A stretch of 64,000 nucleotides of DNA from Eubacteriales bacterium. GTDB taxonomy: Bacteria; Bacillota; Clostridia; Oscillospirales; CAG-272. The number at the start of each line of letters is the position of its first letter. Positions within the stretch are counted from its first letter, which is position 1. A program made the translations under genes and the position numbers. The stretch lies in assembly GCA_045589435.1 (NCBI GenBank), contig JAZNPB010000140.1, positions 1,428 through 65,427 on the forward strand, given 5' to 3'. The notes beneath the pieces are model-generated. The model saw nothing but the letters and a program-made list of their open reading frames with translations. It ran no database searches and was not told where the DNA came from. Shown here in pieces: positions 1-64,000 of this stretch.

Positions 1-2
1 TG

Positions 3-1292
3 GTTTATGCTCTTGACAGATTTGGAAGAAACTCTGTTGAGATAGCATTGAACAAACAAAGGCTATCCAAAAACAAAATCATACTTATTTCGGCAACGCA
101 GAGAACTTCGGTCAATATTGACGGAAGTAAAAACCTTGACGGTATTCTTCTTGAAAACGTGCTTATATGTCTTTCTGAATACTACTCTGTCGAGCTTGCA
201 CAGAAGGTAAGAAGAGGTCAGAGGGAGAGCCGTCGCAAAGGCAACTTTCTTGGTGGCAGACCACCTTACGGATATAGGGTTGAAAACAAGAAAATCCTGA
301 TACATGAGGAGAGAGCTGAGGTTGTAAGGTTAATATTTGACCTATACGTATCCGGAAAATGTGTGCGAGAGATCCTTGAGGAGCTTAATAAACGAGGCAT
401 TCTCTATAACGGCAAACCGATATACCAAAGCACCTTATTTAAGATTTTGAAGCTTGAAAAATACACCGGTGTTTACAGATATGACGGTGAGGTTTACACG
501 GATATGTACCCTCAAATAGTAGATACGGCGGTATTTCAGCGAGTGCAACGAATGATGGATAAAAACAAGCACGGATCCAGCAGTCGAAATACCGATTTTC
601 TGTTGAAAGGAAAGCTTTACTGTGGTAGATGCGGTATGAAGATCAACGGCGACAGCGGAACGGCAAAAAACGGTGAAATGAAATTCTACTACACCTGCTC
701 TAACAAAAAGCGTTTCCGAGGTTGCAGCAAAACGAGTCTAAAGAAGGAGGCACTTGAAAAATGTGTGATAGATGCAACACTTAAGCTTCTGAACACCCCA
801 GAAAAAATATCCAGGCTTGCAGACGAGGTTGTTAATCTTAACGAACAGATATCTAAGGAACAAAGCATTCTTAATTTGCTTATTAGCGAAAGGGCTAAAA
901 TTCAAAAGTCACTTGATAACGTTATGATAGCGATTGAAGAAGGCATAATCACCTCAACCACTAAGGCGAGGATGACCGAGCTTGAAAATTCGCTTGCAGA
1001 AATCAATATGAAGATTGCTGCCGAAGAAAGTAAGCTTGACAGGACACTAAAAAAAGAAGACGTAGAAAAGTTTATAATTGAGGCTCTTGCATCCGAGCCG
1101 AAGGCGATGATTGAACTTTTGATTGACAAGATAATTCTCTATGAGGATAGGATAGAAATATTCTATGTATATGGCAATAATACTGATCCCGATGAACCCA
1201 ATTTGGAAGTTCATCGGGACTTCTTTTTATCTAATCAAAAAATAAAAATAACCCAAAGGGGCTTTGAAGCTACCTTTGAGCTAAAAATATAA
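3..1292 (+). CDS. large serine recombinase/integrase, N-terminus cut by window edge
   Basis: The frame is open from nt 3 (VYALDRFGRN = catalytic-Arg motif of the resolvase domain), so the ORF-track start at 48 is an edge artefact. Downstream are a recombinase domain, a Cys-rich zinc ribbon (CGRCG...YYTCSNKKRFRGCS) and a long coiled-coil tail. Confidence 0.85.
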   Translation, partial: VYALDRFGRNSVEIALNKQRLSKNKIILISATQRTSVNIDGSKNLDGILLENVLICLSEYYSVELAQKVRRGQRESRRKGNFLGGRPPYGYRVENKKILIHEERAEVVRLIFDLYVSGKCVREILEELNKRGILYNGKPIYQSTLFKILKLEKYTGVYRYDGEVYTDMYPQIVDTAVFQRVQRMMDKNKHGSSSRNTDFLLKGKLYCGRCGMKINGDSGTAKNGEMKFYYTCSNKKRFRGCSKTSLKKEALEKCVIDATLKLLNTPEKISRLADEVVNLNEQISKEQSILNLLISERAKIQKSLDNVMIAIEEGIITSTTKARMTELENSLAEINMKIAAEESKLDRTLKKEDVEKFIIEALASEPKAMIELLIDKIILYEDRIEIFYVYGNNTDPDEPNLEVHRDFFLSNQKIKITQRGFEATFELKI

Positions 1293-1308
1293 AAAGTCAT
1301 CAATCATA

Positions 1309-1477
1309 GTACGGGAATTTGCTCCGTCTGACGAGCTTCCCACAGGGAAGGGCGGAGCAATGTTTCGAACCCAATTCGCGCAAGCTAAAAAAAGCAAAAC
1401 AAGAAGATCAAAGCTATGAATTGCATAATTTGCAAAGCGCGAGTATGTTCGATTCCTTCGCACGAGTCACCACAATA
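1309..1477 (-). repeat. tRNA-Glu-derived structured element, copy L (inverted tRNA 3'-third plus split T-arm)
   Basis: 1447-1472 is an inverted, slightly diverged copy of the last 26 nt of the adjacent tRNA-Glu. There is a perfect 12-bp inverted repeat at 1466-1477 / 1511-1522 that includes 5 nt of flank. On the minus strand 1373->1309 reads TGGGTTCGA-AACA-[nested hairpin 1360->1319]-ATTCCCGTAC, i.e. a T-arm with a hairpin inserted in the T-loop. Confidence 0.5.
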
Positions 1478-1511
1478 AAAAAATAACCAGCCGAAATATT
1501 CGACTGGTTAT
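1477..1511 (-). terminator. intrinsic terminator downstream of tRNA-Glu(CUC)
   Basis: Minus strand: stem ATAACCAG.CGAA / TTCG.CTGGTTAT followed by a run of seven T. Confidence 0.6.
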
Positions 1512-1515
1512 ATTG

Positions 1516-1590
1516 TGGTGACCCGTACGGGAATCGAACCCATGTTTTCAGCGTGAGAGGCTGATGTCTTAACCGCTTGACCAACGGGCC
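1516..1590 (-). tRNA. tRNA-Glu (anticodon CUC)
   Basis: The reverse complement reads GGCCCGTTGGTCAAGCGGTTAAGACATCAGCCTCTCACGCTGAAAACATGGGTTCGATTCCCGTACGGGTCACCA. Cloverleaf with anticodon loop CT-CTC-AC and encoded CCA. Near-identical backbone to the tRNA-Glu at 48098. Confidence 0.9.
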
Positions 1591-1609
1591 GTCGTTTGGT
1601 TGCTAGGAT

Positions 1610-1638
1610 ATTATACTACAAATTGCGGAAAATGTCAA
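1610..1638 (-). promoter_or_regulatory. sigma-70 type promoter for tRNA-Glu(CUC)
   Basis: Minus strand: TTGACA, 17 nt spacer, TATAAT. It shares the extended context AAACCTATTGACATTTT...TATAATATCCTAGC with the promoter at 47956. Confidence 0.6.
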
Positions 1639-1777
1639 TAGGTTTCGAAAAAGTTTTTTAAGTTTTTTTCGTGACCTGAAAATACAGTGAATATATTAAC
1701 TGTATCCGCAAAGAAAACGTAAAAATTGTGATGCTTTTCGCTTTTTGTTATGCACCACCCGATGAGGGTGGTGCTGT

Positions 1778-2224
1778 TTAATTTGATTTTACGTAGGTGG
1801 GATCACCGTTTTTTGCAATAACATCATCTCGTTTTTTATATCCTCTTTTGGTATAGAAGAACTCCGCTGTATCAGTTGTTAAAATATACTGACGTATCCC
1901 AAGGCTTGAAAACTGCTTTTCTGCCAACGACAAAAGTTCCGTGCCAATGCCTTGTCTGCGACGCTCCGGAGAAACCCAAAACTCCCTGATAAATCCGTAT
2001 CTTTCGGTGAAAAACCAGCTTTCCGAGCATATGGGCTGACATTGGATAAATCCCTCTATTTTTCCTTCATCATTTGAATATACTATAGCAAAATTCTCTT
2101 CATTATTCATACAAGAAAACAGCGAGCCCCAATCCTTAACACTTATATCAAGCTCTGCAAAATACCTCTTAAAAGCTATGATAAATTCGGGATTTTCAAA
2201 GTCATCCAACAATTCATATCTCAT
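1778..2224 (-). CDS. GNAT family N-acetyltransferase
   Basis: 148 aa. Acetyl-CoA binding motif RRRQGIGTELLSLAEKQ. Lies 34 nt downstream of the ABC pair on the same strand. Confidence 0.8.
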   Translation of the reverse strand: MRYELLDDFENPEFIIAFKRYFAELDISVKDWGSLFSCMNNEENFAIVYSNDEGKIEGFIQCQPICSESWFFTERYGFIREFWVSPERRRQGIGTELLSLAEKQFSSLGIRQYILTTDTAEFFYTKRGYKKRDDVIAKNGDPTYVKSN

Positions 2225-2258
2225 ATCTAATCACCTTAATACCTGCGTTTTGACAATA

Positions 2259-4055
2259 TTACTTTGCATTTTGTGGCATTTGATATTGATCATAAACACT
2301 ATTTGGATACTGACTTCTGTGGATTTTTGCATAGAGCCCGTTTTGATTTATCAGCTCGGCATGGCTTCCCTGCTCTACTATATGACCGTTATCAACTACC
2401 AAAATCACGTCTGCATTTTCGATGGTGGACAGCCTATGAGCTATTACAAAGGCAGTGCGTCCTGCCATCAGCTCGTCCATGGTTTTCTGAATAATCAGCT
2501 CCGTTCTAGTGTCAACGTTGCTAGTTGCCTCGTCAAGAATGAGTATTGGGCGGTTTGAAAGGTAGGCGCGCGCTATCGTTAAGAGCTGCTTTTGACCTGC
2601 GCTGATATTTGTGCTATCTTCGTTTATTTCAGTGTCGTAACCCTTTGGCAGAGCGTTGATGAAGAGATCGATGTGAGCTTGTTTCGCTGCCTCCATCACC
2701 TCATCTCTCGTTGCATTCTCCTTGCCGTATGCTACGTTATCATAAACGGTGCCGGAAAACAGCATCGTATCCTGAAGCACCATGCCGAAAATGCCGCGAA
2801 CCTCTGAGCGATCCATTTTGCAGATATCCTTTCCGTCAACCAGGATCCGCCCCTCATTGGGATCGTAGAATCGCATGAGTAAGTTAACAATAGTGGTTTT
2901 TCCACCACCCGTGGGGCCGACTATTGCAACCTTTTGCCCCGGCTCTATTGTAAGATTCAAATTTTCTATCAGTGGAGTGTCCTCTTTGTATGAAAAGCTG
3001 ACGTTTTCGAAAACCACCCTTCCCACAACGCCACCGCTTTCAGTTTCGTGGGACTCCACCATTTCCTCGCTGTCGAGATACTCATAAACGCGCTTGGCAG
3101 AGGCAATGGTGGACTGGATCATCGACATTCCGTTTGCAATAGATTCAAGGGGACCCGCAAAGAGCTTTGTATACATAATGAACGCCACCATATCACCCAC
3201 CTCTACCTTATCAGTACTGATTACAAGATAAGCTCCTATAATACAGATAGCAACGTAGGAGAAATTATTTATGAGTGCCACGATCGGTCCTACTATGCCC
3301 GACGTGAAGAAACCACGCTCTGAAAGTTTGGCATATTTTTCAGTTATCTTCTTATATTTTTCGTTTTGCGTGTCCTCTGATGCAAAGGTTTTTACAACGT
3401 CAAATCCCGTAAGATTCTCCTCGCAAAGAGAATACATTTTTCCTGATGCCTCGCGGGATTTTTCGAAGTGTTTTTCGCTTCTTGAGGCTAAAATGGCAGA
3501 AATGATCATGGATATAGGTACGAAAATTATCACTGCAAATGCCATATCCGAATTTGCCTTAAAGATGATGATCACGATCATCAGAAGCCTGATAACACCG
3601 TTGATAATTACCCCGAAAATATCATGAACCGAGCCACCCATTACGGAAACGTCGTGAGTCATACGGGAGATAAACTCTCCGTTTGGCGTGGTATCTACGG
3701 ATTTTACAGGAATTTTTGCTATTTTTTCGCTCATGAGAACTCTTATTCTGCAAGTGAAGAAGCTTGTTACCGAATAATTCATAATCGCAGTTGTGAGCGC
3801 ACTGAAAAGGGTTGAAAGCAGATATACCACTGCGAGCAACAAGATCCCGTTCATAAAAGCAGAGCTATCAATGGCAGTGCCGTCATTCAAGAGATTATAG
3901 ATGCTGTTTGTCAGCTCGCCGAGTATCTCCGGTGCTTTCATAGCTGTGTAGGCAGAGCCTATGCTGAGGGCGGTTGCCAAGGCGAGAAAATGGGCTATTG
4001 GAAGTGAATCCTTAACGATTCTGCCGAGAACCTTAAATGAGGATTTATTCTTCAT
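2259..4055 (-). CDS. ABC transporter permease/ATP-binding protein (type I exporter half-transporter)
   Basis: N-terminal 6-TM domain. Walker A GPTGGGKTT, signature SAGQKQLLTIARA, Walker B ILILDEATS. Start moved to ATG 4055 (MKNKSS), which follows GGAGGTG; it overlaps the upstream stop by 11 nt. Confidence 0.9.
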   Translation of the reverse strand: MKNKSSFKVLGRIVKDSLPIAHFLALATALSIGSAYTAMKAPEILGELTNSIYNLLNDGTAIDSSAFMNGILLLAVVYLLSTLFSALTTAIMNYSVTSFFTCRIRVLMSEKIAKIPVKSVDTTPNGEFISRMTHDVSVMGGSVHDIFGVIINGVIRLLMIVIIIFKANSDMAFAVIIFVPISMIISAILASRSEKHFEKSREASGKMYSLCEENLTGFDVVKTFASEDTQNEKYKKITEKYAKLSERGFFTSGIVGPIVALINNFSYVAICIIGAYLVISTDKVEVGDMVAFIMYTKLFAGPLESIANGMSMIQSTIASAKRVYEYLDSEEMVESHETESGGVVGRVVFENVSFSYKEDTPLIENLNLTIEPGQKVAIVGPTGGGKTTIVNLLMRFYDPNEGRILVDGKDICKMDRSEVRGIFGMVLQDTMLFSGTVYDNVAYGKENATRDEVMEAAKQAHIDLFINALPKGYDTEINEDSTNISAGQKQLLTIARAYLSNRPILILDEATSNVDTRTELIIQKTMDELMAGRTAFVIAHRLSTIENADVILVVDNGHIVEQGSHAELINQNGLYAKIHRSQYPNSVYDQYQMPQNAK

Positions 4056-5787
4056 CGCTATCACCTCCCAGCATTTCTTTACCAAGCTGCGACTCTGCAA
4101 TTTCGCGATAAAGTGAGCATGACCTCATAAGTCCGTCGTGAGATCCTTCGGCAATTATTTTGCCTCCGTCCATTACGTAAATACGCTCTGCACTCATGGC
4201 AGTACTTATCCTCTGGGTGATGATCAATTGACTTTTACCACGTAGTATTCTACCGTAATTTTTTCTGATCTCGCTTTCGGTTAAAAAGTCGAGAGCACTG
4301 AAACTATCGTCGAATATGTAAATATTTGTTTGCTTAATAACCGCTCTTGCCATGTTGATTCTTTGTCTTTGTCCACCACTAATATTTTGTCCCATACCGA
4401 CAAGCAAGTAATCAAGCCCCTCTTTATGAGAGTCCACAAAATCGGACATCTTGGATAAGCGGAGAGCCTCGTAGATCTCCTCATCGGTAGCATCCGGCTT
4501 ACCCATCTTTACGTTATCGCGAACACTTCCCTCGAAAATTATCGCCTTTTGCTGCGCTGTGGAAAAGTTTGATCTTATCACAGATTTTGACAGATCGGCA
4601 TAGTCTGCACCACCGAGAGTTATGCTACCGCTATCTGCTTCAAATAGTCCTAAGAGCAACTTTGCAAATGTGGTTTTTCCACTTCCCGTGCCACCGATAA
4701 TAGCAACGCGCTCCCCCTCTTTGATTTCAAGCGAAAGATCTCGCAAGGAGGGCTCCGAGGCGCCGGGGTAGGAAAACGTCAGACCGTCAACGCGCAGATG
4801 AAATCCCTCAGGTACTCCGAGTTTATCACCGGGAGCTTCCTCGTTTTCAAGGCTGTGTATCTCGTTAATTCTTCTTATAGAAACCTTGAGTCGTGGCAGC
4901 CATGCAAGTGTCCACGAGAGGTTGATAAGAGCGTTTGAGATGAGAGCGACGTACTGCAAAACGGCAATAACGTCACCTGCGCCTATTCCTGCTCCCCCCT
5001 CTGCTCTCATCTTGCCAAAATACACCACCGCAACGGTCGCCATATTCAGAAGAAACATAGCGAAAGGATCAACCATTCCGCCTCTGATATTGGCTCTTAT
5101 CATGTATTTTGACATTTCCTCAGTAGCAAACTTTGCTCTCCCATGTTCGTGAGCCTCTTTGTTAAATGCACGAACGACACGGAGTCCGGAAAGCCTCTCT
5201 CTGACAACTTTATTTTGCATATCCACGTATTTATCCGACTTATCCCACATTTCATATAAAGGGCGCATAATGATAAGCACCAAAATAATCACGGGTGGGA
5301 TGGATAGCAAAAACACCAAGGACAGCACTCCGTCTGCCATGAAGGAAAGCACTGCCGATCCAATAAACATGAGAGGAACTGTGACGAAAGTATAAGGTAA
5401 GCTCGTGACAGCACCCTCTACGTTCCACACGTCATCCGTAGCCCTTGTGAGAAGTCCTGACGGGCCGATTTTTGAATAGTCGGAGTAGGAGAGCGAGTTA
5501 ATTTTCTCAAAGGTTTTTTGAAAGAGATTTGAGGTATAGCTTGCAGTAATGTGAGTGTTCAGCTTTGCAGATATTACGTTTACCAAGGTCGATATAACAG
5601 CCAAGCAAAGCATTACTATACCGTATTGCCATACAACTTTCATATTTCTTGCAGCTACACCGCGCTCTACGATCTCGCTCATAACGTAGGGAATAAACAG
5701 CGCGGTGATCATTCCCAATGCATCAAGCAATAGAACTGCGATCAGCTGCTTTTTGTAAGGTTTTAATAATTCTAATAGTTTTTTCAT
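4045..5787 (-). CDS. ABC transporter permease/ATP-binding protein (partner half-transporter)
   Basis: TM domain plus Walker A GGTGSGKTT, signature SGGQRQRINMARA, Walker B IYIFDDSFSALD. Translationally coupled to the downstream half, as in heterodimeric exporters. Confidence 0.9.
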   Translation of the reverse strand: MKKLLELLKPYKKQLIAVLLLDALGMITALFIPYVMSEIVERGVAARNMKVVWQYGIVMLCLAVISTLVNVISAKLNTHITASYTSNLFQKTFEKINSLSYSDYSKIGPSGLLTRATDDVWNVEGAVTSLPYTFVTVPLMFIGSAVLSFMADGVLSLVFLLSIPPVIILVLIIMRPLYEMWDKSDKYVDMQNKVVRERLSGLRVVRAFNKEAHEHGRAKFATEEMSKYMIRANIRGGMVDPFAMFLLNMATVAVVYFGKMRAEGGAGIGAGDVIAVLQYVALISNALINLSWTLAWLPRLKVSIRRINEIHSLENEEAPGDKLGVPEGFHLRVDGLTFSYPGASEPSLRDLSLEIKEGERVAIIGGTGSGKTTFAKLLLGLFEADSGSITLGGADYADLSKSVIRSNFSTAQQKAIIFEGSVRDNVKMGKPDATDEEIYEALRLSKMSDFVDSHKEGLDYLLVGMGQNISGGQRQRINMARAVIKQTNIYIFDDSFSALDFLTESEIRKNYGRILRGKSQLIITQRISTAMSAERIYVMDGGKIIAEGSHDGLMRSCSLYREIAESQLGKEMLGGDSDEE

Positions 5788-5811
5788 TTTTTGTTTCTAG
5801 GTTTTTTCGTC

Positions 5812-5857
5812 CGAAAAAGAACAGCACCCCTAAAGCGCAAGATACGCCGGGGCACTG
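5812..5857 (-). terminator. second intrinsic terminator of the leader region (attenuator candidate)
   Basis: Minus-strand RNA: CAGUGCCCC-18 nt loop-GGGGUGCUG (two G-U pairs) followed by UUCUUUUU. Ends 25 nt before the ABC start codon. Confidence 0.5.
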
Positions 5858-5868
5858 AAAATCCGTAT

Positions 5869-5904
5869 AAAAAGAAAAACCCCGAGGCGCACTCTACGCT
5901 CGGG
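5869..5904 (-). terminator. first intrinsic terminator directly after the leader ORF
   Basis: Minus strand: CCCGAG-12 nt-CTCGGG followed by GTTTTTCTTTTT. Confidence 0.6.
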
Positions 5905-5931
5905 AATTATAGCAAACGTGTGTCAGCTATT

Positions 5932-6009
5932 TTACGCTATTACTTCTCCGGAGGCGAGTACTTTGTTTGTGATATTGCCGATAGTGTTGTTTGTGTTACA
6001 GATTGTCAT
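5932..6009 (-). CDS. 25-codon leader ORF (MTICNTNNTIGNITNKVLASGEVIA) upstream of the ABC exporter pair
   Basis: AGGAGG lies 8 nt upstream of the ATG. The ORF sits between a consensus promoter and two terminators. It is too short for the ORF track and has no recognisable homology. Confidence 0.45.
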   Translation of the reverse strand: MTICNTNNTIGNITNKVLASGEVIA

Positions 6010-6048
6010 TGTTACTTCCTCCTTTCCTTGATATTTATTTACAAAAGT

Positions 6049-6077
6049 ATTCTAACACAATAGGAAGACTTTGTCAA
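6049..6077 (-). promoter_or_regulatory. sigma-70 type promoter of leader ORF/ABC operon
   Basis: Minus strand: TTGACA, 17 nt spacer, TAGAAT. Confidence 0.6.
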
Positions 6078-6170
6078 TAGGTTTTACATAATTTGTTAAA
6101 TGATATTTTTTTGACAAGTTATGTTTACTCTCTCGGTGCCTTTTTCGTGTTTTTCTCTTTACTTGAATTA

Positions 6171-6203
6171 CAAAAAAGAGCCTCCCAGATCCAGGGGAGG
6201 CTC
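6171..6203 (-). terminator. intrinsic terminator after the GtrA-like gene
   Basis: GAGCCTCCC/GGGAGGCTC stem. On the minus strand it is followed by TTTTTTG. Confidence 0.6.
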
Positions 6204-6209
6204 GCAACA

Positions 6210-6881
6210 CTACTGATGCGCAGATTCATTTTTCTTATCGTTAAAGACGATCTTATTGACTATGAAGAAAACAACCATAGAGATCGTGCCGTTTAACATG
6301 GTGGTTCCGATATTATAAAGCCAAGGACCAACGAAGTGGCCTGCAACGGCTGCCCAAGCACAGTTGATGGAGTTTACAACGCAAGTTACAGCGCAAAACG
6401 CCAAAAAATACCAGCCGCCTTGATACAGTATATTACCGTTTGACTTGAACACGTATTTCCTCTGCATGAAGAAATTAATGACCTCACCGATCACCATGGC
6501 AACCATGTATGCAGTAAAGTATGAAAGTCCTCCCTGATCTGCACCGTAGCCGATTATGTACCACTTAAACTCTATGCCAAAGAGAGTCACGTCAAGTCCC
6601 GGGAAGCCAAAATCACGGTTGCCCATAAATGAAAATGCCATTGGTAAAAACGTCAGGATCAGATATTTAAAAATTGTGATAAGAATGCTTACGATGAGGA
6701 ACAGACCGCCTTCCATCACCCACTGCGAGAGTTTTGGATTTTTCTCTGCAAACGCTCCCCAAACCGTCTTGAATTTTTCTTTTAGTTTGACTACAACGTC
6801 CTTTATCCACTCAAGAGCTTTAACAAAAAATGCTTTGATCTTATTTGTCACTTTTTTAAGAGATTCCTTTAATTTTTCCAT
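6210..6881 (-). CDS. GtrA-like polytopic membrane protein with amphipathic N-terminal extension
   Basis: Several TM segments and a GtrA-type FFMQRKYVFKS motif. Start moved to MEKLKE (ATG 6881), which follows GGAGGAG. The longer ORF-track start lacks an RBS. Confidence 0.5.
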   Translation of the reverse strand: MEKLKESLKKVTNKIKAFFVKALEWIKDVVVKLKEKFKTVWGAFAEKNPKLSQWVMEGGLFLIVSILITIFKYLILTFLPMAFSFMGNRDFGFPGLDVTLFGIEFKWYIIGYGADQGGLSYFTAYMVAMVIGEVINFFMQRKYVFKSNGNILYQGGWYFLAFCAVTCVVNSINCAWAAVAGHFVGPWLYNIGTTMLNGTISMVVFFIVNKIVFNDKKNESAHQ

Positions 6882-7198
6882 AACTCCTCCATAAAGCATG
6901 TCCATCAAGTTTAAGACCTTACATATATAATACCATAAATCCGCATCGAAAAAAATAGGTTCTGCAAAATTTAGCATATTTTTGTTGAAGTAGCACAAAA
7001 ACCTGACGTAGTTTATGTGCAATTTTCACAACTGCCTTGTGAGCTTTATAAGGAAACAAAAGTATCATGCCTATGACAATAAAAGAGATTTTTCAAAAAC
7101 AGCAATTCTGACATTTTCCTGCATTTCTCACATTTTTCCTTGTTTTTGACAATAATTATTTACAAACATCTTGACTTTCAGCAACTTCTATAAGGCAC

Positions 7199-7227
7199 TT
7201 GACAAACCTCGAAAAAAATAGTAGAAT
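7199..7227 (+). promoter_or_regulatory. sigma-70 type promoter
   Basis: TTGACA, 17 nt spacer, TAGAAT upstream of the HAD gene. Confidence 0.5.
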
Positions 7228-7262
7228 ATATCTATCGAAAACTTTTCAGGATGGAGACTTTT

Positions 7263-7964
7263 ATGAATTTTGTTTTTGACCTATACGGAACGCTGATAGA
7301 TATCTGGACTGATGAGGACTCACCGAGAGTTTGGCGAGCTCTTGCGGGAAGACTTCGCGGGTGCAAGAGGAAATACGCCTTTGCAAAGGATGAATACATG
7401 AGGCTTTGCAGCGAGGAAGTTCGCTACGAGGGACATGAGTTTGATCTTTTGCGCGTGTTTGAAAAGCTTCTGGAAAACGAAGGACAGAATAAGGCTTATG
7501 CAAAGGAGCTGGCACATGAATTTCGCGATGCTTCCATGGTGCGACTTACCCTGTTCCCTCTCGTAAAGGAGATGCTGACTGAGCTTAAGACAAGCGGTGC
7601 CGGAGTATATCTCTTATCCAACGCTCAAAGCTGTTTTACCATGCGAGAGCTTGATACCCTTGGACTGACAGAGCTTTTTGACGGTATTATAATCTCCTCT
7701 GACGTAGGATGGAAAAAGCCATACAGTGAAATTTTCAACATTGCCTTTCAGAAATTCGGCATTGATAAGAATGACTCCTTTTACGTTGGTAACGATCTTC
7801 GCGACGACATTTTGGGAGCAAGCCGTGCCGGTATGAAGACCGTATACATTAAAACAGAGCAATCCAGGGATTATCCGGATCGGTCACTTCCCTATCCGGA
7901 TTACGTAGCAAAAGACCATGAAGAGCTTTACGAGATACTTCTGAATTTAGCAAAAAAGGGATAA
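7263..7964 (+). CDS. HAD superfamily hydrolase (haloacid dehalogenase-like, subfamily IA)
   Basis: Motif I FDLYGTLID, motif II LSNA, motif III/IV K...GNDLRDD. ATG 7263 has GGAG 6 nt upstream; an alternative ATG is at 7251. Confidence 0.8.
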   Translation: MNFVFDLYGTLIDIWTDEDSPRVWRALAGRLRGCKRKYAFAKDEYMRLCSEEVRYEGHEFDLLRVFEKLLENEGQNKAYAKELAHEFRDASMVRLTLFPLVKEMLTELKTSGAGVYLLSNAQSCFTMRELDTLGLTELFDGIIISSDVGWKKPYSEIFNIAFQKFGIDKNDSFYVGNDLRDDILGASRAGMKTVYIKTEQSRDYPDRSLPYPDYVAKDHEELYEILLNLAKKG

Positions 7965-8001
7965 ATTACATAACATTTTTATCTTTTTGCACAAAAAGTA
8001 G

Positions 8002-8030
8002 TTGAAAAAGCAAAACAAATATGTTATAAT
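8002..8030 (+). promoter_or_regulatory. sigma-70 type promoter of pfk
   Basis: TTGAAA, 17 nt spacer, TATAAT. Confidence 0.55.
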
Positions 8031-8108
8031 TGTACATAGCGTAATTTTTTATACGCCCATCACCCGTTAGTAGACTAATTAAATATAATTTTACGGAGGA
8101 ACACCCCT

Positions 8109-9332
8109 ATGAAAAATGTAATCGTTGGACAGTCAGGCGGTCCTACATCAGTAATCAATTCCAGCCTTCTCGGAGTTTTCAAAACTGCAAAGGACAGAGG
8201 CGCAGATATCGTTTACGGCATGGTTCACGGTATAAAAGGCCTTCTCGATCGCGATATAGTTGATCTTTCTTCGCAGATCAAAACTGACCTTGATATGGAC
8301 CTTCTCAAGAGAACTCCCTCCTCGTTCCTCGGCTCGTGCCGTTATAAGCTCCCTGATATTAAGGGAAATGAAGAAACTTATGACAAGATCTTCGGTATTC
8401 TGAACGATCTTGAGATCTACGCCTTCTTCTACATTGGCGGTAACGACTCTATGGATACTATCAAAAAGCTTACCGACTACGGTAACATGATAAACAGTCC
8501 CATCAGATTCATCGGTGTTCCAAAAACAATCGACAATGACCTTGCCATCACAGATCACACCCCCGGTTTCGGCTCTGCGGCAAAATATATCGCAGCTACC
8601 ACAAAGGAAATAATTCGCGACGGTCTTGTTTACGACTATCCCGTAGTTTCCGTTATCGAAATAATGGGTAGAAACGCAGGTTGGCTCACAGCAGCTGCTG
8701 CTCTTTCAAAGGGCGAGGACTGCGAGGGCGTTGACCTAATTTATATGCCTGAAACAGTATTTGACGTTGATAAGTTTATAAACAAGGTTGGAGAGCTTCT
8801 TAAGGAAGAACGCTCTATCGTTATTGCAGTTTCCGAGGGTATCAAGGTTGCAGACGGAAGATACGTTTGCGAGCTTGCAGATCATATCGACTACGTTGAC
8901 GCATTCGGACACAAGCAGCTGGCAGGTACGGCAAGATATCTTACAGGCGAGATCTCAAAGAGATTCAAGGTTAAGACAAGAGCTATCGAGCTTTCATCTC
9001 TCCAAAGATGCGCGGCACACGTTACCAGCCGTATTGACATCACCGAGGCATTCAACGCAGGTGGCGCAGCAGTTAAGCTTGCTTTCGAGGGTAAGACCGG
9101 TCAGGTTATCACTCTCCAGAGAGTATCCGAGGATCCATATATGTGCATTACCGAGCCTGCTGACGTTCACTTCATCGCAAACGTTGAAAAGAAAGTTCCA
9201 AGAGAATGGATCAACGAGGACGGCACTTACGTAACTCCTGCTCTCGTTCACTACATAAGACCTCTCATTCAGGCAGAGATCGCGCCCCTTTGGGTTGACG
9301 GTCTTCCAAGACACCTGAAGCTTGAGAGATAA
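8109..9332 (+). CDS. 6-phosphofructokinase, PfkA family (phosphoryl donor ATP vs PPi unresolved)
   Basis: GQSGGPTSVIN, IGGNDSMDT, PKTIDNDL and MGRNAGWLTAA motifs. The GGNDS motif (not GGDGS) leaves the donor open. Confidence 0.9.
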   Translation: MKNVIVGQSGGPTSVINSSLLGVFKTAKDRGADIVYGMVHGIKGLLDRDIVDLSSQIKTDLDMDLLKRTPSSFLGSCRYKLPDIKGNEETYDKIFGILNDLEIYAFFYIGGNDSMDTIKKLTDYGNMINSPIRFIGVPKTIDNDLAITDHTPGFGSAAKYIAATTKEIIRDGLVYDYPVVSVIEIMGRNAGWLTAAAALSKGEDCEGVDLIYMPETVFDVDKFINKVGELLKEERSIVIAVSEGIKVADGRYVCELADHIDYVDAFGHKQLAGTARYLTGEISKRFKVKTRAIELSSLQRCAAHVTSRIDITEAFNAGGAAVKLAFEGKTGQVITLQRVSEDPYMCITEPADVHFIANVEKKVPREWINEDGTYVTPALVHYIRPLIQAEIAPLWVDGLPRHLKLER

Positions 9333-9333
9333 A
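9290..9333 (+). repeat. direct repeat, left copy (functional pfk 3' end)
   Basis: The last 28 nt (9306-9333, CCAAGACACCTGAAGCTTGAGAGATAAA) are identical to 9673-9700. The 17 nt upstream match 13/17. Confidence 0.85.
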
Positions 9334-9350
9334 ATTACAAGGGGGCAATC

Positions 9351-9665
9351 ATGAAATTATTTGACAGTCGCTTCGGTATGAAATTTGTTTTTATCGTAAG
9401 TTTTACGGTCTTCTTAATTTCTGCTTTATTGGGAATCATTTTCCCCATAATACCCTTTGAACTTAGTGCATTAATATTTGTATTTTTGGCTCCCTTCTCA
9501 TCAGCTACATACTGGCTCGTTCGATTAGTCAAAGGGGACGTATCGTTCTCTAGGGAAGGAAAAGACAGATATTTACACTTCAAGTATATTTCTAGCATAA
9601 TTAGTGGATATGCTTTCTCGGTTTTTGCTACTGTTTTGCTGTTGACACGATATTTTAGCAGTTAA
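9351..9665 (+). CDS. small hydrophobic protein (about 3 TM), cargo of the insertion between pfk and its terminator
   Basis: 104 aa. AAGGGGG RBS. No recognisable family. Confidence 0.5.
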   Translation: MKLFDSRFGMKFVFIVSFTVFLISALLGIIFPIIPFELSALIFVFLAPFSSATYWLVRLVKGDVSFSREGKDRYLHFKYISSIISGYAFSVFATVLLLTRYFSS

Positions 9666-9700
9666 CAGCCTGCCAAGACACCTGAAGCTTGAGAGATAAA
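9657..9700 (+). repeat. direct repeat, right copy (displaced relic of a pfk 3' end, reads VNSLPRHLKLER*)
   Basis: See 9290-9333. It is followed immediately by the terminator expected for pfk. Confidence 0.85.
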
Positions 9701-9708
9701 TCGATTTT

Positions 9709-9743
9709 AAATAGGTATGCGAACTTCGCATACCTATTTTTTT
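9709..9743 (+). terminator. intrinsic terminator
   Basis: AAATAGGTATGCG-AACTT-CGCATACCTATTT followed by a T-run. Confidence 0.75.
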
Positions 9744-9881
9744 ACAAAATACTGTATTTACTGTTGATTTTCTTTACAAAAAATGATAAAATATAACTAA
9801 ACAAAGATTTTATATTATTTTCGCGATAATTTTATAAAGTTTTTTCGCGAGGATTTAGTAAAAAATAACGGAAGGTGCAAT

Positions 9882-10718
9882 ATGAACTTTTTGAAGCTTA
9901 ATCCATATATTCGTTCGGTTTCTCTCTACGAAAAGCCGCCTATCGCAGGCGAGTGCATCGCTTATGACGAGAGGCTCATCTACGTTATCTCCGGCGACTT
10001 ACAAATTGCCGTTTGTGGAGAAAAATTCTCGCATCTTTCGGTTGGAAACACCATCTTTATCCCTCGCGGCACCCCATATAAGCTGAAAAGCAAATACGTT
10101 CGTATGGTGGTTGTAACTTTCGACCTGACTAGCGAAAACGTTACGGAGGCGGAAATAATTCACCCCGTATCTGCCGAGGAGTTTGATAAAGACAAGCTTC
10201 GTGAGATTCCGGACAGCCCCTTTGACAAGGTCATAAGGCTTGACGACATGGAAGCGGAGCGAGATAACTTTATTCGACTTGCAAATATTTTCACCTCTGC
10301 CGAGGGCAACTTCCGCGCCGAGCTTTCCGCAAGATTCAAGCTGATCCTCCTGAAAATTGCCGAAGTTTCCGACGAACATTCTCTACCTATGCGAATGGTT
10401 GAAAATCTTGATTCTTACATAAGAGAAAACTGTAGCGACGAGATCTCAAACACGGAGATAGGTGCAATTTTCGGCTACCACCCCTTCTATATCAGCAACG
10501 TGCTAAAGGACACAAAGGGTATGACCTTGCGACAGTACATTATCGCATACAGACTGAAGCTTTCAAAGAGAATGCTACGCGAAACCGACAAGACCACGGG
10601 CGAGATCGCAGAGGCGTGCGGTTTTACAGACGCATCCTATTTCACGAAAACGTTCAAGAATGCTTTTGGCGAAACCCCAAAGGAGTATAGAAACAAATTC
10701 AAGGATAAATTTATATAA
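9882..10718 (+). CDS. AraC family transcriptional regulator (cupin sensor + HTH)
   Basis: C-terminal AraC signature ...ACGFTDASYFTKTFKNAFGETPKEYR. Confidence 0.85.
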   Translation: MNFLKLNPYIRSVSLYEKPPIAGECIAYDERLIYVISGDLQIAVCGEKFSHLSVGNTIFIPRGTPYKLKSKYVRMVVVTFDLTSENVTEAEIIHPVSAEEFDKDKLREIPDSPFDKVIRLDDMEAERDNFIRLANIFTSAEGNFRAELSARFKLILLKIAEVSDEHSLPMRMVENLDSYIRENCSDEISNTEIGAIFGYHPFYISNVLKDTKGMTLRQYIIAYRLKLSKRMLRETDKTTGEIAEACGFTDASYFTKTFKNAFGETPKEYRNKFKDKFI

Positions 10719-10761
10719 ATCCTTTTTTTGACAAGCTCAGTTTACATTTTACGGAGTTTTT

Positions 10762-12153
10762 ATGAAACTAAAGAAAAATCAAATTTTAGAACTTGATATA
10801 ATTGATATAACGAATCTTGGCTTTGGCGTTGGAAAGATATCGGGGGAGGTCATCTTTATTTCCGACACAGTTCCTGGGGATAGAGTCCGCGCCAAGGTGA
10901 TAAAGGTTGCAAGCTCATATGCCATAGGTAAGGCGGAGGAGTTCATTTTCCTCTCTGACAAGCGCGACCATAGATGCGATAACAGACTCTGCAAGGCTTG
11001 TGCCTACAAGAACATATCCTATGCTCACGAGGCAGAGCTGAAAGCGGCGGCAGTTTGCCAGATCTTCAAAAAGGCAGGGCTTCCCGAGGTTGAGATCGGG
11101 AGCATAATCACATCACCAAAGACTTGCGGTTACAGAAACAAAGCGCAGTACCCCATCAGTCGTGACAAAAACGGGGATTATCAAATAGGATTCTTTGCGC
11201 CAAAGAGCCACCGCGTTACAGATGCTATCGATTGCCCTCTGGCACCAAAAATTTTCTCTGAAATCCTTGCTGAAGCACGGAAGTACTTCAAGGAAAACGA
11301 CCTTTCTGTATACGATGAAGAATCCGGATCGGGACTTCTGCGCCACATATATCTTCGCCGTGGTGAAGTGTCGGGAGAGGTGCTGCTCACCTTCGTTATT
11401 AACGGTGCTTCCTTGCCAAACGCCGACGATCTGGTTTCCCGAATGACCAAAAAATTCCCCCAGATCGTGGGGATCCTTATAAATGAGAATACAAAAAACA
11501 CCAACATAATTTTAGGTGAAAAATACACTGCTCTCTTTGGCAGAGATTATATATTCGACACCCTGGCAGGAGTGGAGCTGAAAATTACTGCTCCATCATT
11601 CTATCAAGTAAACCACGACTGCGCAGAGATACTCTATGCAAAAGCGCGCGAGCTAGCAGATCTCAAATCTGATGACGTTCTTCTCGATCTATATTGCGGC
11701 GCCGGATCTATCGGACTCTCAATGGCAAAAGACTGTAAAGAGGTTATAGGGATAGAAATTGTAGATAGCGCAGTTGAATGTGCAAAGTTCAATGCAGAAA
11801 ATAATGACATAAAAAACGCCTCTTTCTACACCGGAGATGCAAAGGATACAGAAAAGCTCCTTCATCCGGCAGAGGCAGCACGCGTAGAGAAGATTTTGCC
11901 CGACGTAGTTATATTTGATCCCCCGCGTGGTGGGTCAGACGAGGTGCTTCTCCATCACGTAGCTTCCCTCTCTCCAAGAAAAATCGTGTACATTTCATGC
12001 AATCCCGCCACCCTCGCAAGAGATATGGCAATCTTAAAAGAATTAGGCTACATTGGCGGCACGGTAACTCCAGTGGATATGTTCCCCGGAACAGGACATG
12101 TCGAGTCCGTCGTGTGTCTCACACGTCGGCTCGACGTCGATATGCGCCGTTGA
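10762..12153 (+). CDS. rlmD: 23S rRNA (uracil-C5)-methyltransferase, RumA/RlmD(RlmCD) family
   Basis: N-terminal TRAM domain, Cys cluster (CDNRLCKAC), SAM motif LDLYCGAGSIG, catalytic ISCNPATLARD. The last 6 codons are encoded by the 8-mer repeat array. Confidence 0.9.
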   Translation: MKLKKNQILELDIIDITNLGFGVGKISGEVIFISDTVPGDRVRAKVIKVASSYAIGKAEEFIFLSDKRDHRCDNRLCKACAYKNISYAHEAELKAAAVCQIFKKAGLPEVEIGSIITSPKTCGYRNKAQYPISRDKNGDYQIGFFAPKSHRVTDAIDCPLAPKIFSEILAEARKYFKENDLSVYDEESGSGLLRHIYLRRGEVSGEVLLTFVINGASLPNADDLVSRMTKKFPQIVGILINENTKNTNIILGEKYTALFGRDYIFDTLAGVELKITAPSFYQVNHDCAEILYAKARELADLKSDDVLLDLYCGAGSIGLSMAKDCKEVIGIEIVDSAVECAKFNAENNDIKNASFYTGDAKDTEKLLHPAEAARVEKILPDVVIFDPPRGGSDEVLLHHVASLSPRKIVYISCNPATLARDMAILKELGYIGGTVTPVDMFPGTGHVESVVCLTRRLDVDMRR

Positions 12154-12338
12154 TGCGTCGCTCGATATGTCTGCGACTCGATATGGCGCTAAAGCGCTCG
12201 ATATGCCCTGCGGGGCGAGGAGAAAAGGCGCAATCGACACTCGTTGCCAGAGGCAACATATCGAATTTCGAGCGAAGCGAGAAATATATCGAATGGTCGC
12301 AACGCGACCATATATCGAGTTGCGAAGCAACATATCGA
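12137..12338. repeat. mirror-symmetric array: 4 x TCGATATG, then 4 x (C)ATATCGA, each abutting a GC mini-hairpin
   Basis: Forward 8-mers at 12137, 12162, 12178 and 12198. Reverse copies at 12257, 12285, 12311 and 12331. Mini-hairpins at 12186-12197, 12205-12216, 12243-12257, 12295-12309 and 12319-12331. Confidence 0.8.
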
Positions 12339-12369
12339 CAAATGCTACAAAACAAAGGAGCAAGACAAA

Positions 12370-12720
12370 ATGACCGACAACAAGAACCAACTCCGAGAGG
12401 ACGCCATAGAATTTGCTATCCAAATATCCGACCTCTGTGATGAAATAAAAGGTTGCTCCGTTTATGTGAATCAGATTGTCCGTTCTTCATCGTCCATCGG
12501 AGCCAATATTCACGAAGCAAAATACGCACAGAGCAAAGCCGATTTTATAAATAAATTGGAAATCTCCTTAAAAGAGTCTTCGGAAACCGAATATTGGCTT
12601 GAGCTGATTTTTAGAAAAGGTAAAGTGACAGAAATAACCTACAAGGATTTACGCAACAAATGCGGTTCAATCAGGCGCAGACTTATTGCTTCCATCACCA
12701 CAGCCAAGGAAAACGGATAA
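12370..12720 (+). CDS. four-helix-bundle protein (23S rRNA intervening-sequence protein / Avd-like family)
   Basis: 116 aa from ATG 12370, after AAAGGAG. Family-typical ...IVRSSSSIGANIHEAKYAQSKADFINKLEISLKESSETEYWLELI. Confidence 0.75.
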   Translation: MTDNKNQLREDAIEFAIQISDLCDEIKGCSVYVNQIVRSSSSIGANIHEAKYAQSKADFINKLEISLKESSETEYWLELIFRKGKVTEITYKDLRNKCGSIRRRLIASITTAKENG

Positions 12721-12723
12721 GGA

Positions 12724-12793
12724 CAAATAATGAGTTCGAGCGAAACTCGAAACTTCAATTTACATCAGTTTGGTATAACATATCGAAAGGAGA
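12724..12793 (+). repeat. 70-nt conserved cassette leader, copy a (hairpin TTCGAG-CGAAA-CTCGAA, TGGTATAAC, CATATCGA, AAGGAGA)
   Basis: 67/70 identical to 13730-13799. Confidence 0.85.
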
Positions 12794-12802
12794 TTACCCA
12801 AA

Positions 12803-13489
12803 TTGACTTATGGAATTATAAAAAACAAAGACGGTTCGACCTATGTGTCACCGATATTTGCTTTGAAATATGCAGGTTGGAAATCAGAGGTGATTGTCTT
12901 TGATGAAACATTTGAAAAAATCAAAAAGATTGAAATGTGGAATTCTGGTTTTAGTGGAATCCACAGAATTGTATTTGTGCTTGAAAATGATTTTGACACA
13001 AACGGTGGAGAGTTTGCCGGATATGATTGGGTAATCAACGATAAAGCTCTTTTCAAGGCACTTCGGTCAAAGAAAGGTGCAAATATAGAGGATTTCCCTT
13101 TATTCAAAGAGTATTGCAAGGATATATGCGTGCCTGATCTCTTTGAGATAAAAGATGAGAAAGATATCGCTGCTCTCGAAGATGTTTCATTTGGATTTCA
13201 CGATTCCCTCATACAGGAGTATGAGGAAAAGGACGGCAGTATTGTAATACGCTTTGATACAACGTGGGATTGCTACATTACCGTAACCTTTGACGGAGTT
13301 GTCGAGGCTGATTTCAAAGAAAAAGTAGGTCAGATATTGGATTCGGAAATCAAGAAAACGGACGAAGGTTTTTCATTCACGGTATTAGACGGCTTTGCAG
13401 GTTGGATTGACGGCTGTGATTACGGGTCCGAGATTGGAGAGCCTTATATTAAGTGCAAAAGAATTTTTTGGCAAATTGAAATTGCCTAA
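12803..13489 (+). CDS. hypothetical soluble protein (228 aa), TTG start
   Basis: The SD of the conserved leader lies 9 nt upstream of the TTG. No family recognised. Confidence 0.5.
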   Translation: MTYGIIKNKDGSTYVSPIFALKYAGWKSEVIVFDETFEKIKKIEMWNSGFSGIHRIVFVLENDFDTNGGEFAGYDWVINDKALFKALRSKKGANIEDFPLFKEYCKDICVPDLFEIKDEKDIAALEDVSFGFHDSLIQEYEEKDGSIVIRFDTTWDCYITVTFDGVVEADFKEKVGQILDSEIKKTDEGFSFTVLDGFAGWIDGCDYGSEIGEPYIKCKRIFWQIEIA

Positions 13490-13523
13490 AATATACTTTT
13501 GAGAAGATTTACGATAAAAAGTG

Positions 13524-13610
13524 AGACTTTAAGGTATTACAACCCCCATTTTTCGACCGGTGTGAGACCTTTTGGAGTCCCCGCCCATGTCGAATCTGTC
13601 GTTTGTCTGA
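13524..13610 (+). repeat. decayed rumA 3'-end copy 1 (reads TLRYYNPHFSTGVRPFGVPAHVESVVCLTRKCAKNG*)
   Basis: It shares the HVESVVCLTR-coding core with resident rumA (12097-12125). About 80 percent identical to copy 2. Confidence 0.75.
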
Positions 13611-13729
13611 CGAGAAAATGCGCCAAAAACGGTTAAAAACAGGCAAAATCAAACCGTTTTTAACGTTTTTAAGATAATAATTCAAAAAACGGTGTTCAAA
13701 ATCAACCCCCAAAAAATTTTATGTTGGGG

Positions 13730-13799
13730 CAAATAATGATTTCGAGCTAAACTCGAAACTTCAATTTACATCTGTTTGGTATAACATATCGAAAGGAGA
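13730..13799 (+). repeat. 70-nt conserved cassette leader, copy b
   Basis: See 12724-12793. Here the SD serves an 11-codon ORF (MSKKSRKRTTK*, 13805-13840). Confidence 0.85.
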
Positions 13800-13860
13800 C
13801 CAAAATGTCTAAAAAATCACGCAAAAGAACGACGAAATAATAGACCAATCAATTCACGAT

Positions 13861-14367
13861 GTGTTATCAATGCAAAAGCAAACAATGAAAAAAGCTTTTC
13901 TTGATTATTTAGGAGCTACAATTATGTTTTTTGTGATGGCTCTCGTTGTATTTGTAGTTGGACTTTTGACAGAAGACGCTTCGCATTCAAAACGAATTGT
14001 TTTTGTCGCTACACCCATTATTCTTGGTTTTACCATGTTTTTCACTTTTCTTTTTATTCGACGATTTGTTATCTTTAAGGAAATCAACAAGATTACATCT
14101 TCAAGTGAACAGACTATCGAAATTACTTGCAAAAAGGTGGAATTTTTGACTCAACCTATATCCAAACATTCCGCCGTAATTATATGTATTGTATTAACAG
14201 ATGAAAATGGCAAAAAGTATTATGACATAGTAAACGGGATTTCTTATTGCGCAAAAAAGGCGACGCGAGCGGAGTTGTTAAACACAAAAATTACGCTTAA
14301 TTGCTATGTGAACACTAACTATGTGAGAACTCATAAAGTACATACAGAGGCTATAGGGGAAAATTAA
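13861..14367 (+). CDS. hypothetical membrane protein (2 TM)
   Basis: Start uncertain: GTG 13861, ATG 13870 or ATG 13885, none with a clear RBS. It may be the frameshifted continuation of the 11-codon ORF. Confidence 0.45.
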   Translation: MLSMQKQTMKKAFLDYLGATIMFFVMALVVFVVGLLTEDASHSKRIVFVATPIILGFTMFFTFLFIRRFVIFKEINKITSSSEQTIEITCKKVEFLTQPISKHSAVIICIVLTDENGKKYYDIVNGISYCAKKATRAELLNTKITLNCYVNTNYVRTHKVHTEAIGEN

Positions 14368-14452
14368 GACTTTAAGATATTACAACCCCCGTTTTTGACC
14401 GATTTTGAGGCCTTTTGGAGTCCCCTCCCACATTGAAAGTGTCGTTTATCTA
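14367..14452 (+). repeat. decayed rumA 3'-end copy 2 (TLRYYNPRF*PILRPFGVPSHIESVVYLSKE, internal stop)
   Basis: Aligns with copy 1 over 86 nt with one indel. Confidence 0.75.
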
Positions 14453-14477
14453 AGTAAAGAAAGCGAAAAACAGAAAA

Positions 14478-14954
14478 ATGAACTTCAAAAAAGCAAATCA
14501 AAGTGATACTGAGCATATCCTTTCCCTTTATCAAAATGCTAAAACAAGTGAGTTCTGCGTTTGGAACGATAGTTATCCTTCTATTGCGGAAATCCAGCAT
14601 GATTTAATCACAAATAATCTGTACGTTATGACCGATAAAAGCGAAATAATAGGAGCTATTTCTATTGTGCCAGAAAATGAAATGGACGGTTTCGATTGCT
14701 GGTCATATAAGGATGGCAAAGAAATTGCCAGAGTTGTAGTTGACAAGGCATACCAAGGTCATGGTCTGTCCTTTGAAATGGTGAAAAGCGTTGAGGCAAT
14801 TCTGCGGCAGAACGGCCGTAAGGCTATTCATTTATCTGTGGTAAAATCCAACCTGCCCGCCTATAAAACGTATATAAAAGCGGGATTTGCTGTGGTCGGA
14901 GAAGCGGATATGTACGGTAATAGTTACTACCTTATGGAGAAAGCAATCAATTAA
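14478..14954 (+). CDS. GNAT family N-acetyltransferase
   Basis: VVDKAYQGHGLSFEMV acetyl-CoA motif. 158 aa. Confidence 0.8.
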   Translation: MNFKKANQSDTEHILSLYQNAKTSEFCVWNDSYPSIAEIQHDLITNNLYVMTDKSEIIGAISIVPENEMDGFDCWSYKDGKEIARVVVDKAYQGHGLSFEMVKSVEAILRQNGRKAIHLSVVKSNLPAYKTYIKAGFAVVGEADMYGNSYYLMEKAIN

Positions 14955-15069
14955 GCTTTCATACCTAAATAAATCACAAACAAGCGAGCTCGTGACCCAC
15001 ATTTAGAACAATAACTAAGTTCGTCGTAGAGAAAAAACGAGCCCTGTTATTACAGTTAATAAAAAGAAC

Positions 15070-15516
15070 ATGAGAAAAACAGTAAAAAAAGAGGATGCTA
15101 CAATCGATTTTTCAAAAAAATATTCGAAGAAAAGGAAAACGCCAAAGACTGTCAAGCAAGAGAACGACATAGTTGTTGGAAAAATAATCTGCTGGGGATT
15201 TATTATTGCAGTACCTTTGATTCTACTTGCGTTTTTGATAGTTTCAAAAGCGAACGAATCTCCCGTATTTTCAAATTACGCTACGTTATCGATATTTATC
15301 CCGTGCATTGCTTTTGGCACGTATAATCTTTTAGGCTTGATTTTCAAGTGGAATCATGCGAGAGCTTGCGCGCAGACCTTCCTTCACAAGAGAATGATGG
15401 TCGACGTAAGGGATAAAATGTCCGATGAAGAAAAAAGAGAGACCTTGTTTTTAGTGATCGCCCTTTACGCTATCGGATTTTTGGGTACGGCATTCCAATT
15501 TATAGATATTTTATGA
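15070..15516 (+). CDS. hypothetical membrane protein
   Basis: 148 aa with a basic N-terminus and 3-4 hydrophobic segments. Confidence 0.45.
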   Translation: MRKTVKKEDATIDFSKKYSKKRKTPKTVKQENDIVVGKIICWGFIIAVPLILLAFLIVSKANESPVFSNYATLSIFIPCIAFGTYNLLGLIFKWNHARACAQTFLHKRMMVDVRDKMSDEEKRETLFLVIALYAIGFLGTAFQFIDIL

Positions 15517-15564
15517 CGTAAAAAGCGATCTATTAAAGTTACCGTTTTATAGAAAAGAGGATTA

Positions 15565-16158
15565 ATGAAAAACACAAATAAATCAAAAAATGCAGCTATA
15601 ATATTACTCATAGGCATCGGGGCGCTGCTGATCACGCTGGGAGCTTTTGCAAACCAAGGAAAGCTACCGCTGATATTGTGCGGTGCAGGATTTGTTGCCT
15701 TTGCACTGCTAATACTTTCAGGCGCTCTTGACGGCAAAAAAGACGATGAGGGTGATCACGCCTACACTATTACGAGTGTTACAAACGTTGACCGAATGGA
15801 GGGGCGAGAATTTGAGTATTTCTGTGCAGAGCTGCTGGAGCGATGCGGCTTTGAGGAGGTGGAAGTAACTCGCGGATCGGGAGATCAGGGCGTAGATATT
15901 CTCGCAAGAAAAGAGGATATAAAATACGCAATACAATGTAAAAACTACTCTCATCCTCTCGGAAACTCCCCCGTGCAGGAGGTCTACGCCGGCAAGACTT
16001 TCTATAAATGCCACGTAGGTGTGGTGATGACGAATTCCACCTTCACAAAAGGGGCGCGTCAGCTTGCAGACTCTGTAGGTATCATCCTGTGGGATAAAAG
16101 CAGGCTCGACAAAATGATGATCCGTACCGGAATGCAAGAATTTGTCAAAAAACAATAA
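15565..16158 (+). CDS. membrane-anchored Mrr-like restriction endonuclease domain protein
   Basis: Two N-terminal TM segments, then a PD-(D/E)xK Mrr_cat-type core (GSGDQGVDILA...IQCK...VQEV). Confidence 0.7.
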   Translation: MKNTNKSKNAAIILLIGIGALLITLGAFANQGKLPLILCGAGFVAFALLILSGALDGKKDDEGDHAYTITSVTNVDRMEGREFEYFCAELLERCGFEEVEVTRGSGDQGVDILARKEDIKYAIQCKNYSHPLGNSPVQEVYAGKTFYKCHVGVVMTNSTFTKGARQLADSVGIILWDKSRLDKMMIRTGMQEFVKKQ

Positions 16159-16219
16159 AATTGAAAATAATTATTTACATATTAAAATAAAAAAACACAA
16201 TAACAAAGGAGAATTAGTT

Positions 16220-16651
16220 ATGAGTATTTTCAACAAAACAAAAAAAGAAGCAAACGGTAATACCAAGGTTTGGGTTAACAAGAAGTCCAGAGTTCGCGTT
16301 GATAACGACCTTCGCTGGAACAAAATGTGGGATCTCTGGTGCGAGGGTAAAGTACCATCACCTTACGCTGATCTCATGTCTTACCAGAGCGACGTACATA
16401 CCATCGGCCATGCTAAATTCTTCGAGAAGATCGCTGCCGGCGACATGACAAAGACCCTCGCCTATATTTCAAAGATGCTCCCTGCTTCTATCAAGCTTCC
16501 CCTCCATGAGGCTTATCACGCATACAAGGTAAACGGCCCTGATGCAGAGGAAAACGGCGCATTCTTCGACCACTGCGACGAAGCTTTGTTTGCAAACGAA
16601 AAGGCTATTGACGATTTCCTTATGGAGTTTGCAAAGAACATTAAGATCTGA
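16220..16651 (+). CDS. hypothetical protein (143 aa)
   Basis: Start at ATG 16220 after AAAGGAGA. No family recognised with confidence. Confidence 0.5.
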   Translation: MSIFNKTKKEANGNTKVWVNKKSRVRVDNDLRWNKMWDLWCEGKVPSPYADLMSYQSDVHTIGHAKFFEKIAAGDMTKTLAYISKMLPASIKLPLHEAYHAYKVNGPDAEENGAFFDHCDEALFANEKAIDDFLMEFAKNIKI

Positions 16652-16653
16652 TA

Positions 16654-17526
16654 ATGCTATATCAGAAAATAGTAAAAAAAGAGCCCCTCCTCAAGGGCTG
16701 GTCAGGTGACAAAAAGTACAAAGTGACCACTGACGAGGGGCAGACTTTTCTATTGCGAATTTCTCCTAAAGAGCGGTTTGAAAACAGAAAAAAACTCTAT
16801 GAAATGCAAAAAGCCGTGGGGGAGCTTGAGGTGCCAATGTGCCACGCTGTGGAGTTTGGCTTATGCGATGAGGGGGTATACTCTCTTTTGGAATGGATCG
16901 ACGGCGATGATGCAGAAACGGTTATCCCCACCTTGCCTCTCTCCAAGCAATATGAGCTGGGACTTCGGGCGGGAGAGATCGTTCGCAAGATACACTCCAT
17001 CCCTGCGCCTGACGGAATACCCGATTGGGGCGAAAAAATGGGCAAGAAGATCGACGCAAAGATAAAGCTTTACGAGGAATGCCCGCTAAAACTCGAGGGT
17101 GGCGAATATATGCTGGATTACATAGCAAAAAACCGCCATCTGATCGTCGGACGTCCCCAATGCTTCCAGCACGGAGATTATCACATCGGAAACATGATGA
17201 TCAAGGATGGAGAACTGTATATTATCGACTTTGATCGATACGATTTCGGCGATCCATGGGAGGAATTTAACAGAGTTTGGTCGGCAGAGGCATCTGCTGA
17301 ATTTGCCAGAGGAACCATTGACGGCTATTTTGACGGTGAGGCTATTCCCGAAGAATTCTGGAGGCTGATACTGCTTTATATCTGCCGCAATATGCTCTCA
17401 TCTATTCCATGGGCAATACCGTTTGGAGATAAACAGGTGGAAGTAATGAGAAAGCAAGCAAAAAACATCCTCACCTGGTATAATAACATGACAACCGTGG
17501 TACCAAGCTGGTACAGAAAGGAATAA
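16654..17526 (+). CDS. aminoglycoside/small-molecule phosphotransferase (APH) family kinase
   Basis: Catalytic loop HGDYHIGNMM and IDFDRYDFGDPWEEF. Confidence 0.8.
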   Translation: MLYQKIVKKEPLLKGWSGDKKYKVTTDEGQTFLLRISPKERFENRKKLYEMQKAVGELEVPMCHAVEFGLCDEGVYSLLEWIDGDDAETVIPTLPLSKQYELGLRAGEIVRKIHSIPAPDGIPDWGEKMGKKIDAKIKLYEECPLKLEGGEYMLDYIAKNRHLIVGRPQCFQHGDYHIGNMMIKDGELYIIDFDRYDFGDPWEEFNRVWSAEASAEFARGTIDGYFDGEAIPEEFWRLILLYICRNMLSSIPWAIPFGDKQVEVMRKQAKNILTWYNNMTTVVPSWYRKE

Positions 17527-17528
17527 TA

Positions 17529-18260
17529 ATGAAAAGAAAAAACGAAAAATCACCAATGACGAAAAAGGAATACGTGACCTATCTCGTTTTGGGAGTAGGC
17601 TCTATCATTCTTTTCTTTGCGCCGTTAGTAACAGCTGCAATTCTTCAGGAGAACGGAGTCAGCTCCTCCATATACACTCCCATTGGTTTAGCTACTATTC
17701 CCTGCGCAATAATTTCTCTGGTCTTCCTGTTCGCAAACAATAAGAGGGCTACAGAATATGAGATAACAAGAAAGATCGATAAAATAGACCATCAAGAGGC
17801 AACGGTTATAGAAAACGTGTCGGAAGAAAAGTTAAAAGGCGCCCTTGCAGGTCAGAAATTTGAAGAAAGGGACGGATATTTCTACAAAAGAAAGTTCTCT
17901 TTGTCAAAGGACTACGTTAATTACTTTATCAGATTTTGCCATACTTCTGACGACGTTGCAAGCGATTTTGAGAGAGAAAACACCAGGATCGACTCTTTCG
18001 AATATAAGAACCAGAATATGTGCTTTATTTTGATAGATGTCGCTGAAAACGTCACAGAAGAAGACATAAATACCCTGCGCGATTTTAATAAAGTATTCAT
18101 GGTAGTGGAAGGCACTCTCCCATCACCACAGTTTAACAGCGCTGTATATATGCTGCTTGATAGCAACACGAAAAAGCTTTATTTATTTGAGATGGGAAAA
18201 ATGTCAATTTCAATTCATGCGCACGGCACTAACCTTATAAAGAAGCTGCAAAATAACTGA
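17529..18260 (+). CDS. hypothetical membrane-anchored protein
   Basis: Two N-terminal TM segments plus a roughly 160-aa soluble domain. No family recognised. Confidence 0.5.
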   Translation: MKRKNEKSPMTKKEYVTYLVLGVGSIILFFAPLVTAAILQENGVSSSIYTPIGLATIPCAIISLVFLFANNKRATEYEITRKIDKIDHQEATVIENVSEEKLKGALAGQKFEERDGYFYKRKFSLSKDYVNYFIRFCHTSDDVASDFERENTRIDSFEYKNQNMCFILIDVAENVTEEDINTLRDFNKVFMVVEGTLPSPQFNSAVYMLLDSNTKKLYLFEMGKMSISIHAHGTNLIKKLQNN

Positions 18261-18307
18261 TTTTGCAAATAATTGTTATCAAAACTATCCATTTTGGAGA
18301 TGAAAAT

Positions 18308-19237
18308 ATGAGTTATCTAGAATTCTTAAACGAAAACTTTGCTATAAGACGAAGCAAAAGTGAAAAGAAAGCGTTTCGGGACTACGTGATCTCGGAGATA
18401 GAAAAAAGGGGGCTTTCTGCTAAGGTGGAAACCACAGCAGACGGCAATAATGAAAACGTGATCGTAGGCGATCCTACCACTGCAAAGATAGTATTTTCTG
18501 CCCATTACGACACCCCTGCAAAATCCCTCTTCCCAAATATTATGATACCAAGAAATCAGCTTCTTTTCTGGTCTTATCAGTTTTTACCCATAATCTTTAT
18601 GCTGACTATTGGTCTTTCCCTTTCCTACCTCATCGGCATGGTTTGGTTAAAGGACGAGCGCGCCTATATGCTGACATTTCTCGCTATTTACTACTTTTTA
18701 TACTTTGCAATGTTTCGCGGAGCATCAAACCCAAAAAACTACAATGACAATACCTCCGGTGTCGCTACTCTGCTGTCTATAATCGAGGGGCTTTCAGAGG
18801 ACGATATGGACAAGGTTGCATTCATCTTCTTCGATAACGAGGAGCGTGGTAAGCGAGGCTCGAAAGCCTATTTTTACGATCACAAGGCAGATATGGAGGA
18901 TCGTTTGCTCCTGAATTTTGACTGCGTTGGAAACGGTAACACGGTAGTATTTATTGCCAAAGAAAAGGCAGAGACACGTGCTGAATATCAGGTGCTGAAA
19001 TCATGCTTTACCGCAAACGGTGATTACACCGCAGAGTTCTATCCCATGCGTGGCTCGGAGTCTAATTCCGACTACAAAAACTTCCCTGCCGGCATCGGCT
19101 GTATGGCGTGTAAGAAATCAAAAAAGGGACTTCTCTACACCCCCTATATCCATACGCCAAAGGATACCGAGGTAAGCGACGAGAATATACAGTATATAAC
19201 CAATGGTACCCTGAAATTCATAGGTGAAATCAAATGA
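18308..19237 (+). CDS. M28 family metallopeptidase with membrane insertion
   Basis: HYDTP, NTSGVATLL and FFDNEERGKRGS metal-ligand motifs. Start at ATG 18308 after GGAGA. Confidence 0.7.
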   Translation: MSYLEFLNENFAIRRSKSEKKAFRDYVISEIEKRGLSAKVETTADGNNENVIVGDPTTAKIVFSAHYDTPAKSLFPNIMIPRNQLLFWSYQFLPIIFMLTIGLSLSYLIGMVWLKDERAYMLTFLAIYYFLYFAMFRGASNPKNYNDNTSGVATLLSIIEGLSEDDMDKVAFIFFDNEERGKRGSKAYFYDHKADMEDRLLLNFDCVGNGNTVVFIAKEKAETRAEYQVLKSCFTANGDYTAEFYPMRGSESNSDYKNFPAGIGCMACKKSKKGLLYTPYIHTPKDTEVSDENIQYITNGTLKFIGEIK

Positions 19238-19896
19238 AATTAACAAAAGAGATGGTTCTTTCCGATGTAGCAGCACTTGGAAAAGGGCGAAAAACTGCCG
19301 ACATAGACAGGCTGATACGACGCTACGTAAGAGAAAAAGCCGATCCGTCAGCGCTCCGACCTCACATACTCGACCGGCAGGTGCTACATAGAATTTACTA
19401 TTACGTGGCGCTCTATCAGATCAATGATCCGAAAGACCGGGCAGAGTTTATTGACAGAAATCTGCTCTTTTCCGATTGGTGGCACACAGACCAAATTATA
19501 AAATTCGTAAGCGATCTCGATTTTAACCGTGCTCTCGAATATGCCAAGCGATACGTTGACAGCGATCATCCATTTATCCGCAGATGGGGTTACGTTATGT
19601 TCATATCAAAGATCTGCAGAAAAGAAGAAAATCTGGAAAAGATCCTTGAGCTTTTGAAAAACGACGATCATTACACTGTACAGATGGCTGAAGCTTGGCT
19701 GATATGCGAGCTTGCCGTATTCTTCCCCGAGAGGATGCTTTGCTGGTTTGGCGGAGAAAACAAGTTAAACTACAAGATAAATTCGAAGGCTATTCAAAAG
19801 ATCTGCGATTCTTTCAGGATCAGCGATGAAAACAAGGGACGCTTTCGCGCTATGCGACCTATCCTAAAAAACGGAGGAAATGCTAATGAATCCTAA
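19234..19896 (+). CDS. DNA alkylation repair (AlkD-like HEAT repeat) family protein
   Basis: Resembles PF08713-type proteins (WWHTDQI..., FIRRWGYVMF, YTVQMAEAWLICE). ATGA overlap with the upstream gene. Confidence 0.55.
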   Translation: MKLTKEMVLSDVAALGKGRKTADIDRLIRRYVREKADPSALRPHILDRQVLHRIYYYVALYQINDPKDRAEFIDRNLLFSDWWHTDQIIKFVSDLDFNRALEYAKRYVDSDHPFIRRWGYVMFISKICRKEENLEKILELLKNDDHYTVQMAEAWLICELAVFFPERMLCWFGGENKLNYKINSKAIQKICDSFRISDENKGRFRAMRPILKNGGNANES

Positions 19897-20521
19897 AATG
19901 AAAAATTACGAAAATCTCGCGGCAACTGTAATAAAAAACATGGAAAAGCGCGAGATGTGCGGCTACTATGCAAAAGATAAAAAGGAAGCACTTGAGGTGC
20001 TTCGCACTCTTATTCCCGAGGGAGCGTCCATTGGCTACGGTGGCTCCGTTACTCTTGGAGAGATCAGTGCGCTTTCAGCATTTGATAATGAAAAATACCG
20101 CCTCATAAAAAGAGAGGCGGCAAAGACCGAGGAGGAAACTAAGGAGGTATTCCGTGATATTCTTTTCTGTGATGCCTTTCTTATGAGCTCCAATGCCGTA
20201 AGCATTGACGGTCAGCTTATCAACGTTGACGGCAGAGGAAACCGCGTATGCTTCCTCGAATACGGTCCAAAGAGCGTTATTCTGATTTGTGGCATGAATA
20301 AGATCGTGCCAACGGTTGAAGCAGGTATACAGCGAATCAAGACTGTGGCAGCGCCTATGAATGCTGTTCGCCTTGACAGAAGCACCCCCTGCGCCACAAC
20401 GGGTATTTGCAGTGATTGTCAATCCCCCGACTGCATTTGCGCTAACACTGTAATAACCAGAAGATCCCACACTCCTGGAAGAATCAAAGTAATACTCGTT
20501 GGCGAGGAATTAGGTTATTGA
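19886..20521 (+). CDS. LUD-domain (lactate utilisation LutC/YkgG-like) protein with C-terminal Cys cluster
   Basis: GYGGSVTL..., NAVSIDGQLINVDGRGNRV, CSDCQSPDCIC. ATG 19886 has the better SD spacing. Confidence 0.65.
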   Translation: MNPKMKNYENLAATVIKNMEKREMCGYYAKDKKEALEVLRTLIPEGASIGYGGSVTLGEISALSAFDNEKYRLIKREAAKTEEETKEVFRDILFCDAFLMSSNAVSIDGQLINVDGRGNRVCFLEYGPKSVILICGMNKIVPTVEAGIQRIKTVAAPMNAVRLDRSTPCATTGICSDCQSPDCICANTVITRRSHTPGRIKVILVGEELGY

Positions 20522-20565
20522 TACCAAAATGAAAGGTTAAGTTTACTTTTTTAGGTGTTTTTGCT

Positions 20566-21411
20566 ATGAAACGACTTCTCATTGTTGACGGCATGAATCT
20601 GCATTTTCAAATGTTCTTCGGCATGCCGAGAAAAATATACAACGAAAATTCAATAGGAATATGGGGAGTTATCGGTTTTGTGGGAGCGCTGCGAAAGCTT
20701 ATACACTTAACCGAGCCCACCCACATTGCAGTTATTTTTGACGGGGAGGGACACAACCCGAGGTGCGATATTCTCGAGGAATATAAAGCCAACAGACCTG
20801 ATTATTCGCAAATGTCCGAGGAGGAGAATCCTTTTATTCAACTTCCTCTGGTTTACGAGGCTTTGGAGGCAATGAATATACCCTACTGCGAGGTTCACGG
20901 CTATGAATGTGATGACGTTATCGCCACGTATGCAAAGCGTTTTTCGGGAGAGTTTCAGGTGATTATTTCCTCTTTTGATAGTGACTATTTCCAGCTAATT
21001 TCCGACAATGTAAGTGTTATTCGCTACCGAGGTTTTTCATCCGTTATCTGTGACAGAGAGTATGTTCGCGAGCGTTACGGAATTGAACCTGAATACTATG
21101 CCGACATGAAAGCCATGGTGGGCGACACGGCAGATAACATTAATGGAGTCTATGGCATTGGGCCCAAGACTGCGGCAAGGCTTATTCTTGAATACGGAAC
21201 ACTTGCAGAGATCCTTTCAGATATAGAAAAAATCAAACCCGAGAAGCTCGGAGAAAAGATACGGGATAGCCGAGATATACTTCTTCTAAACTACACACTC
21301 ATCAAGCTTGATGACTGCGGAGTACTACCATTTGAGGTCGAGGAGCTTGTTTACGAACCTCAGCAAATAAAGACCATGGACGTTTTGCGAAAGATCGACC
21401 TTTTACCGTAG
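20566..21411 (+). CDS. 5'-3' exonuclease (FEN/Pol I N-terminal-like)
   Basis: LLIVDGMNL, YKANR, ECDDVIAT, DSDYFQL, and H3TH motif GDTADNINGVYGIGPKTAARL. Confidence 0.85.
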   Translation: MKRLLIVDGMNLHFQMFFGMPRKIYNENSIGIWGVIGFVGALRKLIHLTEPTHIAVIFDGEGHNPRCDILEEYKANRPDYSQMSEEENPFIQLPLVYEALEAMNIPYCEVHGYECDDVIATYAKRFSGEFQVIISSFDSDYFQLISDNVSVIRYRGFSSVICDREYVRERYGIEPEYYADMKAMVGDTADNINGVYGIGPKTAARLILEYGTLAEILSDIEKIKPEKLGEKIRDSRDILLLNYTLIKLDDCGVLPFEVEELVYEPQQIKTMDVLRKIDLLP

Positions 21412-21732
21412 AAGTGGTGATTTTCTTGATAATCAAGGTCATAAAAGATGAATTCATCGCCGTTTGGGACGGTGTTTTCTATAAAAAGCTCTCATGCTTC
21501 TCTACCGTCAGCGATTGGGCAATCTCTAGAGGACACACTCTCACCGCATATTAGCGAAGATCTTAGAGAAAAGGTGGTATATATACCTCACGATGGTGAA
21601 GATATTCGGGAATGAGTAAAAAAGCATGCTTCACCATTAAGTGGCAAAACACGAAAATTTGACAACAATTGTTCTCAAAAGTCAGGTTTTATTTGGACTT
21701 ACAGTAAAACTCAAAACTTTTTAATATCAAAA

Positions 21733-21763
21733 AGAGGCTTCAGATGAAGCCTCTTTTCTTTTT
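21733..21763 (-). terminator. bidirectional intrinsic terminator ending the giant-gene operon
   Basis: AGAGGCTTC-AGAT-GAAGCCTCT with T-runs on both strands. Confidence 0.65.
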
Positions 21764-21802
21764 ATGTCATGCAAGTAAATTGCATTTTTTGATAGGTTTG
21801 CA

Positions 21803-22189
21803 TTAAGCAGGACGGAACAGCTTTTGCGCAATTTCTCTTAAGAATCCTAAAACATCCAGATCGTATATCGTGATCACGCTATGGGCAATAAACAGACATA
21901 TTGCTATAACGGACAGTATGATAAGTACCTTTTGCCAGGTCTTAAGAATACGTCTTGAACCGTTGGGGTTAATGGTAGGCTTCCAGTCGTTAGGAGAGTA
22001 TCCCATTGTGTATCTACGGTAAGAAGCACTACGGTCGCCCGTGGCTTGAGCGTACTTTTTCATAAGACGCTCAAGCTTACGGTTAACTTCCAATCTCTGC
22101 TTTTCAAGCTTTTCAACCTCATCTCGTCTCGCGTTAATCATGTTAGAGGACGAAAGGTTTGAATCTTTATACTTTTTTAATTGTTTCAT
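21803..22189 (-). CDS. small C-terminally anchored coiled-coil protein (128 aa)
   Basis: TAAGGAGG RBS overlaps the giant gene stop (15-nt gap). Basic helical N-terminal part, one TM (VLIILSVIAICLFIAHSVITIY) and a 25-aa tail. Confidence 0.6.
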   Translation of the reverse strand: MKQLKKYKDSNLSSSNMINARRDEVEKLEKQRLEVNRKLERLMKKYAQATGDRSASYRRYTMGYSPNDWKPTINPNGSRRILKTWQKVLIILSVIAICLFIAHSVITIYDLDVLGFLREIAQKLFRPA

Positions 22190-22204
22190 ATTAACGCCTC
22201 CTTA

Positions 22205-25200
22205 TTACATTAACATAGATTTGATCTGGTCGATATAGGGTTTTACCATTGGATAGATCTTTTCATATACGCCATGTATCATGGTGAAGAGTTCATCTCC
22301 AAGAACAAGATATGCAGCGAGCAATACACCTGCACCGAGAAGTGCCACAAGACCTGCGATAGCAATGAAGTCGTGAGATGCATCAGGACCGTAGTAGTCG
22401 TTGAGAATTGCTCTCTTTCTACGTCTAATCTCTCTATCGATAAGCTTGTTGTTTCTACGAGCTTCCTTCATATCTCTCTTGATCTGTGAAGTTTCAGCAA
22501 TGCTGTTGCGCTCTTTTCTCAGTCTGTACTTGCAAAGGTCGATAGTTGCAAGTGCCTCAACCTTCGAGTCAAGCAAGCTGTTGAAGATATGGATCTTCTT
22601 TGCTCTGCCCTCGCCGAAGCCGGGAACAGTACGTTTAAGAGCGTCTGCCTTAGCCTTAAGCTTTCTTGCATGCTTCTTAGCAGCAGATACCTTGATATCA
22701 CGCCACTTTTCGCTATCAGAAACACCCGCGACGTCGCCAAGAGGTCCGCTGTAGATCGCATTAAGCTTGGAGTTAAGTTCATCTCTCTTCTTAAGCAGAT
22801 CGCTTACCTCGTAGATAATGCTGTTTACGCGCTTCTTCTTTGTATTATTATCGCCGTAAGGAGCGAGGTTGGTATCAGTTCTGAGAACTCTGTAATAACG
22901 CTTGTTATCGAAGCTCTCGAACTTGAGTGCCTTTGCCTTTTCCTTCTTAAGTGCTCTGAGTTTACGCTTGATAAATGCTTTTCTCTTATAGTTGTGAATG
23001 CTGTTCTTCGCAAACTTATAAGACATTATTTCTCTTTCACTCTCGAGAAGTGCCATCTCAAACTTGTAACGGTTTTCGATCAATGAAAGGTCATTCAGAT
23101 CCTCTTCATCGCATCTGTTAAGAAGCTTGATATCTGCTCGGTAACGATTTTCCTGATGGATACGGTTATCTTTCTTCTTTCTGCGTTTGCCCTTTCCTTC
23201 ATCTTTCTTAGGTTTATCGTTAGTGTCTTCGTTCTTCTTGTCACGTTTCTTGCCTTCGTGCTTCTTATCGCGAACTTTCTTTTCTTTCTTTGTTCTTCGC
23301 TTGTTGTCTTTCTCAGGCAATGCCTCGTTAGTTTCCGTATAGGTAATTCTCGTGAGATGCTCATATGCCTCACCAGCAAGAACTCTCTTAACAATACTCT
23401 TATCCGCAAGAGGAATATTGGAGTTTGTCATCTTGTTGTACTCTTTGACATAATCATTGTAGCATTTAATTTCTCTTGCAAGGATCTCTGCATTGGTTCT
23501 TGCGAGTTCCATAGCTTTAGAATAAACACAAACATTGATTCGCTCAATATAATTCTCACAGATTAAGCACTGATTATTAATCAACGCAATATGAGCTTTA
23601 ACCTTATCAGATGCCGATGTGTAAGAATCTCTCTTCTTCTTTGCATAGCTACGATCGAATTTGAGACGATTGATTTCTTTCTCTGACTCTTGGAGATGAC
23701 GAGTCATACCTCTGCCTGCAAGCACACCCATATTGCCCTTCTTGTACGGATCAATAAGAACGTCTACGATAGGCATATCGCCACGGATAACAATCTCAGT
23801 TCCATCATATGGTATAATGTTGTCCTTGAGCTTGTTTTTCACACCGCTTTCAACCTGGATATACATCTCGCTGCCGATTTCCTCATATACGAGAGGACGC
23901 TCGGGAATCTTATACTTATCCTTATCGATTATGTACTCGCTGTCGATCTCCTCGTAAACAAGAGGCTGTTCAGGCATCTTATACTTATCAGAATCAATAA
24001 TATGTGCACTATCAATCTCTTCGTACGGAAGAAGCTTATCATCGCTGAAGGTCTTATGTTCTGCTGCGCCAACCTTATGGGTCTTATCATGTCTTTCAGC
24101 AACATTGAACTTGCCCTTGCGCTTCTTACCGAAGACGGTTACGTACTCAGGTTCGCGATCTTCATCTTCCTCAACCTCGGGAATCTCTTCCGTGATCTTG
24201 TAAGAATTCTTGTTCTTTGCGGACTTAGTAGCCTTAGTCTTTGTGCCGTGTACAACTTCTTCATCAGGAATTGCGATAGGCTCAAATTCTTCTTCGTCCT
24301 CAATTTCAGCTGCCTTAGGATTAGGTGTTTCTAAGATCTTATAGCTTGTGTATGCAGCAGACTTATCAACGGGTTCTTCTACTGCCACGTCGGAATCGGG
24401 AGCAAGAACTGTGATCTCATCATCACCGAACGGTGCATCAGGATCAATAGGTGTAAGCTCTTCAAATTCTCCGGGCTGCTCATCAATAGTTCTGACGTTA
24501 AGGCTTTCAAGGAGTCTGTAAGATTTTGCCTTAGGAGCTTCAAGAACTTTGAAGTCGTCAGAAATTTCAGAAGTTACGGGAGTTTCCTCTGCGATAGCAG
24601 ATTCTTCCTCTGCAACAACCTCTGCCTTAGGCTCAATATCAGGACCGTGGTAGATAACGATAGGCTCGTCATCGATCACGTCTTCTGTGGAATCTTCCAC
24701 AGGATTTTCTCTTGCATCAATAACCTTTCTGCGAGACTCATCTATTACAATACCACGCTTTTCAGCCACAGGCTCGTCGGGAAGAACTGTTACGATCTCG
24801 TTATCATATACAACCTCTGGCTCTGCCTCAGATTCCTCTTCCTTAGCGGAGATAACCTTTGGAGCAGTTTCAACAAGAACGTATGTGTTGTTAGCCTTAG
24901 GTGCAGTGATAACTCTGGTTGCGGAGATGATAGTTTCGGAATCTTTAAGCTCGGATACAACCCTTGCAGGTTCATCAGCGATTTCTTCAACATCATCAAC
25001 AACTGTAACAACCTCGTCGCCTGTATGATCGGGAGCGTCGATTGTGAACATGTTGGATACTGCTTCTTCTGCAGAAGCTTCAGGCTCTGCCTTTCCGCCA
25101 ATAACAACGGTCTTGTTGCTATCCTCGGAGAGAACGTAGCCGGTAGCCTTAACAGTCTCTGTGGGTTCTTCTACTACTGCTGCGCTATGTTCTGTTGTTT

Positions 25201-28200
25201 CAACAACTTCCTCAGCAGGAACTACCTGCTCGATAACAACTTCCTCTGCAGCTGCAGCGGAAATAACCTTAGTCTTATTAGAGTCTTCTGTAAGAATGTA
25301 TCCTGTATAGGTCTTTTCAGGTTCGGTTTCAGGAGCTTCGGAAACTTCTTCTACAGTCTCTACTTCATCGGGAAGAACTGTTACGATTTCCTCACCGGTG
25401 TGAAGAACCTCATCAACAGCGTCTTCCTTAACAGGAGTTTCTCTGAACTTCTCTGTGATTGTGTATTCGCCGTTTGCCTTTGGAGCTACAACAAGCTTTT
25501 CTTCAATAGGAGCATCTTCCATTGCTACTGCAGGAATGATAAGCTCGCTATCCTCATGAGACTTAACTGCATAGTCAAGCTCAAATCTTGCTTCGATAAC
25601 CTTTGTCTTGGAAGGGTCGATAGAAAGCTTATAGCCACCCTTATCGATCTCGGTTACAGGCTCTGCCGCAAACTTCTTCGCAGAATCGGGCTCCTCTGTA
25701 ATTACGAACGCGCCTTCAGCAGTCTTTTCGGGAGCTGCCTTCTTGGTCTTTTCAGCTGCTTTCTTAACCTTTTCAGGTACAGCCTTCTTAGCCTTCTTGG
25801 AAGTTGCCTTCTCCTCTGTAGGCTCGTCGTCGGAAACAACGGTTACGATCTCTTCGCCAACGTGAAGAATTTCATCTTCAACTGCAGCGGGAGCTTCAGG
25901 CTTAGAAACCTTTCTGATTTCTTCTGTAATTGTGTATTTGCTGTTAGCCTTGGGAGCTTCAACCTTTGTAACGGTTGTCTGTTCGGGCTCTGTAGTAGCA
26001 GCTCTCTCTACGATAACCTTTGCAGAGGACTTATCCTCGGTGATAACGCGCTTTGCCTCGTGTACAACGATCGTTCCAATGCTATCGTAATCAGACTTTT
26101 CAGTCTTTTCAGCAACTTCAACGTCGCTTGTAAGAATAGCGTAGGAATCTTCCTCCACAGGTTCGCTGTGAACTGCATTTACGGATTCAGGAGTGATAAC
26201 GGATACGTCATCAGCCTCTGTAAGGAATCCGTCTTCCTCATCAAGAATCTTGCCGGGCTCGCCTCTCTGTGCTGTCCATGTGGATTCTCTCTTTTCCTCA
26301 TGGATGGAGTATGCGCCCTTCTTTGCCTTGGTTGTCTTCTGGGCGCCGCCCTCGATAACCTTGGTAGATTCTTCGTCTATCACAACCTCGTGAGCCTCTT
26401 CGCCGGCTGGGATAGTCTTTGTATATTCATCAAGAACGAAAACTTCATGCTTTTCCTCGTCAGAAGGTGCCGCCTCAATTGTCTTGGTGCTGTCATCAAG
26501 AACAAGGATCTCGCGCTTTCCTTCTGCGTCGGATGCTGCATCGATAACCAACGACTGATTGTCAGCCTCAGTTATTTCATATACAGTAAGAGGCTTTTCT
26601 GCTTCAACAGGTGTTGCGGAAACGATCTTCTTACCGTTTTCGTCAGATGTTACTGTGTACTTAAGCTCGGATCTGCCTTCGATCTTCTTCGCCTGTGCAG
26701 GATCTACGGAAATCTTGTATGTTTCCTTTTCGATCTCGGTTACAGGTGCCGCCTCAAATCTCTTTGCAGAATCGGGCTCTTCGGTAATGGTATAGCCTGC
26801 CGCGGTCTTGGGTGCTTCTGCTACAGGAGCATCTTCAACTACGGTTACTATTTCATCACCTGTATGAAGAACTTCATCTTCGATAGCCGCAGGCTCGGAA
26901 GCCTTGGGAGCTACTCTGATTTCCTCTGTGATGGAGTATACGTTGTTACCCTTAGGTGCGCTGATTGTTTTAACCTCGGATACCTTTTCAGGAACCTTAG
27001 CTGTAACGATCTTTGTTGCATCCTCATCAACGGCAACAACCTTCTGTACGGGAGCTTCTTCAACAGTTGCTTCCTCTACAGGAGCATCCTCAACCACTGT
27101 TACGATCTCTTCACCTACGTGGAGAACCTCATCAGAAGCCTCGGGAGCTTCCTCAACAGCAGCTACGCCTGCAATAGTCTTTGCCTTAGTAGGATCAACT
27201 GTGAGTGTATAACCGCCCTTAAGAGGAGCTGCTTCAAAGGTCTTTGCAGAGCCGGGCTCTTCTGTAATAGCGTAGGTTCCTTCTGCCTTGGGAGATTCGG
27301 TAACCTCGGTTACGATCTCCTCTGCCTCGTGAGCTTCGGTATCGATAGCCTGATCTACTACGAAGCGGCGATCGTCTGCGATCTCATCAGCGGGAGCTTC
27401 AGATTCAACAGTCTGTCTGAGTTCTTCTGTGATTGTGTATGCGTTATTAGCCTTTGGAGCTTCAACAACTCTGGTTTCTCTCTTTTCGATAACCTTTGCA
27501 GAAGCCTCGTCAACTACAACGTCGCGCTTTTCAGCTGCAGGCTCATCTGCAAGTACGGTTACAACTTCCTCGCCTTCGTAAACGACGTCGTCTACTACTT
27601 CAGCTACAGCCTCAGGCTCTGCTGCCGCGGGAATATCTCTGATATCCTCGATAAGCATGTATGAGCCGTGCTTCTTGCCCTCGATAACCTTTGTTGCGGT
27701 TGTATCGATGGTGATTACCTTTTCAGGAGCAGCCTCGGAAACAACCTCCTCTGCGATTTCATCAACAGGACTTTCCTCTATGATCTCAGGAATAGTTCCG
27801 TCAAACTCAACTTCCATAAGCTGAGGCTCAACTGCTTCTTCTGTTACAGACTCAACAGTTTCCTCATCAGCTACAGCTTCTTCAGCTACAGGAGCAGATA
27901 CAGGTTTTCTGAATTCTTCGGTGATCGTGTAAACGCCGTATGCCTTTGGTGCGGAAACTACCTTGGTCTCGGTAGCCTCTGTTGCAACTTCGCTTACTTC
28001 GTCATCGAGTACCGCTACGGTTTCTTCTGCCTCGGAAGTAGACTCAACTACCTCAGGTGCTTCCTCTACCGTAGGAGCCTCTTGAGGAGCCATTTCTCTG
28101 ATCTCTTCAGTAATTATATATGAACCTTCAGCAGCAGGTGCCTTGATGGCTGCACCTTCAATAACCTTCGTTGCCTGGGTGTCAATTACTATCTTGCGAA

Positions 28201-31200
28201 CCGCAGCAGGAGCTTCCTCTGCAGGTGCTTCGGATGCATCGGGCGCGCTTTCAGTATCAGATGTAGACTCAACAGTTTCAGGAGCTGCAATGTCAACTAC
28301 TTCAACTACATCAGAAGTTCCTTCAGCTCTTTCTTCTGTTTCTTTTATGTCCTCTGTAACATCATGAACAACCTCTTCGCTTGGAGCTTCAGCTACGCCT
28401 GCAAGCTTGAGAGCAGAATCAGCGTGTTCAACAATTACATAAGATTCGCCATTACCCATTCCAGCGATCTTCTTCGCTTCGTCGGGTTTTTCGGTTAAAA
28501 TGTAACCTTTAGTTATGGTTTCGATAGGTTCTGCATGAGTTTCCTCTACTTCGTCAGTAACGGTCTCTTCAGAATCAGGTGTTTCATCAGCAGGAGCTTC
28601 CTCTGTGGTAGCAGCCTCAACAACCTTTTCGATCTCGGGCTCTGCTACTGCCTCAACTACCTCTTCTTCTGCAGAATCTTCTGCTTTTTCTGTTATTACG
28701 ATGGTGTCACCGTATTCGGGACGATCAGACTTATCAGCCTCTACCTGGTGGTCGGAGGTGAGAGTCGCGTACTCGGAAACGGGTTCATCGGGAGCGCTTT
28801 CGGTAGCAGGAGCTTCTTCTACAGATTCCTCTGCTACAGTTTCTTCGCCAGCTGCACGAACAGGAGGCTCAACAGAAACGTCCTCATATCCCTCACCGGT
28901 GCTCTCGTCGGAAACGTCAACCTCGCCGGGCTCAACTGCCTCTGCAGACACAGGAGCTGCCAGAACTTCTTCAGCTTCAGCTACTTCCTCAGCTACTTCT
29001 TCAGCCACTTCCGCAACAGTTGCGGGAACGGATCTTGAGAAGTCCTCGGTGATTACATATCCACCGTTGCCCTTAGCCTTTTTGGAAACCTTTGCTTCGA
29101 CAGCTGCGGGTGCTTCGTCTTCAACAACTGTTACGATCTCCTCTGCAGCGTCAGCCTCAGATACAGATTCTTCAGCTGCAGCCTCTTCGGGTGCCTCTGG
29201 AACAACGATCTCACGAATTTCCTGCTTAATGGAAGATGGGATCTCGCATATCAGTTCTCTGCGTCCATCCTCGTAAACGAGATAGTAAGCATCGTTTTCT
29301 TCTTCAATCTCCTTACCGAGAGATGCGAAGACGAATATGGACAGGTGGCTAATGGGAACAAGGTAAATGTGTTCCGATGTAATTCTATCGATGATAGAGT
29401 CTTGACTCTTTGCAGCATCTACGGAAGACATATGCTTTCCGAGCATAGACTTCACGATGTTTGCATAAGCTATGGCTCTGATCTCATCGGTGATTCTGGG
29501 ATTATTGATATTACTTACAATGTCCTTACAGAACTTGATAAACTTGTTATCGTAAGGAATCGCAATGTAAATGTGTCCGTTACCGTCAGTATCCTTGAAG
29601 TCGGATACCTGAGATCTGGTGTTTGCACCGTAAACGTTGATGTCACATTTTGCGGAGAACTTGTGCTTCTGGTATCCATTGTAAACGGATCTGATAGCGC
29701 TTGCAAGCTTTCTGTCGATCTTGAACTCGCCAAGGTCATTACCCTTGAGTGCCTTATAGGAGATTGCGGCTCTTGTATCGCCGTTTGCCTCAAGTGTTTC
29801 ACAAAGCTTTGTAAGTGCTGCCTTGTCGAACGCCATGTTGAAGGCCTTAACCTTCGCAGGAATATCAACGAATACGATAAGCTTGAAGTTTTCCTTATCG
29901 CCATACTTATGAAGTACACGGCGAAGTTCATTTACTTCAACGGTAGTAACTCCGCTATTATGCTTAACGGTAGCGTTAACTACGTTAATGATAGGATCCT
30001 TTTCAACTTCTTCAGCAGTTGTACCTGCGTACGAATAAGTTACGTAAAGGTGAGAATCAAACTTATAATCACGAGCACTGTAATTTATGAGATCGTTAAC
30101 GTTCATGCGCTGTGCGCCAGGCTTGGATTCCTCGGAACTTGCGCCATCGGAAACGCTCTCAACGATCTTATAACCACTCTTCTTTGTGATTACCGTAGGA
30201 TCTTCCTCAACAGGTGCATCCTTATATGCTTCTACGATTGTATAAGCGGGCTTATGAGCTCTGATGATAACGTTTTCAGGCTCTTTTGCCGCAGTTTCTT
30301 CTGCGGGAGCTTCCTCTACAGGCTCGTCATCAACACGAACAGGCTCCGGCTTATCAGTAGGAGTAACTTCAGGAGCGTCGCAAACAACTACGTCATCAGC
30401 AGCATCCTTTGCCTTCTCTACAGGAGTTTCGTAGATTGCATAACCCATGCTGTGCTTGGGTGCGGGAGTTTCTTCTGCCTCGGGAGCAGGCTCCTCTGCA
30501 GGAGTTTCCTCAACGGGAGTTTCTTCAACAGGTGCATCCTCAACTACGGATACCTCACCTGCCTCATCTCCCTCGGGAGCAGTTTCTTCAGCAGGCTCTG
30601 CTACGACTTCGGATACTTCCTCTGCCTCGCCCATTGGGATAGTATCAACGTCATCCTTTTCACCGGGAACAACGTCATCAACATCAAGAATGTATCCCAT
30701 GAACTCCTCAGCAGTTGTTTCAGGAGGAAGATCAACCTTAACCGACTTCATCTCCTCGAAGTTCTCGACAATGTGACGATGTCCTTCTTCTTCAACCACT
30801 ACAGGCTCTGCTTCCTTATTGATGAGACTTGCATCTGTTACTACATATGCATTGATAGGATTCTCATCATCGGGATTTATGATAATTGGAATTACATTTG
30901 CGTTAGGATCGATAGTTGTCAAAGGCTTAGCCTCAGACTCAACTTCGATAGCCTCTTTTTCTTCTGCTTCGGCAAGAGTGAACTTTGCAAGCTTAGGAAG
31001 AACTGTATCGGAATCCTCAACGTTCTTTGCACTTGCGCGAGCAATGTGTGCCTCAGCGATCTGACCCTCTGCAAGAGGTACTGCCTCGTAGCTCTTATCG
31101 TCTGCGCGAGCGATCTGAACTGCGGCAAGCTGACCAATAGCTGCCTCACCTGCATCATAGGTCTTACCGTCTGCCTTTGCGATGCTTGCTTCAGCAACGT

Positions 31201-34200
31201 GGCCTACTGCTGCATCGGTATCGGAAACAGTCTTTTCATCTGCAGATGCAAGAGTGAATGTAGCAAGCTTAGGAATAGTTGTTTCTCTATCATCTGCCGC
31301 CTTCTCACCTGCATGAGCGATTTCAACTTCTGCAAGCTGGCCGATCACAGTTTCGCCTGCATCATATGTCTTACCGTCCGCACTTGCAACGTAAACGTCA
31401 GCGAGTCTACCCTCAACAGGTGTTATCTCGTCAAATACCTTTTCGTCTGCGCGAGCGATCTGGGTTTCAATGATCTTGCCCTTGATACCATCGTTGGTTT
31501 CAAGAACTCTGGACTCTGCACGAGCAATATCAACTGTAGCAAGTCTACCGTCAACCACTACCGCGTCAAATGCCTTTTCATCTGCGCGAGCAACGTCTAC
31601 TGCTGCGAGTTTTCCGTCAACAGAAGCTACCTCGCCAAGATCTGCTACGTCTGCACGAGCGATCTGAGTTTCGATGATCTTGCCCTTGATAGTATCCTTG
31701 GTTTCGAGAACCTTGGACTCTGCACGAGCGATATTAACCTCTGCAAGTCTTGCTTCGGCAGAACCTGCATCACCAAGAGTTACCTCGTCAGCACTTGCAA
31801 GATCTGCATCAGCGAGTTTGCTTTCAACATGATCTGCATCGCCGAGATCAGCAGCGTCTGCACGGGCGATTTCTACACCGGCAAGTTTAGCGTCAACAGA
31901 AGCTACCTCGCCAAGATCTGCTACGTCTGCGCGAGCGATCTGAGTTTCGATGATCTTGCCCTTGATTGTGTCCTTAGTTTCGAGAACCTTGGACTCTGCA
32001 TGAGCGATCTTAACCTCTGCAAGTCTTGCTTCAGCAGAACCTGCATCACCAAGAGTTACCTCGTCAGCACTTGCAACGCTTACTTCAGCCAGTTTTGCCT
32101 TAACGTCAGCTACCTCGCCAAGATCTGCCACGTCTGCACGAGCAATCTGGGTTTCAATGATCTTGCCCTTGATAGTATCCTTTGTTTCAAGAACTCTGGA
32201 CTCTGCACGAGCAATATTTGTTTCTGCAATTCTGCCTTCAACAGAATCAACGTCACCTGCATCCTTTATATCAGCATGAGCGATATTAGTAGCAGCGATG
32301 TGACCGATGACGTTATCAGTTTCGCTTGTTTCTACTGTTTCAGCCTGTGCAACTGCGGATTTAGCAACGTGTCCCTCTGCTGCTACAAACTCGTCGCCGA
32401 TCTTTGTATCAGCCTGTGCAACGACAACGTCCTCGATAGCAAGCAGCTCTGTGGGAGCAGATTCTTCTATCACCTCAGGAAGTTCAGTCTTAATAACTGT
32501 CTTAATATCGTGGTCCTCGATAATGCGAGGCATGTAAGAATAGTAATCAGTTTCAGACTCGATGCTTTCTTCGGTAGTTCCTACATTATTATTGATAAAG
32601 CGAACTTCAGTATGGGATCCTTCACCATCTGCAAGAGGAGCAGACTCGGAAAGAGCGCTCTCTGTTTCGGGAGATTCTTCGGATGCTTCGCCATCTATGG
32701 GAGTAATCATCTCAACGGAAGCAGCATCCTCATATTCCATCTCAAGAACTACGCCTGGGATAACCTTCGCAGAGTCAACGTCCTCAAATATGATAGGTGT
32801 ACGAGGACGGAGATAAGAGCAGATCTCGGTTACTACTGTATCCTTGAAGGTATCACAGCTTGTAACGTAATCAGCAATTTCTTCGATAGTTACGCCGGTT
32901 TCACCGATATCAATTCCGCGAGCGGCAAGATATTCAGCGATAGCCTGATGAAGTTCTTCTTTGGTTGTATCTTCAGGTATACCGGAAATTATTCTTACTG
33001 AATCCGCATCCTCATAAATACGAGGATAAATGAATGGAATAAATTCTGTATACTCTGTGGTTTCAGTTGTGGATTCGGTGGAATTAAGGTAATCAGCAGA
33101 TGCGGATGCAGGCTCTACGGGCTCTACAGACTCGAACATGGAAGAATGAACAACGTCATTATCTGCCACTACTCTGGAGAGAACTTCTTCGAACTCTTCA
33201 TCATCAACTACGGAGATTATACTGTCATCCTCGAATACGGGTTTAGGTGTTTCGGCTTCCTCACTAGCTGCGGGAGCTTTTTCTTCAGCAGGTGCTACAG
33301 GTTCGCCGATAACGGGACCTGTTTCATCTCTTGAAAGCTTAGCGCCCTCGTCCAGAGGCTTAGTTTCTTCTTTTGGAGCAGCCTTTGGCTCTTCTGCAGG
33401 AGCTTTTGCTTCCTCAGTAGTTTCAGCAGCTTTTTCAGGAGGTGTTACAGTAACATTATCAAATACTTCAACGTGTCCGGGCTCGGATGCGCTTTCTGCA
33501 CTCTTGGGAGCCACTTTATCTGTAACTACCAGCTGCTTGCCCTCAAGGCTCTTAAGAAGATCGTAAACGGGACAAGTGAGAGGTACCTGAACCTGAGGCT
33601 GAGCCTTTGCTTCCTCCTCGGGCTGTGCAGAAGATCTAGACTTTTCAGATACGATACCCTTTACGGAATCGTCTTCTCTTGCACCATAGTTAATGGGAGA
33701 ATCAACGCCCATTCCTGCGTAAGGAGCGGAAGTGCTGGAAACAGCATCATTTACATTCATGCCACTGCGGCCCTGACCACCGTAAACTACAGAATCAGCA
33801 GCAGCTGTTCCTTCACCTGCGCCCTGTGCTGCATCAGCAGTGCTTTCGCCCTTGCCGTCAACGCGTGTGGTTGCATCAACATTTTCGAAGATGTAAGGAA
33901 TATTAGGCATGATAAGCGTGTCACTCTCTGCAGCATCAGCCTTTTCAGCATCTGTCGCGGGAGCTACGCCGTCTTTTCTTGCAGCTTCCTTTGCATATTC
34001 AGCAGCTTCTTTTGCATACATTGCTGCTTCTTTTGCATATTCAGCTACGGATTTATCATCTGCTTCAACATCAGCAACGACAGCAGCAACAGAACCGTCT
34101 GCCTCATCCTTTGTGCCTGGGATTACCAACGCAGCGTCTGCATCCTCGAAGATACGGTTCATAAGAGGACGAATCGCGGACTCATCTTCCTCTGCGCTTG

Positions 34201-37200
34201 CCTTTTCCTTCTCGGGCTCTGCTACGGTAGAAGCAGCAGTCTTTTCTCCTGCTTCCTTAGCTCTGATGTATTCAGCAATTTCTTTTGCATACATTGCCGC
34301 TTCTTTTGCATATTCAGCGGCAGTCTTGTCATCTGCGGGAGCAGATCCTTCATTGGTGTCAGTAACTACGGCAGCTACAACTGCAGAATCGTCTGCCTTT
34401 TCTTCCTCGGTCTTTGTGCCGGGAATTACCAATGCGGCGTCTGCATCCTCAAAGATGCGATTCATAAGAGGACGAAGCTTGGACTCGTCTTCCTCTGTGT
34501 GAGCTTTTGCCTTTTCGGGCTCTGCTGCAACAGCGGTAGCCTCAGTTTCGGACTCTTTTGTCTTTTCTGCTGTCTCGAGAGTCTTCTCGGAAACAGCCTT
34601 TTCGTCTGCAGGAGCAGATCCATCCTTAGTATCAGCAACTACGGCTGCTACAAGTGTGGAATCCTCTACCTTTTCTTCCTCGGCCTTTGTACCGGGGATG
34701 ATCATTGTAGCGTCGGCATCCTCAAAGATACGGTTCATGAATGGACGAAGCTTGGATTCATCTTCCTCTACACGTACCTTTCCTGCAGCATCGGCAGCAT
34801 TTTCTGCACCAAGAGCTGCACCGTCAGCTGAAATAGCAACGGCATCACCGGATCTGGATTCTATTACCTTGCCGTTTGCAACGCACTCACCATCTGTGAT
34901 TACGATAGTAACATCAGCATCCTCATGGATGATTGGAGCGCCGGAACGGATGATAACGGTTTCATCAGATTCAACACCTGCTGCACCGGCAGCTTCTCTT
35001 GCGAGAGCATCAGCCTTTGCAACTGCCTCACCTGCAGGAGATTCTGCATTCGCCTTTGCAAGGTCAACTGCTTCTTTTGCATATCTTGCAGCTTCTCTTG
35101 CGTATTCAGCAGCTTCCTTGGCATAGTCGGCAGCGGATTTTTCTGCATCATCAGCTTTTTCGTCTGCAGAAACAGCAGCTATTACTACGTCTGCATCGGA
35201 CTTATCGCCGGAATCTTTACCTGCGATTATCAATGCAGCATCTACATCCTCAAAGATGCGGTTCATGAGAGGACGGAGCTTGGACTCATCTTCCTCTGCA
35301 CGTGCCTTTCCTGCTGCACCTTCAGTTTCGGTAGCATTTTCTGCACCGTCTACTGTCTTGTCAGCTGCATCTGTATCAGCCGCGCTCTTCTGGCGATCAT
35401 CGGATACTGCAGCGGATTTTTCTTTATCATCAGCTACTGCATCACTTCTGTCATCAACGAAGAGAACAGCCTCTGTATCGGACTCGCCACCCTTTGCGGT
35501 TTCGAGACCTGGGATAATTTTTGTGGAATCGAAGTCTTCGAAGATATAAGGAGTGCTGGGACGAAGACCGGGAACTTCAGGATCTTCTTCCTCGTCTGCC
35601 TCATATTTTGATTTTGATCTTAATTTAGACTTCTTGGAAGCCTTGGATTTCTTGGAAGCCTTTTCATCTCTGCCTTCTTCAGAGGAATCAACGTCATCTG
35701 CGCCTTCAGCGGAAATAACCTTCTCTGTGCCATCGGCAGAAACAACTTCCTTTTCAGCCTCGCCGGAAAGAACCTTTTCTGTTCCGTCAGCTGTAACAAC
35801 TTCTCTTGCACCGTCAGCATCAGCGCGCTGTACGCCCTCTGCCGCCTCAACAACCTTTGCATCTCTCTTTTCAAGAGTATAGGTAGTAGCGCCGGTAGCG
35901 TCGCTCTTTTCAGCAGTAATAATTTCATCTGCAGGACGAGCCGATCCATCAGCTGCTACATGGCGGCCTTCTTCATCAACTCTTGCATAATGCTCTGCTG
36001 CTGCAGCTTCCTTTGCAGTCTTGATTGCTTCTTTTGCATATTCAGCAGCTTCTCTTGCAGAAACAGCAGCCTCTCTTGCGGATTCGGCAGCAGCTCTTGC
36101 GGATTCAGCAGCTTCTTTTGCGGATGCAACTACCTCGCTTGTGTCAGTAGAATCACCAACAGATCTTGCTGCATCGGTGGATTCAACAACACCGGAGGTC
36201 TTTGCCTTATCTGCAGATTCCGAAGCACCGGAACCTACTCTTGTATCATCAGATGCTACAGAAGCTACAACAAGAGCATCCATACCATCTTTCTTATCAT
36301 CAGCAACGTCAACCTTGTTGATGATCTTTGTAGAATCAATATCCTCAAAGATGCGTGAAAGGATAGGACGAATGTTTGCTTCATCCTCTACGTCTGTGTC
36401 GGCAGATGTCTTTACAACCTTTCTGCCATCAGCAGTCTTTTCTGCGCCTCTATCGGATTTAGCAGCTGCCTTGTCATCGGACTTTCCGGAGCCGTAAACT
36501 TTTTCAGCATCTGCGGATTCGCTGATAGCACCTGCCTTTGTAGACTTGATATGCTCGTCAGCTACGCTATCCTTACCGGATCTTTCTTTGTTATCTGCAT
36601 CAACGTCGCGAACTCTTGCAACGTGGTAATCGTAATCGTCACTTGCAGTGCCGGGCCATGGAGCAAGATCATCAGAGATGTCAGTTTCAACAACGGGTGC
36701 CTCTTTCGCACCGGAGATAACAAGCTCGGAATCGGTGTATTCAGCTATATTGGTAGCGATCTGGCGTTTTTCGCCCTTTACGGCATCCTTGCTTGATCTT
36801 CTTCTATTGTCAGCTGCCTTATCAGCGCTATCCTGAGGTCTACCTTCAGATTCGCTGATCTTCTTTTCACCGGATTCAGCTGATGCGTCAGCACCGGCAG
36901 CTCTGTCCTCGGATCTTACATATCTTGCGGACTCTCCGGATGAATCTTTATGATCGGAAGACTTGGTTGCATACGCTTTTTCATCTGCGCTGGCAACGTC
37001 AACGTCAGCAATGCGGCCGTCTGCAGGTCTGCCCTGATCGTAATACTTTTCGTCAGCACCGGCAATTCTGCTGTCAGCGATGCGACCGTCTACAGGTCTG
37101 CCCGCATCATAAGTTCTACCCTCGGCACCGGCGATCTCTGCATCAGCAAGGCGACCTTCAGCGCCTCTACCGGAGCTATAGGTCTTTCCGTCAGCACCTG

Positions 37201-40200
37201 CAACCTCAACGTCGGATATGCGACCGTCTGCAGGTCTACCTGCATCGTAATATTTTTCATCAGCACCGGCAATTCTGCTGTCGGCAACACGGCCGTCTGC
37301 ATCTCTGCCGTACTCATAATATCTTTCATCAGCACCGGCAATTCTGCTATCGGCAACACGACCGTCTGCATCTCTGCCGTACTCATAGTATTTCTCGTCG
37401 GCACCGGCAATTCTGCTGTCGACAATGCGACCTTCTGCATCTCTGCCTGCCTCAGGAGCGTTTTTATCAACACGTACGTACTGTGTTTCTACGAGCTTGC
37501 CCTTGATGCTTGGATCAGTGTCAAGAACCTTGGAGTCTACGGGAACGATCTTGGTTTCTACAAGATAGCCCTTATCTGTCTTATGGGCAGACTTATCCTT
37601 GGTATCACGAGATTCAGCAGCACTGCCTGTGTATCTGGAGTCACGAGTGCCATCACCGGCGTATTCGCCTGCAACGCCATCGGATTCACCATGTCTCTTT
37701 GCACCGTCAACATGGATGCCTTCTGTTATCTCGATTCTTCCGCCTGCTTTGGAATCCTTTTCAGCAGATTTCTCTGTTCTGTCTGCAGACTCTCTTGCAG
37801 CATCGGCAGATTCGTCGGAAACGAAAGTACCGTCAACGTATTCACCTGCAGATCTATCTCTTCTTGCGTCGGATTCAGATGCGCGACCAACAGAATCAGC
37901 TGCTTCTCTGCCATCGGCAGTTTCTCTGCCGTCAACAGACTCGCCTGCGTATTCTGTATCTTTCGCGGATCTTGCACCCCTAGATGCATCGTCTGCAGTG
38001 GATTTTCTTGCTTTTGCGGTTGTCTTTTCTTCTCCGTCAGCTGTGAAGTCGTCGAAGTTAGTAACAGGTCTTGGCTTTCTGGAGTCAGCAGCGTCGCCGG
38101 ACTTATGGATTACAGTACCGTCTTCGTCGGAAGCTGCACTCTTATCACCGGAAGTTTCGTAAACGCCTCCAAAGGCATCTTCGGACGCATTCTTATCTAC
38201 GACAACAGAAGCTACAGACTGATCTGCATCTTCGCCATCTGTGGAGGATGTATCTGCGATAGGCTCTCTTGCGGTAGCATCTTCGATATTGGAGAATGGC
38301 TCTTCGATAGGCTCCGCGAGGTCGCCAGCCTGAGCTGTACCCTTTGCAGCAGAACCATCCTTTGCAGCAACCATCTGGTCAAGCTCGGATGCAACAACAA
38401 CAAGCTCATCAGAATCTTCGGAAGCATCTCTGCTTCTAACGTGAGCGAATGGATCAAAGTTAGCAACGTCATCCTTGTGCGTGCGGCTACCCTGTCCCTC
38501 ACCGGGAAGAGGAAGAATGAAGGAAGCATCAAATGCGCCGCCCTTACCGTCAGCAACGTATGTGTTATCCTCTTCACCATCTGCACCTATACCAATTGCA
38601 GGACGTACAGCATCAGCGCCGGCACCCTCGTAAGGAGCATCTTTCCATCCGTCGATGGTAACAGCAGCACCTTCGCTCTCTACGATGCGCGCGTTAAGAG
38701 GACGAAGAACCTTTTCGTCGCGAAGGATTTCTTCCTTATTATTAATAGTAGCATGCTGATCCGAGACATCTGCACCACTGCCGATTTCGTAGCCGTATTC
38801 TGCGGTCTGACGGCCCTGTTCTCTGCTCTGGGAATCGATATTGTATCCATCTCTTGCAGAACCGGAAATAACGCCGGGCTCTCCGGTAACGATAGTACCT
38901 GCAGCTGCAGGGATCTTCTTGGCAGAATCTGCCTCTTCAACAACTCGCTCGGAAATATCGCGCTTCGTTTCGGGAGCGTCGATAATGAACGTTGAAGGCT
39001 GTGCAGACTGAGCTGCCTGAGCCTGATCAACATTGGACATTGCAGGGATAAACATACCCTGCTGATTGATATAGGATGCAGGGAAGCAGATCATAGGCTC
39101 CTGAGGCTGCTGTGCCTGAGGTGCTACTGCGTTACGATCGGTTTCCGTGATCTTGTATGTGGATGTGGAGAGGATCTCCTGAGTATTTGCTGCCTGGGAA
39201 TCACCAATAACAACTACCTGACCCTGTTCAACACCTGTAGGACCTACAACCATAGGAGCTGCAGTGCTTACCGCGCCTGCTACAGGAACTGTTCCAAGAT
39301 CGTCGATAACAACTATACCTGCATCCTGAGGCTGTGCAGTACGTGTTTCCTTACCGAGCTGAACTATCTTTTCAGTTCCGCCCTCTTCGGTAACGATTGG
39401 CTTATCAAGCTTTGTAATATCATCAGAATCGGTAAACGTACCCTCTACCATGCCTGCGCCGTATCTTACGAGAGGAGGAAGCTTGGTCTTTCTGTTTTCA
39501 GCAAGATCCTTCGCGTAAGTATTATAAGCGCGCGGAAGGGTCTGACCTACTCTCTTTTCAACTTCGCGAGCGAGGTCATTATATACCTTGATTTCTTTGT
39601 TGATTCTGGAGGACAGACGTCTTGCCTTTGCAGTATCGCCTGTTCTGATAGCGTCGGTATAAGTATCGCCAAGAATAGCAATAACCTCACGCTGGTGGTT
39701 AAGGGCTGAAACGAGATGCTCTGTCTTCTGACCGTACTCGGTATTCTCAGCATTGCGCATCTGATCCTTGAAGTCGCCCTTATTCTCCTTGATAAGACGC
39801 TTGCTTTCTTCAAGTTTCTGGCGAAGCTCACGCTTGCTTCTTCTGAGCTCACGCTTGCTGATCTTATACTTCTTGCCCTTCTTGCCCTTGCCTGCTCTGC
39901 CGCCTACTGCAGCAACGCCGTCTTCATCGTTATCGATCTGGCTGACGTAGGAAAGAGGTGACTTCTTATCGCCGTCCTTTTCATCCTCGTAAAGGTCTTT
40001 TTCAAGGATCTGAGGAAGCTTCTGAATTTCTTTTCCTGCAAGAACGTCGTCAGGAAGAGTCGCAGACGCTCTTGTAATCTTATTGAGAGAATATTTTTCA
40101 AGCTTCTTTGCATAGCCGTTATACTTGTTAACGTCACGCTGAAGCTCTCTCTTACGAGAATCTGTATTTCTGCCAAGAGCTTTTGTAGCTGCAAGGCTTT

Positions 40201-42220
40201 CGGCGTCAAACTCAAGGATACTTCTCTGGAACTCTGCACAGTTGGTAAGAGCGTCCATCTTTTCTTCCTTGGTCTTTGCCAACTTGTATTTTCTATCAGC
40301 TTCGGCAAGCTTCTTCTTAAGGCTTCTTACAACCTTATCGTTATCTCTGATCTTTTTCTTGAGTCCGCTCTCGCCAAGTCCCGCAAGACCGGAAAGAAGA
40401 CCAAGAGCGCCAAGACCAGCCGCCTCGCCGATAGGCATACCGAGTACCTTGCCATCTTCATCACCGTAATTGTTGGTGATATAGGTATAGTTGTCGCCTG
40501 TACCTGCATAACCGTCAGCGCCTACAAGACCTTCGCCTCTGCCCTGATAGTTGATGATAAGCTCGGAATCGGGAATTTCTTCGATAATTCTGTTTGCTGC
40601 ACCGCGGTTAAGAACCTTGGATGCAGAACCGTCCTGGGAGATGCCGGTAATAGCAGTATCGTCGCCAAGCTCAGAGAACTCGCCATCCTCGCTGGTGAAG
40701 AACTTCATGTCATCGCCAACTACAGGAATACCGTCTTCTGCAACAGCAAACGTGGGGCTATCACTTGGAACGGTAAGCTCGTGATCTGCATCAACGTCAA
40801 TACCGTCAGCCGTAGCCTCAGTAATGGAATAACCACCTTCTCCTACCGCATCACCGGCAGCAGAGAGAGGAGTTTCGTTTATAGAGTAACCGCCGCGTCC
40901 TTCTTTGTCAGCAGCGAGGGTTTCATCATCAGTAAAGTAGCGGCCTGCTTCATCAGCGTCGGGGGAAACGCCGTCTTTAGCATCGCCAACAAATATTGTT
41001 TCAAGTTCGGGAGCATATTCTTCCTCAGGGGTTTCGGAATCTTCTGCCATATCAGACGCAGGGGAAACGTCCAATGTACCTAACTGTTCAGCCTTTCTAC
41101 GACGAAGTTCGTCAATATTCTCACGGAGAAGCTCTGCATTTTCTTCAAGGAGCTTTGCAATTGCGTCATCAATGCCCTCACCGTTAATGTTAACGATAGG
41201 TGCAACGACAGCAGGAGCTGACTTCTTTGCAACCGGCTTTTTAGGTATAGCTCGAGCTTTTTTAGGAGTTCTAACGGCTTTCTTCGGTTTTTTCTTTCTC
41301 TTCTTCTTTCTGGGAGCTACGACAGCAGCAGGTGCCGCGGGTGCCGGAGCTTCGAAGGAAGGCATAGCCATAGGCTCGGGCATAGGAGCAGGCTCGGGTT
41401 CGGGCGCAGGAGCAGGTTTCTCGTCTTCTGGGATCTCACCGTAGGTAATATTATCTACCTCGTAGGTAAGGATCATGCTCTCGGGCTCTTCCTCGGGCTC
41501 TTCTTCAGGATGCTCGTAGTCATATGTAAATGACATTCCGTCATCGGTTTTTTCGTCTTCTTCACCGTCAAGATTGTCAGGATCAATGGAGAGAACCATA
41601 TCAACAGGCTCATCAGCAGCGGTTTCCTCAACTGGAGCTTCCTCTGCAACAGGCTCGTCAGCAGGAGTTTCCTCAACTGGAGTTTCCTCTGCAACAGGCT
41701 CGTCAGTAGCGGTTTCCTCAACAGGAATTTCATTTTTTGCTTCTTCCATAGCCTTCTTCTCTGCAAGGCTCTTTTCAACCTTTTCGAGGAGGGCTGCGGC
41801 GTTTTCAGCTCTGCGTTTTGCCTCTTCCTTTTCCTTTCTGATCTCTTCCTCGATCGCTTCCTTGATTGCTCTTTCGCGATCTTCCTTCTCCTTGGCGATA
41901 GCGGCTTCTTTCTCAGCCTTCTTACGTCTTTGAGCAGGTGTCATAGGACGCTCTTCTGCATCTTTCTTAAGCTTCTGTCTGTAATTGTCAGCATAAGCGA
42001 AAGAATCTTGCTTCTGCTTTCTCAAGCGAGCTACCTGCTCCTCGCGAGTTTCGCCAGGATCACTGTTTCCGTCATCACTCTGACGTGGTTTGGCATCAGC
42101 GCCCGCGATGTCGACGTTATTTTCCCCTACGTCAACCACGGAATCAGGCGCGTTAGTCTCCGCTACAGAAGCTTCATTCTCTAAAGCCTCGGCAGTCGGA
42201 TTTTTTCTTTTCTCTGCCAT
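22205..42220 (-). CDS. giant (6,671 aa) hyper-acidic, repeat-rich, C-terminally membrane-anchored protein of unknown function
   Basis: 20,016 nt with no stop. GGGGGAA lies 7 nt upstream of the ATG. There is no N-terminal hydrophobic signal. The only TM (FIAIAGLVALLGAGVLLAAYLVLG) is about 30 aa from the C-terminus, after an Arg/Lys-rich stretch. It has multiple protein-level repeat families. The opposite-strand ORFs are Cys/Phe/Leu/Ser-rich shadows. Confidence 0.85.
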   Translation of the reverse strand: MAEKRKNPTAEALENEASVAETNAPDSVVDVGENNVDIAGADAKPRQSDDGNSDPGETREEQVARLRKQKQDSFAYADNYRQKLKKDAEERPMTPAQRRKKAEKEAAIAKEKEDRERAIKEAIEEEIRKEKEEAKRRAENAAALLEKVEKSLAEKKAMEEAKNEIPVEETATDEPVAEETPVEETPADEPVAEEAPVEETAADEPVDMVLSIDPDNLDGEEDEKTDDGMSFTYDYEHPEEEPEEEPESMILTYEVDNITYGEIPEDEKPAPAPEPEPAPMPEPMAMPSFEAPAPAAPAAVVAPRKKKRKKKPKKAVRTPKKARAIPKKPVAKKSAPAVVAPIVNINGEGIDDAIAKLLEENAELLRENIDELRRRKAEQLGTLDVSPASDMAEDSETPEEEYAPELETIFVGDAKDGVSPDADEAGRYFTDDETLAADKEGRGGYSINETPLSAAGDAVGEGGYSITEATADGIDVDADHELTVPSDSPTFAVAEDGIPVVGDDMKFFTSEDGEFSELGDDTAITGISQDGSASKVLNRGAANRIIEEIPDSELIINYQGRGEGLVGADGYAGTGDNYTYITNNYGDEDGKVLGMPIGEAAGLGALGLLSGLAGLGESGLKKKIRDNDKVVRSLKKKLAEADRKYKLAKTKEEKMDALTNCAEFQRSILEFDAESLAATKALGRNTDSRKRELQRDVNKYNGYAKKLEKYSLNKITRASATLPDDVLAGKEIQKLPQILEKDLYEDEKDGDKKSPLSYVSQIDNDEDGVAAVGGRAGKGKKGKKYKISKRELRRSKRELRQKLEESKRLIKENKGDFKDQMRNAENTEYGQKTEHLVSALNHQREVIAILGDTYTDAIRTGDTAKARRLSSRINKEIKVYNDLAREVEKRVGQTLPRAYNTYAKDLAENRKTKLPPLVRYGAGMVEGTFTDSDDITKLDKPIVTEEGGTEKIVQLGKETRTAQPQDAGIVVIDDLGTVPVAGAVSTAAPMVVGPTGVEQGQVVVIGDSQAANTQEILSTSTYKITETDRNAVAPQAQQPQEPMICFPASYINQQGMFIPAMSNVDQAQAAQSAQPSTFIIDAPETKRDISERVVEEADSAKKIPAAAGTIVTGEPGVISGSARDGYNIDSQSREQGRQTAEYGYEIGSGADVSDQHATINNKEEILRDEKVLRPLNARIVESEGAAVTIDGWKDAPYEGAGADAVRPAIGIGADGEEDNTYVADGKGGAFDASFILPLPGEGQGSRTHKDDVANFDPFAHVRSRDASEDSDELVVVASELDQMVAAKDGSAAKGTAQAGDLAEPIEEPFSNIEDATAREPIADTSSTDGEDADQSVASVVVDKNASEDAFGGVYETSGDKSAASDEDGTVIHKSGDAADSRKPRPVTNFDDFTADGEEKTTAKARKSTADDASRGARSAKDTEYAGESVDGRETADGREAADSVGRASESDARRDRSAGEYVDGTFVSDESADAARESADRTEKSAEKDSKAGGRIEITEGIHVDGAKRHGESDGVAGEYAGDGTRDSRYTGSAAESRDTKDKSAHKTDKGYLVETKIVPVDSKVLDTDPSIKGKLVETQYVRVDKNAPEAGRDAEGRIVDSRIAGADEKYYEYGRDADGRVADSRIAGADERYYEYGRDADGRVADSRIAGADEKYYDAGRPADGRISDVEVAGADGKTYSSGRGAEGRLADAEIAGAEGRTYDAGRPVDGRIADSRIAGADEKYYDQGRPADGRIADVDVASADEKAYATKSSDHKDSSGESARYVRSEDRAAGADASAESGEKKISESEGRPQDSADKAADNRRRSSKDAVKGEKRQIATNIAEYTDSELVISGAKEAPVVETDISDDLAPWPGTASDDYDYHVARVRDVDADNKERSGKDSVADEHIKSTKAGAISESADAEKVYGSGKSDDKAAAKSDRGAEKTADGRKVVKTSADTDVEDEANIRPILSRIFEDIDSTKIINKVDVADDKKDGMDALVVASVASDDTRVGSGASESADKAKTSGVVESTDAARSVGDSTDTSEVVASAKEAAESARAAAESAREAAVSAREAAEYAKEAIKTAKEAAAAEHYARVDEEGRHVAADGSARPADEIITAEKSDATGATTYTLEKRDAKVVEAAEGVQRADADGAREVVTADGTEKVLSGEAEKEVVSADGTEKVISAEGADDVDSSEEGRDEKASKKSKASKKSKLRSKSKYEADEEEDPEVPGLRPSTPYIFEDFDSTKIIPGLETAKGGESDTEAVLFVDDRSDAVADDKEKSAAVSDDRQKSAADTDAADKTVDGAENATETEGAAGKARAEEDESKLRPLMNRIFEDVDAALIIAGKDSGDKSDADVVIAAVSADEKADDAEKSAADYAKEAAEYAREAARYAKEAVDLAKANAESPAGEAVAKADALAREAAGAAGVESDETVIIRSGAPIIHEDADVTIVITDGECVANGKVIESRSGDAVAISADGAALGAENAADAAGKVRVEEDESKLRPFMNRIFEDADATMIIPGTKAEEEKVEDSTLVAAVVADTKDGSAPADEKAVSEKTLETAEKTKESETEATAVAAEPEKAKAHTEEDESKLRPLMNRIFEDADAALVIPGTKTEEEKADDSAVVAAVVTDTNEGSAPADDKTAAEYAKEAAMYAKEIAEYIRAKEAGEKTAASTVAEPEKEKASAEEDESAIRPLMNRIFEDADAALVIPGTKDEADGSVAAVVADVEADDKSVAEYAKEAAMYAKEAAEYAKEAARKDGVAPATDAEKADAAESDTLIMPNIPYIFENVDATTRVDGKGESTADAAQGAGEGTAAADSVVYGGQGRSGMNVNDAVSSTSAPYAGMGVDSPINYGAREDDSVKGIVSEKSRSSAQPEEEAKAQPQVQVPLTCPVYDLLKSLEGKQLVVTDKVAPKSAESASEPGHVEVFDNVTVTPPEKAAETTEEAKAPAEEPKAAPKEETKPLDEGAKLSRDETGPVIGEPVAPAEEKAPAASEEAETPKPVFEDDSIISVVDDEEFEEVLSRVVADNDVVHSSMFESVEPVEPASASADYLNSTESTTETTEYTEFIPFIYPRIYEDADSVRIISGIPEDTTKEELHQAIAEYLAARGIDIGETGVTIEEIADYVTSCDTFKDTVVTEICSYLRPRTPIIFEDVDSAKVIPGVVLEMEYEDAASVEMITPIDGEASEESPETESALSESAPLADGEGSHTEVRFINNNVGTTEESIESETDYYSYMPRIIEDHDIKTVIKTELPEVIEESAPTELLAIEDVVVAQADTKIGDEFVAAEGHVAKSAVAQAETVETSETDNVIGHIAATNIAHADIKDAGDVDSVEGRIAETNIARAESRVLETKDTIKGKIIETQIARADVADLGEVADVKAKLAEVSVASADEVTLGDAGSAEARLAEVKIAHAESKVLETKDTIKGKIIETQIARADVADLGEVASVDAKLAGVEIARADAADLGDADHVESKLADADLASADEVTLGDAGSAEARLAEVNIARAESKVLETKDTIKGKIIETQIARADVADLGEVASVDGKLAAVDVARADEKAFDAVVVDGRLATVDIARAESRVLETNDGIKGKIIETQIARADEKVFDEITPVEGRLADVYVASADGKTYDAGETVIGQLAEVEIAHAGEKAADDRETTIPKLATFTLASADEKTVSDTDAAVGHVAEASIAKADGKTYDAGEAAIGQLAAVQIARADDKSYEAVPLAEGQIAEAHIARASAKNVEDSDTVLPKLAKFTLAEAEEKEAIEVESEAKPLTTIDPNANVIPIIINPDDENPINAYVVTDASLINKEAEPVVVEEEGHRHIVENFEEMKSVKVDLPPETTAEEFMGYILDVDDVVPGEKDDVDTIPMGEAEEVSEVVAEPAEETAPEGDEAGEVSVVEDAPVEETPVEETPAEEPAPEAEETPAPKHSMGYAIYETPVEKAKDAADDVVVCDAPEVTPTDKPEPVRVDDEPVEEAPAEETAAKEPENVIIRAHKPAYTIVEAYKDAPVEEDPTVITKKSGYKIVESVSDGASSEESKPGAQRMNVNDLINYSARDYKFDSHLYVTYSYAGTTAEEVEKDPIINVVNATVKHNSGVTTVEVNELRRVLHKYGDKENFKLIVFVDIPAKVKAFNMAFDKAALTKLCETLEANGDTRAAISYKALKGNDLGEFKIDRKLASAIRSVYNGYQKHKFSAKCDINVYGANTRSQVSDFKDTDGNGHIYIAIPYDNKFIKFCKDIVSNINNPRITDEIRAIAYANIVKSMLGKHMSSVDAAKSQDSIIDRITSEHIYLVPISHLSIFVFASLGKEIEEENDAYYLVYEDGRRELICEIPSSIKQEIREIVVPEAPEEAAAEESVSEADAAEEIVTVVEDEAPAAVEAKVSKKAKGNGGYVITEDFSRSVPATVAEVAEEVAEEVAEAEEVLAAPVSAEAVEPGEVDVSDESTGEGYEDVSVEPPVRAAGEETVAEESVEEAPATESAPDEPVSEYATLTSDHQVEADKSDRPEYGDTIVITEKAEDSAEEEVVEAVAEPEIEKVVEAATTEEAPADETPDSEETVTDEVEETHAEPIETITKGYILTEKPDEAKKIAGMGNGESYVIVEHADSALKLAGVAEAPSEEVVHDVTEDIKETEERAEGTSDVVEVVDIAAPETVESTSDTESAPDASEAPAEEAPAAVRKIVIDTQATKVIEGAAIKAPAAEGSYIITEEIREMAPQEAPTVEEAPEVVESTSEAEETVAVLDDEVSEVATEATETKVVSAPKAYGVYTITEEFRKPVSAPVAEEAVADEETVESVTEEAVEPQLMEVEFDGTIPEIIEESPVDEIAEEVVSEAAPEKVITIDTTATKVIEGKKHGSYMLIEDIRDIPAAAEPEAVAEVVDDVVYEGEEVVTVLADEPAAEKRDVVVDEASAKVIEKRETRVVEAPKANNAYTITEELRQTVESEAPADEIADDRRFVVDQAIDTEAHEAEEIVTEVTESPKAEGTYAITEEPGSAKTFEAAPLKGGYTLTVDPTKAKTIAGVAAVEEAPEASDEVLHVGEEIVTVVEDAPVEEATVEEAPVQKVVAVDEDATKIVTAKVPEKVSEVKTISAPKGNNVYSITEEIRVAPKASEPAAIEDEVLHTGDEIVTVVEDAPVAEAPKTAAGYTITEEPDSAKRFEAAPVTEIEKETYKISVDPAQAKKIEGRSELKYTVTSDENGKKIVSATPVEAEKPLTVYEITEADNQSLVIDAASDAEGKREILVLDDSTKTIEAAPSDEEKHEVFVLDEYTKTIPAGEEAHEVVIDEESTKVIEGGAQKTTKAKKGAYSIHEEKRESTWTAQRGEPGKILDEEDGFLTEADDVSVITPESVNAVHSEPVEEDSYAILTSDVEVAEKTEKSDYDSIGTIVVHEAKRVITEDKSSAKVIVERAATTEPEQTTVTKVEAPKANSKYTITEEIRKVSKPEAPAAVEDEILHVGEEIVTVVSDDEPTEEKATSKKAKKAVPEKVKKAAEKTKKAAPEKTAEGAFVITEEPDSAKKFAAEPVTEIDKGGYKLSIDPSKTKVIEARFELDYAVKSHEDSELIIPAVAMEDAPIEEKLVVAPKANGEYTITEKFRETPVKEDAVDEVLHTGEEIVTVLPDEVETVEEVSEAPETEPEKTYTGYILTEDSNKTKVISAAAAEEVVIEQVVPAEEVVETTEHSAAVVEEPTETVKATGYVLSEDSNKTVVIGGKAEPEASAEEAVSNMFTIDAPDHTGDEVVTVVDDVEEIADEPARVVSELKDSETIISATRVITAPKANNTYVLVETAPKVISAKEEESEAEPEVVYDNEIVTVLPDEPVAEKRGIVIDESRRKVIDARENPVEDSTEDVIDDEPIVIYHGPDIEPKAEVVAEEESAIAEETPVTSEISDDFKVLEAPKAKSYRLLESLNVRTIDEQPGEFEELTPIDPDAPFGDDEITVLAPDSDVAVEEPVDKSAAYTSYKILETPNPKAAEIEDEEEFEPIAIPDEEVVHGTKTKATKSAKNKNSYKITEEIPEVEEDEDREPEYVTVFGKKRKGKFNVAERHDKTHKVGAAEHKTFSDDKLLPYEEIDSAHIIDSDKYKMPEQPLVYEEIDSEYIIDKDKYKIPERPLVYEEIGSEMYIQVESGVKNKLKDNIIPYDGTEIVIRGDMPIVDVLIDPYKKGNMGVLAGRGMTRHLQESEKEINRLKFDRSYAKKKRDSYTSASDKVKAHIALINNQCLICENYIERINVCVYSKAMELARTNAEILAREIKCYNDYVKEYNKMTNSNIPLADKSIVKRVLAGEAYEHLTRITYTETNEALPEKDNKRRTKKEKKVRDKKHEGKKRDKKNEDTNDKPKKDEGKGKRRKKKDNRIHQENRYRADIKLLNRCDEEDLNDLSLIENRYKFEMALLESEREIMSYKFAKNSIHNYKRKAFIKRKLRALKKEKAKALKFESFDNKRYYRVLRTDTNLAPYGDNNTKKKRVNSIIYEVSDLLKKRDELNSKLNAIYSGPLGDVAGVSDSEKWRDIKVSAAKKHARKLKAKADALKRTVPGFGEGRAKKIHIFNSLLDSKVEALATIDLCKYRLRKERNSIAETSQIKRDMKEARRNNKLIDREIRRRKRAILNDYYGPDASHDFIAIAGLVALLGAGVLLAAYLVLGDELFTMIHGVYEKIYPMVKPYIDQIKSMLM

Positions 42221-42265
42221 GTTAAATTCCCCCTGTTTTACTTATATATTTTTATTAATAACACA

Positions 42266-43108
42266 TTAAAACTCCGATCCGCTGATCGCCGCACCGATTG
42301 CGGTAGCAAAGCCGGACCGTTCGGGTATTACGAAGTTAACTCCGTAACCCAAGGTATTAAATTCTCGGAATTTTCGTTTGCATTCTGCAAGGATGGTAAC
42401 GTTTCCTGTGAGGATTATGTCCTTCACCCCTCTGGATCTTGCAGCGAATATGGAAACCATTCCAACCACCTCGTATACCAGATTCATAATTCCAAGAGCG
42501 ATATCACTTTTCTCTGCCGAGGAGGAGAGATTTGCAAAATTCGAAGCCGTAAGGTTTCTGCTAAGTTCCTCTAGAGCATCTCCGCGAACCAGATCCTTGA
42601 TCCTGAGGTCGATCTTATCAAGATTGCCTCCGTCAGCGAGCTCTGCTATATCGGAGATATTGTCCGAATTGAGCAACAGCTTTGAGAGCCCCATCAGCGT
42701 TCCTCCGCCAACCCCTGTTCCACCCAGGTATTCGTAAGCTCCGTCAGGCATCGTATGTACTATTGCAGTACCGGTACCCATACTGACTACGAGAGCATTA
42801 TCAAACCCCGATAAGTACGAGCCGCCTTTTGCGATGCATTGGAACTCCTCTACCCTATGGCAGTCCAGACCATAAATACCGCCGCTTATGTGCGAAGCGC
42901 CAACCCCCGTGATCATCACCTTGGAAATGTCCGAGAGCGAAAGCCGATTTTCATCGGTGAATCTTCCGAAAGCTCCGTAGGTAGCGGTGAGCGGATCGTT
43001 TGCCGTGATAACCATGGGCTCTATCCATTGTTTTTCACCACCGTTTTCGCAGAAGCCAATTATTTTCGTAGTGCTTCCACCGACGTCTATGCCTATAATC
43101 GTTTTCAT
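42266..43108 (-). CDS. coaW: type II pantothenate kinase (Fumble/CoaW-type)
   Basis: IGIDVGGSTTKIIGF phosphate-1 motif and GGTGVGGGTLMGLSKLL, typical of type II PanK. Confidence 0.75.
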   Translation of the reverse strand: MKTIIGIDVGGSTTKIIGFCENGGEKQWIEPMVITANDPLTATYGAFGRFTDENRLSLSDISKVMITGVGASHISGGIYGLDCHRVEEFQCIAKGGSYLSGFDNALVVSMGTGTAIVHTMPDGAYEYLGGTGVGGGTLMGLSKLLLNSDNISDIAELADGGNLDKIDLRIKDLVRGDALEELSRNLTASNFANLSSSAEKSDIALGIMNLVYEVVGMVSIFAARSRGVKDIILTGNVTILAECKRKFREFNTLGYGVNFVIPERSGFATAIGAAISGSEF

Positions 43109-43194
43109 GCGAGTACCTTCCTTTCGTAGTTTTCGTGAATCCAGCGCTTATAATATATATAATATTTTGCGCCCATATGCAAATATACAAAAAT

Positions 43195-43223
43195 ATTATA
43201 CCACATATTTCTTTAATGTGCAA
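43195..43223 (-). promoter_or_regulatory. sigma-70 type promoter upstream of coaW (candidate operon promoter)
   Basis: Minus strand: TTGCAC, 17 nt spacer, TATAAT with an extended -10 TG. Confidence 0.55.
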
Positions 43224-43457
43224 GTACTTTTTCATATTTTTTTCATTTTTTTCGCATTTTTTTATTAATTTTGCATTTTCCGACACACAATCCTGAAGAT
43301 AATGAGCAAAAAGATGATGAAAGTACGACATCTCATCATCCATAAGCTCAAAAAAACACCCGATTTTATCTTCCAAACGGAGAAATTACAAACAAATTCA
43401 CAGGCCAAATCAAAAATGCTATAATAATGATGTAGAAAAACGCAAAGGTGGTACGAT

Positions 43458-44072
43458 ATGAAAGCTCTATTGATCAACGGAAGTCCAAGGGTAAACGGAA
43501 CAACAAAAAGAGCCCTTTTGGAAATAGAAAAACCCCTCAGAAGCGAGGGGTTTGACTGTGAAATTGCAGACGTAAAATCCGACGTTACCGGCTGCCGCGC
43601 CTGTGGGTACTGCAAAAAGGCAGGAAAATGCGTAATAAACGACCAGGTAAATCTACTTTTGCCAAAATTTGAGGAGGCAGACGTAATGATCATAGGCAGC
43701 CCGGTTTATTACGCTTCACCAAACGGCACTCTGATATCACTGCTTGATAGACTTTTCCACAGCGCAAGCTTCGACAAACGAATGAAAGTGGGGGCGGCAG
43801 TAGTTGTGGCAAGACGCGGCGGTCTAACTGCCACCTTTGACGTCATCAACAAGTACTTTACCATATCCGGAATGCCCATTGCATCATCAAGATATTGGAA
43901 TCAACTCCACGGCAGAAATGCAACAGAGGCAGAGGGAGATGCGGAGGGGCTCGCAACACTGCGAGAACTCGGACGAAATGCCGCATTCCTTGCCAAAAGC
44001 ATCAAGCTTGGCAAGGAGGCATATGGGATGCCAAAACAAGAAAATCCAATACTGACAAATTTCATACGATAA
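43458..44072 (+). CDS. flavodoxin-like NAD(P)H-dependent FMN reductase / iron-sulfur flavoprotein family
   Basis: MKALLINGSPRVNGTTK FMN-binding start and CRACGYCKKAGKC cluster motif. Confidence 0.8.
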   Translation: MKALLINGSPRVNGTTKRALLEIEKPLRSEGFDCEIADVKSDVTGCRACGYCKKAGKCVINDQVNLLLPKFEEADVMIIGSPVYYASPNGTLISLLDRLFHSASFDKRMKVGAAVVVARRGGLTATFDVINKYFTISGMPIASSRYWNQLHGRNATEAEGDAEGLATLRELGRNAAFLAKSIKLGKEAYGMPKQENPILTNFIR

Positions 44073-44230
44073 TCAGTTTTTGTGAAAAAGTGGCATTTTT
44101 GTCAATAATTGTTTGCTTATTTGGTGGTTTTTGCAAATAAAAAACAAAAAGCTTGCAAATCGCACTCTGTCAAAAATGCAACTTGCAAGCTCGTTTTTTA
44201 GTTTTGTTTTCCCAATAATTTACCGACAAA

Positions 44231-47200
44231 TCACCGTTTTATCTCAAGCGGCGTTTCATCTTGAGTTTCATAAAGTCTTGCCGCTATGGCAAACGCTATA
44301 ACGTAATAGAACGTGGTAAACACCTGGAAAACGTAATTGTCAAGAAGGCTCTCAACCGCCAGAACGGATGCGCCGAGAATCAGCATGAAACGATCAAGAC
44401 AGAACTTCTTAAACGCAAATCTGATAGTAGCAATACGGTAGAATCCGTAGCAAAGAGTACCAACAACGCCAGTCGCGGCAATAAGCTCGAAAATGGTATT
44501 GTGGGCGTATTCAGGGATATACTCTGCGGGAACAAACTGTGCAGAAACACGCATTCCAAAGAAGCCTGCTCCGAACACGGGATGTTCCTTGAATATCTCA
44601 ACGCATTCTTTCCATATGGTAGTTCTGCTGCTGCTTGATAATCCACGGTCAATATACTGCTTTACTACACCGTTAACGTTGGTGATAATAGAGCCCAATG
44701 CTCCTTCGGGTGCCTGGCCGGGATTGATATAATAGTAACCGAAGTATGCTACAAGCGCTATCACGATCGCTCCGATAATCATTCCAACTATTCTGCCGGC
44801 TCTCTTATTATTTCCGGCAAACATAGAGATAACAAGACAGATTATGAAGTACAGCGTACCCATGAGCATAGCGTTTCTCGAGGTAGTGGCACAACTGGCG
44901 ATCCAGAGAGCAAACGTCGTAACCAAGGAAAGGGCCGGCATCTTGCCTTTTATAAATCCGTAGAAGCTTACGGGTATCATGGTTGACACATGGAAACCAA
45001 CAAGCGTACAAACGCCGTATCCCATAGTCAGCGCATCACGATTCACATATCCGTTAACCAAAACACCATCAAAGATGTAAACCTTTGCAATTTGGATGAT
45101 GAGAATCCACGATGTTAATATAGTAATATAGATGAAGTAATCAACGAGTTTTTTAGGATCATCAAGCTTCAGACCCCAATAAATTATCACGTAAAGAACG
45201 AGATAAACCAGCATCATAAGCGCCGCCCACACAAGGTTCATAATCTTGTATTCGGGGTTAAATGCACCGTTAAGGAACATACCAACGGCAAAGACGCAGA
45301 GCGGAATTATCAGTGGTATCTTTGAAAGCTTTCCTCGGTAGAAGATCCTGTTTCTGAAGATGAATGCAATAAGTGCCACAAAGAGGATCACCATTGCAGC
45401 CATAAGAACGTAAGGACGAGGTCCTGTGTAGTAGTAATCAGATGGATATAGATGCTCCTTAGGAAGCTGATATGCAAAGGTGATAAGGAAAAACAGGAAG
45501 GGCTTTATCGTATTGGACTTGAACATCGCAAAGGAAACCAGGCAAACGTTCACGAATGCAAGGTACACCTCAAGTCCGGTAAGATTGCCTACAAGCACCA
45601 AAACAGCAACGATTATCGGATATATCCAACCGGTAAAGAAGTTCGACGTTGCCCTGCTCTTTTCCTGTGTGGTATCATAAATCTTTTTGTCGGCATCGCC
45701 ACCGGGTTTTGTACCAGGTTTTGTTTTTTTATCATCTTGGCGAGGCTTACGTTTTTTGATGATTACAGGTTCTTTTGTAAATGTAAGTTTGCATAATGCT
45801 GACTTATCAGCATATTTATCTACCTTTTCGAGTTTCGCGATCTTTTCATCATCAGGAACAAGTTTAAGATACTCGATAGGAACGAACTTGCTGATTCTCT
45901 TGTGATCAGCAAGATGAATTTCATCGTCGCGACTTCCTTTTCCACCCTTGATCTCATCTCTGTAAAGCAAAGCGGCTACAGCCACCAAAATGGTGTAGAA
46001 AACAGGGGAGAAAATCTGGAAATTGAAGTTATCCACAAGGCTGGAAACCATAACGTAAGACGCAGAAAGCATCAGCAAAAATCTATCCAGCGAGGCGCGT
46101 CTAAACGCCACAACAAAGGTTGAAATTCTGTAAATTGAGTAGCTGATAAAGCCTACGATACCCGTGGCTCCGAGAAGCTCAAAAACGGTATTATGCGCAA
46201 AATCAGGTATCAGATCCATGCCGAACTCTTTGTCAAACTGTGCAAATGAATTTGGCGTTGTAAGCTCGAGGGTGAAGAAGCCTTTTCCAAATATTGGGCT
46301 CTCAAGGAAGGCTTCAAACGCAGCTATCCAAAGAGTTTTTCTGCCGTTATTGCCCATTCCGCGCTGAATGTAAAGATCAATAATGGACATTAGCTGCTCG
46401 CGGAAGACGATAGCCAAAACGGCAACAATAGCAACGAATGCTATCAAGAGCTTTATCATCTGCTTTCCTCTCTGTCCGGAGACAATCGAGATAATGAAGC
46501 AAAGTATAAAGTAAAGGCCGCCAAATAGCATGGCGTTTCTCGAGGTAGTTGTCAGTGCTATTGCATAAACGCAAACGGCTGTAAAAATTGAGAGATACGG
46601 GCGCTTGCCCTTGATAAATCCGTGGAAGTTCGCGGGAATGAGCATAGCCACGTGCGCACCAACGATATTACAGCTACCGACACCGAGTACAATGAATTTA
46701 CGGTCGGAAACAGCGCCAAGAGTTGCCTCGCCGCTGATGAAAACGTACGCAACCTGAATTATCAGTACCCATGACATCAAAATTACAATGTGGTGTATGT
46801 AGTCTAGGAGATTTTTGCGGTTTTCTCTGCGCAAGCCAAGGTAGCAAAAAACGTAAATTATCAGGTAAACGAACACCTGACCAAGTCCCCAAAGCAAATC
46901 TTCAAGATCGTCGCCCTCAACCAAAAGTCCGTTAAGAAGCATCGCCACCGAGAATATCAAAAGCGGAATCAAAAGCGGTATCTCACGCCATGACACCTTA
47001 AAGAGCCTTGCTCTGAACACAAATATGACGAATGACAGAACAAGTATCGCCGCCGTTGCAATAAGAAGATATGGATTTATGCCCTCAAAATAATGCTTTG
47101 ACTCATAAGGCTTCATATACAGATGCCTGGGATTGAACTGCAGCATGAAGGTCATAATATAGAAAAGCATCGGCTTTATCGTCTTGGTTTTTACGATGGC

Positions 47201-47341
47201 AAATCCCACAAGAATGGCAGATGCGAGTATCGTATATACCTCAAATCCGCTGAAGAATCCAAAAATTATCAGCAAAAAATGCAGTACCGGATACCATTCT
47301 CCCAATAAGAATTTGTCAATCTTCTTTGACGTAGTTGACAT
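44231..47341 (-). CDS. fused tandem O-antigen ligase/polymerase-like (Wzy_C) membrane protein
   Basis: Two homologous polytopic halves of about 480 aa. Each has TTSRNAML, (F)GKGFF/GAGFF and AHNT(V/I)FEL motifs. They are joined by a basic soluble linker. Start at ATG 47341 after AAGGAGA. Confidence 0.75.
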   Translation of the reverse strand: MSTTSKKIDKFLLGEWYPVLHFLLIIFGFFSGFEVYTILASAILVGFAIVKTKTIKPMLFYIMTFMLQFNPRHLYMKPYESKHYFEGINPYLLIATAAILVLSFVIFVFRARLFKVSWREIPLLIPLLIFSVAMLLNGLLVEGDDLEDLLWGLGQVFVYLIIYVFCYLGLRRENRKNLLDYIHHIVILMSWVLIIQVAYVFISGEATLGAVSDRKFIVLGVGSCNIVGAHVAMLIPANFHGFIKGKRPYLSIFTAVCVYAIALTTTSRNAMLFGGLYFILCFIISIVSGQRGKQMIKLLIAFVAIVAVLAIVFREQLMSIIDLYIQRGMGNNGRKTLWIAAFEAFLESPIFGKGFFTLELTTPNSFAQFDKEFGMDLIPDFAHNTVFELLGATGIVGFISYSIYRISTFVVAFRRASLDRFLLMLSASYVMVSSLVDNFNFQIFSPVFYTILVAVAALLYRDEIKGGKGSRDDEIHLADHKRISKFVPIEYLKLVPDDEKIAKLEKVDKYADKSALCKLTFTKEPVIIKKRKPRQDDKKTKPGTKPGGDADKKIYDTTQEKSRATSNFFTGWIYPIIVAVLVLVGNLTGLEVYLAFVNVCLVSFAMFKSNTIKPFLFFLITFAYQLPKEHLYPSDYYYTGPRPYVLMAAMVILFVALIAFIFRNRIFYRGKLSKIPLIIPLCVFAVGMFLNGAFNPEYKIMNLVWAALMMLVYLVLYVIIYWGLKLDDPKKLVDYFIYITILTSWILIIQIAKVYIFDGVLVNGYVNRDALTMGYGVCTLVGFHVSTMIPVSFYGFIKGKMPALSLVTTFALWIASCATTSRNAMLMGTLYFIICLVISMFAGNNKRAGRIVGMIIGAIVIALVAYFGYYYINPGQAPEGALGSIITNVNGVVKQYIDRGLSSSSRTTIWKECVEIFKEHPVFGAGFFGMRVSAQFVPAEYIPEYAHNTIFELIAATGVVGTLCYGFYRIATIRFAFKKFCLDRFMLILGASVLAVESLLDNYVFQVFTTFYYVIAFAIAARLYETQDETPLEIKR

Positions 47342-47394
47342 TTGCGGCTCTCCTTTATAAAACGAAAATTCAAGAAAAAACAATTAGATATTTT

Positions 47395-47423
47395 ATTATA
47401 CAATATAAAGAGTTTTTTGTCAA
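47395..47423 (-). promoter_or_regulatory. sigma-70 type promoter
   Basis: Minus strand: TTGACA, 17 nt spacer, TATAAT. Confidence 0.6.
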
Positions 47424-47955
47424 TATTAATGCGGCTAAAAAATATTAAATAATATTAATTTTTTTGCGCAAAGCTACTAAAAACACTTAAAAACCGAGCG
47501 ACATCAAAGTGCCCTATGCGTGAACTTTTCTAACACAGGCTCTTACGATAATCGCCAGCAAACTCCGCTTTTTCCTTCACATTTGATAATATAAGTTTAC
47601 ATTTATATGTATTTCGAGCCAAAAAGCAACGTAATCCAAAAACATTTATTTAGAATGTGTATTGATTATCACAAAAAAACCGAGAGTATAATCCAAACCC
47701 ACAACCAGTATTAACAGCCATTTTTTACAACCTGATATTTCCCATAAAACCACTGATTAAAAAGTGCTTTTTCGCAGCAGGCAGTCATGTACTTAAAAGC
47801 TACTTTAATCAACCATTATGTCAAGTGAAAAGGGAAATCCGCTTGCATATTTAATCCAAAAAAAGTAAAAACCGAAATCACCACATGGAGAGAAACCGAT
47901 AACAAAAGCATTTTCAAATAATGACAAAAAAATTGAAAAACTTTTAAAAAACCTA

Positions 47956-47984
47956 TTGACATTTTGTTTTAGGTGTGATATAAT
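47956..47984 (+). promoter_or_regulatory. sigma-70 type promoter of the tRNA-Met/tRNA-Glu operon
   Basis: TTGACA, 17 nt spacer, TATAAT. Extended identity with the promoter at 1610-1638. Confidence 0.65.
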
Positions 47985-48015
47985 ATCCTAGCGTTGGAAT
48001 TCCAGCGAAGTTTGT

Positions 48016-48092
48016 GGCGGATTAGCTCAGCTGGCTAGAGCGCCCGGTTCATACCCGGTAGGTCGTTGGTTCAAATCCGACATCCGCTACCA
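48016..48092 (+). tRNA. tRNA-Met (anticodon CAU; elongator-type backbone)
   Basis: GGCGGATTAGCTCAGCTGGCTAGAGCG...TTCATAC...GGTTCAAATCC...CGCTACCA. A lysidine-modified tRNA-Ile2 cannot be formally excluded. Confidence 0.85.
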
Positions 48093-48097
48093 CAAGC

Positions 48098-48172
48098 GGC
48101 CCGTTGGTCAAGCGGTTAAGACACGGCCCTTTCACGGCTGTAACATGGGTTCGATTCCCGTACGGGTCACCA
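48098..48172 (+). tRNA. tRNA-Glu (anticodon UUC)
   Basis: GGCCCGTTGGTCAAGCGGTTAAGACACGGCCCTTTCACGGCTGTAACATGGGTTCGATTCCCGTACGGGTCACCA. Confidence 0.9.
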
Positions 48173-48175
48173 AAA

Positions 48176-48216
48176 ACAACCTAATCCTATTCCGGATTGG
48201 GTTGTTTTTCTTTTTT
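48176..48216 (+). terminator. intrinsic terminator of the tRNA operon
   Basis: 12-bp stem ACAACCTAATCC/GGATTGGGTTGT, 6-nt loop, then TTTTTCTTTTTT. Confidence 0.7.
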
Positions 48217-48347
48217 GGGTGACCTGTACGAGGAATCTCACACAGCGACGTATGTCGCATGGGTTCGCATACCCCACCCGAAGATCTGAAAGCTCGCTTT
48301 CAAGGCGTAGGGTGTGGGTATATTCATCTTTGATGAAATTCCCGTAC
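48216..48347 (+). repeat. tRNA-Glu-derived structured element, copy A
   Basis: 48216-48240 is an inverted, diverged tRNA-Glu 3'-third (TGGGTGACCTGTACGAGGAATCTCAC). GGGTTCG follows at 48261, then a nested hairpin (48269-48321), a small hairpin, and ATTCCCGTAC (48338-48347). Confidence 0.55.
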
Positions 48348-48384
48348 ATTCTATTAAAACTAATAAATAGTTAACGTCGCAAAA

Positions 48385-48589
48385 CTCGGATTGGGTGGTG
48401 CTTTTCTTTCCTTTGGTGATCCGTCGGGATCGACCCACCCTGAAAATTGCAAATTTTTCAGGATATGGGTATTGCCGCTCGGAGATTGGCAAGCTTGTTT
48501 GCCAGGCGGAGAGCGAGCAAATATTCACCCTCGGCGAAATTCCTGTGTCGGAAGTTTTATAGGGTGAGCAAATTCTCGTACGGTTCACA
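48385..48589 (+). repeat. tRNA-Glu-derived structured element, copy B (includes a copy of the terminator 3' arm)
   Basis: 48385-48437 aligns with 48193-48240 (CGGATTGGGT.GT..TTTTC.. + TGGTGATCCGTCGGGATCGACCCA). GGGTA follows at 48467, then a nested hairpin (48472-48520), a second hairpin, and AATTCTCGTACGGTTCACA (48571-48589). Confidence 0.55.
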
Positions 48590-48677
48590 CGCCTTGGTGC
48601 TACATAGTTGACTTTTGAGTTTGATTATAGTATAATTAACTTACCAAAAATCCAGAATTTACGGAGGAGTAAACAAA

Positions 48678-49079
48678 ATGAGACTTGATGGATTTGGGTT
48701 ATTTGTAAATGACATGGCTAATATGATTCGCTTTTATAGAGATGTTTTAGGCTTTGAAATAAAGGAAAGTGAAAATACCTCAAATGTATATTTGATCAAG
48801 GATGACACATTATTTCTTTTGTACGGAAGAAAAGATTTTGAAAAAATGACAAGCCGTAAATATGAATATGTAAAAGGACTCAATGGTCATACAGAAATTG
48901 CATTGTATGTTGATACTTTTGAAGAAGTTGATGCTGAATACGAAAGAGCGATCTCTAATGGTGCCGTTTCTGTATTGGAGCCCGAAACAGAGCCTTGGGG
49001 ACAAAGAACTTGCTATATTGCAGACCCTGAAGGAAATCTGATCGAAATAGGTTCTTTTAACAAGCCATTTAGAAGCTGA
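48678..49079 (+). CDS. VOC family protein (glyoxalase/bleomycin-resistance fold)
   Basis: 133 aa. Typical ...FYRDVLGFE... and C-terminal WGQRTCYIADPEGNLIEI. Confidence 0.8.
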   Translation: MRLDGFGLFVNDMANMIRFYRDVLGFEIKESENTSNVYLIKDDTLFLLYGRKDFEKMTSRKYEYVKGLNGHTEIALYVDTFEEVDAEYERAISNGAVSVLEPETEPWGQRTCYIADPEGNLIEIGSFNKPFRS

Positions 49080-49139
49080 CATTTTATTTGTCAGGGCATA
49101 GCCAATTACTGTACACTTTTTACTAAAAATAAGAAAAAA

Positions 49140-49162
49140 GCGCCTCGCTTGAGGCGCGTTTT
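49140..49162. terminator. bidirectional intrinsic terminator
   Basis: GCGCCTC-GCTT-GAGGCGC flanked by an A-run and a T-run, between convergent genes. Confidence 0.65.
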
Positions 49163-49252
49163 ATGTTTCTACTATATCTTTATCTTTATAATCCTGAATT
49201 GATAGCTGCTTTTATAAAAAACTCTCTAACCACTAGTTCAATCATTCAATAA

Positions 49253-50068
49253 TCAAAGATTTAAGAAATCCTTTCTGTACTTCACACCAAAGAATTCAGC
49301 AAGCTCTACCATTTCCTCATCTTTGATGGTATTGATGCGAGGGAGATGGGCTGTCAGCATATAGATTTCAGCTGCCTTTTCTACGGTTTCGATAAGACCA
49401 AAGGTTTCGTCCATAGTTTTTCCTGCTCCATAGATGCCGTGCATTCCCCAGACCACAAGGCGAAATTCCTTCATTTTTTTTGCTGTGGCTTCGCCAATTT
49501 CGTTGGTGCCGCAGAGCATCCAAGGGAGAACACCTATGCCGTCGGGGAACACAACGATGCACTCGGTGCACATTTCCCAAAGGGTGTGAGTGAATTTCTT
49601 TTCGTCAAGCTCATGAACATAGTTCATAGCCAGAGTATGCGTGGGGTGAGAGTGCATTACCACTCTGTTATCAGGATCGACCGAAAGGCGAGCGATATGA
49701 CTCATAAGGTGAGCGGGAAGCTCGCTTGTAAAGCGTCCGCCGTCTGAATAACCCCAGAGGAGATTTGCAGTCTTTCCGTCTTCTGCAATGCGGATTATAC
49801 CAAGATTTGTTTCGGGATCATCATTTACATTCTTAAAATATTTACCCGTTCCTGTAACAATAAAAATTTTGCCAATCAACGCCATGGCATCAAATCCGAG
49901 AGGAATCTGGCGAAGTGAATTGTCTATATCAAGATATTCTGCAACCTCATTTTCATCCAGCATATAGCTGATGTTTCCGCCGTTACGCTCATCCCAACCA
50001 AGACGATACATATTGGCGCAGGTCTTTATCATTTCTGTAACAAAGGGGGCTTCAAGTATATTTTTCAT
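49253..50068 (-). CDS. rhaD: rhamnulose-1-phosphate aldolase
   Basis: Class II aldolase. N-terminus ...MYRLGWDERNGGNISYML and His ligands (MHSHPTH). ATGA overlap with rhaA. Confidence 0.85.
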   Translation of the reverse strand: MKNILEAPFVTEMIKTCANMYRLGWDERNGGNISYMLDENEVAEYLDIDNSLRQIPLGFDAMALIGKIFIVTGTGKYFKNVNDDPETNLGIIRIAEDGKTANLLWGYSDGGRFTSELPAHLMSHIARLSVDPDNRVVMHSHPTHTLAMNYVHELDEKKFTHTLWEMCTECIVVFPDGIGVLPWMLCGTNEIGEATAKKMKEFRLVVWGMHGIYGAGKTMDETFGLIETVEKAAEIYMLTAHLPRINTIKDEEMVELAEFFGVKYRKDFLNL

Positions 50069-51303
50069 CTCTTTGATAAAACCTCACTTTCGTATTTTCT
50101 GACCTCGGAGAGATAGTTTTTAGGCACATTTTCGCGCGTAAGGAACTCATCCCAAACATCACCAAACGGCATTATTTTCATCTCCTCGGAGAGGTACATA
50201 ATTTCCGTAAAATCATTTTTGTCCTGAAGTTCTTTCATTTTAGAATCGGGCTGAAGAAGGGCAAAAAGCAAACTTTTCTGTACATTTCGTACGCCTGTAA
50301 CCCATGCAGAGATACGGTTGATTGAAGCGTCAAAATAATCTGTTGCGATAAACACGCGATCTAAAGCGTCATTTCTCACGATTTCCTTTGCGATCTCTTT
50401 TGTTTCATCATCAAATATAACAACGTGGTCGGAATCCCAGCGAACGGCGCGAGTTACGTGGAGAGCGATCTTCTCGTTAAAGAGGAGAAGCGAGGAGATC
50501 TTGTCGCTTACCATTTCGGTCGGATGATAGTGACCGTTGTCCATAAGAGGAGTGATACCCTTATAGTCCGAATAAGAAAGGCAGAATTCTGCACTTCCTA
50601 CGGTGTAACTCTCAAGACCGATTCCAAAAACCTTAGATTCAAGAGTTACGTAAACCTTGCTCTTGTCGTAGGGAGTATCAAGGATCTCATCAAGACTAGC
50701 CTTGAATCTCGCTCTGGGGGAAAGTCGATCTGCGGGAATGTCCTTATATCCGTCGGGGATCCATATGTTCATAACACAGGGGATACCCGTTTCGGTGGCA
50801 AAGTATTCTGCTATTTTAAGGCAGGCAATACCGTGGTTTATCCAATACTTTCTGACTTCCTCATCAGGAGATGAAAGTGTGAGATTATCTTTTACCATAG
50901 GGTGGGAAAAGAAGGTAGGGTTAAAGTCAATTCCCATTTTTCTTGCTTTCGCAAATTCTACCCATCTCTTAAAGTGCTTTGGCTGGATCTTATCTCTGCC
51001 CACCGCTTCTCCGTCTTCGAAGATTGCATAGGACGCGTGAAGATTCAGTTTCTTCTTTCCCGGGATCAGGGAGAACGCCTTATCATAGTCTGCCATAAGC
51101 TCATCCGGGGTGTTTGCCTTGCCGGGATAGTTGCCCGTTGTCTGTATTCCTCCGGAAAGGCTCTCACGGCTATCAAAGCCAATTACGTCGTCACCCTGCC
51201 AACAATGCACACTAATATTTACATTTTTAAGAATTTCGATAGCTTTTTCCGTATCAATGCCAAAAACAGCATAAACCTTTTTTGCTTCTGTATATCTGCT
51301 CAT
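50065..51303 (-). CDS. rhaA: L-rhamnose isomerase
   Basis: 412 aa. ...ISVHCWQGDDVIGF..., ...LNLHASYA..., MDNGHYHPTE. Confidence 0.9.
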   Translation of the reverse strand: MSRYTEAKKVYAVFGIDTEKAIEILKNVNISVHCWQGDDVIGFDSRESLSGGIQTTGNYPGKANTPDELMADYDKAFSLIPGKKKLNLHASYAIFEDGEAVGRDKIQPKHFKRWVEFAKARKMGIDFNPTFFSHPMVKDNLTLSSPDEEVRKYWINHGIACLKIAEYFATETGIPCVMNIWIPDGYKDIPADRLSPRARFKASLDEILDTPYDKSKVYVTLESKVFGIGLESYTVGSAEFCLSYSDYKGITPLMDNGHYHPTEMVSDKISSLLLFNEKIALHVTRAVRWDSDHVVIFDDETKEIAKEIVRNDALDRVFIATDYFDASINRISAWVTGVRNVQKSLLFALLQPDSKMKELQDKNDFTEIMYLSEEMKIMPFGDVWDEFLTRENVPKNYLSEVRKYESEVLSKR

Positions 51304-52598
51304 TTATCTCTCTCCATCTGTATTTTTAAGTTTCCAATGGCAGTTGCCTCAATAGGCAGAGCCACCACTTTTTTGCCCGTGGCAGCCTCAGTAAGATCAT
51401 TGAGGAACTTATTCCTTGCGCCACCACCTACAATGTATATTTTATCATATTTTTGATTTGTATTTGCTTCAAGCTCCTCGATGGCAACTCGATAGCTCTG
51501 TGCCAGACTACGATAAGCACAACGGAAATAATCCCCCATATTTTCAAGACCACTCGTAGCTTTATCGAATGCCGCCTTCATACTATCCGGAGCAAGAAAT
51601 TCTCTGGCGTTTGCATCTACCAGTCCATCATATCTGCTCGCCTCTGCCATCCTCACGATTTCTGAAAACGACGTGTCAGGGCAAAGCTCTTTTTGAAGCT
51701 CGTTTACAAGCCACATTCCCATAATATTTTTCTGATAGCGGTTATATCCAACGCCGCCCTCGTTTGAGTAATTTGCCACCTCGCTGCCTTTATCGGTTAT
51801 AGGCTTTTCGGTCTTTACTCCAAGGAGCGACCAAGTGCCGGAAGAAATATAGGGGTGATTTCCCACCATGGGGATACCCTCCACCGCAGAACCTGTATCA
51901 TGAGTCGCGCAGAATATCACCTTGCAGTCGCCACCTACCGTCTCCCTCACCTCGGGAAGGAGATTTCCAAGCACAGTGCCAGGTTGCATAAGAGTCGGAA
52001 ACAGATGCTGTGGATACCCAAGCGACTCAATGATTTCTTTATCAAACTCGCCCTCCTCGGCATTTATCATGCCGGTAGTGGTAGCGTTAGTATACTCGCG
52101 AGCCTTAACTCCACACAGTCGCCACATCAGGTATTCAGGGATCATAAGCATATCGGTTGCCTCGTCTAAACGACCGTCAACCTTGTCGCAATACAACTGA
52201 TATATTGTATTAAAAGGTTGGAACTGACAGCCAACTCGACTATATAATCTTGAAAATGGGGTTTTTTCATGAACTGTCGGAATCACAGCCTCTGTTCTGC
52301 CATCTCTGTAAGCATAAACCGGCATAATTTCCCTATCGCCTGCCAGCAGCACGTAATCAACACCCCATGTGTCGATAGACAAGCTTTCTATTTTCGGATA
52401 AAAGCGAAATGCCTCAGCAATTCCTTCAAGAACGCTTTTGTACAGCGCTTTCATATCCCAAACCAAGTGACCGTTTTCCTTTTTTACGCCGTTCGGAAAG
52501 CGGAAGACCTCTTTTGTTTTTATTTCACTTCCCTCGCACCATCCAACGATGTGCCTGCCAGAAGATGCGCCAATGTCTATTGCTAAATAATATGCCAA
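51300..52598 (-). CDS. rhaB: rhamnulokinase (FGGY family)
   Basis: AIDIGASSGRHIVG phosphate-binding start. The start is set to TTG 52598, which lies 6 nt after AAAGGAGA. The longer ORF-track start has no RBS. Confidence 0.85.
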   Translation of the reverse strand: MAYYLAIDIGASSGRHIVGWCEGSEIKTKEVFRFPNGVKKENGHLVWDMKALYKSVLEGIAEAFRFYPKIESLSIDTWGVDYVLLAGDREIMPVYAYRDGRTEAVIPTVHEKTPFSRLYSRVGCQFQPFNTIYQLYCDKVDGRLDEATDMLMIPEYLMWRLCGVKAREYTNATTTGMINAEEGEFDKEIIESLGYPQHLFPTLMQPGTVLGNLLPEVRETVGGDCKVIFCATHDTGSAVEGIPMVGNHPYISSGTWSLLGVKTEKPITDKGSEVANYSNEGGVGYNRYQKNIMGMWLVNELQKELCPDTSFSEIVRMAEASRYDGLVDANAREFLAPDSMKAAFDKATSGLENMGDYFRCAYRSLAQSYRVAIEELEANTNQKYDKIYIVGGGARNKFLNDLTEAATGKKVVALPIEATAIGNLKIQMERDK

Positions 52599-52739
52599 GA
52601 TAGATCTCCTTTCATAGTTAGCTATTCTAATGATATCATAAAATATGCAAAAATAAAAGGACATAATTTGCTTAAAAAAGTGTCCTTATTTGTATTGATT
52701 TTTCATTGATTGTATGCTAAAATAAAGCGAGGTGATTTT

Positions 52740-53696
52740 ATGATTAAACAGGAAATACTAAAGGAGCTTATTCCTATAACCGATGAGGAACGAGCTATAC
52801 TTGACGGAGCGGGTGTGGACAAAAGCATTTACACGACACATGGCGGAAGCGTTATCAGACACAAAAAGCTGCTATCCGACGGAAAGCTCATCCGTATCAG
52901 AGCTCATACCCGATTTGTGCATTTTCCGGAGCATACACACGATTATATCGAGGCGGTTTATATGTGCGCAGGCGAAACCGTCCACATAATCAACGGTAAA
53001 AAGCTGACACTGAAAGAGGGGGAGCTGCTGTTTCTTGGTCAGAATGCAAAGCAAGAAATTCTACCTGCCGGAGATGGAGACATAGCGGTGAACTTCATTA
53101 TTCAGCCCGTCTTTTTTGATAAAACACTTGAGATGCTTGGCGCAGAGGATACTCCCATTAAAAACTTTCTTTTAAGGTCACTTTTTGGCGACGATAATCA
53201 AGGATATTTATACTTTAAGGTGTCTGGAGTGCTTCCCGTGCAGAACCTTATTGAAAACCTGATCTGGACACTAATAAACAATACCCGTTCAAAAAGAAAT
53301 ATCAATCAGATAACCATGGCGCTCCTCTTTATGCAACTGCTGAATCATACAGACAAGCTGGTATATGAGAGCCGCGAAGACGAGGCGATTGTCAAGGTGC
53401 TGCAATACGTGGAAGAAAACTACAAAGACGGCTCCCTATCCGAAGCATCAAAGCTTTTGCACTACGACTTTTATTGGCTGAGTCATGAAATCAAAAATCG
53501 CACAGGCAGAACGTATACCGAGCATTTGCAAGAAAAAAGACTATCCCAGGCGGCGTTTCTCCTAAAAAACACCAATCTGTCAGCAGAGGAGATCGCCCTT
53601 GCGGTAGGATATGAAAACAAGAGTTATTTTTATAGGATATTCAGTGCAAAATACGGCACCAGCCCTAAGAAATACAAAGCAAATGAAACCAAATGA
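52740..53696 (+). CDS. AraC family regulator (cupin + HTH), divergent from rhaBAD
   Basis: Cupin motif FVHFPEHTHDYIE. C-terminal AVGYENKSYFYRIFSAKYGTSPKKYK. Start at ATG 52740 after GAGGTGA. Confidence 0.8.
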   Translation: MIKQEILKELIPITDEERAILDGAGVDKSIYTTHGGSVIRHKKLLSDGKLIRIRAHTRFVHFPEHTHDYIEAVYMCAGETVHIINGKKLTLKEGELLFLGQNAKQEILPAGDGDIAVNFIIQPVFFDKTLEMLGAEDTPIKNFLLRSLFGDDNQGYLYFKVSGVLPVQNLIENLIWTLINNTRSKRNINQITMALLFMQLLNHTDKLVYESREDEAIVKVLQYVEENYKDGSLSEASKLLHYDFYWLSHEIKNRTGRTYTEHLQEKRLSQAAFLLKNTNLSAEEIALAVGYENKSYFYRIFSAKYGTSPKKYKANETK

Positions 53697-53703
53697 CACA
53701 AAA

Positions 53704-53732
53704 ATGACAAGCGATAAGGCTTGTCATTTTTC
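53704..53732. terminator. bidirectional intrinsic terminator
   Basis: ATGACAAGC-6 nt-GCTTGTCAT with flanking A- and T-runs. Confidence 0.65.
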
Positions 53733-53774
53733 GTTATAAATGTGCTGTTTTGTAAACAATATTTTTTAAAATAC

Positions 53775-55055
53775 TTATTTTGTGTAACTGCCAAGAAGAT
53801 ACAGACTTTCCTTTGGATGTCTTTGTTGGGTACTTCTGTCAACCGCGATAAGACCAAAGGTGATAGAATATCCCTTCTGCCACTCAAAGTTATCAAGCAA
53901 GCTCCAATGGCAATATCCACGCAGCTTTATGCCGTCATTTACACACTTTTCAATGCCTTCCATAGCAGTCTTGATGAAGCGACATCTCTCATTATCATCA
54001 CTTGTGGAAATGCCGTTTTCGGTAATTAGGATCTCGCCGCCAAATTCCTTTGCAACGGCTCTTACCACGTTGGCAATAGCTTCAGGATAATACTCATACT
54101 TCATCTGTGTTAGGGGCGCGTCCTTTGCAGGATCCTTCTGACCGAAGAAGCCAAACTCATATCGGGTGTAGTTTTGAACGCCGATAAAATCGTCATCCTT
54201 GATAAAGGGTAGATAGTGACCGAACTCTCTGTACCACTCTTTCTTTGCATGATGCTTTCCCCATTTACCGGGCTGCATATCGTGGAGGCTTAAGGTAAGC
54301 CCAACCTTCGTGTGAGGGGCGTGTTTTTTTATTACCTCTTTTGCTGCAACGTGCGCTCTGGCAATAAGCAGATCCCCCTGTTCACTTCTCGAGGAAACGA
54401 AGGAATTGAGCTTTTCCGTGCCGAAGACTTCAAGGTTTTCGGTCTTGGCGATCTTCATATTCTCGATCATATGCTGAAGATTAACGCCAACCTGAGCCTT
54501 GCCGTCTGTCTGCTTTTTCTTGCCGAAGATCAGCTCCTTCATATATCTCTTTGCGATTGCCGCAAGCTGAAGTCCCATATTCGCCTCGTTTATTGTGCAG
54601 ATATAGTTCAGCTTATGTCCGAGCCTTTCGGCAACGAAACCACAGTATCTTGCAAAATATTTTACTGTTTCCTCGCTCTCCCAACCGCCTTTCTCAATAA
54701 GCCATTTGGGACTTGTAAAGTGGTGAAGCGTTACGATGGGCTCAACTCCAAGAGAATAGCAGCAATCAAGCATATTTTCGTAATGCTGAATTTCGGTCTC
54801 ATCAAATTCTCCCTCACGAGGCTCTATTCTTGCCCACTCGATGGAGAAACGGTAAGCATTCAGTCCCGCCTCAGAAAGAAGTCTTATATCTTCTTCATAT
54901 CTATTGTAATGGTCAACTGCATCAAGGCTGGGCTCGAGGAAGCTTGTGGAGCGCATCTGCTCCATTGTCCAATAATCACTGTGTATGTTATTGCCTTCTA
55001 CCTGATGAGCGGCGGTTGATGCGCCGACAAGAAAGCCTTCAGGAAATCTTTTCAT
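53775..55055 (-). CDS. GH1 family beta-glucosidase
   Basis: FPEGFLVGASTAAHQVEGN, acid/base TINEANM, nucleophile ITENGIS. Confidence 0.9.
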   Translation of the reverse strand: MKRFPEGFLVGASTAAHQVEGNNIHSDYWTMEQMRSTSFLEPSLDAVDHYNRYEEDIRLLSEAGLNAYRFSIEWARIEPREGEFDETEIQHYENMLDCCYSLGVEPIVTLHHFTSPKWLIEKGGWESEETVKYFARYCGFVAERLGHKLNYICTINEANMGLQLAAIAKRYMKELIFGKKKQTDGKAQVGVNLQHMIENMKIAKTENLEVFGTEKLNSFVSSRSEQGDLLIARAHVAAKEVIKKHAPHTKVGLTLSLHDMQPGKWGKHHAKKEWYREFGHYLPFIKDDDFIGVQNYTRYEFGFFGQKDPAKDAPLTQMKYEYYPEAIANVVRAVAKEFGGEILITENGISTSDDNERCRFIKTAMEGIEKCVNDGIKLRGYCHWSLLDNFEWQKGYSITFGLIAVDRSTQQRHPKESLYLLGSYTK

Positions 55056-57231
55056 CTTCTTCTCCTATCAAAAATGTATATTCTCCCGCGCATTTTTCAA
55101 ATTCTCTGCCATCGGGTAAAATGATTTTTACATCCTTATTTGTGGAAATATGTAAATTACCATTGTCATATTCTACATAAACCCCCTTATAATTGCCTCT
55201 AAATGCTCCAATGCGAGAATCAACAAATGGCTTGATTTGCACTTTTGCAAAACCGGGCTCAAGCGGCTTTATTCCAAGTATGTATTCATAGTAAAACTCA
55301 CCAACACTGCCAAAGGAATAATGGTTGAATGACACCATATTATCGCTTGACATTTTGCTTTCATTCACGCTTCCGTCAGGGCGGAGAGCATCCCAGCGCT
55401 CCCAGGTCGTAGTGGCGCCGCGCTCAACCTGATACATCCAGCCGCCAAGCTTCGGGCTGAGGAGAAGGTCGAACGCAAGCTCCTTATCACCGTTATCCGC
55501 CAGAAGCGGCAGAATATACTCTGTGGCAAAGAAGCCTGTCTGCATACCATCGCTACGCAGCTTCTCGATGAGCTTATTGTAGATCTTATCCCACAGCTCA
55601 CCCTTTGGAACTACCATTTTCAGTGCCATAACGTATGCGCCCTGATAGTCGTCACGCATTGTGCCATCCTTTTTGATAAAGGCCTTGATATATGCCTCGC
55701 GAGTTTTTTCAAGCTGTTCTTTATATCGGAGAGTGTCCTCATTTTTGCCTAGCAGCTCGGATGCCCAGATCATAATCCGAAGATCATTTATTATAAAAGC
55801 ATTTGAAACGGGGCCGTTATGCATCGCCATATATTTCACATCTCTGCCCATTGCCAACCAGTCACCAAGGCTTGGCGCGATCCAGAGATTTTTCTTGCCA
55901 AAAATACCACCCATTTTGCTTATTTCGAGATCAACGAATCTTTTCATGCAATCGTAGTATTCCCTGACGTAAGAGTCCTTGCCGAAGTGGTGATAAAGCA
56001 GCTCGGGAATGATGCAAATGCAGTTTCCCCAGCCAAGCATTGACATAAAACCAACGCCCTGCTCACCGGGGGGCGCAGGAACAGTAGGCGCTACGTAGCC
56101 AAACTTGTTTCTAGCCTGTGAATAGCGAATATCGCGAAGGAATTTTGCCCAGAATTTTTCTGTATCGAAGTTGTACGCACCCGTTTTTGCAAAAACCTGA
56201 CCATCGCCGGTGTAGCCCATTCGCTCATCACGCTGAGGACAGTCCGTGGGAACCTCAACGTAGTTTGATTTCTGTCCCCAGACTTGATTTTTAAATAATC
56301 TGTCAACCAGCGGATTCTCGCAGGTGAAGTCACCTACCCTATCCATATCGGAGTAGATAGCGTGAGCGGTAATCAGCCCCTCCTCGTACGGAACACCCGA
56401 AAGCTCTGCATAGCGGAAGCCCATGTATGTAAATCTGGGGCGATAAACCTCATCGCTTTCTCCCTTATGGTAAACAATTTCCGCCTTTGCCTTCCGAAGA
56501 TTCGCAGTATAAAGACTGCCGTCGGAATTTAAGATCTCGCCATGGCGAAGCTTCAACTCCTGTCCTTTCATTTTAGTGGGGTCAATAGAAACGATGCCTG
56601 CAAAGTTCTGACCGAAATCAATAATTGTGCTATCATCGCGTACAGTTACGGATTTTATAGGCATCTGCTCGCGAATACGAACCGAAATGATGCTCTCCTC
56701 AATATTTTCGGGAATATGCCCCTCAAATTTCACCTTTGGGAAGACCTCGGTGCCGCTATTTTCGTCGTAAATTTCCCCATCATAAAATCCTGCATAAACG
56801 TATGGTGAAGGCTCTGCTTTTACGTTTTCATCATCGGAAAAATACGTGTTTGTTCCGCTATTGTCGACAACTATCAGCTCCCAGGAAACTGCTGGGGAGC
56901 TGCCGTAGATTTGGTTTTTGTTTTCAAAGGTAAATCTGCCCGCGTACCAGCCTTGACCAAGAAGGACGCGAAGTATATTTTCTCCATCACCTAACATATC
57001 GGTCACGTCATAACTCTGATAGTAAAGGTGGTCGGGATAGTACGTAAACCCTGGCGCAAAAAGGCGGTTCCCCGCCTTTTTGCCATTTATCTCTGCTTCA
57101 TAAACACCGAGAGCGGTGATTTTCAGGGTAGCACTTTTAATGCCGGAAACTGCGATAGTCTGACTAAAAATCTCCACAGCACCTTCGGTATATTCGCGAG
57201 ACGTTGTTATAAAATGTTTTTTCAAATCCAT
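55039..57231 (-). CDS. alpha-L-rhamnosidase (GH78)
   Basis: 730 aa. The six-hairpin catalytic region has DCPQRDERMGYTGDGQVF. 17-nt overlap with the GH1 gene. Confidence 0.85.
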   Translation of the reverse strand: MDLKKHFITTSREYTEGAVEIFSQTIAVSGIKSATLKITALGVYEAEINGKKAGNRLFAPGFTYYPDHLYYQSYDVTDMLGDGENILRVLLGQGWYAGRFTFENKNQIYGSSPAVSWELIVVDNSGTNTYFSDDENVKAEPSPYVYAGFYDGEIYDENSGTEVFPKVKFEGHIPENIEESIISVRIREQMPIKSVTVRDDSTIIDFGQNFAGIVSIDPTKMKGQELKLRHGEILNSDGSLYTANLRKAKAEIVYHKGESDEVYRPRFTYMGFRYAELSGVPYEEGLITAHAIYSDMDRVGDFTCENPLVDRLFKNQVWGQKSNYVEVPTDCPQRDERMGYTGDGQVFAKTGAYNFDTEKFWAKFLRDIRYSQARNKFGYVAPTVPAPPGEQGVGFMSMLGWGNCICIIPELLYHHFGKDSYVREYYDCMKRFVDLEISKMGGIFGKKNLWIAPSLGDWLAMGRDVKYMAMHNGPVSNAFIINDLRIMIWASELLGKNEDTLRYKEQLEKTREAYIKAFIKKDGTMRDDYQGAYVMALKMVVPKGELWDKIYNKLIEKLRSDGMQTGFFATEYILPLLADNGDKELAFDLLLSPKLGGWMYQVERGATTTWERWDALRPDGSVNESKMSSDNMVSFNHYSFGSVGEFYYEYILGIKPLEPGFAKVQIKPFVDSRIGAFRGNYKGVYVEYDNGNLHISTNKDVKIILPDGREFEKCAGEYTFLIGEEDEKIS

Positions 57232-57284
57232 ATTGTTTTTTGCTTAAACGGACTATTTGTAAATAATAGTTTTCAAATATAGGA

Positions 57285-58721
57285 TTATTTGCGGATTACT
57301 GTGTATCCGTGCTCGGTAACTTCTTCGCCAGACTCGTTTTTTTCTTCTTTTTCTGCAGCCGCAGCTGTGATCTCTGCTTCATACTCAGGAATTCTCTTTG
57401 AGAGCTTTGTAAGAGCGAAAGCAGTGATTGCGAGAAGAACCATAAGAGCCAGAGGAATAAGGCTATAAAGAAGTCTGATCATTGTAATAGCGCTCTCGGG
57501 CTGAGCTACTACTGCATCACCATCGGAAGCAACGTAGCCCGCTGCTGTAAGAGCGAAGCCGAGAAGCCAACCACCGAAGCCCTGACCAAGCTGTGTACCA
57601 AATCCGTTAAAGAGCGCGGAAATGGAAGCGTCCATTCTGGGAAGACCGAGGTGCTGGTTATATGTACAGAGATCCATCTGTACCATGTTTCCAAGGTAGG
57701 AAATGGGAAGCATTGCAAGAGCTGTAACGATAGAACCAACGATGAGCATTGTCATGCTGCCGCCTGCGAAGTAGTTAATTACATAACCAACGCAGGAAAC
57801 TGCCGCGCCAAGACCGATGATCTGGTTTGCGGTGAACTTTCTCATAAGAAGTGGGAAGAGGAACATTACGGGCATAATAACGAAGCTCATAATGCTGAGA
57901 AGACCTGCAGACTCAATATCGCCAACTATGTACTTGAAGTAGTAAGAAAGCGCAGAAATAGACTGAATGGTCTGGAAGAGGAACATGATTACAAGGTAGA
58001 GCCAAGCGTAGCCATTCTTGCGGATCATTGTGAAGATATCCTTAAGAGAAACCTTATCTCTGATTTGACCTGCATCAATTGCGGGATTTTCCTTAACGAA
58101 GATGAAGCGGAAGATACCGAGAACCGTAAGAGGAAGCATATAGATAAGAATGAGCTTTGCCCAGCCCGCCTGGGATGTAGCCATGGAAGCCATAGCCTTG
58201 GGGAACGTAAGGGAAACTACCATAGCGCCCATTGTTGTTACAAAGCCGCCGAAGGAAGAAACCTTACCGATAAGCTTTCTATCGTTATCGAAGGCACGAA
58301 CGAGGTATGGAACGTTTGCAGTTGTACGAGCAGTATTGAATACGCCGTAGAGGAAGGTATACATAGAGAAGATCCAGATAACCTTAATAGTGTCACTCCA
58401 TCCAACGGGCGTGAGATAGATCAGGGTTGTGCAAAGAGTCATACCCAAGATGCCAATCTCGTAGGGACGTGCTTTACCAAGCTTTGACTTGGTGTTATCC
58501 ACAAGGAATGCGAAAATAAGATCTGTTATAAAGTCGAGAATATTACTGATAAGGATGATGTTACCAACTACCAAGGGCTCCATACCAAGGAAGTCGGTGC
58601 AGAACATAGTCATATACGTTCCGACAATGAGGAATATACCCGCTGCGGTAATATCCGAGGATTTCCAGGCTAAAAATTTGCCTAAGGGGAAGCGTTTCTT
58701 TTCAGTCGCTTGATTTTTCAT
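57285..58721 (-). CDS. glycoside-pentoside-hexuronide (GPH):cation symporter family transporter
   Basis: 12-TM MelB-like protein. LVDNTKSKLGKARPY loop motif. Start at ATG 58721 after AAAGGAGA. Confidence 0.8.
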   Translation of the reverse strand: MKNQATEKKRFPLGKFLAWKSSDITAAGIFLIVGTYMTMFCTDFLGMEPLVVGNIILISNILDFITDLIFAFLVDNTKSKLGKARPYEIGILGMTLCTTLIYLTPVGWSDTIKVIWIFSMYTFLYGVFNTARTTANVPYLVRAFDNDRKLIGKVSSFGGFVTTMGAMVVSLTFPKAMASMATSQAGWAKLILIYMLPLTVLGIFRFIFVKENPAIDAGQIRDKVSLKDIFTMIRKNGYAWLYLVIMFLFQTIQSISALSYYFKYIVGDIESAGLLSIMSFVIMPVMFLFPLLMRKFTANQIIGLGAAVSCVGYVINYFAGGSMTMLIVGSIVTALAMLPISYLGNMVQMDLCTYNQHLGLPRMDASISALFNGFGTQLGQGFGGWLLGFALTAAGYVASDGDAVVAQPESAITMIRLLYSLIPLALMVLLAITAFALTKLSKRIPEYEAEITAAAAEKEEKNESGEEVTEHGYTVIRK

Positions 58722-58877
58722 TTTGTTTTCTCCTTTATCTCTTTTTTTGGTTTTATTTTTCCAAAAGTGGTAAAATTTCACAAAATTCATTTCACCTCTT
58801 TACTTTTATTATACAATATGCTACAATCTAAAACAAGAAACAAATTGCAACAAAGTGTCGCACTTTTGGGAGGTAAC

Positions 58878-59447
58878 ATGGACATTTCAACAAGAACAAG
58901 CTCGTATAAAAAGGCTGACGCAGCTATAACGGGGGCGCTTTTTTCACTTTTGGAAACCAAAGATTTTCATAAAATCAGCGTTTCGGACATTATCAAGAAG
59001 GCGAAGATAAACCGCTCTACCTTTTACCGTCATTATGTTGATAAATACGACATTCTTGACAATATTAAGGAGATGGCGGCGCCGATGGGAGAAAAAATGA
59101 TCTCGGGATCAACGGATGATTCGAGAAGTCATTTTGATCTTCTTTTTAACAGCGATTACCTCAAGCATGGCGTTCCCGAGCATTATAAAAAGACCCTGCT
59201 TCTTTTGATGAAGGTGAGAACAGAAAATTTTGATATGGAAAAAATCGTCAAGGCAGGATTTGCCTCGCAATATAAACCGGGAGAAACCTCCGGCGCCGTG
59301 ATCCTCGAGAGAGAGCTATACTCTGACGTATGCTATAGACTCCTCATAAGATATATTTCAGATGATGGTGCAGCAGAAAATGCAGACGCTAGTGAAATAT
59401 TAAAAAATCTTGTGAATTATATTTGTGAAAAAAATAATTTTGATTAA
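58878..59447 (+). CDS. TetR family transcriptional regulator
   Basis: N-terminal HTH ...FHKISVSDIIKKAKINRSTFYRHY. Start at ATG 58878 after GGGAGG. Confidence 0.7.
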   Translation: MDISTRTSSYKKADAAITGALFSLLETKDFHKISVSDIIKKAKINRSTFYRHYVDKYDILDNIKEMAAPMGEKMISGSTDDSRSHFDLLFNSDYLKHGVPEHYKKTLLLLMKVRTENFDMEKIVKAGFASQYKPGETSGAVILERELYSDVCYRLLIRYISDDGAAENADASEILKNLVNYICEKNNFD

Positions 59448-59498
59448 AAAGCTCAAAAAAGACTACCAATATTTACATTTTGGCAGTCTTTTTTTCTT

Positions 59499-60698
59499 TT
59501 ATGTGTGCATTTCACGATATTCGGCCGGAGTTTTATTTGTATATTTTTTGAACACCTTAGAAAAGTGGCTATGGGATGAAAAGCCCAGGTACTGTCCTAT
59601 GGTAGTGAGGGATTTATCGCTATAACGAAGAAGCCTTTTTGCCTCTTCGATTTTTTCTTTTAAGATAAAGTCCGTCAGGGTAAAACCCGTTTCCTTTTTA
59701 AATTTCGCCGACAGATGAGTTCTGCTTATGAACATGGATTTTGCCATCTCGTCTACGTTCATGGGCTTTGATAAATTATGCTGTACATAGTTTGTCACCT
59801 GCATCAGTAGCTTCGACGGGTTTTTACCGAGGCGCACGCGCTCGACTCTGCGAGTATAGTCCAACACCATATGATATTGGAGATTTACTATCTGCTCCAC
59901 ATCCGAAAGAAGTTCACATTTTTTGATATAATCGTCAGAGAGCGAAAGGGCATCCTCTGTATCAAGTCCTCCCTTAATAGCAGCACGGGATGCAAGAGTT
60001 GCGGTAACGATAAAGGTGTTTTTCAGCTGCCGGAGAGCATCGTTTGCTATAATTCCACCACGAACACTGGGAGCATGAGAGAGCCATTCGCAGAGTGCGC
60101 CCACATCCCCTTTTGTAATCATCTGCATCAGGGTCTGCTCAAGAGCCAGCGTGTTATGTACCTCTCTGGGCGAATACTCCCCACCTTGCTCGTAATTTCT
60201 GGCTATTCTTTCGTTTTCGATGGTCTTTTCAATACTCATTTGCTCAAAATCAAAAATACTCACGTCTTCAAGCGACAGCTTTTCCCCATTCATCACGTAA
60301 TTCATAGTACAGAGTATCTGCAAAATACTTCCGAGTGGCATCTGAACCAGGCTCCGCATTGCAGAGATAAACTCCTCTGCCCTATCGGGTGAAAGATCGC
60401 ATTCGAATGCCAGAGAACGCATATCCCTCTCATTCATCGGTGTCTGCCTTGAGGGGCCAAGCACTACCGTATATGCGCCCGAACGAACAACGCCGTAGTA
60501 ATTGAAGTAGGGCGTGGTGAAATATCCCACCTTTTCGGTGATTTCAAACACGCGCTCCGCATACGGCTTTATCGGGTCGGCTGGAATATCAACCACCGAA
60601 TAGTGAAATATCTCTGCTTTATTCTTGTAAATTCTTATAGGTATGCCCGCAAGGTTGCCTATGACCCTGCAAATATATTCAATGTCAATTTTCTTCAT
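59499..60698 (-). CDS. AraC family transcriptional regulator
   Basis: C-terminal GFSSHSHFSKVFKKYTNKTPAEYR. Large N-terminal sensor domain. Confidence 0.8.
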   Translation of the reverse strand: MKKIDIEYICRVIGNLAGIPIRIYKNKAEIFHYSVVDIPADPIKPYAERVFEITEKVGYFTTPYFNYYGVVRSGAYTVVLGPSRQTPMNERDMRSLAFECDLSPDRAEEFISAMRSLVQMPLGSILQILCTMNYVMNGEKLSLEDVSIFDFEQMSIEKTIENERIARNYEQGGEYSPREVHNTLALEQTLMQMITKGDVGALCEWLSHAPSVRGGIIANDALRQLKNTFIVTATLASRAAIKGGLDTEDALSLSDDYIKKCELLSDVEQIVNLQYHMVLDYTRRVERVRLGKNPSKLLMQVTNYVQHNLSKPMNVDEMAKSMFISRTHLSAKFKKETGFTLTDFILKEKIEEAKRLLRYSDKSLTTIGQYLGFSSHSHFSKVFKKYTNKTPAEYREMHT

Positions 60699-60831
60699 TT
60701 TTCATCGTCCTCCACCGCAAAACAATACAATTATATCATAAATAAGACAAAAATGCAAGAAATATGAGATTATTTTATGCTAAAATATATGTAAACAGAT
60801 AACAAGAATATTTTAAGAAGGGATAGTTCTT

Positions 60832-63207
60832 ATGAATATTAAAGAAATAATTTCTAAAATGACCCTTGAGGACAAGATTTCACTTTGTACCGGAGAAGAC
60901 TTCTGGCATACAAAAAAGATGGAAAAATACGGCATACCATCTATTATGATGTGTGACGGCCCACATGGCTTGCGGTGCCAAAAGGGTGCTGCTGACATTA
61001 TGGGCATCAATGATTCCTTGCCCGCCACTTGTTTCCCTACCGCAGTGACCGCAGGTGCTACATGGAATAGGGATCTTTACAGAAAAGAGGGTGAGGCGAT
61101 AGGTAGAGAAGCACTCGGATATGAGGTTTCCGTGGTTTTAGGACCCGGCTGTAACATAAAGAGAAATCCCCTCGGAGGCCGAAACTTTGAATACTTGTCC
61201 GAAGATCCATACGTTGCAGGTCATATGGCGGCTTCTTTTATTTCGGGAGTGGAGAGCGTAGGTGTTGGAACGAGCTTAAAGCACTTCGCAGTCAACAACC
61301 AAGAATACAAGAGAATGAACGGCGATTCAAGACTTGACGACAGAGCTTTCAGAGAGATCTATCTTGCTCCATTTGAGATCGCGGTAAAAAACGGACGCCC
61401 ATCCACAATCATGTGCTCCTACAACAAAATAAATGGCGTCCATGCCAGTGATAATAAGAAACTCCTTACAGATATTCTCCGAGAGGAATGGGGATTTGAC
61501 GGCATGGTCGTTACCGACTGGGGCGCACTTTATAACAGGATAGACGCTTACAAAGCAGGTTGCGACCTGAATATGCCCGGCGGTTCAAAATATATGGAAA
61601 AGGACGCTATTGCAGCAGTAAAAAACGGTGAGCTGGACGAGAGTCTTGTTGACAGAGCTGTAGAAAGGATACTTCGCGTCGTGGAACGCGGCACCGAAAT
61701 TCAACCATATAGCGTTGATTTCGAGGCGCATCATAACCTTGCCCGTGAGATCGCAACGGAGGGAGCGGTTCTACTAAAAAATGAGGACAATATCCTGCCC
61801 CTTGATGAAAAGGAAACCGTGCTTATCGGTTACATGGCAGATCATATTCGCTATCAAGGTAGCGGTAGTAGCCATATCAATCCCTCAAAGATAATAAATC
61901 CCAGCGATGCTATGCCTGACTCTCTCCATTTCTCTTGTTCTGACGAACATGGAAACGTTTCTGCTGAGGAGATAGAGAGTGCTGTGCAGATAGCAAAGGA
62001 CAGAAAAACAGCTGTGATCATAGTGGGTCTTCCCGATAGCTATGAGTCGGAGGCATTTGACCGCGATCATATGAGAATCCCCGATGGTTACTGTGCATTG
62101 GTTGATGCGGTAGCAGAGGCAAATTCAAATACTGTTGTGGTACTTCTTGGCGGAAGTGTAATGGAGATACCATTTGCTGATAAAGCAAAGGCTATTCTCT
62201 ACATGGGACTTCCCGGCCAGGCAGGCGGAGAGGCGATTGCCGATCTTCTTACGGGTAGAGCCAATCCCTCTGGCAAGCTCACCGAATCTTGGCCCATGAG
62301 CTATGAGGACGTAGTATCGAAGGATACTTTCGGAGTGCGCGACCCCGAGTACCGCGAGAGCGTATACGTTGGCTATCGTTATTACGATAAGTCAAATAAG
62401 CAGGTACGTTTTCCCTTCGGTCACGGACTTTCTTACACAAACTTTAAATACAAAAACCTTAGCGTAAACGGACGCGAGGTTTCTCTTGAAGTGGAGAATG
62501 TAGGTAGCGTAGCAGGCAAAGAGGTTATAGAGCTTTATATCGCTCCTAAAACCGAGGGCATTTTCCGCCCCGTAAGAGAGCTTCGCGGATTTGAAAAAGT
62601 GGAGCTTATGCCAGGTGAAAGCAAGGTAGTACGCTTCACGCTTGACGACCGCAGCTTTGCTATATGGGCTGACGGTTGGAGAATACCCGGTGGAGAATAC
62701 GATATCGAGGTGGGAAGCTCCAGCCGCGACATTCGATTAAGTCAGATCATTACGGTGGAAGGGGAGGACATTTCCGTGCCACAGTGGCAGAAGGATAGCT
62801 GGTATGAAAATCCCAATGGAACACCTACTCGCAAAGAATGGGAAGTTCTGATGGGCAGAAGCATCCCACTTACTGCTGAACCAAAAAAAGGCTCGTTCAA
62901 CATGGATAACACCTGCATGGAAATGAAGGATCATTCCTTTATGATGAAGATGCAGTACAAGGTGACCGAGGGCATTGTAGCCAAAGGATTCGGCGGAAAG
63001 CGGGATATGAGTGACCCCGCCTTCAAGATGATGATCCTCAGCGCAACGGATTGCCCAATGAGATCTGTGGTTATCAGCAGCAGCGGTGCAATGAATGATA
63101 CGCTGGCAAGATTCATGCTGTTTATGGCAAACGGCGTCTTCAGTAAAATCAAAAATCTATTTACGGGAGTTAAAGCTTCCGTTCTTCCGAAAGGAAAGGA
63201 GATATAA
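60832..63207 (+). CDS. GH3 family beta-glucosidase
   Basis: [12 protein letters not shown], nucleophile region [12 protein letters not shown], and a C-terminal FnIII-like domain. Confidence 0.9.
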
Positions 63208-63209
63208 AA

Positions 63210-64000
63210 ATGGAAAGAATACTTGACAAAAAGGCTTTTAATTCTCGTATTACGAGTGAAAGTGTAACAAACAAAGAAAAGTGGCTTGGTTATCTTCTGG
63301 GCCCCGCAGGCGCACTGCTTCTCAATGCAGTTCTTGCAACTTATCTCAACGTTTACTATACCGACGTTCTAAATCTGACTCATATTTGGGGAGGACTTTT
63401 CCTCACTGTATTTCCTATAATTTCTAAGATAATTGACGCTATTACCAACGTGATTATGGGCTACATAATCGACAGAACGAAGACAAGACACGGCAAGGCA
63501 CGTCCCTGGCTGCTCCTTTCTGCACCACTTGTTGCAATATCGGGAATTTTGCTCTTTACAGTTCCTAATGCTGGTGAGGCGGTGCAGGTTATCTGGGTAA
63601 TGGTATCTTATAACTTATTCTATTCATTTGCATACACCATTTTCAATATGAGCCATAACCTCATGGTACCTCTTTCAACCAGAAACACCACAGAGCGCGG
63701 CGGTCTTTCTGTATTTAACCAGATCGCATCTATTATGATGAGCGGTATTCTTGTAGCACTTATCTTCCCAATGGTTATTATGCCTATGCTGGGCGTTGAC
63801 AAGGCAAAATGGATAATGACTATGTCCATCATTTCCATTATTTCTCTTCCTCTCATTCTTCTTGAATATTACTACACAAAGGAGAGAGTTACAGAGGAAA
63901 GCGCGGATGCAGAGGATAAGAAAATCCCATTCCTTACCCAGCTTCGCATAATCCTTACGGATAAATATATGGTAATAATTTTCGCATATTTCCTTATTTA
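63210..64000 (+). CDS. GPH:cation symporter family transporter, C-terminus beyond window
   Basis: ATG 63210 follows AAGGAGA. Open to the window end. [14 protein letters not shown] loop motif. Absent from the ORF track because it has no stop in the window. Confidence 0.75.

Follow-up and report, generated by a model that had tools for sequence, protein, structure and literature searches.

CALINs, among the systems closest to the locus described here, are clusters of attC sites without an integrase, and sedentary chromosomal integrons are a related integron class; integrons are not known from Firmicutes in surveys of complete genomes. Integrative elements and CIMEs accrete at one att site, for example ICESt1/ICESt3 at fda, and tycheposon arrays reportedly lie at tRNA genes in Prochlorococcus. 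Bacteroidales carry rAID-1, the recombinase-associated acquired interbacterial defence clusters (bioRxiv 10.1101/471110; Ross et al. 2019). The gene rumA is a hotspot for serine-integrase ICEs in streptococci and C. difficile (PMC4701971; PMC5633684). These streptococcal and clostridial ICEs are conjugative, 50-90 kb in length, and each relies on a single large serine integrase (PMC4701971, PMC5633684). The integrase gene contains attR, and integration alters the C-terminal reading frame of RumA (PMC4701971). Finally, 23S rRNA intervening sequences are reported to encode S23p, or four-helix-bundle, proteins in Coxiella and Leptospira (PMC4990558).

We analyzed a 64-kb stretch from an Eubacteriales bacterium (contig JAZNPB010000140.1, positions 1,428 to 65,427), hereafter the window. 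About 30 nt at the end of its rumA gene (12097-12125) are repeated in the same orientation at 13586-13620 and 14429-14461, where they form part of a longer junction repeat of ~115 nt, R87:

10762-12153, plus strand: rumA, encoding an rlmCD-type 23S rRNA (uracil-5)-methyltransferase, intact, 463 aa (Pfam TRAM and tRNA_U5-meth_tr)
12097-12125, plus strand: resident core CATGTCGAGTCCGTCGTGTGTCTCACACG, coding HVESVVCLTR (unit B HMM E=5.6e-5; blastn against R87 copy 1, 22/26)
13511-13633, plus strand: R87 copy 1 (nhmmer E=2.1e-34; alignment of 35 copies)
about 13520-13562, plus strand: unit A of R87 copy 1
13563-13618, plus strand: unit B of R87 copy 1 (unit B profile E=1.7e-16)
13586-13619, plus strand: rumA-terminus mimic CATGTCGAATCTGTCGTTTGTCTGACGAGAAAAT of R87 copy 1
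14355-14471, plus strand: R87 copy 2 (nhmmer E=1.4e-32)
14405-14461, plus strand: unit B of R87 copy 2 (unit B profile E=4.6e-13)
14429-14463, plus strand: decayed terminus mimic CACATTGAAAGTGTCGTTTATCTAAGTAAAGAAAG of R87 copy 2

A first-pass annotation had proposed two extra copies of the rumA terminus, about 80 percent identical to each other. Both are real and on the same strand, and they share 79% identity across 115 nt (E=7e-21). The translations given for them were exact, with frames starting at 13526 and 14369 rather than at 13524 and 14367; translation places the in-frame stop of copy 2 at 14396-14398, upstream of its terminus mimic. Neither blastn nor the unit B profile found further terminus or R87 copies in the window. 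Taken alone, the resident rumA end resembles the copies over a short stretch (22/26 nt, E=0.006 by blastn within the window; 10/12 aa at the protein level). The resemblance is nevertheless systematic, because profiles built only from R87 match the resident rumA ends of relatives. An nhmmer profile from six R87 copies matches the resident rumA 3′ end in 12 relatives, and the unit B profile, which was built from 35 R87 copies and includes zero rumA sequence, finds the terminus of the window's rumA (12097-12125, E=5.6e-5) as well as that of 9/9 relatives scanned (E 6e-7 to 1.5e-4), so the claimed likeness of the copies to rumA 3′ ends is significant in a formal alignment.

R87 consists of two tandem units of ~45 nt, each starting with ATACCTTTTGG, the second of which leads into the copy of the rumA terminus. 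Its left part (60-70 nt) is unrelated to rumA and is conserved in 35 copies with unrelated cargo, and its right part is a complete rumA terminus through the stop codon (HVESVVCLTRK-stop), an attR-like anatomy. As had been suggested, the copies derive from a rumA allele other than the resident one: their right part is a full terminus of the kind with which the resident rumA ends in L015, L016, L082 and L108. Core variants are mosaic across the 35-copy alignment. We found no inverted core copy in any locus holding more than one copy, no attC-type fold or imperfect palindrome on either strand of R87, and no R87 in viral contigs, phage records or plasmid records. The product of the window's rumA ends in GTGHVESVVCLTRRLDVDMRR at its stop codon. 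Position 12125 is where colinearity with the closest and second closest genomes (L001 and L002) ends; 12097-12125 is the anchor site of the array, and the final 9 codons and stop of rumA (from 12124) come from the inserted module. Behind this point the window holds one four-helix-bundle (4HB) module, a DUF4085 cassette and a membrane-protein cassette, followed by a GNAT gene:

12100-12135, plus strand: "hairpin 0", a palindrome with the rumA terminus as 5′ arm and the 3′ arm after it; left end of the 4HB module
12137-12339, plus strand: K-array, four copies of TCGATATG, then four of the reverse complement (C/T)ATATCGA
12370-12720, plus strand: 4HB gene, 116 aa, PF05635 "23S rRNA-intervening sequence protein" (Pfam E=1.1e-21)
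12711-12810, plus strand: R70 copy 1 (nhmmer E=1.7e-23; 94.5% identical to copy 2)
12803-13489, plus strand: cargo 1, DUF4085 protein, 228 aa, TTG start (Pfam; G+C 38%)
13489-13505, plus strand: junction-unit remnant AAATATACTTTTGAG, directly behind cargo 1 (alignment with L005)
13634-13720, plus strand: spacer with two hairpins (from the sequence), in the position held by the K-array and 4HB gene in other units
13721-13805, plus strand: R70 copy 2 (nhmmer E=7.5e-23)
13861-14367, plus strand: cargo 2, predicted membrane protein, 168 aa (GTG start) or 165 aa (ATG at 13870) (ORF list; G+C 33%)
14478-14954, plus strand: GNAT acetyltransferase (Pfam; G+C 39%)

The cassettes have a G+C content of 33-41%, compared to 45-47% for rumA, araC and pfk. 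Two segments had been delimited in the first-pass annotation; their sizes (~1.5 kb and ~0.85 kb) hold, and the first is in fact a composite of the 4HB/K-array module and the DUF4085 cassette, which are found separately and in reverse order elsewhere. In L005 a complete short junction unit follows the same DUF4085 ORF. The 70-nt repeat noted earlier corresponds to R70 (12721-12793 against 13727-13799, 94.5% identity), which occurs in >20 related loci. Copy 1 begins at the 4HB stop codon, contains the hairpin TTCGAGCGAAACTCGAA and ends in GGTATAACATATCGAAAGGAG, the RBS for the following ORF. The arrangement of core, spacer and R70 recurs in L137 (71.6% nt identity), L084, L094 and L108. The membrane protein has no Pfam match; its homologue in L002 (61% identical) comes after the GNAT gene, in swapped order. 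The GNAT gene, which is again colinear with L001, is probably an older cassette: in L002 a core copy at 6041-6072 follows the GNAT homologue (E=0.007), and in the window the unit B profile detects no significant core copy after it.

Behind rumA, arrays of alternating ORFs and R87 are present in 12 genome loci, in about 27 metagenome contigs and in another 13 contigs, with 34 cassettes from 25 protein families as cargo; these comparison loci are mostly MAG or metagenome contigs, in which repeats can be mis-assembled, and many of the contigs break inside or close to arrays. Relatives have different cassettes at the same place, so the copies are not conserved with a fixed cargo. Homology to L001 (PFK 97% aa identical, RumA 82%) ends at 12125 and returns at 14361, and only R70 and R87 are common in between. 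In L002, where homology likewise ends at 12125, the GNAT and membrane-protein cassettes stand in the opposite order. The cargo in relatives is both variable and permuted.

Cassette edges are sharp in these alignments. L102 and L090 are ~99% identical from the junction of TGTCT with GACGAGAGAGG onward, behind two different cores, and none of the upstream R87 moves along with the cassette. One 99-aa cassette borders the core of rumA in L097, and R70 in L107; one 113-aa cassette adjoins rumA in L085 and R87 in L002. The cassettes appear to have spread horizontally to the same target, the end of rumA, because they are more identical between hosts than the flanks or RumA are. DUF4085 is 90% aa identical in L005, where RumA is 67% identical, and 79% in L137, where the RumA-family gene is 30% identical. 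In L113-L122 the 4HB protein is 100% identical (91% at the nt level), where RumA is 65-69% and AraC 44% identical. In L137/L138, where the RumA-family gene is only 30% identical and flank similarity is absent, R70-DUF4085 is 81.5% and K-array-4HB 75.8% nt identical, with 4HB at 96% aa; these loci carry an extra copy of their host's own terminus, MFPQTKHVESVVCLTRK, ending in a stop.

The ~10 kb around the array are free of recombinase genes, both in the window and in >15 long related loci. We found no autonomous "master" element with R87 and no integrase-bearing member among >50 loci; every locus examined has tiny units without a recombinase, as the first-pass annotation had said of the window. 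Neither a cassette circle nor a conspecific empty site was found, and exact-protein look-ups for RumA, AraC, PFK, GNAT and DUF4085 gave no matches.

As in integrons and CALINs, the array is co-oriented, begins at a single fixed site and consists mostly of single-ORF cassettes, each closed by a conserved recombination-type repeat of ~110 nt; small ORFans make up most of the cargo, which varies between relatives, and the repeats are homogeneous within and between arrays, as VCRs are. Unlike integrons, it has no intI, its hosts are Clostridia, and it is anchored on the coding 3′ end of a housekeeping gene instead of on attI. The earlier description "integron-like" accordingly fits the layout and not the site, since R87 has no attC palindrome but two direct units and a mimic of the target gene's end. 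Also in gut bacteria, rAID-1 shares small accessory genes in long co-directional arrays whose intergenic sequences are repetitive, a G+C below that of neighbouring genes and signs of horizontal acquisition; here, however, the 5′ gene is rumA, no recombinase is nearby, the cargo has no assignable immunity family and the repeat includes the target-gene terminus. Element and CIME accretion and tycheposons likewise place tandem elements between direct copies of a target gene's 3′ end, keep the gene's function via a replacement terminus and include members without an integrase that rely on one in trans. The units here differ in being 0.5-1.5 kb with one ORF, in having no integrase-bearing member among >50 loci and in an R87 far more uniform across unrelated cargo than the usual decayed att sites. 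The parallel drawn earlier with streptococcal ICEs stands for the shared target, the 3′ part of rumA, and fails for the rest: the large conjugative size, the serine integrase gene containing attR and the frame change are all absent.

With moderate confidence, we favor the reading that 12097-14471 is the proximal part of a cassette array anchored on the rumA 3′ end and accreted by site-specific recombination of trans-mobilised mini-elements. Anatomy and comparison together lend support to the successive site-specific integrations into a gene's 3′ end that were first proposed from the sequence, and from them we infer circular intermediates, an enzyme, the exact crossover point, an order of events and cargo expression. 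Small recombinase-less elements would integrate repeatedly at a site of ~30-40 bp formed by the conserved last codons of RumA (HVE-S/T-V-V-C-L...). The right end of an element would be R87 and its left end a replacement rumA tail, whose TRK-stop codons would often be remodelled into the cargo RBS. A circular form would cross over inside the terminus, so that rumA gains a new in-frame tail and the earlier terminus is displaced downstream of the newly integrated element; because this would happen at each integration, co-oriented termini would line up one behind the other after successive events. The recombinase would act in trans and would most likely be a tyrosine recombinase, with the ATACCTTTTGG repeats as arm-type sites, and the cargo would be expressed via read-through from rumA. 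Against this reading, R70-led cassettes sit downstream of the 4HB gene and not beside a core; therefore at least part of the order arose by another route.

It is also possible, though we think it unlikely, that no dedicated recombinase is involved and that R87, R70 and the rumA terminus serve as short homology arms for RecA-type recombination by which cassettes would be gained, lost and shuffled, among other ways through Campbell-type single crossovers in which the DNA, circular or incoming, bears a rumA-terminus mimic, with the junction modules retained for their expression signals (RBS, processing sites). The absence of a recombinase near every array fits this explanation, a duplicated terminus is expected from a Campbell-type crossover as well, and the tail after the core doubles as an RBS. 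Homologous recombination would give mosaic cores too, and breakpoints do not fall at a single fixed nucleotide: some pairs have the boundary where the core ends on its right and others near the unit's left, so the comparison does not fix the crossover point. On the other hand, the uninterrupted identity between the resident terminus and the copies (22/26 in the window; runs of ~16 and 10 nt in L137) is below the usual need of RecA, and arrays occupy the same gene in hosts otherwise without flank homology. Homology arms alone do not explain the non-rumA 60-70 nt of R87 kept across 35 cassettes with unrelated cargo. In L102/L090, moreover, the cassette moves without any upstream R87.

Less probable again is that the 4HB module is itself a small selfish element inserting at gene 3′ ends via structured DNA or RNA, with the R87 cassettes as by-products or hitch-hikers. 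Hairpin 0 folds at -26.5 kcal/mol; over 14 distinct sequences 87.8% of cells are paired, with compensatory changes at 8 pairs, and its pairing score was equalled in 0/500 shuffles (slid controls, 22-48% paired). The 8-mer array reported earlier does have four direct copies (12137, 12162, 12178, 12198) and four reverse-complement copies (12257, 12285, 12311, 12331), and TCGATATG has no occurrence elsewhere in the window. Nearly every K-array spacer holds a small G+C-rich hairpin; the RNA fold has z=-3.6, compensatory changes are seen relative to L113, and across 14 K-arrays 69% of spacers fold at ≤ -3 kcal/mol, compared to 24% of shuffles. Like 23S rRNA intervening sequences, the module places a PF05635 ORF inside a small, highly structured, apparently selfish unit with flanking complementary sequences. 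It differs in lying outside any rRNA gene, in its identical k-mers, first direct and then inverted, with a hairpin per spacer, in the extra hairpin that incorporates the 3′ end of the protein gene upstream and in having no Rfam family match.

Its distribution fits this idea. The module lies directly behind rumA in distant lineages without R87 cassettes (L030, L032, L040, L059, L062, L078). It is also present behind genes for a peptidase M13 and for a pectate lyase, where identical flanks enclose either the module or a DUF4234 gene. Even outside rumA it keeps the rumA-terminus mimic as the 5′ arm of the covarying hairpin, and its protein appears to be under strong purifying selection (0 nonsynonymous against ~30 synonymous differences). 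Against this, the module is missing from many cassettes and from entire arrays (L097, L109, L085, L090), and R87 and the module each occur without the other. We know of no catalytic activity for PF05635 proteins, and no mechanism for such mobility is known.

We regard it as highly unlikely that the copies are scars of successive integrations by large rumA-targeting elements (ICEs, IMEs or prophages) that encoded a large serine integrase and were later internally deleted, leaving the ORFs behind. The documented ICE hotspot at rumA (PMC4701971, PMC5633684) would suit such an origin, and the window does contain a large serine recombinase gene (3-1292). That gene, however, adjoins a tRNA-Glu gene 9.5 kb upstream of rumA, with housekeeping genes between, and its product's C-terminus is unrelated to RumA. 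An integrase remnant precedes 0/35 R87 copies, the ORFs stop exactly where R87 starts, and conjugation and mobilisation genes are absent; random deletion would not be expected to yield the same trimmed junction 35 times. The ICEs, unlike the elements here, have attR within their integrase gene and repeats of 2-21 bp (PMC4701971). Serine integrases, moreover, do not normally re-use attL, so tandem arrays are not expected. A purely local origin, in which the rumA 3′ end was duplicated in tandem and then drifted, without mobility and with vertically inherited unit similarity, would explain co-oriented copies beside their source gene, but it is barely credible, as the cargo ORFs are unrelated to one another and to rumA, both copies are closer to a different rumA allele than to the resident one, and it is already contradicted by the L001/L002 and L137/L138 comparisons and by units more identical across species than their flanking genes, even behind a 30%-identical RumA-family gene.

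We return to accretion of trans-mobilised mini-elements as the favored reading, under which the layout at the end of rumA points to an integron-like gene-capture site without an adjacent recombinase gene.

The first-pass annotation described two additional HVESVV-coding copies of the rumA terminus behind the gene and in its orientation, and both are present. Their translations had been given exactly, and their start positions were 2 nt off (true starts, 13526 and 14369). The copies lie within two ~115-nt repeats, R87 (13511-13633 and 14355-14471), that share 79% identity in a self-comparison of the window (E=7e-21). A proposed 70-nt repeat, R70, likewise exists (12721-12793 and 13727-13799, 94.5% identity), as does, on sequence inspection, the proposed 8-mer array. 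The first delimited segment has the contents described; it is not a single unit but a four-helix-bundle (4HB) module plus a cassette (an ORF and its R87) encoding DUF4085. The features from rumA to this cassette are as follows.

10762-12153, + strand: rumA, with TRAM and uracil-5-methyltransferase domains (Pfam), ending ...GTGHVESVVCLTRRLDVDMRR*
12100-12135: hairpin 0, a palindrome whose 5′ arm is the rumA terminus
Directly after hairpin 0: K-array, four copies of TCGATATG and then four of its reverse complement, with a small hairpin in nearly all spacers
12370-12720: PF05635 four-helix-bundle gene, between the K-array and R70
From the 4HB stop codon: R70 copy 1, finishing in an RBS, with the DUF4085 cassette next

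R87 comprises two tandem ~45-nt units, each beginning ATACCTTTTGG. Unit A resembles unit B minus 12-14 nt of the core, the ~30-nt stretch of the rumA terminus coding for HVESVVCLTR. Unit B continues into CAC GTC GAA AGT GTC GTT TGT CTG ACG AGA AAA TAA (HVESVVCLTRK*), a full rumA terminus of the type resident in four related loci (L015, L016, L082 and L108), which agrees with the suggested origin of the copies in another rumA allele. R87 thus joins a conserved non-rumA right end to a displaced rumA terminus, the layout of an attR site. In many cassettes, the TRK* tail is reworked into GAGAAAGGAG, the RBS of the following ORF.

Compared directly with the resident terminus, the R87 copies give a short match (22/26 nt, E=0.006). 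A six-copy R87 profile matches the 3′ end of resident rumA in 12 related genomes, and a 58-nt unit B profile, made from 35 R87 copies and free of rumA sequence, matches the terminus in 9/9 relatives scanned as well as in the window (E=5.6e-5). The similarity is therefore short yet systematic, and the presumed kinship of the copies with rumA 3′ ends is significant on formal comparison by this profile. Wherever a locus has more than one core copy, all run in direct orientation, none being found on the reverse strand in 8 multi-copy loci, and additional copies are confined to the clade sharing the araC-rumA synteny. The unit B profile gave no significant match to decayed copies deeper in the window (14.5-23 kb). 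Past the last R87, genes for a GNAT protein, an Mrr-like endonuclease and an APH-family kinase (14478-17526) are syntenic in L001, one of the two closest genomes; in the other, L002, other small genes come between their homologues, and the GNAT gene is followed by a core copy. The array may once have reached several kb further downstream.

RNAalifold on 31 aligned R87 copies yielded no consensus fold on either strand, and single-sequence fold z-scores ranged from -1.1 to +1.8. On this absence of conserved structure, attC-type folding of R87 was rejected. A promoter scan found no good sigma-70 match in R70, whose hairpin is terminator-like only. An Rfam scan of 11800-15200 at E<=5 returned three chance-level matches and no rRNA match; R87, R70 and the K-array fall outside known RNA families. 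An 11-codon ORF, MSKKSRKRTTK* (13806-13841), starts 8 nt past the R70 RBS, ahead of the ORF for the 168-aa membrane protein, and could be a leader peptide or a leftover of an earlier cargo start.

A RumA scan with one genome per species returned 80 loci, the closest being MAGs of uncultured Eubacteriales, Clostridia and 'Ruminococcus' obtained from the guts of ruminants and humans, whose RumA is <=82% identical. R70 and/or R87 lies behind rumA in 12/80, with differing cargo: DUF2310 (L001), a membrane protein (L012), a C5-methylase R-M system (L007), GIY-YIG (L014), HNH (L008) and SF0329 (L004). A metagenome scan by R87 pattern gave 32 contigs, about 27 of them true arrays of repeated ORF-R87 units, and rumA directly adjoins the array in several (L097, with RumA 87% identical, L085, L102, L109 and L082). 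Array maps show co-oriented units of one ORF and one repeat, 0.5-3.5 kb in size, with content differing among relatives, and an AraC-family regulator gene and rumA 5′ of the array in the window and relatives alike. The cargo of 34 cassettes falls into 25 protein families; alternative cassettes thus occupy the region downstream of rumA, and the cargo is not fixed. Most cargo has no Pfam match, and the matches obtained are DUF4085, DUF2310, DUF4304, SF0329, GIY-YIG, HNH, GNAT, a metallo-beta-lactamase fold, peptidase S51 and an R-M system. The comparison sequences are nearly all metagenome assemblies, in which repeats are prone to mis-assembly; the array pattern is seen in >50 contigs from independent projects. 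We note that in L003, L017, L018, L019, L105 and many JAEIGA01 contigs the assembly ends a few hundred nt past rumA or within arrays, as expected if assemblers are misled by the repeats at junctions or by cassette variation among strains.

Several comparisons point to movement of these units. Between the window and L001 (PFK 97%, RumA 82%), colinearity ends at 12125, the end of the core, and returns at 14361, at the start of the last R87; in between, R70 and R87 alone are in common. Colinearity with L002 also ends at 12125, and there the genes for GNAT and the membrane protein have exchanged places. DUF4085 is 90% identical in amino acids in L005, versus 67% for RumA and 64% for AraC, and the 4HB protein in L113-L122 is 100% identical (91% nt, no nonsynonymous change), versus 65-69% for RumA and 44% for AraC. 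A 161-aa cassette common to L102 and L090 (~99% nt) lies behind two different cores, with identity starting exactly at the junction ...TGTCT/GACGAGAGAGG. One 99-aa cassette stands behind the rumA core in L097 and behind R70 in L107, and one 113-aa cassette behind rumA in L085 and behind R87 in L002. G+C is 33-41% in cassettes versus 45-47% in rumA, araC and pfk.

The most telling case for mobility is L137/L138. There, a RumA-family gene only 30% identical, with flanks lacking similarity to the window, is followed by R70-DUF4085 (81.5% nt) and K-array-4HB (75.8% nt; 4HB 96% aa) in the order opposite to the window, and these modules are preceded by a second copy of the host's own terminus, MFPQTKHVESVVCLTRK*. 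At 8718-8990 in this locus, the terminus is duplicated ~150 nt downstream, host-specific FPQTK codons included, and the ~150-nt insert has no ORF.

We lean, on these alignments, towards an array at the rumA 3′ end that was built by repeated integration of small recombinase-less elements, with the enzyme supplied in trans. For crossover position, enzyme, excision and expression, we infer the following scheme. Small circular elements bearing R87 as an attP-like site would integrate by crossover within the rumA terminus; rumA would gain a new in-frame tail and the old terminus would be displaced, so that repeated integration would produce a row of termini. The enzyme would act in trans, and a tyrosine recombinase with ATACCTTTTGG arm sites is our guess; cargo would be expressed via read-through from rumA. 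The main rival, homologous recombination between junction modules, is a less probable account that deserves some weight; against it, the uninterrupted identity is short, hosts that share no flank homology also show integration, and R87 is conserved in its non-rumA half.

The 4HB protein matches the PF05635 profile at 77.5 bits (cut-off 33.8, E=1.1e-21) and has 4101 homologues, with PF05635 in all among the matches listed. In hairpin 0, covariation follows the synonymous variants of the rumA terminus: 8 pairs are compensatory and 87.8% of cells are paired, against 22-48% in slid controls, and 0/500 shuffles reach its score. A symmetric serine-recombinase attB-like site was rejected for hairpin 0, as its arms covary synonymously without a single consensus. 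The K-mers are identical 7-9-mers, direct and then inverted, with a small covarying hairpin per spacer; they form at least five families, within each of which direct and inverted halves agree. Inverted-half spacers recurrently hold (C)GAGCGAAGCGAG-like motifs (window 12279-12299; L010, L005, L021, L059, L040, L062, L078), a short GC stem with a GAA loop and flanking G/A mismatches, whose sequence has the look of a specific protein-binding RNA motif. In L132, masked or unresolved bases (a run of N) occupy 7006-7105, inside the K-array. The structured module is conserved and carries no existing annotation, and its hairpin is formed on the end of whichever gene precedes it; it was located as follows.

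Window: 12100-12720
L129: 9700-10351
L130: 2310-3510
L133: 3971-4835, - strand
L040: 1760-5522
L123: 9750-10600

The module also stands directly 3′ of rumA in distant lineages without R87 cassettes, and in L040 it is tandemly repeated together with cargo. It is found behind a peptidase M13 gene, where the hairpin keeps its rumA-like 5′ arm and the K-array occurs x1 to x3 in tandem, varying by strain, and behind a pectate lyase gene, where it swaps with a DUF4234 gene between identical flanks. That this module drives the mobility is, in our estimate, an unlikely explanation. It may act as a structure in RNA processing or regulation, as a protein-binding array or as a recombination structure. 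It shares the PF05635 family with the 23S rRNA intervening sequence; the difference lies in its position behind rumA, peptidase M13 and pectate lyase genes, and at none of its sites, all downstream of protein genes, is it inside a 23S rRNA gene (helix 25 or 45).

Two features at the start of the window concern the search for an enzyme.

3-1292, + strand: large serine recombinase gene, Recombinase and Zn-ribbon domains, truncated by the window edge
1516-1590, - strand: tRNA-Glu(CTC) gene, 220 nt from the end of the serine recombinase gene

This serine recombinase, the sole one in the window, lies 9.5 kb upstream and is unrelated in sequence to the junction. It was set aside as the agent, since it probably marks the end of another integrated element, located beside tRNA-Glu and with no relation to the rumA array. 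Pfam found no recombinase near the array among all ORFs at 6.2-22.2 kb of the window and array neighbours in relatives, nor in the tables for L113-L139, and the ~10 kb around the array is free of recombinase genes in the window and in the related loci examined. The description of the units as tiny and recombinase-less is borne out by these scans, which also gave no relaxase or T4SS domains in the window and relatives. Minus-strand ORFs beside arrays, viewed by eye, are membrane-protein-like (L091) or spurious-looking (L100, L116), none recombinase-like, and R87 is nowhere preceded by an integrase ORF or a remnant of one. R87 did not appear in pattern scans of viral contigs or of phage and plasmid records, neither R87 nor R70 was found on phages or plasmids, and the metagenome R87 scan yielded arrays only. 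Exact protein look-up of RumA, AraC, PFK, GNAT and DUF4085 returned no conspecific contigs. Further along the window, a single 6671-aa ORF (22205-42220, - strand), presumably a giant surface protein, has internal repeats with periods of 15, 21, 69 and ~276 nt that dominate the window's repeat analysis.

We consider it improbable that the copies are scars of serine-integrase ICEs. In rumA-targeting ICEs with a single serine integrase, attR lies inside the integrase gene (PMC4701971), an anatomy absent here; unlike them, the rumA array has no serine integrase at an element end, and its 0.5-3.5 kb units have no conjugation or mobilisation module. Plain duplication can be all but discounted.

The proposed integration in trans into the rumA terminus invites comparison with known cassette systems. 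Gut Clostridia are not known to carry integrons. The label 'integron-like' suits the layout, as in integrons and CALINs, of co-oriented one-ORF cassettes, each with a recombination-type repeat and varying between relatives; it does not suit the site, since attC consists of imperfect inverted repeats (R''-L''...L'-R') folding on one strand and R87 has no such fold. Nor is there an IntI-type tyrosine recombinase gene beside the rumA array, which a CALIN does not require. With rAID-1 clusters, the array shares co-directional genes, repetitive intergenic sequences (R87/R70) and low G+C (33-41% vs 45-47% in flanks). Those clusters have, on their 5′ side, an XerD-like tyrosine recombinase with >44% identity to BF9343_RS08045 (bioRxiv 10.1101/471110), whereas the rumA array has an AraC-family gene and rumA 5′ and no XerD-like recombinase. 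rAID-1 cargo consists chiefly of (orphan) immunity genes; in the rumA arrays, most cargo is without a Pfam match. Accretion arrays and CIMEs likewise consist of elements in tandem, set off by direct repeats of the 3′ end of the target gene, and CIMEs and tycheposons share the att-site accretion logic, but no integrase-bearing member was seen in >50 rumA-array loci. The sites of pdif/Xer modules alternate in inverted orientation, whereas rumA-array cores are all direct in the 8 multi-copy loci. The rumA array therefore has the layout of a chromosomal integron or a Bacteroidales rAID-1 cluster yet fails each system's defining tests, with no intI or XerD-like gene, no attC fold and no integrase-bearing member. 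We found no description of a rumA cassette array or of PF05635 mobility in the literature.

More tentatively, gut Clostridia may own a distinct gene-capture platform, in which recombinase-less cassettes and the 4HB/k-mer-array module would home to the last rumA codons via a built-in terminus mimic able to form a hairpin with its own complement. The outcome would be an expressed, horizontally exchanged accessory-gene array, and the site of recombination (a target mimic preceded by two direct units, with no attC fold), possibly also the enzyme, would be of an undescribed kind. Such a platform would amount to a hotspot of cassette exchange in gut and rumen Clostridia, which are abundant but have been little studied, and its simple sequence signature allows arrays to be found in metagenomes. 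It raises the mechanistic question of which enzyme recognizes a ~50-nt site that combines a conserved left half with a mimic of the rumA terminus, and it brings to light a second element in need of explanation, namely the PF05635 module with its k-mer/hairpin array and covarying hairpin. This module may bear on the spread of '23S rRNA intervening sequence' genes, which to our knowledge has never been explained. The arrays would represent a pool of dozens of ORFan, low-G+C genes moving between species whose housekeeping genes are 30-80% identical, and would offer a tractable view of accessory-gene spread in the gut.

Follow-up and report, generated by a model that had tools for sequence, protein, structure and literature searches.

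Features of the rumA locus

The window, by which we mean the whole stretch of 64,000 nucleotides that was analysed, contains a rumA gene whose 3' end runs into an array of four direct and four inverted heptamer boxes, followed by a gene for a four-helix-bundle protein and by a cassette region (Table 1). The rumA product matches the NCBIfam family TIGR00479 (E = 2.6e-104). The product of the four-helix-bundle gene matches Pfam PF05635 (E = 1.1e-21) and NCBIfam TIGR02436 (E = 1.1e-24), and its closest solved structure is 2RLD (E = 1.4e-36), an entry with five chains.

Table 1. Coordinates of the features of the rumA locus, numbered from the first letter of the window
Feature	Position	Strand	Description
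rumA/rlmD	10762..12153	+	23S rRNA (uracil1939-C5) methyltransferase; Pfam tRNA_U5-meth_tr and TRAM
DR1	12097..12122	+	Left copy of 26-bp rumA core, CATGTCGAGTCCGTCGTGTGTCTCAC; 85% identical to 13586-13611
h0	12100..12135	+	36-nt imperfect palindrome, GTCGAGtCCGtCGTGTG-tct-CACACGtCGGcTCGAC; in all three predicted folds
Left arm	12137..12216	+	Boxes 1-4, TCGATAT, at 12137, 12162, 12178 and 12198, with spacers/hairpins
h3	12185-12197	+	GGCGC-TAAA-GCGC
h4	12205-12216	+	GCCC-TGCG-GGGC
Central segment	12217..12242	+	Includes GGCGCAATCGAC at 12227-12238
Right arm	12243..12338	+	Boxes 5-8, ATATCGA, at 12258, 12286, 12312 and 12332
h4' (extra hairpin)	12243-12257	+	GTTGCC-AGA-GGCAAC
h5	12265-12285	+	ATTTCGAGC-GAA-GCGAGAAAT, with tandem G.A pairs
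h6	12293-12311	+	(AT)GGTCGC-AAC-GCGACC(AT)
h7	12319-12331	+	GTTGC-GAA-GCAAC
GCGAAGC mini-hairpin cores	12272-12278 and 12322-12328	+	Two in the window
Shine-Dalgarno of four-helix-bundle gene	12354..12360	+	AAAGGAG, 16 nt after box 8
Four-helix-bundle gene	12370..12720	+	PF05635 '23S rRNA intervening sequence protein', TIGR02436
Cassette leader 1	12721..12793	+	h5-like hairpin 12735-12751, ATATCGA 12780-12786, Shine-Dalgarno
DUF4085 gene	12803..13489	+	Cargo of insertion; Pfam PF13315
DR2	13586..13670	+	Displaced original rumA 3' end, HVESVVCLTRKCAKNG*, then terminator-like hairpin 13626-13660
Cassette leader 2 (second copy)	13727..13799	+	One ATATCGA box at 13786-13792

Composition of the array

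An earlier note on this DNA had described eight boxes at the end of rumA, and all of them lie where it placed them: TCGATATG is read on the + strand at the four positions of the left arm, and the inverted boxes of the right arm are likewise in place, with CATATCGA at 12257 and 12331. The 8-mer occurs nine times in the window, compared with 2.1 expected (none of 100 shuffles reaches nine), and eight of these copies fall within 12137-13792. The additional copy reported for each cassette leader is also present (12779 and 13785).

Most of the inter-box spacers in the window array are mini-hairpins. The five hairpins named in the earlier note, in both arms, were all found, and h5 had been missed. 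The description of a hairpin after each left-arm box is accurate for boxes 3 and 4 and fails for the first two spacers (12144-12161 and 12169-12177), where GTCGC...GCGAC flanks box 2 in place of simple hairpins. Also overlooked was the complementarity of the central GGCGCAATCGAC to box 1 and the start of the first spacer; the central segment and box 1 thereby form an alternative helix, which is the one used in the DNA minimum-free-energy fold of the window. Box pairs 2:7 and 3:6 are each lengthened by a G.U pair.

The array affects annotation: it currently yields spurious ORFs and alters the C-terminus of rumA. The overlapping ORFs at 11997-12440 and similar positions are, as had been proposed, by-products of the array, and rumA indeed takes its C-terminal codons VDMRR and its stop from box 1 and the first spacer. 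A tail of the form ...DVDMRR* or ...DIDMRR*, mostly ...RRLDVDMRR*, is found in 17 of 120 rumA homologues. A terminator scan found no intrinsic terminator inside 12137-12338, the array hairpins being without U-tracts, and no promoter-like site was found inside the window array. Rfam 15 gave no match at gathering score for the window, the array region or 15 loci with canonical arrays, and matches up to E = 10 for the window array and the canonical arrays were chance matches only.

Folding and covariation

A long branched fold-back, the second of two explanations offered in the earlier note, was recovered both by RNAalifold and by covariation counts. In the window, the segment 12100-12345 folds better than its shuffles, with z = -4.8 as RNA and z = -6.1 and -6.4 for the two strands under DNA parameters. 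For a set of 22 arrays, RNAalifold pairs box 1 with box 8, 2 with 7, 3 with 6 and 4 with 5, and forms six of the local hairpins in addition. In the alignment of these arrays 96.5% of the cells are paired, against 78.8% in shuffles, and double changes occur in 43 of the 59 pairs; the covariation score is 0.471 versus 0.149 in shuffles, of which none in 500 reaches the observed value, and slid controls on the same alignment are only 24-45% paired. Pairing reaches 97-100% in the box helices, where double changes are concerted between families. In the alternative central helix it amounts to 93.5% across the 22 arrays, and 7 of the 12 pairs show double changes.

The boxes are constant across loci, and the hairpin sequences vary by compensatory substitutions. 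Two array copies within one MAG (L034 and L067) differ in this compensatory manner and are not near-identical. Among the 518 inter-box spacers (family-and-spacer entries, representing 511 distinct sequences), the terminal stem is at least 3 bp long in 72% and at least 4 bp long in 60%, compared with 2.1% and 0.5%, respectively, in shuffles. Informative cases of single deviant boxes are few: box 1 of L130 reads TCGAGAT and is matched by ATCTCGA in box 8, and box 1 of L143 deviates without a compensating partner. Kissing between the loops of the left arm (U..C) and those of the right arm (G..A) was considered and rejected, as inspection of individual arrays by eye gave no matching loop pairs.

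Distribution and genomic context

When one genome for each species was scanned for a pattern of three boxes, at least 120 stretches matched, where rough arithmetic gives a chance expectation of about 2. Among these, hairpin-type arms are present in at least 86 loci, mostly with the same 4+4 plan, in uncultured gut Clostridia; the array is non-random and conserved in arrangement, in keeping with the earlier note. Other heptamers (GCGATAT, GTGATAT, GTGAAAT and GTGAAGT) occupy the same architecture in more distant clades of the four-helix-bundle protein, and in each box family all eight boxes have changed together. A literature search found no description of this box-and-hairpin architecture, and the array family is apparently undescribed until now; for annotators, it adds a new class to the structured intergenic repeats of gut Clostridia.

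The copies are dispersed on the chromosome, several per MAG, behind ordinary genes and tRNA operons. Many are ORF-less and measure about 170-215 bp from box 1 to box 8, and box-plus-hairpin units have been lost in L150 and L162. The arrays typically lie 40-85 nt behind a co-oriented gene. Array and upstream gene have the same direction in 14 cases and opposite directions in four (10 versus two where the upstream gene ends within 100 nt), and the contexts counted were seven tandem, six convergent and one divergent. The sense strand is better folded than the antisense strand in 18 of 23 arrays (p = 0.002). The array of the GTGATAT and GTGAAAT families is situated between a terminator-like h0 and a sigma-70-like promoter of the four-helix-bundle gene, where it need not belong to any abundant RNA. 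Several ORF-less copies have a TTGnnn-17-TATAAT promoter directly adjoining h0, which places the predicted transcription start inside h0. A T-run follows h0 only in some of the tRNA-linked copies.

Dispersed ORF-less copies, several per MAG, would be expected of a MITE-like element, in which the arms would be multi-site terminal inverted repeats served by a transposase encoded elsewhere, with the four-helix-bundle gene as cargo or accessory. The arms have dyad symmetry, their hairpin-then-box units reading towards both outer tips, and Tn7, Mu and Tn402-type elements are known to have multi-site ends; a 7-bp site, however, is short for a DDE transposase, and no target-site duplication was seen at the array ends. 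Presence/absence polymorphism, and the occurrence of the same right arm and gene behind different h0 contexts, also fit such an element, whereas its copies within one MAG would not be expected to differ by compensatory changes, and the strong bias in orientation and position is unusual. Only ordinary genes, and no transposase gene, stand beside any array in the loci that were read, and we consider a MITE-like origin improbable. A 28-bp direct repeat flanking the L120 array was examined as a target-site duplication and rejected, since it is the shared tail/promoter of other copies (L064 and L045).

The tandem or convergent placement of the arrays after the 3' ends of genes with the same orientation, together with their many stable hairpins, could alternatively reflect a REP-like stabiliser of mRNA 3' ends or a terminator, with no specific reader or tie to a gene. 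The lack of U-tracts is unfavourable to this explanation, which moreover leaves unaccounted for the concerted heptamer switches, the 4+4 count, the central alternative helix and the near-obligate array upstream of close four-helix-bundle homologues (see below); we judge it very improbable.

The four-helix-bundle gene

The four-helix-bundle gene adjoins an array, or lies near one, in nine of the 86 genome loci; about 90% of the arrays are without an adjacent gene of this type, which we count against the best explanation given below. Viewed from the gene, close homologues almost always carry an array. Among the ten closest metagenomic homologues (L121-L130), seven have a clear upstream array of at least five boxes, which ends 25-47 nt before the ATG, and two more have a partial one. 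The window shares the layout ATATCGA-caaaaGGAG-ATG with L018, L077 and L121-L129, and at L018 a copy of the gene that is 94% identical stands behind a rumA that is only 46% identical. In L076, L068 and L130 the gene is located between the two array arms. The box families largely follow the clades of the four-helix-bundle protein tree, a co-divergence that would also be expected from simple linkage alone.

No near homologue of the array-linked gene was present in either the phage or the plasmid collection: the best phage-collection contigs were 56-59% identical, and the best plasmid matches reached at most 47% over most of the protein. The plasmid matches supplied the cross-phylum comparison. 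Short tandem repeats in inverted orientation flank the gene on both sides in Nostoc, Bernardetia, Treponema and Chlorohelix, in the manner of the Coxiella 23S IVS.

Insertion at the rumA site

DR1 and DR2 form the left and right boundaries of an insertion of about 1.49 kb. The sequence of DR2 matches the intact rumA end of L201, a syntenic relative that has an empty rumA site and cassettes without an array. The array lies at the junction of DNA inserted in rumA, as the earlier note had suggested. A different box and gene family is found at the same rumA site in L202 and L205, and the window's family in L211-L214. The empty or differently filled site in close relatives indicates that the module is mobile.

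The cassette array at the rumA 3' end is integron-like in appearance, and the heptamer array holds its first position in the window, L202, L205, L211 and L212. A cassette homologous to that of DUF4085 occurs at another position in L201. The cassette leaders (about 73-75 nt) are a separate conserved feature: leader 1 is 95% identical to leader 2, its hairpin is 80% identical to h5, and it is kept in the relatives L201, L202, L205 and L211. The leader boxes look like degenerate right-arm remnants.

The palindrome h0, which was absent from the earlier note, combines old and new sequence. Its 5' arm is conserved rumA coding sequence (VESVVC) and its 3' arm encodes the new tail TRRLD; in L205 this arm shows co-variation with the rumA codons of that genome. 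The match of the 3' arm to the resident codons of each genome (L205 versus the window) led us to consider fold-back copying of the target at insertion as the origin of h0. This origin was rejected, since one and the same imperfect h0 is present in the window and in L202, whose array families differ; and in the tRNA-linked family the element takes both h0 arms along with it (L171), which speaks against copying anew. Thus h0 belongs to the element or to an attachment site and is not newly made. It is probably a candidate attachment palindrome of a serine recombinase: its length compares with about 40 bp in typical attachment sites, the 26-bp core is repeated at 13586, and in L037 a large-serine-recombinase ORF runs into the h0/core sequence, next to the array. 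The putative recombination site would then likely lie upstream of the array, in h0 and the HVESVVCLTR core.

The other explanation in the earlier note was a multi-site protein-binding platform, the boxes being arm-type, excisionase or operator sites of the rumA cassette recombinase. That the heptamers are read in a sequence-specific manner is suggested by their concerted changes, and this part of the proposal stands in modified form. Their assignment to a recombinase does not, and we consider it extremely improbable. The array does adjoin h0 and hold the first cassette position in five loci including the window, but L201 has the cassettes without the array, and arrays occur behind many unrelated genes and tRNA operons. 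The abutting recombinase of L037 is the only serine recombinase near an array among about 214 fetched loci; of the at least 86 loci over which the arrays are dispersed, only one has a recombinase nearby. Furthermore, large serine recombinases are not known to use arm sites.

Proposed role of the array

The best explanation, which we hold tentatively and would put at not quite an even chance, is that the array provides the cis-acting fold-back part of a selfish module of the IVS type, centred on the four-helix-bundle gene, probably serving as an RNA processing or insulation site in the rumA co-transcript. The four direct and four inverted heptamers would pair arm to arm into a stem of about 28-32 bp, broken after each box by a mini-hairpin to give a stack of four-way junctions, and the central segment would offer an alternative helix with box 1. 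Having no promoter of its own in the window, the element would be transcribed with rumA and lead into the four-helix-bundle mRNA. The folded stem would most likely act as an RNA processing or insulation site, possibly of the RNase III type by analogy with the 23S IVS of Coxiella and Leptospira; processing would uncouple the host transcript from the element mRNA and so render the insertion harmless. A canonical substrate of RNase III would not be interrupted by a junction every 7 bp, as this stem is, which argues against the participation of this enzyme. The switching of all eight heptamers in concert between families argues for a sequence-specific reader, and the heptamers are probably read by a family-specific factor, most likely the four-helix-bundle oligomer.

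Alternatively, the element may act at the level of DNA, as an extruded branched cruciform or a fold of transiently single-stranded DNA, whose heptamers and hairpins would be bound by the four-helix-bundle oligomer or another factor, and function in regulation of the adjacent promoter (autoregulation or insulation) or as a mark for copying or recombination. We regard this as a serious possibility, albeit an unlikely one. The hairpins display a DNA-like trait, namely GNA and GNNA loops with a C-G closing pair, including the non-GNRA loops GTCA and GTTA; those of the right arm lie on the top strand and those of the left arm on the bottom strand. Such loops are the rule for stable DNA mini-hairpins, e.g., d(GCGAAGC), the core that occurs twice in the window. 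The overall numbers of G.T and A.C pairs (67 versus 56, no excess) are similarly DNA-like; the right-arm stems, on the other hand, have tandem G.A pairs and a G.T to A.C ratio of 14 to 3, which are favourable on the sense strand only. The strongly negative z of the DNA-parameter folds on both strands is consistent with a DNA structure, whereas the better folding of the sense strand, and an orientation that tracks the upstream gene, are not. The flanking of the array by a terminator-like hairpin and a promoter in some families, and the overlap of a promoter with h0 in others, likewise favour action at the DNA level. The eight boxes change in concert as protein sites would, but a pure double-stranded DNA operator would not need conserved hairpins. 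Finally, Avd-type bundles bind nucleic acids, and diversity-generating retroelements reportedly need a DNA hairpin or cruciform, of whatever sequence, to recognise their target; the sole experimental precedent, the IVS, acts as RNA.

Beyond the processing or insulation role that we favour, a broader proposal can be made, which is speculative and rather unlikely. The four-helix-bundle (S23p/Avd-like) protein might read its own heptamer array and possibly move it, and the pair would form an autonomous class of selfish element, distributed across phyla and inserting into, or beside, hairpins of transcribed DNA. Palindromes without an ORF would be non-autonomous derivatives and the 23S IVS a special case. 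If so, gene and array would constitute a previously unrecognised selfish-element class, and the 23S rRNA IVS would result from its landing in rRNA. The 23S rRNA IVS that carry PF05635 genes have been called selfish elements, and their origin has been a puzzle for more than 30 years. Proteins of PF05635/TIGR02436 are very common and their structures have been solved, yet their role is still to be found. The present analysis reveals that this gene family comes with a defined and conserved cis-structure of inverted heptamer arrays, in Clostridia a hairpin-studded palindrome; that the heptamer co-diverges with the protein clade; and that close relatives gain, lose and exchange the module at a fixed position. 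Binding of the heptamer by the protein and RNA cleavage directed by the fold can now be tested.

Comparison with known systems

The REP/BIME/REPIN sequences and their RAYT (TnpA-REP) proteins are extragenic mosaic palindromes of Proteobacteria with inverted unit pairs. Like them, the arrays are extragenic 3'-end repeats in tandem or convergent contexts, divergent ones being rare (one counted here); a cognate gene, present once, has its own repeats on either side, the majority of copies being orphans, and both have been proposed to function in mRNA stability or DNA structure. REPs, however, keep the hairpin sequence, with a conserved 5' tetranucleotide, and vary the linkers, whereas the array keeps its 7-nt linker and varies the hairpins, such that the palindromic unit is not conserved in sequence within a genome (the two copies in one MAG described above). 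The 4+4 plan and central alternative helix are specific to the array family, and its copy number per genome appears modest. The linked gene encodes a four-helix bundle rather than a HUH Y1 transposase, and no transposase was seen among the ORFs read in eight loci, a reading made mainly by eye, with few ORFs of the fetched loci scanned against Pfam.

Correia/NEMIS, pneumococcal BOX and RUP elements are MITEs with structured or modular bodies, some of which are RNase III substrates or promoter carriers. The arrays resemble them in being small, ORF-less, dispersed, intergenic and co-transcribed with their neighbours, and differ in having neither the signature of terminal repeat and target duplication nor an identified transposase. 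Furthermore, sequence identity between array copies is low and the structure is kept.

In integron attC sites, 7-nt core boxes are inverted and paired in a folded single strand. As in attC, the intervening sequence of the array is conserved in structure only, and the array stands beside a series of gene cassettes. In contrast, the array has eight boxes rather than two pairs and is without an integron integrase, and the cassettes of the window are delimited by rumA-like fragments and the leader, not by box arrays.

Avd, an oligomeric four-helix bundle of diversity-generating retroelements that binds nucleic acids, belongs to the same superfamily as the array-linked protein. Homing of these retroelements reportedly needs a GC-rich hairpin of which the structure matters and not the sequence, a point of resemblance to the arrays; heptamer arrays, on the other hand, are not a feature of diversity-generating retroelements. 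In incidental inspection of the loci, no reverse transcriptase or template/variable repeat pair was noticed.

The 23S IVS with an S23p ORF, as in Coxiella burnetii and Leptospira, are also regarded as selfish (PMC4990558). In the Coxiella IVS, the ORF is immediately preceded by GACAGAT heptamers, three to four copies whose number varies between strains, and is bracketed by the repeats of a 28-bp inverted-repeat stem; cleavage by the host RNase III takes place at the first heptamer (PMC4990558). The element of the window differs in position, as it follows the rumA coding sequence instead of lying in rRNA helix 9, 25 or 45 (an Rfam gathering scan found no rRNA gene in the window), and elsewhere the array elements stand behind tRNA operons and ordinary genes. 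Both array arms are usually upstream of the ORF, wholly so in the window; the array stem is interrupted after each heptamer by a hairpin of conserved structure, and dispersed ORF-less copies occur on the chromosome. The likeness extends over several features nonetheless: both systems have a PF05635 four-helix-bundle ORF preceded by tandem heptamers, the variable copy number in the IVS is comparable to the loss of units in L150 and L162, the terminal inverted-repeat stem is about 28 bp (4 x 7), and in three of the loci described above the gene lies between the arms.

Architecture of the array at the 3' end of rumA

The palindromic array at the 3' end of rumA is real and not an ordinary sequence feature: it belongs to a conserved family of folded palindromes built from heptamers and hairpins, which is genetically tied to PF05635 four-helix-bundle (4HB) genes and whose plan matches that of the 23S rRNA intervening sequences (IVSs) bearing an S23p ORF. 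Sequence reading and pattern counts bore out the positions of its eight boxes, and the 8-mer on which they are based occurs nine times in the 64 kb against 2.1 expected, a number reached in none of 100 shuffles. Eight of these nine copies fall within 12137-13792, and the 64-kb window contains no second array. All the hairpins named in the earlier note were found; left-arm spacers 1 and 2 are not simple hairpins. The features h0, h5 and the central segment had been overlooked, and h4' is an additional hairpin. The RNA fold of 12100-12345 reaches -104.6 kcal/mol (z = -4.8 versus dinucleotide shuffles), and the DNA fold gives z = -6.1 for the plus strand and -6.4 for the minus strand. The overlapping ORFs across the array are by-products of the palindrome, as noted earlier, and would be false gene calls.

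Features of the array and its surroundings (window coordinates)
Feature	Position	Strand	Remarks
Serine recombinase gene, 3' part	3-1292	+	Large type; Recombinase and Zn_ribbon_recom domains; cut by window start
tRNA-Glu(CTC)	1516-1590	-	Adjoins recombinase fragment
rumA/rlmD	10762-12153		Last codons lie in box 1 and first spacer
Overlapping ORFs (four, 78-147 aa)	11997-12440, 12098-12373	+	Cross array
	12043-12423, 12119-12355	-	Cross array
Bounding 26-bp repeats	12097-12122, 13586-13611		85% identical
h0	12100-12135		36-nt palindrome; last conserved rumA codons and new C-terminal tail
Boxes 1-4, TCGATAT(G)	12137, 12162, 12178, 12198		Left arm
Central segment	12227-12238		Complements box 1 and start of first spacer
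h4'	12243-12257		Additional hairpin
Boxes 5-8, ATATCGA	12258, 12286, 12312, 12332		Right arm
h5	12265-12285		Tandem G.A motif and GCGAAGC core
Shine-Dalgarno of 4HB gene			Starts 16 nt past box 8
4HB gene	12370-12720		116 aa; PF05635 '23S rRNA intervening sequence protein', TIGR02436
Cassette array	12721-13799 onward		3' of rumA
Second rumA C-terminus	13586-13636		HVESVVCLTRKCAKNG*; terminator-like hairpin alongside
Small ORF	13805-13840	+	11 codons, directly past leader 2; very basic MSKKSRKRTTK*
ORF	13861-14367		168 aa
Giant ORF	22205-42220	-	6671 aa; internal tandem repeats, periods 21, 42 and 45 nt

The nearest solved structure to the 4HB protein is 2RLD (E = 1.4e-36). Its gene is followed by a leader of 73-75 nt, a DUF4085 gene, the second rumA C-terminus and the terminator-like hairpin; the array therefore lies at the left end of an insertion of about 1.49 kb, which the 26-bp repeats bound. 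Promoter prediction gave no sigma-70-like promoter within the window array, which is expected to share a transcript with rumA and the 4HB gene. Further downstream, the 11-codon ORF before the 168-aa ORF could be a leader peptide or due to chance. The G+C content over the giant ORF (0.47-0.50) is above that of the rest of the window.

Recurrence of the array family

One genome per bacterial species was scanned with the pattern TCGATATG-N(4-25)-TCGATATG-N(4-25)-TCGATATG, which yielded more than 120 stretches versus about 2 expected by chance, according to our own arithmetic. Among the matches listed, at least 86 loci have hairpin-type arms, several metagenome-assembled genomes (MAGs) have more than one such locus, and the commonest form is four direct boxes followed by four inverted ones. 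The hosts are nearly all uncultured Clostridia from ruminant guts (Oscillospiraceae, Ruminococcaceae, Acutalibacteraceae or Christensenellaceae). Read in the direction of the window array (B orientation), the canonical order is h0, box 1, h1, box 2, h2, box 3, h3, box 4 and h4, then the central segment, followed by box 5, h5, box 6, h6, box 7, h7, box 8 and a tail. No family in Rfam 15 covers these arrays, and a full-text literature search found no description of such a palindrome family.

The copies without an ORF are intergenic, and several are preceded by tRNA genes; the downstream gene may have either direction (7 tandem, 6 convergent). A conserved h0, GATTTCATC-gaa-GATGAAATC, is common to many copies; the sequences before it differ, yet all fit TTGnnn-17-TATAAT, and a further promoter-like site is frequent in the tail past box 8. 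Arrays of different box families also occur in tandem (L024, L062, L020, L068), with AATTCAT/ATGAATT or GCGATAT preceding TCGATAT, and are joined by a conserved promoter-like tail (gcatct..N17-18..TATAAT) and the hairpin of the conserved h0.

Conservation of pairing

Across five box families, 518 distinct spacers between boxes were examined; their ends are complementary over at least 3 bases in 72% (2.1% in shuffles) and over at least 4 bases in 60% (0.5% in shuffles). For 22 complete arrays of three box families (alignment A2), RNAalifold predicts a nested ladder, in which boxes 1:8, 2:7, 3:6 and 4:5 pair, with six local hairpins between them. In this structure 96.5% of cells are paired, compared with 78.8% in shuffles and only 24-45% in slid controls; 43 of the 59 pairs have changed on both sides, and the covariation score of 0.471 (0.149 in shuffles) was matched by none of 500 shuffles. 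Two copies in a single MAG (L034 and L067) likewise show compensatory differences. A second helix, mutually exclusive with the box 1:box 8 pairing, is supported as well: in it the central segment pairs with nt 3-7 of box 1 and the 5' arm of h1. This helix is 93.5% paired, with double changes in 7 of 12 pairs and a score also matched by 0/500 shuffles. In the window, this helix appears in the DNA-parameter fold and box 1:box 8 in the RNA fold. The branched cruciform offered as one option in the earlier note is thus supported.

The array may act as RNA, through its sense strand. Its B orientation is biased with respect to the upstream gene, agreeing with it in 14 cases versus 4 (10 versus 2 where the gene ends within 100 nt); the tandem G.A pairs of the right-arm stems (62) and the predominance there of G.T over A.C pairs (14 versus 3) are favourable on the sense strand only, and the sense strand is the more stable in 18 of 23 arrays (mean difference -2.7 kcal/mol, p = 0.002). 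Moreover, IVSs have been shown experimentally to be processed by RNase III (PMC4990558).

Other features would suit action as DNA. The loops are of the GNA triloop (GAA 57, GCA 27, GTA 16, GGA 15) and GNNA tetraloop types, the latter with GTCA, GTTA and GATA among them, and about 80% of hairpins have a C-G closing pair. Very stable DNA mini-hairpins, e.g., d(GCGAAGC), follow this pattern of loop and closing pair, which differs from the GNRA rule of RNA. The top strand carries such loops in the right arm and the bottom strand in the left, such that the top-strand loops are T..C in 52 of 89 cases on the left and G..A in 51 of 85 on the right. In some families the array is flanked by a terminator-like h0 on one side and by the promoter of the gene itself on the other, and in some copies a transcription start is predicted inside h0.

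Association with the 4HB gene

The 4HB gene is the sole gene that travels with the array. Of the 86 loci among the matches listed, 9 have a homologue adjacent to the array or in its vicinity. In one of them (L018), the 4HB gene is 94% identical to that of the window, though the rumA in front of it is only 46% identical. Metagenomic 4HB loci were gathered with alignment A1, and the ten nearest homologues (L121-L130) show 64-87% identity by tblastn. Seven of these possess a clear TCGATAT palindrome (at least 5 boxes) 5' of the gene, ending 25-47 nt before the ATG; the others comprise two partial arrays and one of a different box family.

More distant 4HB clades share this architecture down to the central copy of the h1 arm, but with another heptamer: GCGATAT/ATATCGC, GTGATAT/ATATCAC, GTGAAAT/ATTTCAC or GTGAAGT/ACTTCAC. 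A further family, AATTCAT, is found beside TCGATAT arrays. In every family a single heptamer occupies all eight boxes, and the families correspond to clades in the 4HB tree, L129 being the one outlier. Pairing alone does not call for such concerted change, as 1:8 need not equal 2:7, which points to a putative sequence-specific reader of the boxes. The 4HB protein may be this reader, although simple linkage would also produce this agreement of box and clade.

The rumA site and its attachment palindrome

The C-terminal tails of 120 RumA homologues sort into classes: a short '...CLTRK*'; '...RRLDVDMRR*' with near variants ending in DVDMRR* or DIDMRR* (17 proteins), which marks the TCGATATG array; and '...RRLDN*', '...RTFNN*' and '...RTFDN*'. 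The order HAD, PFK, AraC, rumA is common to the syntenic relatives. The site is empty in L201 (84% identical), where rumA ends like the displaced copy at 13586 of the window; L202 and L205 carry, at exactly the same position as the window array, a GTGAAGT-type array with its own 4HB clade, and L211 to L214 an array of the window's type. In one human-gut species (among contigs L141-L196), the number of units varies in a GTGATAT array 3' of a tRNA gene: two contigs (L150, L162) have lost two box-plus-hairpin units, and in another (L171) an unchanged right arm, promoter and gene lie behind a different upstream hairpin, in another h0 context.

Comparison of the window with L205 shows that the 3' arm of h0 agrees with each genome's own rumA codons, and an identical imperfect h0 is found in the window and L202 despite their different arrays. 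In L037, the frameshifted C-terminal part of a large serine recombinase (5860-7111, minus strand; Resolvase, Recombinase and Zn-ribbon domains) extends through the rumA core, h0 and box 1 (...TVESVVCLTRRLDVDMRR*), suggesting h0 as the site at which rumA-targeting elements attach. For these reasons h0 is best regarded as a putative attachment palindrome, separate from the array. The recombinase arm sites which the earlier note had proposed for the boxes themselves were not supported. The recombinase fragment at the window start shares 30% identity with that of L037.

An integron-like cassette array lies 3' of rumA in the window, L201 (5336-7200), L202 (5336-6500) and L211 (2496-4200). Each unit consists of a 73-75-nt leader (ggacaaa..hairpin..tttaca..TAACATATCGAAAGGAG), followed by a small ORF and by a fragment resembling the rumA 3' end (..PFxVLTHVESVVCLTRK*). 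Extra rumA fragments number one in the window (at 13586), where there are two leaders, and two each in L201 and L211; the cassette genes vary among close relatives (SF0329, DUF4085, DMP19, Mrr, GNAT, flavodoxin, peptidase S51).

Comparison with other phyla and with 23S IVSs

On annotated plasmids of four other phyla, genes for 'four helix bundle protein' lie between inverted arrays whose tandem repeats are 7-8 nt long: (GTCGGAR)x4, ORF, (YTCCGAC)x5 in Nostoc punctiforme pNPUN01; (TTAGTGA)x15 upstream and TCACTAA downstream in Bernardetia; and inverted short tandem repeats around the gene in Treponema saccharophilum and Chlorohelix. Such brackets may characterise PF05635 genes in general.

The Coxiella IVS has tandem GACAGAT heptamers shortly before its ORF and a terminal inverted-repeat stem of 28 bp, which RNase III cuts at the start of the first heptamer (PMC4990558). 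As four heptamers amount to 28 bp, the window array may, by analogy, be read as the form that the IVS-type stem takes in Clostridia, where hairpins interrupt it. Three arrangements of arms and gene were observed: both arms 5' of the gene, the commonest and that of the window; right arm, left arm, gene and second left arm (L126); and the gene between right and left arms (L076, L068, L130), which is the classical layout of the 23S IVS.

Follow-up and report, generated by a model that had tools for sequence, protein, structure and literature searches.

The stretch of DNA analysed here, 64,000 nt long and referred to as the window, carries on its reverse strand a unit consisting of coaW, a 20-kb open reading frame for a protein that we call the giant, and a small gene for a 128-aa partner (Table 1). 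The first gene product, a type II pantothenate kinase, was also recovered by the NCBIfam equivalog PRK13317 (236.3 bits, cutoff 234), and coaW ends 45 nt upstream of the giant. A promoter-like site lies in the intergenic region that separates coaW from a divergently oriented FMN reductase gene, an arrangement also found at the orthologous loci L028 and L029. The promoter upstream of coaW and the terminator near position 21733 proposed in an earlier note on this DNA were both recovered, and the coaW/giant/small membrane protein unit described there is kept in L028 and L029 and, in modified form, in ~20 further species.

The 20-kb gene is real. Its length without a stop codon excludes a chance origin of the frame, and other assemblies hold collinear homologues at the protein level. 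The Shine-Dalgarno sequence GGGGG is located 8 nt upstream of the ATG, and the N-terminus (MAEKRKNP...) agrees with that of the full-length orthologues P0010 and P0011 (MADERKIP...). Both the single uninterrupted frame and the plausible translation start claimed previously are thus confirmed, and so is the hyper-acidity of the product. From the sequence, we computed a mass of 720 kDa, a pI of 4.5, and a net charge of –659, i.e., about –0.10 per residue, with A (13.6%), E (13.3%), D (8.8%), V (8.7%), and K (7.9%) among the residues. The middle of the protein is acidic, and both ends carry basic patches; the polybasic patch reported before was located as well. Residues 21–97 of the N-terminal head align with 52–53% identity to P0010 and P0011, and the FAYADNYRQKL-type helix motif is common to the family described below, occurring, for example, in P0053, P0056, P0066, and the 2139-aa protein of L007.

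Table 1. Position of the unit and of the segments of the giant protein in the window.
Feature	Coordinates	Strand	Basis or remark
12-bp GC-containing hairpin, T runs on both strands	21730..21757	.	bidirectional terminator, end of unit
128-aa partner	21803..22189	-	starts 15 nt downstream of the giant
Giant ORF	22205..42220	-	6,671 aa; ATG start, uninterrupted, no internal stop
C-terminal transmembrane anchor, aa 6616-6640	22301..22375	-	Kyte-Doolittle 2.57; family positive-inside statistics
Conserved basic all-helical C-terminal domain, aa ~6346-6610	22391..23185	-	alignments A1 and A2; profile, 274 clusters
YN module 3, membrane-proximal, aa 6167-6290	23351..23722	-	HMM i-E 1.9e-38
P-L-V-Y-E-E-I-D-S acidic-aromatic motif repeats, aa ~6040-6120	23861..24103	-	just before C-terminal domain; kept in P0001 and P0002
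E/P/A/V-rich acidic linkers with 26 short Y-x-I-T-E-E / S-A-K-V-I-E-G strand-like motifs, aa ~4370-6010	24191..29113	-	motif scan
Non-repetitive ~300-aa island, aa ~4040-4340	29201..30103	-	genome-specific
23-aa repeat array B, 20 copies, aa ~3304-3771	30908..32311	-	TRF, motif spacing
R-P-L-M-N-R-I-F-E-D-A-D-A-type acidic-aromatic modules and AEYAKEAA heptad runs, aa ~1960-2790	33851..36343	-	TRF 21-nt periods, motif scan
23-aa repeat array A, 7 copies, aa ~1595-1764	36929..37438	-	TRF 69-nt period; anchors exactly 23 aa apart
YN modules 1 and 2, aa 618-736 and 795-912	39485..40369	-	family-alignment HMM i-E 8e-20, 1e-17
Polybasic K/P/A-rich patch, aa 303-333	41222..41314	-	read from sequences; kept in orthologues P0010 and P0011
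Conserved N-terminal head, aa 1-170	41711..42220	-	with the FAYADNYRQKL helix motif at aa 74-84
coaW, 280-aa type II pantothenate kinase, first in the unit	42266..43108	-	Pfam Fumble 1.8e-21
Sigma-70-like promoter, TGCACA-16-TATAAT, extended TG	43195..43222	-	pattern scan
FMN reductase gene	43458..44072	+	divergent from coaW

A comparison of the gene order in relatives, suggested in the earlier note, revealed the conserved sequence coaW – (CBS) – big protein – small PNDW partner over about 25 loci, usually just upstream of rimP-nusA-infB. In most related loci, coaW lies upstream of the family protein, and the partner directly follows that protein at nearly every locus. In the 128-aa partner of the giant, a conserved helix at the N-terminus is joined by a G-D-R...A-P-N-D-W motif and by a transmembrane segment (TM) of its own at the C-terminus; outside the giant's clade, the partners comprise 68–81 aa and lack a TM. 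The giant–partner pair is also kept in L001, L002, L004, and L005, whose contigs end before any coaW position. The gene order is conserved only among fairly close relatives, whose rimP genes are 69–78% identical to the L026 copy, and is therefore weak evidence for a functional coupling to coaW.

The giant had been regarded as an orphan, which was not borne out. The previously proposed homology search with its C-terminal 450 aa retrieved, as a profile search, 274 clusters (50% identity) of an unnamed family that carry the domain at their C-terminus, and both ends of the giant belong to this family. Apart from the giant, which exceeds all other members recovered here by a wide margin, family lengths range from about 500 to 3,761 aa, with ~900–1,100 aa being typical. 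The full-length orthologues comprise 2,687 and 3,036 aa; they match the giant at both ends but are shorter in between. The comparison demonstrates that lineage-specific repeat expansion between conserved ends has led to a length spread of about 0.5 to 6.7 kaa. All homologues originate from metagenome-assembled genomes (MAGs) or unbinned assemblies and are named nothing beyond "hypothetical protein". The family is previously undescribed and stems from uncultured herbivore-gut Clostridia (Eubacteriales/Oscillospiraceae MAGs). The giant gave no match in Pfam, NCBIfam, PADLOC, or PDB sequences, nor did the tested family members in Pfam and PADLOC.

Characteristic of the family is a three-helix module of ~120 aa that ends in a Y-N...E-Y...G motif and that we call the YN module. 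The giant carries three copies, two near the N-terminus, about 5,250 residues away from the membrane anchor, and one adjoining the membrane. The region of YN modules 1 and 2 (aa 527–1034) is 49% identical to P0010, and a 525-aa protein of L003 aligns with the N-terminal and C-terminal YN copies alike. AlphaFold2 (AF2) modelled YN module 3 as a three-helix bundle (pLDDT 79–94) and the C-terminal domain, with its invariant motifs RYY..D and L..R..N..L..Y.G, as long helices. Confidence for the C-terminal region as a whole was moderate (mean pLDDT 58), and a Foldseek search with this model returned no match at E below 1.

The giant contains one strong hydrophobic segment, preceded by REIRRRKRAIL and followed by a 31-residue tail. 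A scan of the protein for an N-terminal hydrophobic segment and for Tat RR, YSIRK, and LPXTG motifs was negative. In 126 of 140 family members, K/R residues are more numerous ahead of the C-terminal TM than behind it; the mean K+R is 5.1 in the 15 aa before the TM versus 1.5 after it, and not one of the 140 shows a hydrophobic segment at the N-terminus. The family statistics thus support a tail-anchored, N-in topology with the bulk of the protein predicted to face the cytoplasm, and they strengthen the earlier proposal of a tail anchor obeying the positive-inside rule and lacking an N-terminal signal. The TM lies within the last ~60 residues in 136 of 156 sequences, comprising the matches listed and the giant. 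Tail-anchoring is not universal in the family, since the protein is split in the subclade L003, L006–L025 and its three TM segments are internal. In line with the absence of enzymatic, adhesin, or cell-wall-anchor domains stated in the earlier note, a Pfam search of the giant revealed no adhesin, FIVAR, SLH, or cell-wall-binding domain.

Of the at least five repeat systems previously considered unrelated, the repeats proved real, but arrays A and B form one family with 27 copies of a 23-aa unit. Ala11 and Ala13 are invariant, and Gly occupies position 3 in 20 of the 27 units; the consensus of array B reads (A/V)(E/D)G(R/K)(L/I)A(E/D)VxIARADEKxY.... The best PDB match of array A was 2fkj, an OspA hairpin-repeat construct (E 9e-5), and array B matched the engineered 23-aa β-hairpin repeats of OspA in register (E 8e-8) with a score above all 1000 column-permuted controls. 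The OspA central sheet and the constructs derived from it (PDB 2fkj, 2fkg, 2hkd) have the same 23-residue period as well as the in-register motif K/R-G..(L/I).E..I.RAD, and both repeat types are charged and core-less. This likeness is significant only when summed over repeats, with no sign of common ancestry, and AF2 did not predict the fold from a single sequence. Because a single unit compared with OspA was non-significant (E 0.37), we treat a β-ribbon structure as a lead only. As to the remaining segments, the acidic-aromatic and heptad region is collinear with L001, and the E/P/A/V-rich linker region is common to P0008, P0010, P0011, L004, and L005 at 30–45% identity. The ~300-aa island is not the only non-repetitive part, as had been assumed, because the conserved N- and C-terminal regions are likewise non-repetitive. 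It is the least conserved part of the giant, is missing from the L001 orthologue, and has no homologue among 5.8 billion proteins, the PDB, the related loci, or the JGI metagenomes. Single-sequence AF2 models yielded mixed α/β secondary structure for the island at a pLDDT below 50 and were uninformative for the middle of the giant (pLDDT 30.6).

With about even confidence, we interpret the giant as an extreme-length member of a tail-anchored, cytoplasm-facing family that would serve as a very long intracellular tether or scaffold. The TM would be inserted post-translationally, and the basic C-terminal domain, YN module 3, and the partner would form a membrane-proximal base. The middle could act as a self-repelling polyanionic tether or spacer, so that the scaffold or spacer guessed at in the earlier note is still the preferred reading. 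It would combine acidic linkers rich in P/E/V/A with heptad runs of helical character and with hairpin-like 23-aa and Y-x-I-T-E arrays, the latter possibly folding into flat single-layer β-sheet ribbons. A free-standing single-layer β-sheet serves as a cytoplasmic binding platform in the TCP/G-box domain of CPAP (PMC3776556). By such a tether, an N-terminal head composed of YN modules 1 and 2 and the polybasic patch, which resembles a histone tail, might be kept at a distance of tens to hundreds of nanometres from the membrane. Candidate targets of the head include nucleic acid, a further YN module, and a different protein, and the repeated short acidic-aromatic motifs may turn the giant into a multivalent docking scaffold.

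A sporulation-specific structural protein, anchored in the forespore or mother-cell membrane on the side facing the mother cell and organising coat or engulfment structures, would be a special case of such a cytoplasmic scaffold. Acidic morphogenetic proteins such as SpoVID take part in spore coat assembly, a Peptidase_S55 (SpoIVB-type) gene adjoins the unit in the closest relatives (L001, L002, L028), and a faint SipL-like match occurs nearby in L028. We nevertheless consider this role unlikely: no sporulation gene lies beside the unit within the window, the fixed neighbours in the wider family are a mutS-like gene, coaW, CBS, and rimP-nusA-infB, and the promoter-like site resembles sigma-70/sigma-A sites. 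Less probable still is that the giant acts by bulk charge rather than specific docking. As a polyanion tied to the membrane, it would then buffer or concentrate cations or polyamines, keep the nucleoid or ribosomes out of a zone at the membrane, or imitate nucleic acid. The giant is the most acidic member of its family, its acidic middle is set against basic ends, and the adjacency to rimP-nusA-infB could hint at an RNA or ribosome link. However, most members are near neutral with K/E/R-rich helical middles, strong acidity being limited to the giant's clade, so that a polyanionic character is not the family's core function. Moreover, the ordered, position-specific motifs (Ala11, Ala13, Gly3, Y-x-I-T-E) exceed what mere composition would need.

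There is little chance that the giant is an adhesin-like surface protein that leaves the cell by an export route not yet recognised and stays attached through its C-terminal TM. Ebh likewise ends in a TM anchor, and the sole solved structures resembling the 23-aa repeats belong to OspA, a surface lipoprotein. Described giant bacterial proteins are mostly extracellular (bioRxiv 10.1101/2023.11.21.568195). Against this stand the absence of the export and surface-anchoring signals and domains sought above, the charge asymmetry placing the N-terminal side of the TM inside, and R/E/K-rich helical N-terminal regions, which are typical for cytoplasmic proteins. Very improbable, finally, is an assembly artefact with collapsed or chimeric repeats, or a decaying, non-functional expansion. 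One frameshift in the L001 orthologue, antisense ORFs mis-called there by gene callers, the origin of all related loci found from MAGs or unbinned metagenome contigs, which makes a metagenome-type assembly of an uncultured organism probable for the window too, and the failure of database and metagenome searches to find a second assembly of the same species would fit such a view. Yet the stop-free frame has ends matching those of full-length orthologues, and its repeat blocks follow one another in the same order as in L001, L004, and L005, at 31–43% protein identity. The repeat copies are also diverged (65–90% at the DNA level), which disfavours a collapse, since this is caused by identical copies.

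The preferred tether or scaffold can be compared with several known systems. EzrA, a division regulator of Firmicutes, is a spectrin-like, membrane-anchored cytoplasmic protein of repeated three-helix bundles; the giant differs from its N-terminal anchor, its length of about 560 aa, and its lack of an acidic repeat region, and EzrA was returned neither by the sequence searches nor by Foldseek with the C-terminal model. Known bacterial tail-anchored proteins are far smaller than a 6.6-kaa cytoplasmic domain, and we know of none described at the size of the giant. The tail-anchored layout is shared with E. coli DjlC, Flk, and TssL as a topological class, not a homologous family. Proteins of this class lack an N-terminal signal sequence, carry their only TM at the very C-terminus, and have most of the chain in the cytoplasm (PMC6794478, PMC3087755, PMC3426401). 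Ebh- and SraP-type proteins and the Omnitrophota giant genes are likewise very long, repeat-rich ORFs, but they feature signal peptides plus recognisable domains for adhesion or secretion, or else numerous TMs (bioRxiv 10.1101/2023.11.21.568195), all of which the giant lacks. HubP/FimV, the polar landmarks of Vibrio and Pseudomonas, carry a periplasmic LysM-like domain at the N-terminus, a TM close to that end, and a FimV TPR domain at the C-terminus, none of which occurs in the giant; there is no sequence or domain relationship, and the giant is anchored at its extreme C-terminus and is 4–5 times longer. Both have an acidic, repeat-rich cytoplasmic region and a membrane anchor, and HubP/FimV are described as large membrane-anchored multivalent hubs with an extensive, highly acidic, repeat-built cytoplasmic region (PMC12918733, PMC8789113). 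On our best reading, the giant would be analogous, not homologous, to HubP/FimV, which are the best analogue for its possible mode of working.

The 6,671-aa protein (hereafter the giant) is encoded by the single uninterrupted reading frame proposed in the earlier note, with an ATG start, 6,671 codons and zero internal stops. Its product of 720 kDa has a pI of 4.5 and contains 1,476 acidic (D+E) versus 817 basic (K+R) residues, which corresponds to a net charge of -659. The start is credible because a G-rich Shine-Dalgarno sequence lies upstream of the ATG and because the N-terminus (MAEKRKNP...) aligns to that of two full-length orthologues (MADERKIP...). The positions that the earlier note gave for the polybasic patch, the non-repetitive island, the 45-nt and 15-nt intergenic gaps, the promoter and the terminator all proved correct. 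The features of the region are compiled in the table.

Features of the giant gene and its surroundings (positions in the window)
Feature	Position	Strand	Description
Serine recombinase gene	48-1292	+	Recombinase and Zn_ribbon_recom domains; adjoins tRNA-Glu(CTC)
tRNA-Glu(CTC)	1516-1590	-	
Mrr-type restriction endonuclease gene	15565-16158		
Bidirectional hairpin terminator	21730-21757		downstream of the partner
Partner gene	21803-22189	-	128 aa; 15-nt gap downstream of the giant; conserved helical N-terminal half and own C-terminal TM
Giant gene	22205-42220	-	6,671 codons
Antisense ORF	24647-27664	+	1,005 aa
Island	29201-30103	-	aa ~4040-4340 of the giant
Antisense ORF	29345-33001	+	1,218 aa
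Antisense ORF	36950-38995	+	681 aa
Glycine-zipper-like patch	40376-40432	-	aa 597-615 of the giant
coaW			upstream of the giant, 45-nt gap; Pfam Fumble 1.8e-21; NCBIfam PRK13317 236.3 bits vs cutoff 234
Promoter-like site	43222-43195	-	divergent intergenic region upstream of coaW
FMN reductase gene	43458-44072	+	NADPH-dependent, 204 aa, divergent; Pfam FMN_red 4e-24
Wzy_C (O-antigen-ligase-like) protein	44231-47383	-	1,050 aa, two matched stretches; further upstream
tRNA-Met(CAT) and tRNA-Glu(TTC) pair	48016-48172	+	
Rhamnose/rhamnoside cluster	49253-58790		class II aldolase, RhaA isomerase, FGGY kinase, AraC regulator, GH1, GH78 alpha-L-rhamnosidase, MFS transporter

The sole strongly hydrophobic stretch of the giant comprises aa 6616-6640 of 6671 (Kyte-Doolittle score, KD, 2.57; next-best window 1.51). 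It is flanked by REIRRRKRAIL on its N-terminal side and by 31 residues on its C-terminal side. Scanning the sequence revealed neither a hydrophobic segment at the N-terminus nor a Tat, YSIRK or LPXTG motif. Hydropathy and motif scan thus upheld the earlier description of a protein without N-terminal signal and with one hydrophobic segment near the C-terminus, which places the giant in the tail-anchored class, defined by one transmembrane segment (TM) in the last ~60 residues and no N-terminal signal sequence. A TM in this position was present in 136 of 156 sequences (the family matches listed plus the giant). For 140 members with such a TM, the mean K+R content was 5.1 in the 15 residues before it versus 1.5 after it; K+R was higher before than after in 126 of the 140, and none had an N-terminal hydrophobic segment. 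The positive-inside rule would place most of each family protein in the cytoplasm, and the charge pattern agrees with the proposed cytoplasmic placement of the giant's bulk. For the giant, a cytoplasmic N-terminal bulk and post-translational insertion are predicted, with these positive-inside statistics as support.

A second TM at aa 597-615 was considered and rejected. This G/A/L-rich, glycine-zipper-like patch (GLGALGLLSGLAGLG), which directly precedes KKKIRDND and the first helical module, has a KD of only 1.46; its counterpart is hydrophobic in one full-length orthologue (P0010) and not in the other (P0011), and it is therefore no conserved TM. The patch might bind the membrane peripherally or serve in self-association.

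The designation of the giant as an orphan did not hold. A search of 5.8 billion clustered proteins with its C-terminal 560 aa retrieved six relatives, and a profile built from those matched 274 clusters (50% identity) among 1.84 billion representatives, with 79 clusters below 1e-30. In all matches listed, the matched region was C-terminal, and the proteins were ~500 to 3,761 aa long; the giant is therefore the longest by a wide margin. Every source names the members only "hypothetical protein", no description of the family was found in the literature, and an exact look-up of the 128-aa partner encoded downstream of the giant returned zero records. Scanning one genome per GTDB species, we identified 22 loci carrying the C-terminal domain, all in metagenome-assembled genomes (MAGs) from herbivore guts (yak, sheep, deer and others) labelled Eubacteriales, Oscillospiraceae, Clostridia or Ruminococcus sp. 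The family sequences all come from uncultured organisms.

For the giant, only noise came from Pfam (at E<=1), NCBIfam and PADLOC, and the same was true in Pfam or PADLOC for the partner and for nine to twenty family members. Against PDB sequences, four queries (the C-terminal profile, the N-terminal 1,000 aa, the island and the Y-x-I-T-E region) yielded nothing significant. In these databases, the giant thus lacks any enzymatic, adhesin, LPXTG or SLH-type element, as the earlier note had stated. No part of the giant or its partner is covered by a described family, domain or solved structure.

Typical family members (P0053, P0066 and P0056) are ~900-1,100 aa long. Their R/E/K-rich, helical N-terminus with an A-Y-x-x-E-Y-R-Q-K-L motif is followed by a variable charged middle, a YN module, a helical domain and the C-terminal TM. 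The YN module is a helical unit of ~120 aa that terminates in ...Y-N-x4-E-Y-x3-T-G...A-G...P-I-P. A profile of it detected three copies in the giant (YN1, aa 618-736; YN2, aa 795-912; YN3, aa 6167-6290; i-E 1e-17 to 2e-38) and one to about seven in other members. The helical C-terminal domain, ~450 aa in the giant, carries the invariant motifs R-Y-Y (RYY..D) and L-x-x-R-x-x-x-N-x-x-L-x-x-x-Y-x-G, both present in the giant according to the family alignments. An AlphaFold model of its last 560 aa, based on a seven-sequence alignment, was all-helical with moderate confidence (mean pLDDT 58), and the YN module appeared as a three-helix bundle (pLDDT 79-94). Foldseek matched the C-terminal model in the PDB only to generic helical bundles, none with an E-value below 1.

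The two full-length orthologues, P0010 (2,687 aa) and P0011 (3,036 aa), share with the giant the N-terminal head, a K/P/A-rich polybasic patch, YN1-YN2 (44-49% identity) and the C-terminal region (47-48% identity), and their middles are far shorter. The giant is therefore the extreme of a length-variable family with conserved ends and a hypervariable, repeat-expanded middle, and repeats drive the variation in length. In the sister clade (L003, L006-L025), the family protein is divided in two. The first part, ~2,100 aa (L007 3204-9623), has three TM segments in its interior (aa ~1719-1897) besides the family head and about six YN modules. Its companion, of 525 aa (L007 9677-11254), is soluble and contains two YN modules and the C-terminal domain without a TM; the partner of 76-81 aa likewise lacks a TM.

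The middle of the giant is a mosaic of repeats: acidic linkers rich in P/E/V/A (15- and 45-nt repeats close to the N-terminus, for instance), AEYAKEAA-type heptad runs with 21-nt periods, about nine modules with R-P-L-M-N-R-I-F-E-D-A-D-A-like acidic-aromatic motifs and, between aa 3990 and 6010, 26 strand-like motifs of the type Y-x-I-T-E-E / S-A-K-V-I-E-G. P-L-V-Y-E-E-I-D-S repeats directly precede the C-terminal domain. Array A (aa ~1595-1764) and array B (aa ~3304-3771) consist of 7 and 20 copies, respectively, of one 23-residue unit with invariant Ala11 and Ala13 and with Gly3 in 20 of the 27 copies. The best PDB match of both arrays was engineered OspA with a repeated 23-residue single-layer hairpin (2fkj, 2fkg, 2hkd). 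The match is in register (K/R-G..L/I.E..I.R-A-D), with E-values of 8e-8 (array B) and 9e-5 (array A) that sum over the repeats, a lone unit giving 0.37. As a control, one random permutation of the 23 positions was applied to every unit, so that period and composition were kept; the real OspA score was reached by 0 of 1000 permuted versions of array B and 4 of 1000 of array A. We take this as a lead that the arrays may form hairpin ribbons, and not as homology with OspA. A single-sequence AlphaFold prediction of aa 3290-4489, covering array B and the island, was uninformative (pLDDT 30.6). The island is a globular-looking stretch of ~300 aa with a GC content of 0.42, equal to the genome background (acidic repeats, 0.49). 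It had no relatives in the protein database, the PDB, the related loci or the JGI metagenomes and is missing from the L001 orthologue; it is therefore a lineage-specific insertion and not the functional core.

The unit of coaW, the giant and a small TM protein noted earlier turned out to be conserved in related loci. coaW narrowly passed the NCBIfam equivalog cutoff for type II pantothenate kinase. In L006-L027, the order is a mutS-like gene (MutS_V only), coaW, a CBS-pair protein, the family protein(s), a small protein of 68-81 aa, rimP, nusA, ylxR, L7Ae and infB. This small protein has its homologue in the N-terminal half of the giant's partner, with the motif G-D-R...A-P-N-D-W in common; the giant likewise has a G-D-R...P-N-D-W partner directly downstream and coaW upstream. 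In all loci of the giant's own clade (the window, L001, L002, L004, L005, L028 and L029), the partner has an added C-terminal TM. The window, L028 and L029, the clade's loci with upstream sequence available, lack the CBS gene that most other loci have, and their order is Wzy_C, the divergent FMN reductase, coaW, the big protein and the partner; the coaW/FMN reductase arrangement thus recurs in L028 and L029. Within the giant's clade, only L002 has both rimP and nusA in the available sequence, ~8 kb downstream. The rimP and nusA products are 69-78% and 76-82% identical, respectively, to the L026 copies. The compared genomes are thus fairly close relatives, and gene order is therefore weak evidence for functional coupling to coaW.

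A 142-aa ORF (43265..43693, minus strand) considered as a member of the unit is spurious: the genuine gene there is the divergent FMN reductase gene, with which it overlaps. The Wzy_C protein of the window resembles two tandem genes fused into one; its counterparts are a single gene of 484 aa in L028 and, in L029, a tandem pair of 486 and 471 aa. In L026, a phage terminase large-subunit gene (Terminase_6N; 2911-4275, minus strand) lies a few kb upstream of the mutS-like/coaW/CBS/family-protein block, and a prophage apparently adjoins the conserved block there.

Our general reading, to which we give about an even chance, is that of a tail-anchored cytoplasmic tether or scaffold whose acidic middle holds the head far from the membrane. 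The basic C-terminal domain, YN3 and the partner, itself membrane-anchored in the giant's clade, would form a membrane-proximal base. The acidic middle would act as a long, self-repelling tether, partly disordered and possibly in part β-ribbon, with short docking motifs repeated many times along it. The N-terminal head with YN1, YN2 and the polybasic patch would thereby be kept far from the membrane, where it could bind a putative target. A SpoIVB-type peptidase gene lies nearby in L001, L002 and L028; we regard a sporulation-specific version of the tether or scaffold as unlikely. That the protein functions through its bulk charge is quite improbable: strong acidity is confined to the giant's clade and therefore cannot be the family's core property. 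The giant gene is, in our view, extremely unlikely to be an artefact or decaying. Metagenome scans with the island and YN1-YN2 as queries retrieved no second assembly of the species; the L001 relative, at least 4,262 aa long as its sequence ends near the contig end, is collinear with aa ~2200-6670 of the giant, with one frameshift.

Described giant bacterial proteins are nearly all secreted adhesins, toxins, multi-TM predatory proteins or assembly-line enzymes. An exported surface protein is nevertheless highly unlikely here: unlike Sec/sortase adhesins of the Ebh/SraP type, the giant has no signal peptide (YSIRK or KxYKxGKxW type), LPXTG, cell-wall-binding modules or FIVAR, GA or SRR repeats. 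An improbable elaboration casts the giant as a titin-like intracellular ruler or spring, tail-anchored and spanning up to micrometres from the membrane to a distant cytoplasmic target. Its length would be made up of free-standing single-layer β-sheet ribbons, formed by the 23-aa and Y-x-I-T-E hairpin arrays, in alternation with acidic, PEVK-like entropic springs. YN3, the C-terminal domain and the partner would form the membrane end, and YN1, YN2 and the histone-tail-like patch the far end, for example on the nucleoid. Species-specific repeat number would then set an intracellular distance in possibly large-celled gut Clostridia. The more than 10-fold length range between species is variation of the kind that a tether or ruler protein might show.

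For the tether or scaffold, the nearest functional analogues may be HubP and FimV, which PMC12918733 presents as acidic, repeat-rich, membrane-anchored polar hubs. Like them, the giant has an extensive acidic, repeat-rich region predicted to be cytoplasmic; unlike them, it lacks a periplasmic LysM-like domain, an N-proximal TM and a C-terminal FimV TPR domain, and its TM is C-terminal. Surveyed giant proteins are mostly extracellular or multi-TM (bioRxiv 10.1101/2023.11.21.568195). Unlike these, the giant appears to combine tail-anchoring and a huge non-enzymatic cytoplasmic domain with a new repeated helical module and a constant small partner. At 720 kDa, a non-enzymatic protein that is tail-anchored and faces the cytoplasm would be a different class of bacterial giant, and its family, with the YN module as a new repeated domain and with a constant operon partner, would be a new kind of protein family, new in the sense of unrecognised and with a mechanism that we infer. 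If the topology is right, the giant is a very large predicted tail-anchored substrate, and the membrane targeting of a TM that emerges after ~6,600 residues becomes a question. Should the 23-aa arrays adopt the suspected fold, they would provide a very long natural case of the single-layer β-sheet, an architecture otherwise known in few proteins (OspA and CPAP among them).

The long antisense ORFs within the giant gene arise incidentally from its GAA/GCA/GAT-rich codon usage. For the related gene in L001, the public gene calls follow antisense ORFs of this kind (2320-4971 and 7562-8806, minus strand), the real frame having been passed over; family genes are therefore probably mis-annotated in MAGs. 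Hypothetical proteins that are large and repeat-rich are no rarity in MAGs. Since gene callers break up genes of the giant's kind or pick the wrong strand, the frequency of such genes in MAGs is probably underestimated.

The rest of the window consists of ordinary gut-Clostridia genes, including rhamnose utilisation, glycoside hydrolases, ABC exporters, AraC regulators, the serine recombinase and three tRNAs. The rhamnose cluster is unrelated to the giant. A tie between the nearby tRNA-Glu genes and the giant's 889 Glu codons (520 GAA, 369 GAG) was rejected, nothing remarkable being found; the presence of two such tRNA genes near a Glu-rich giant gene is probably coincidence. The recombinase gene and the adjoining tRNA-Glu(CTC) may mark the edge of an integrated element.
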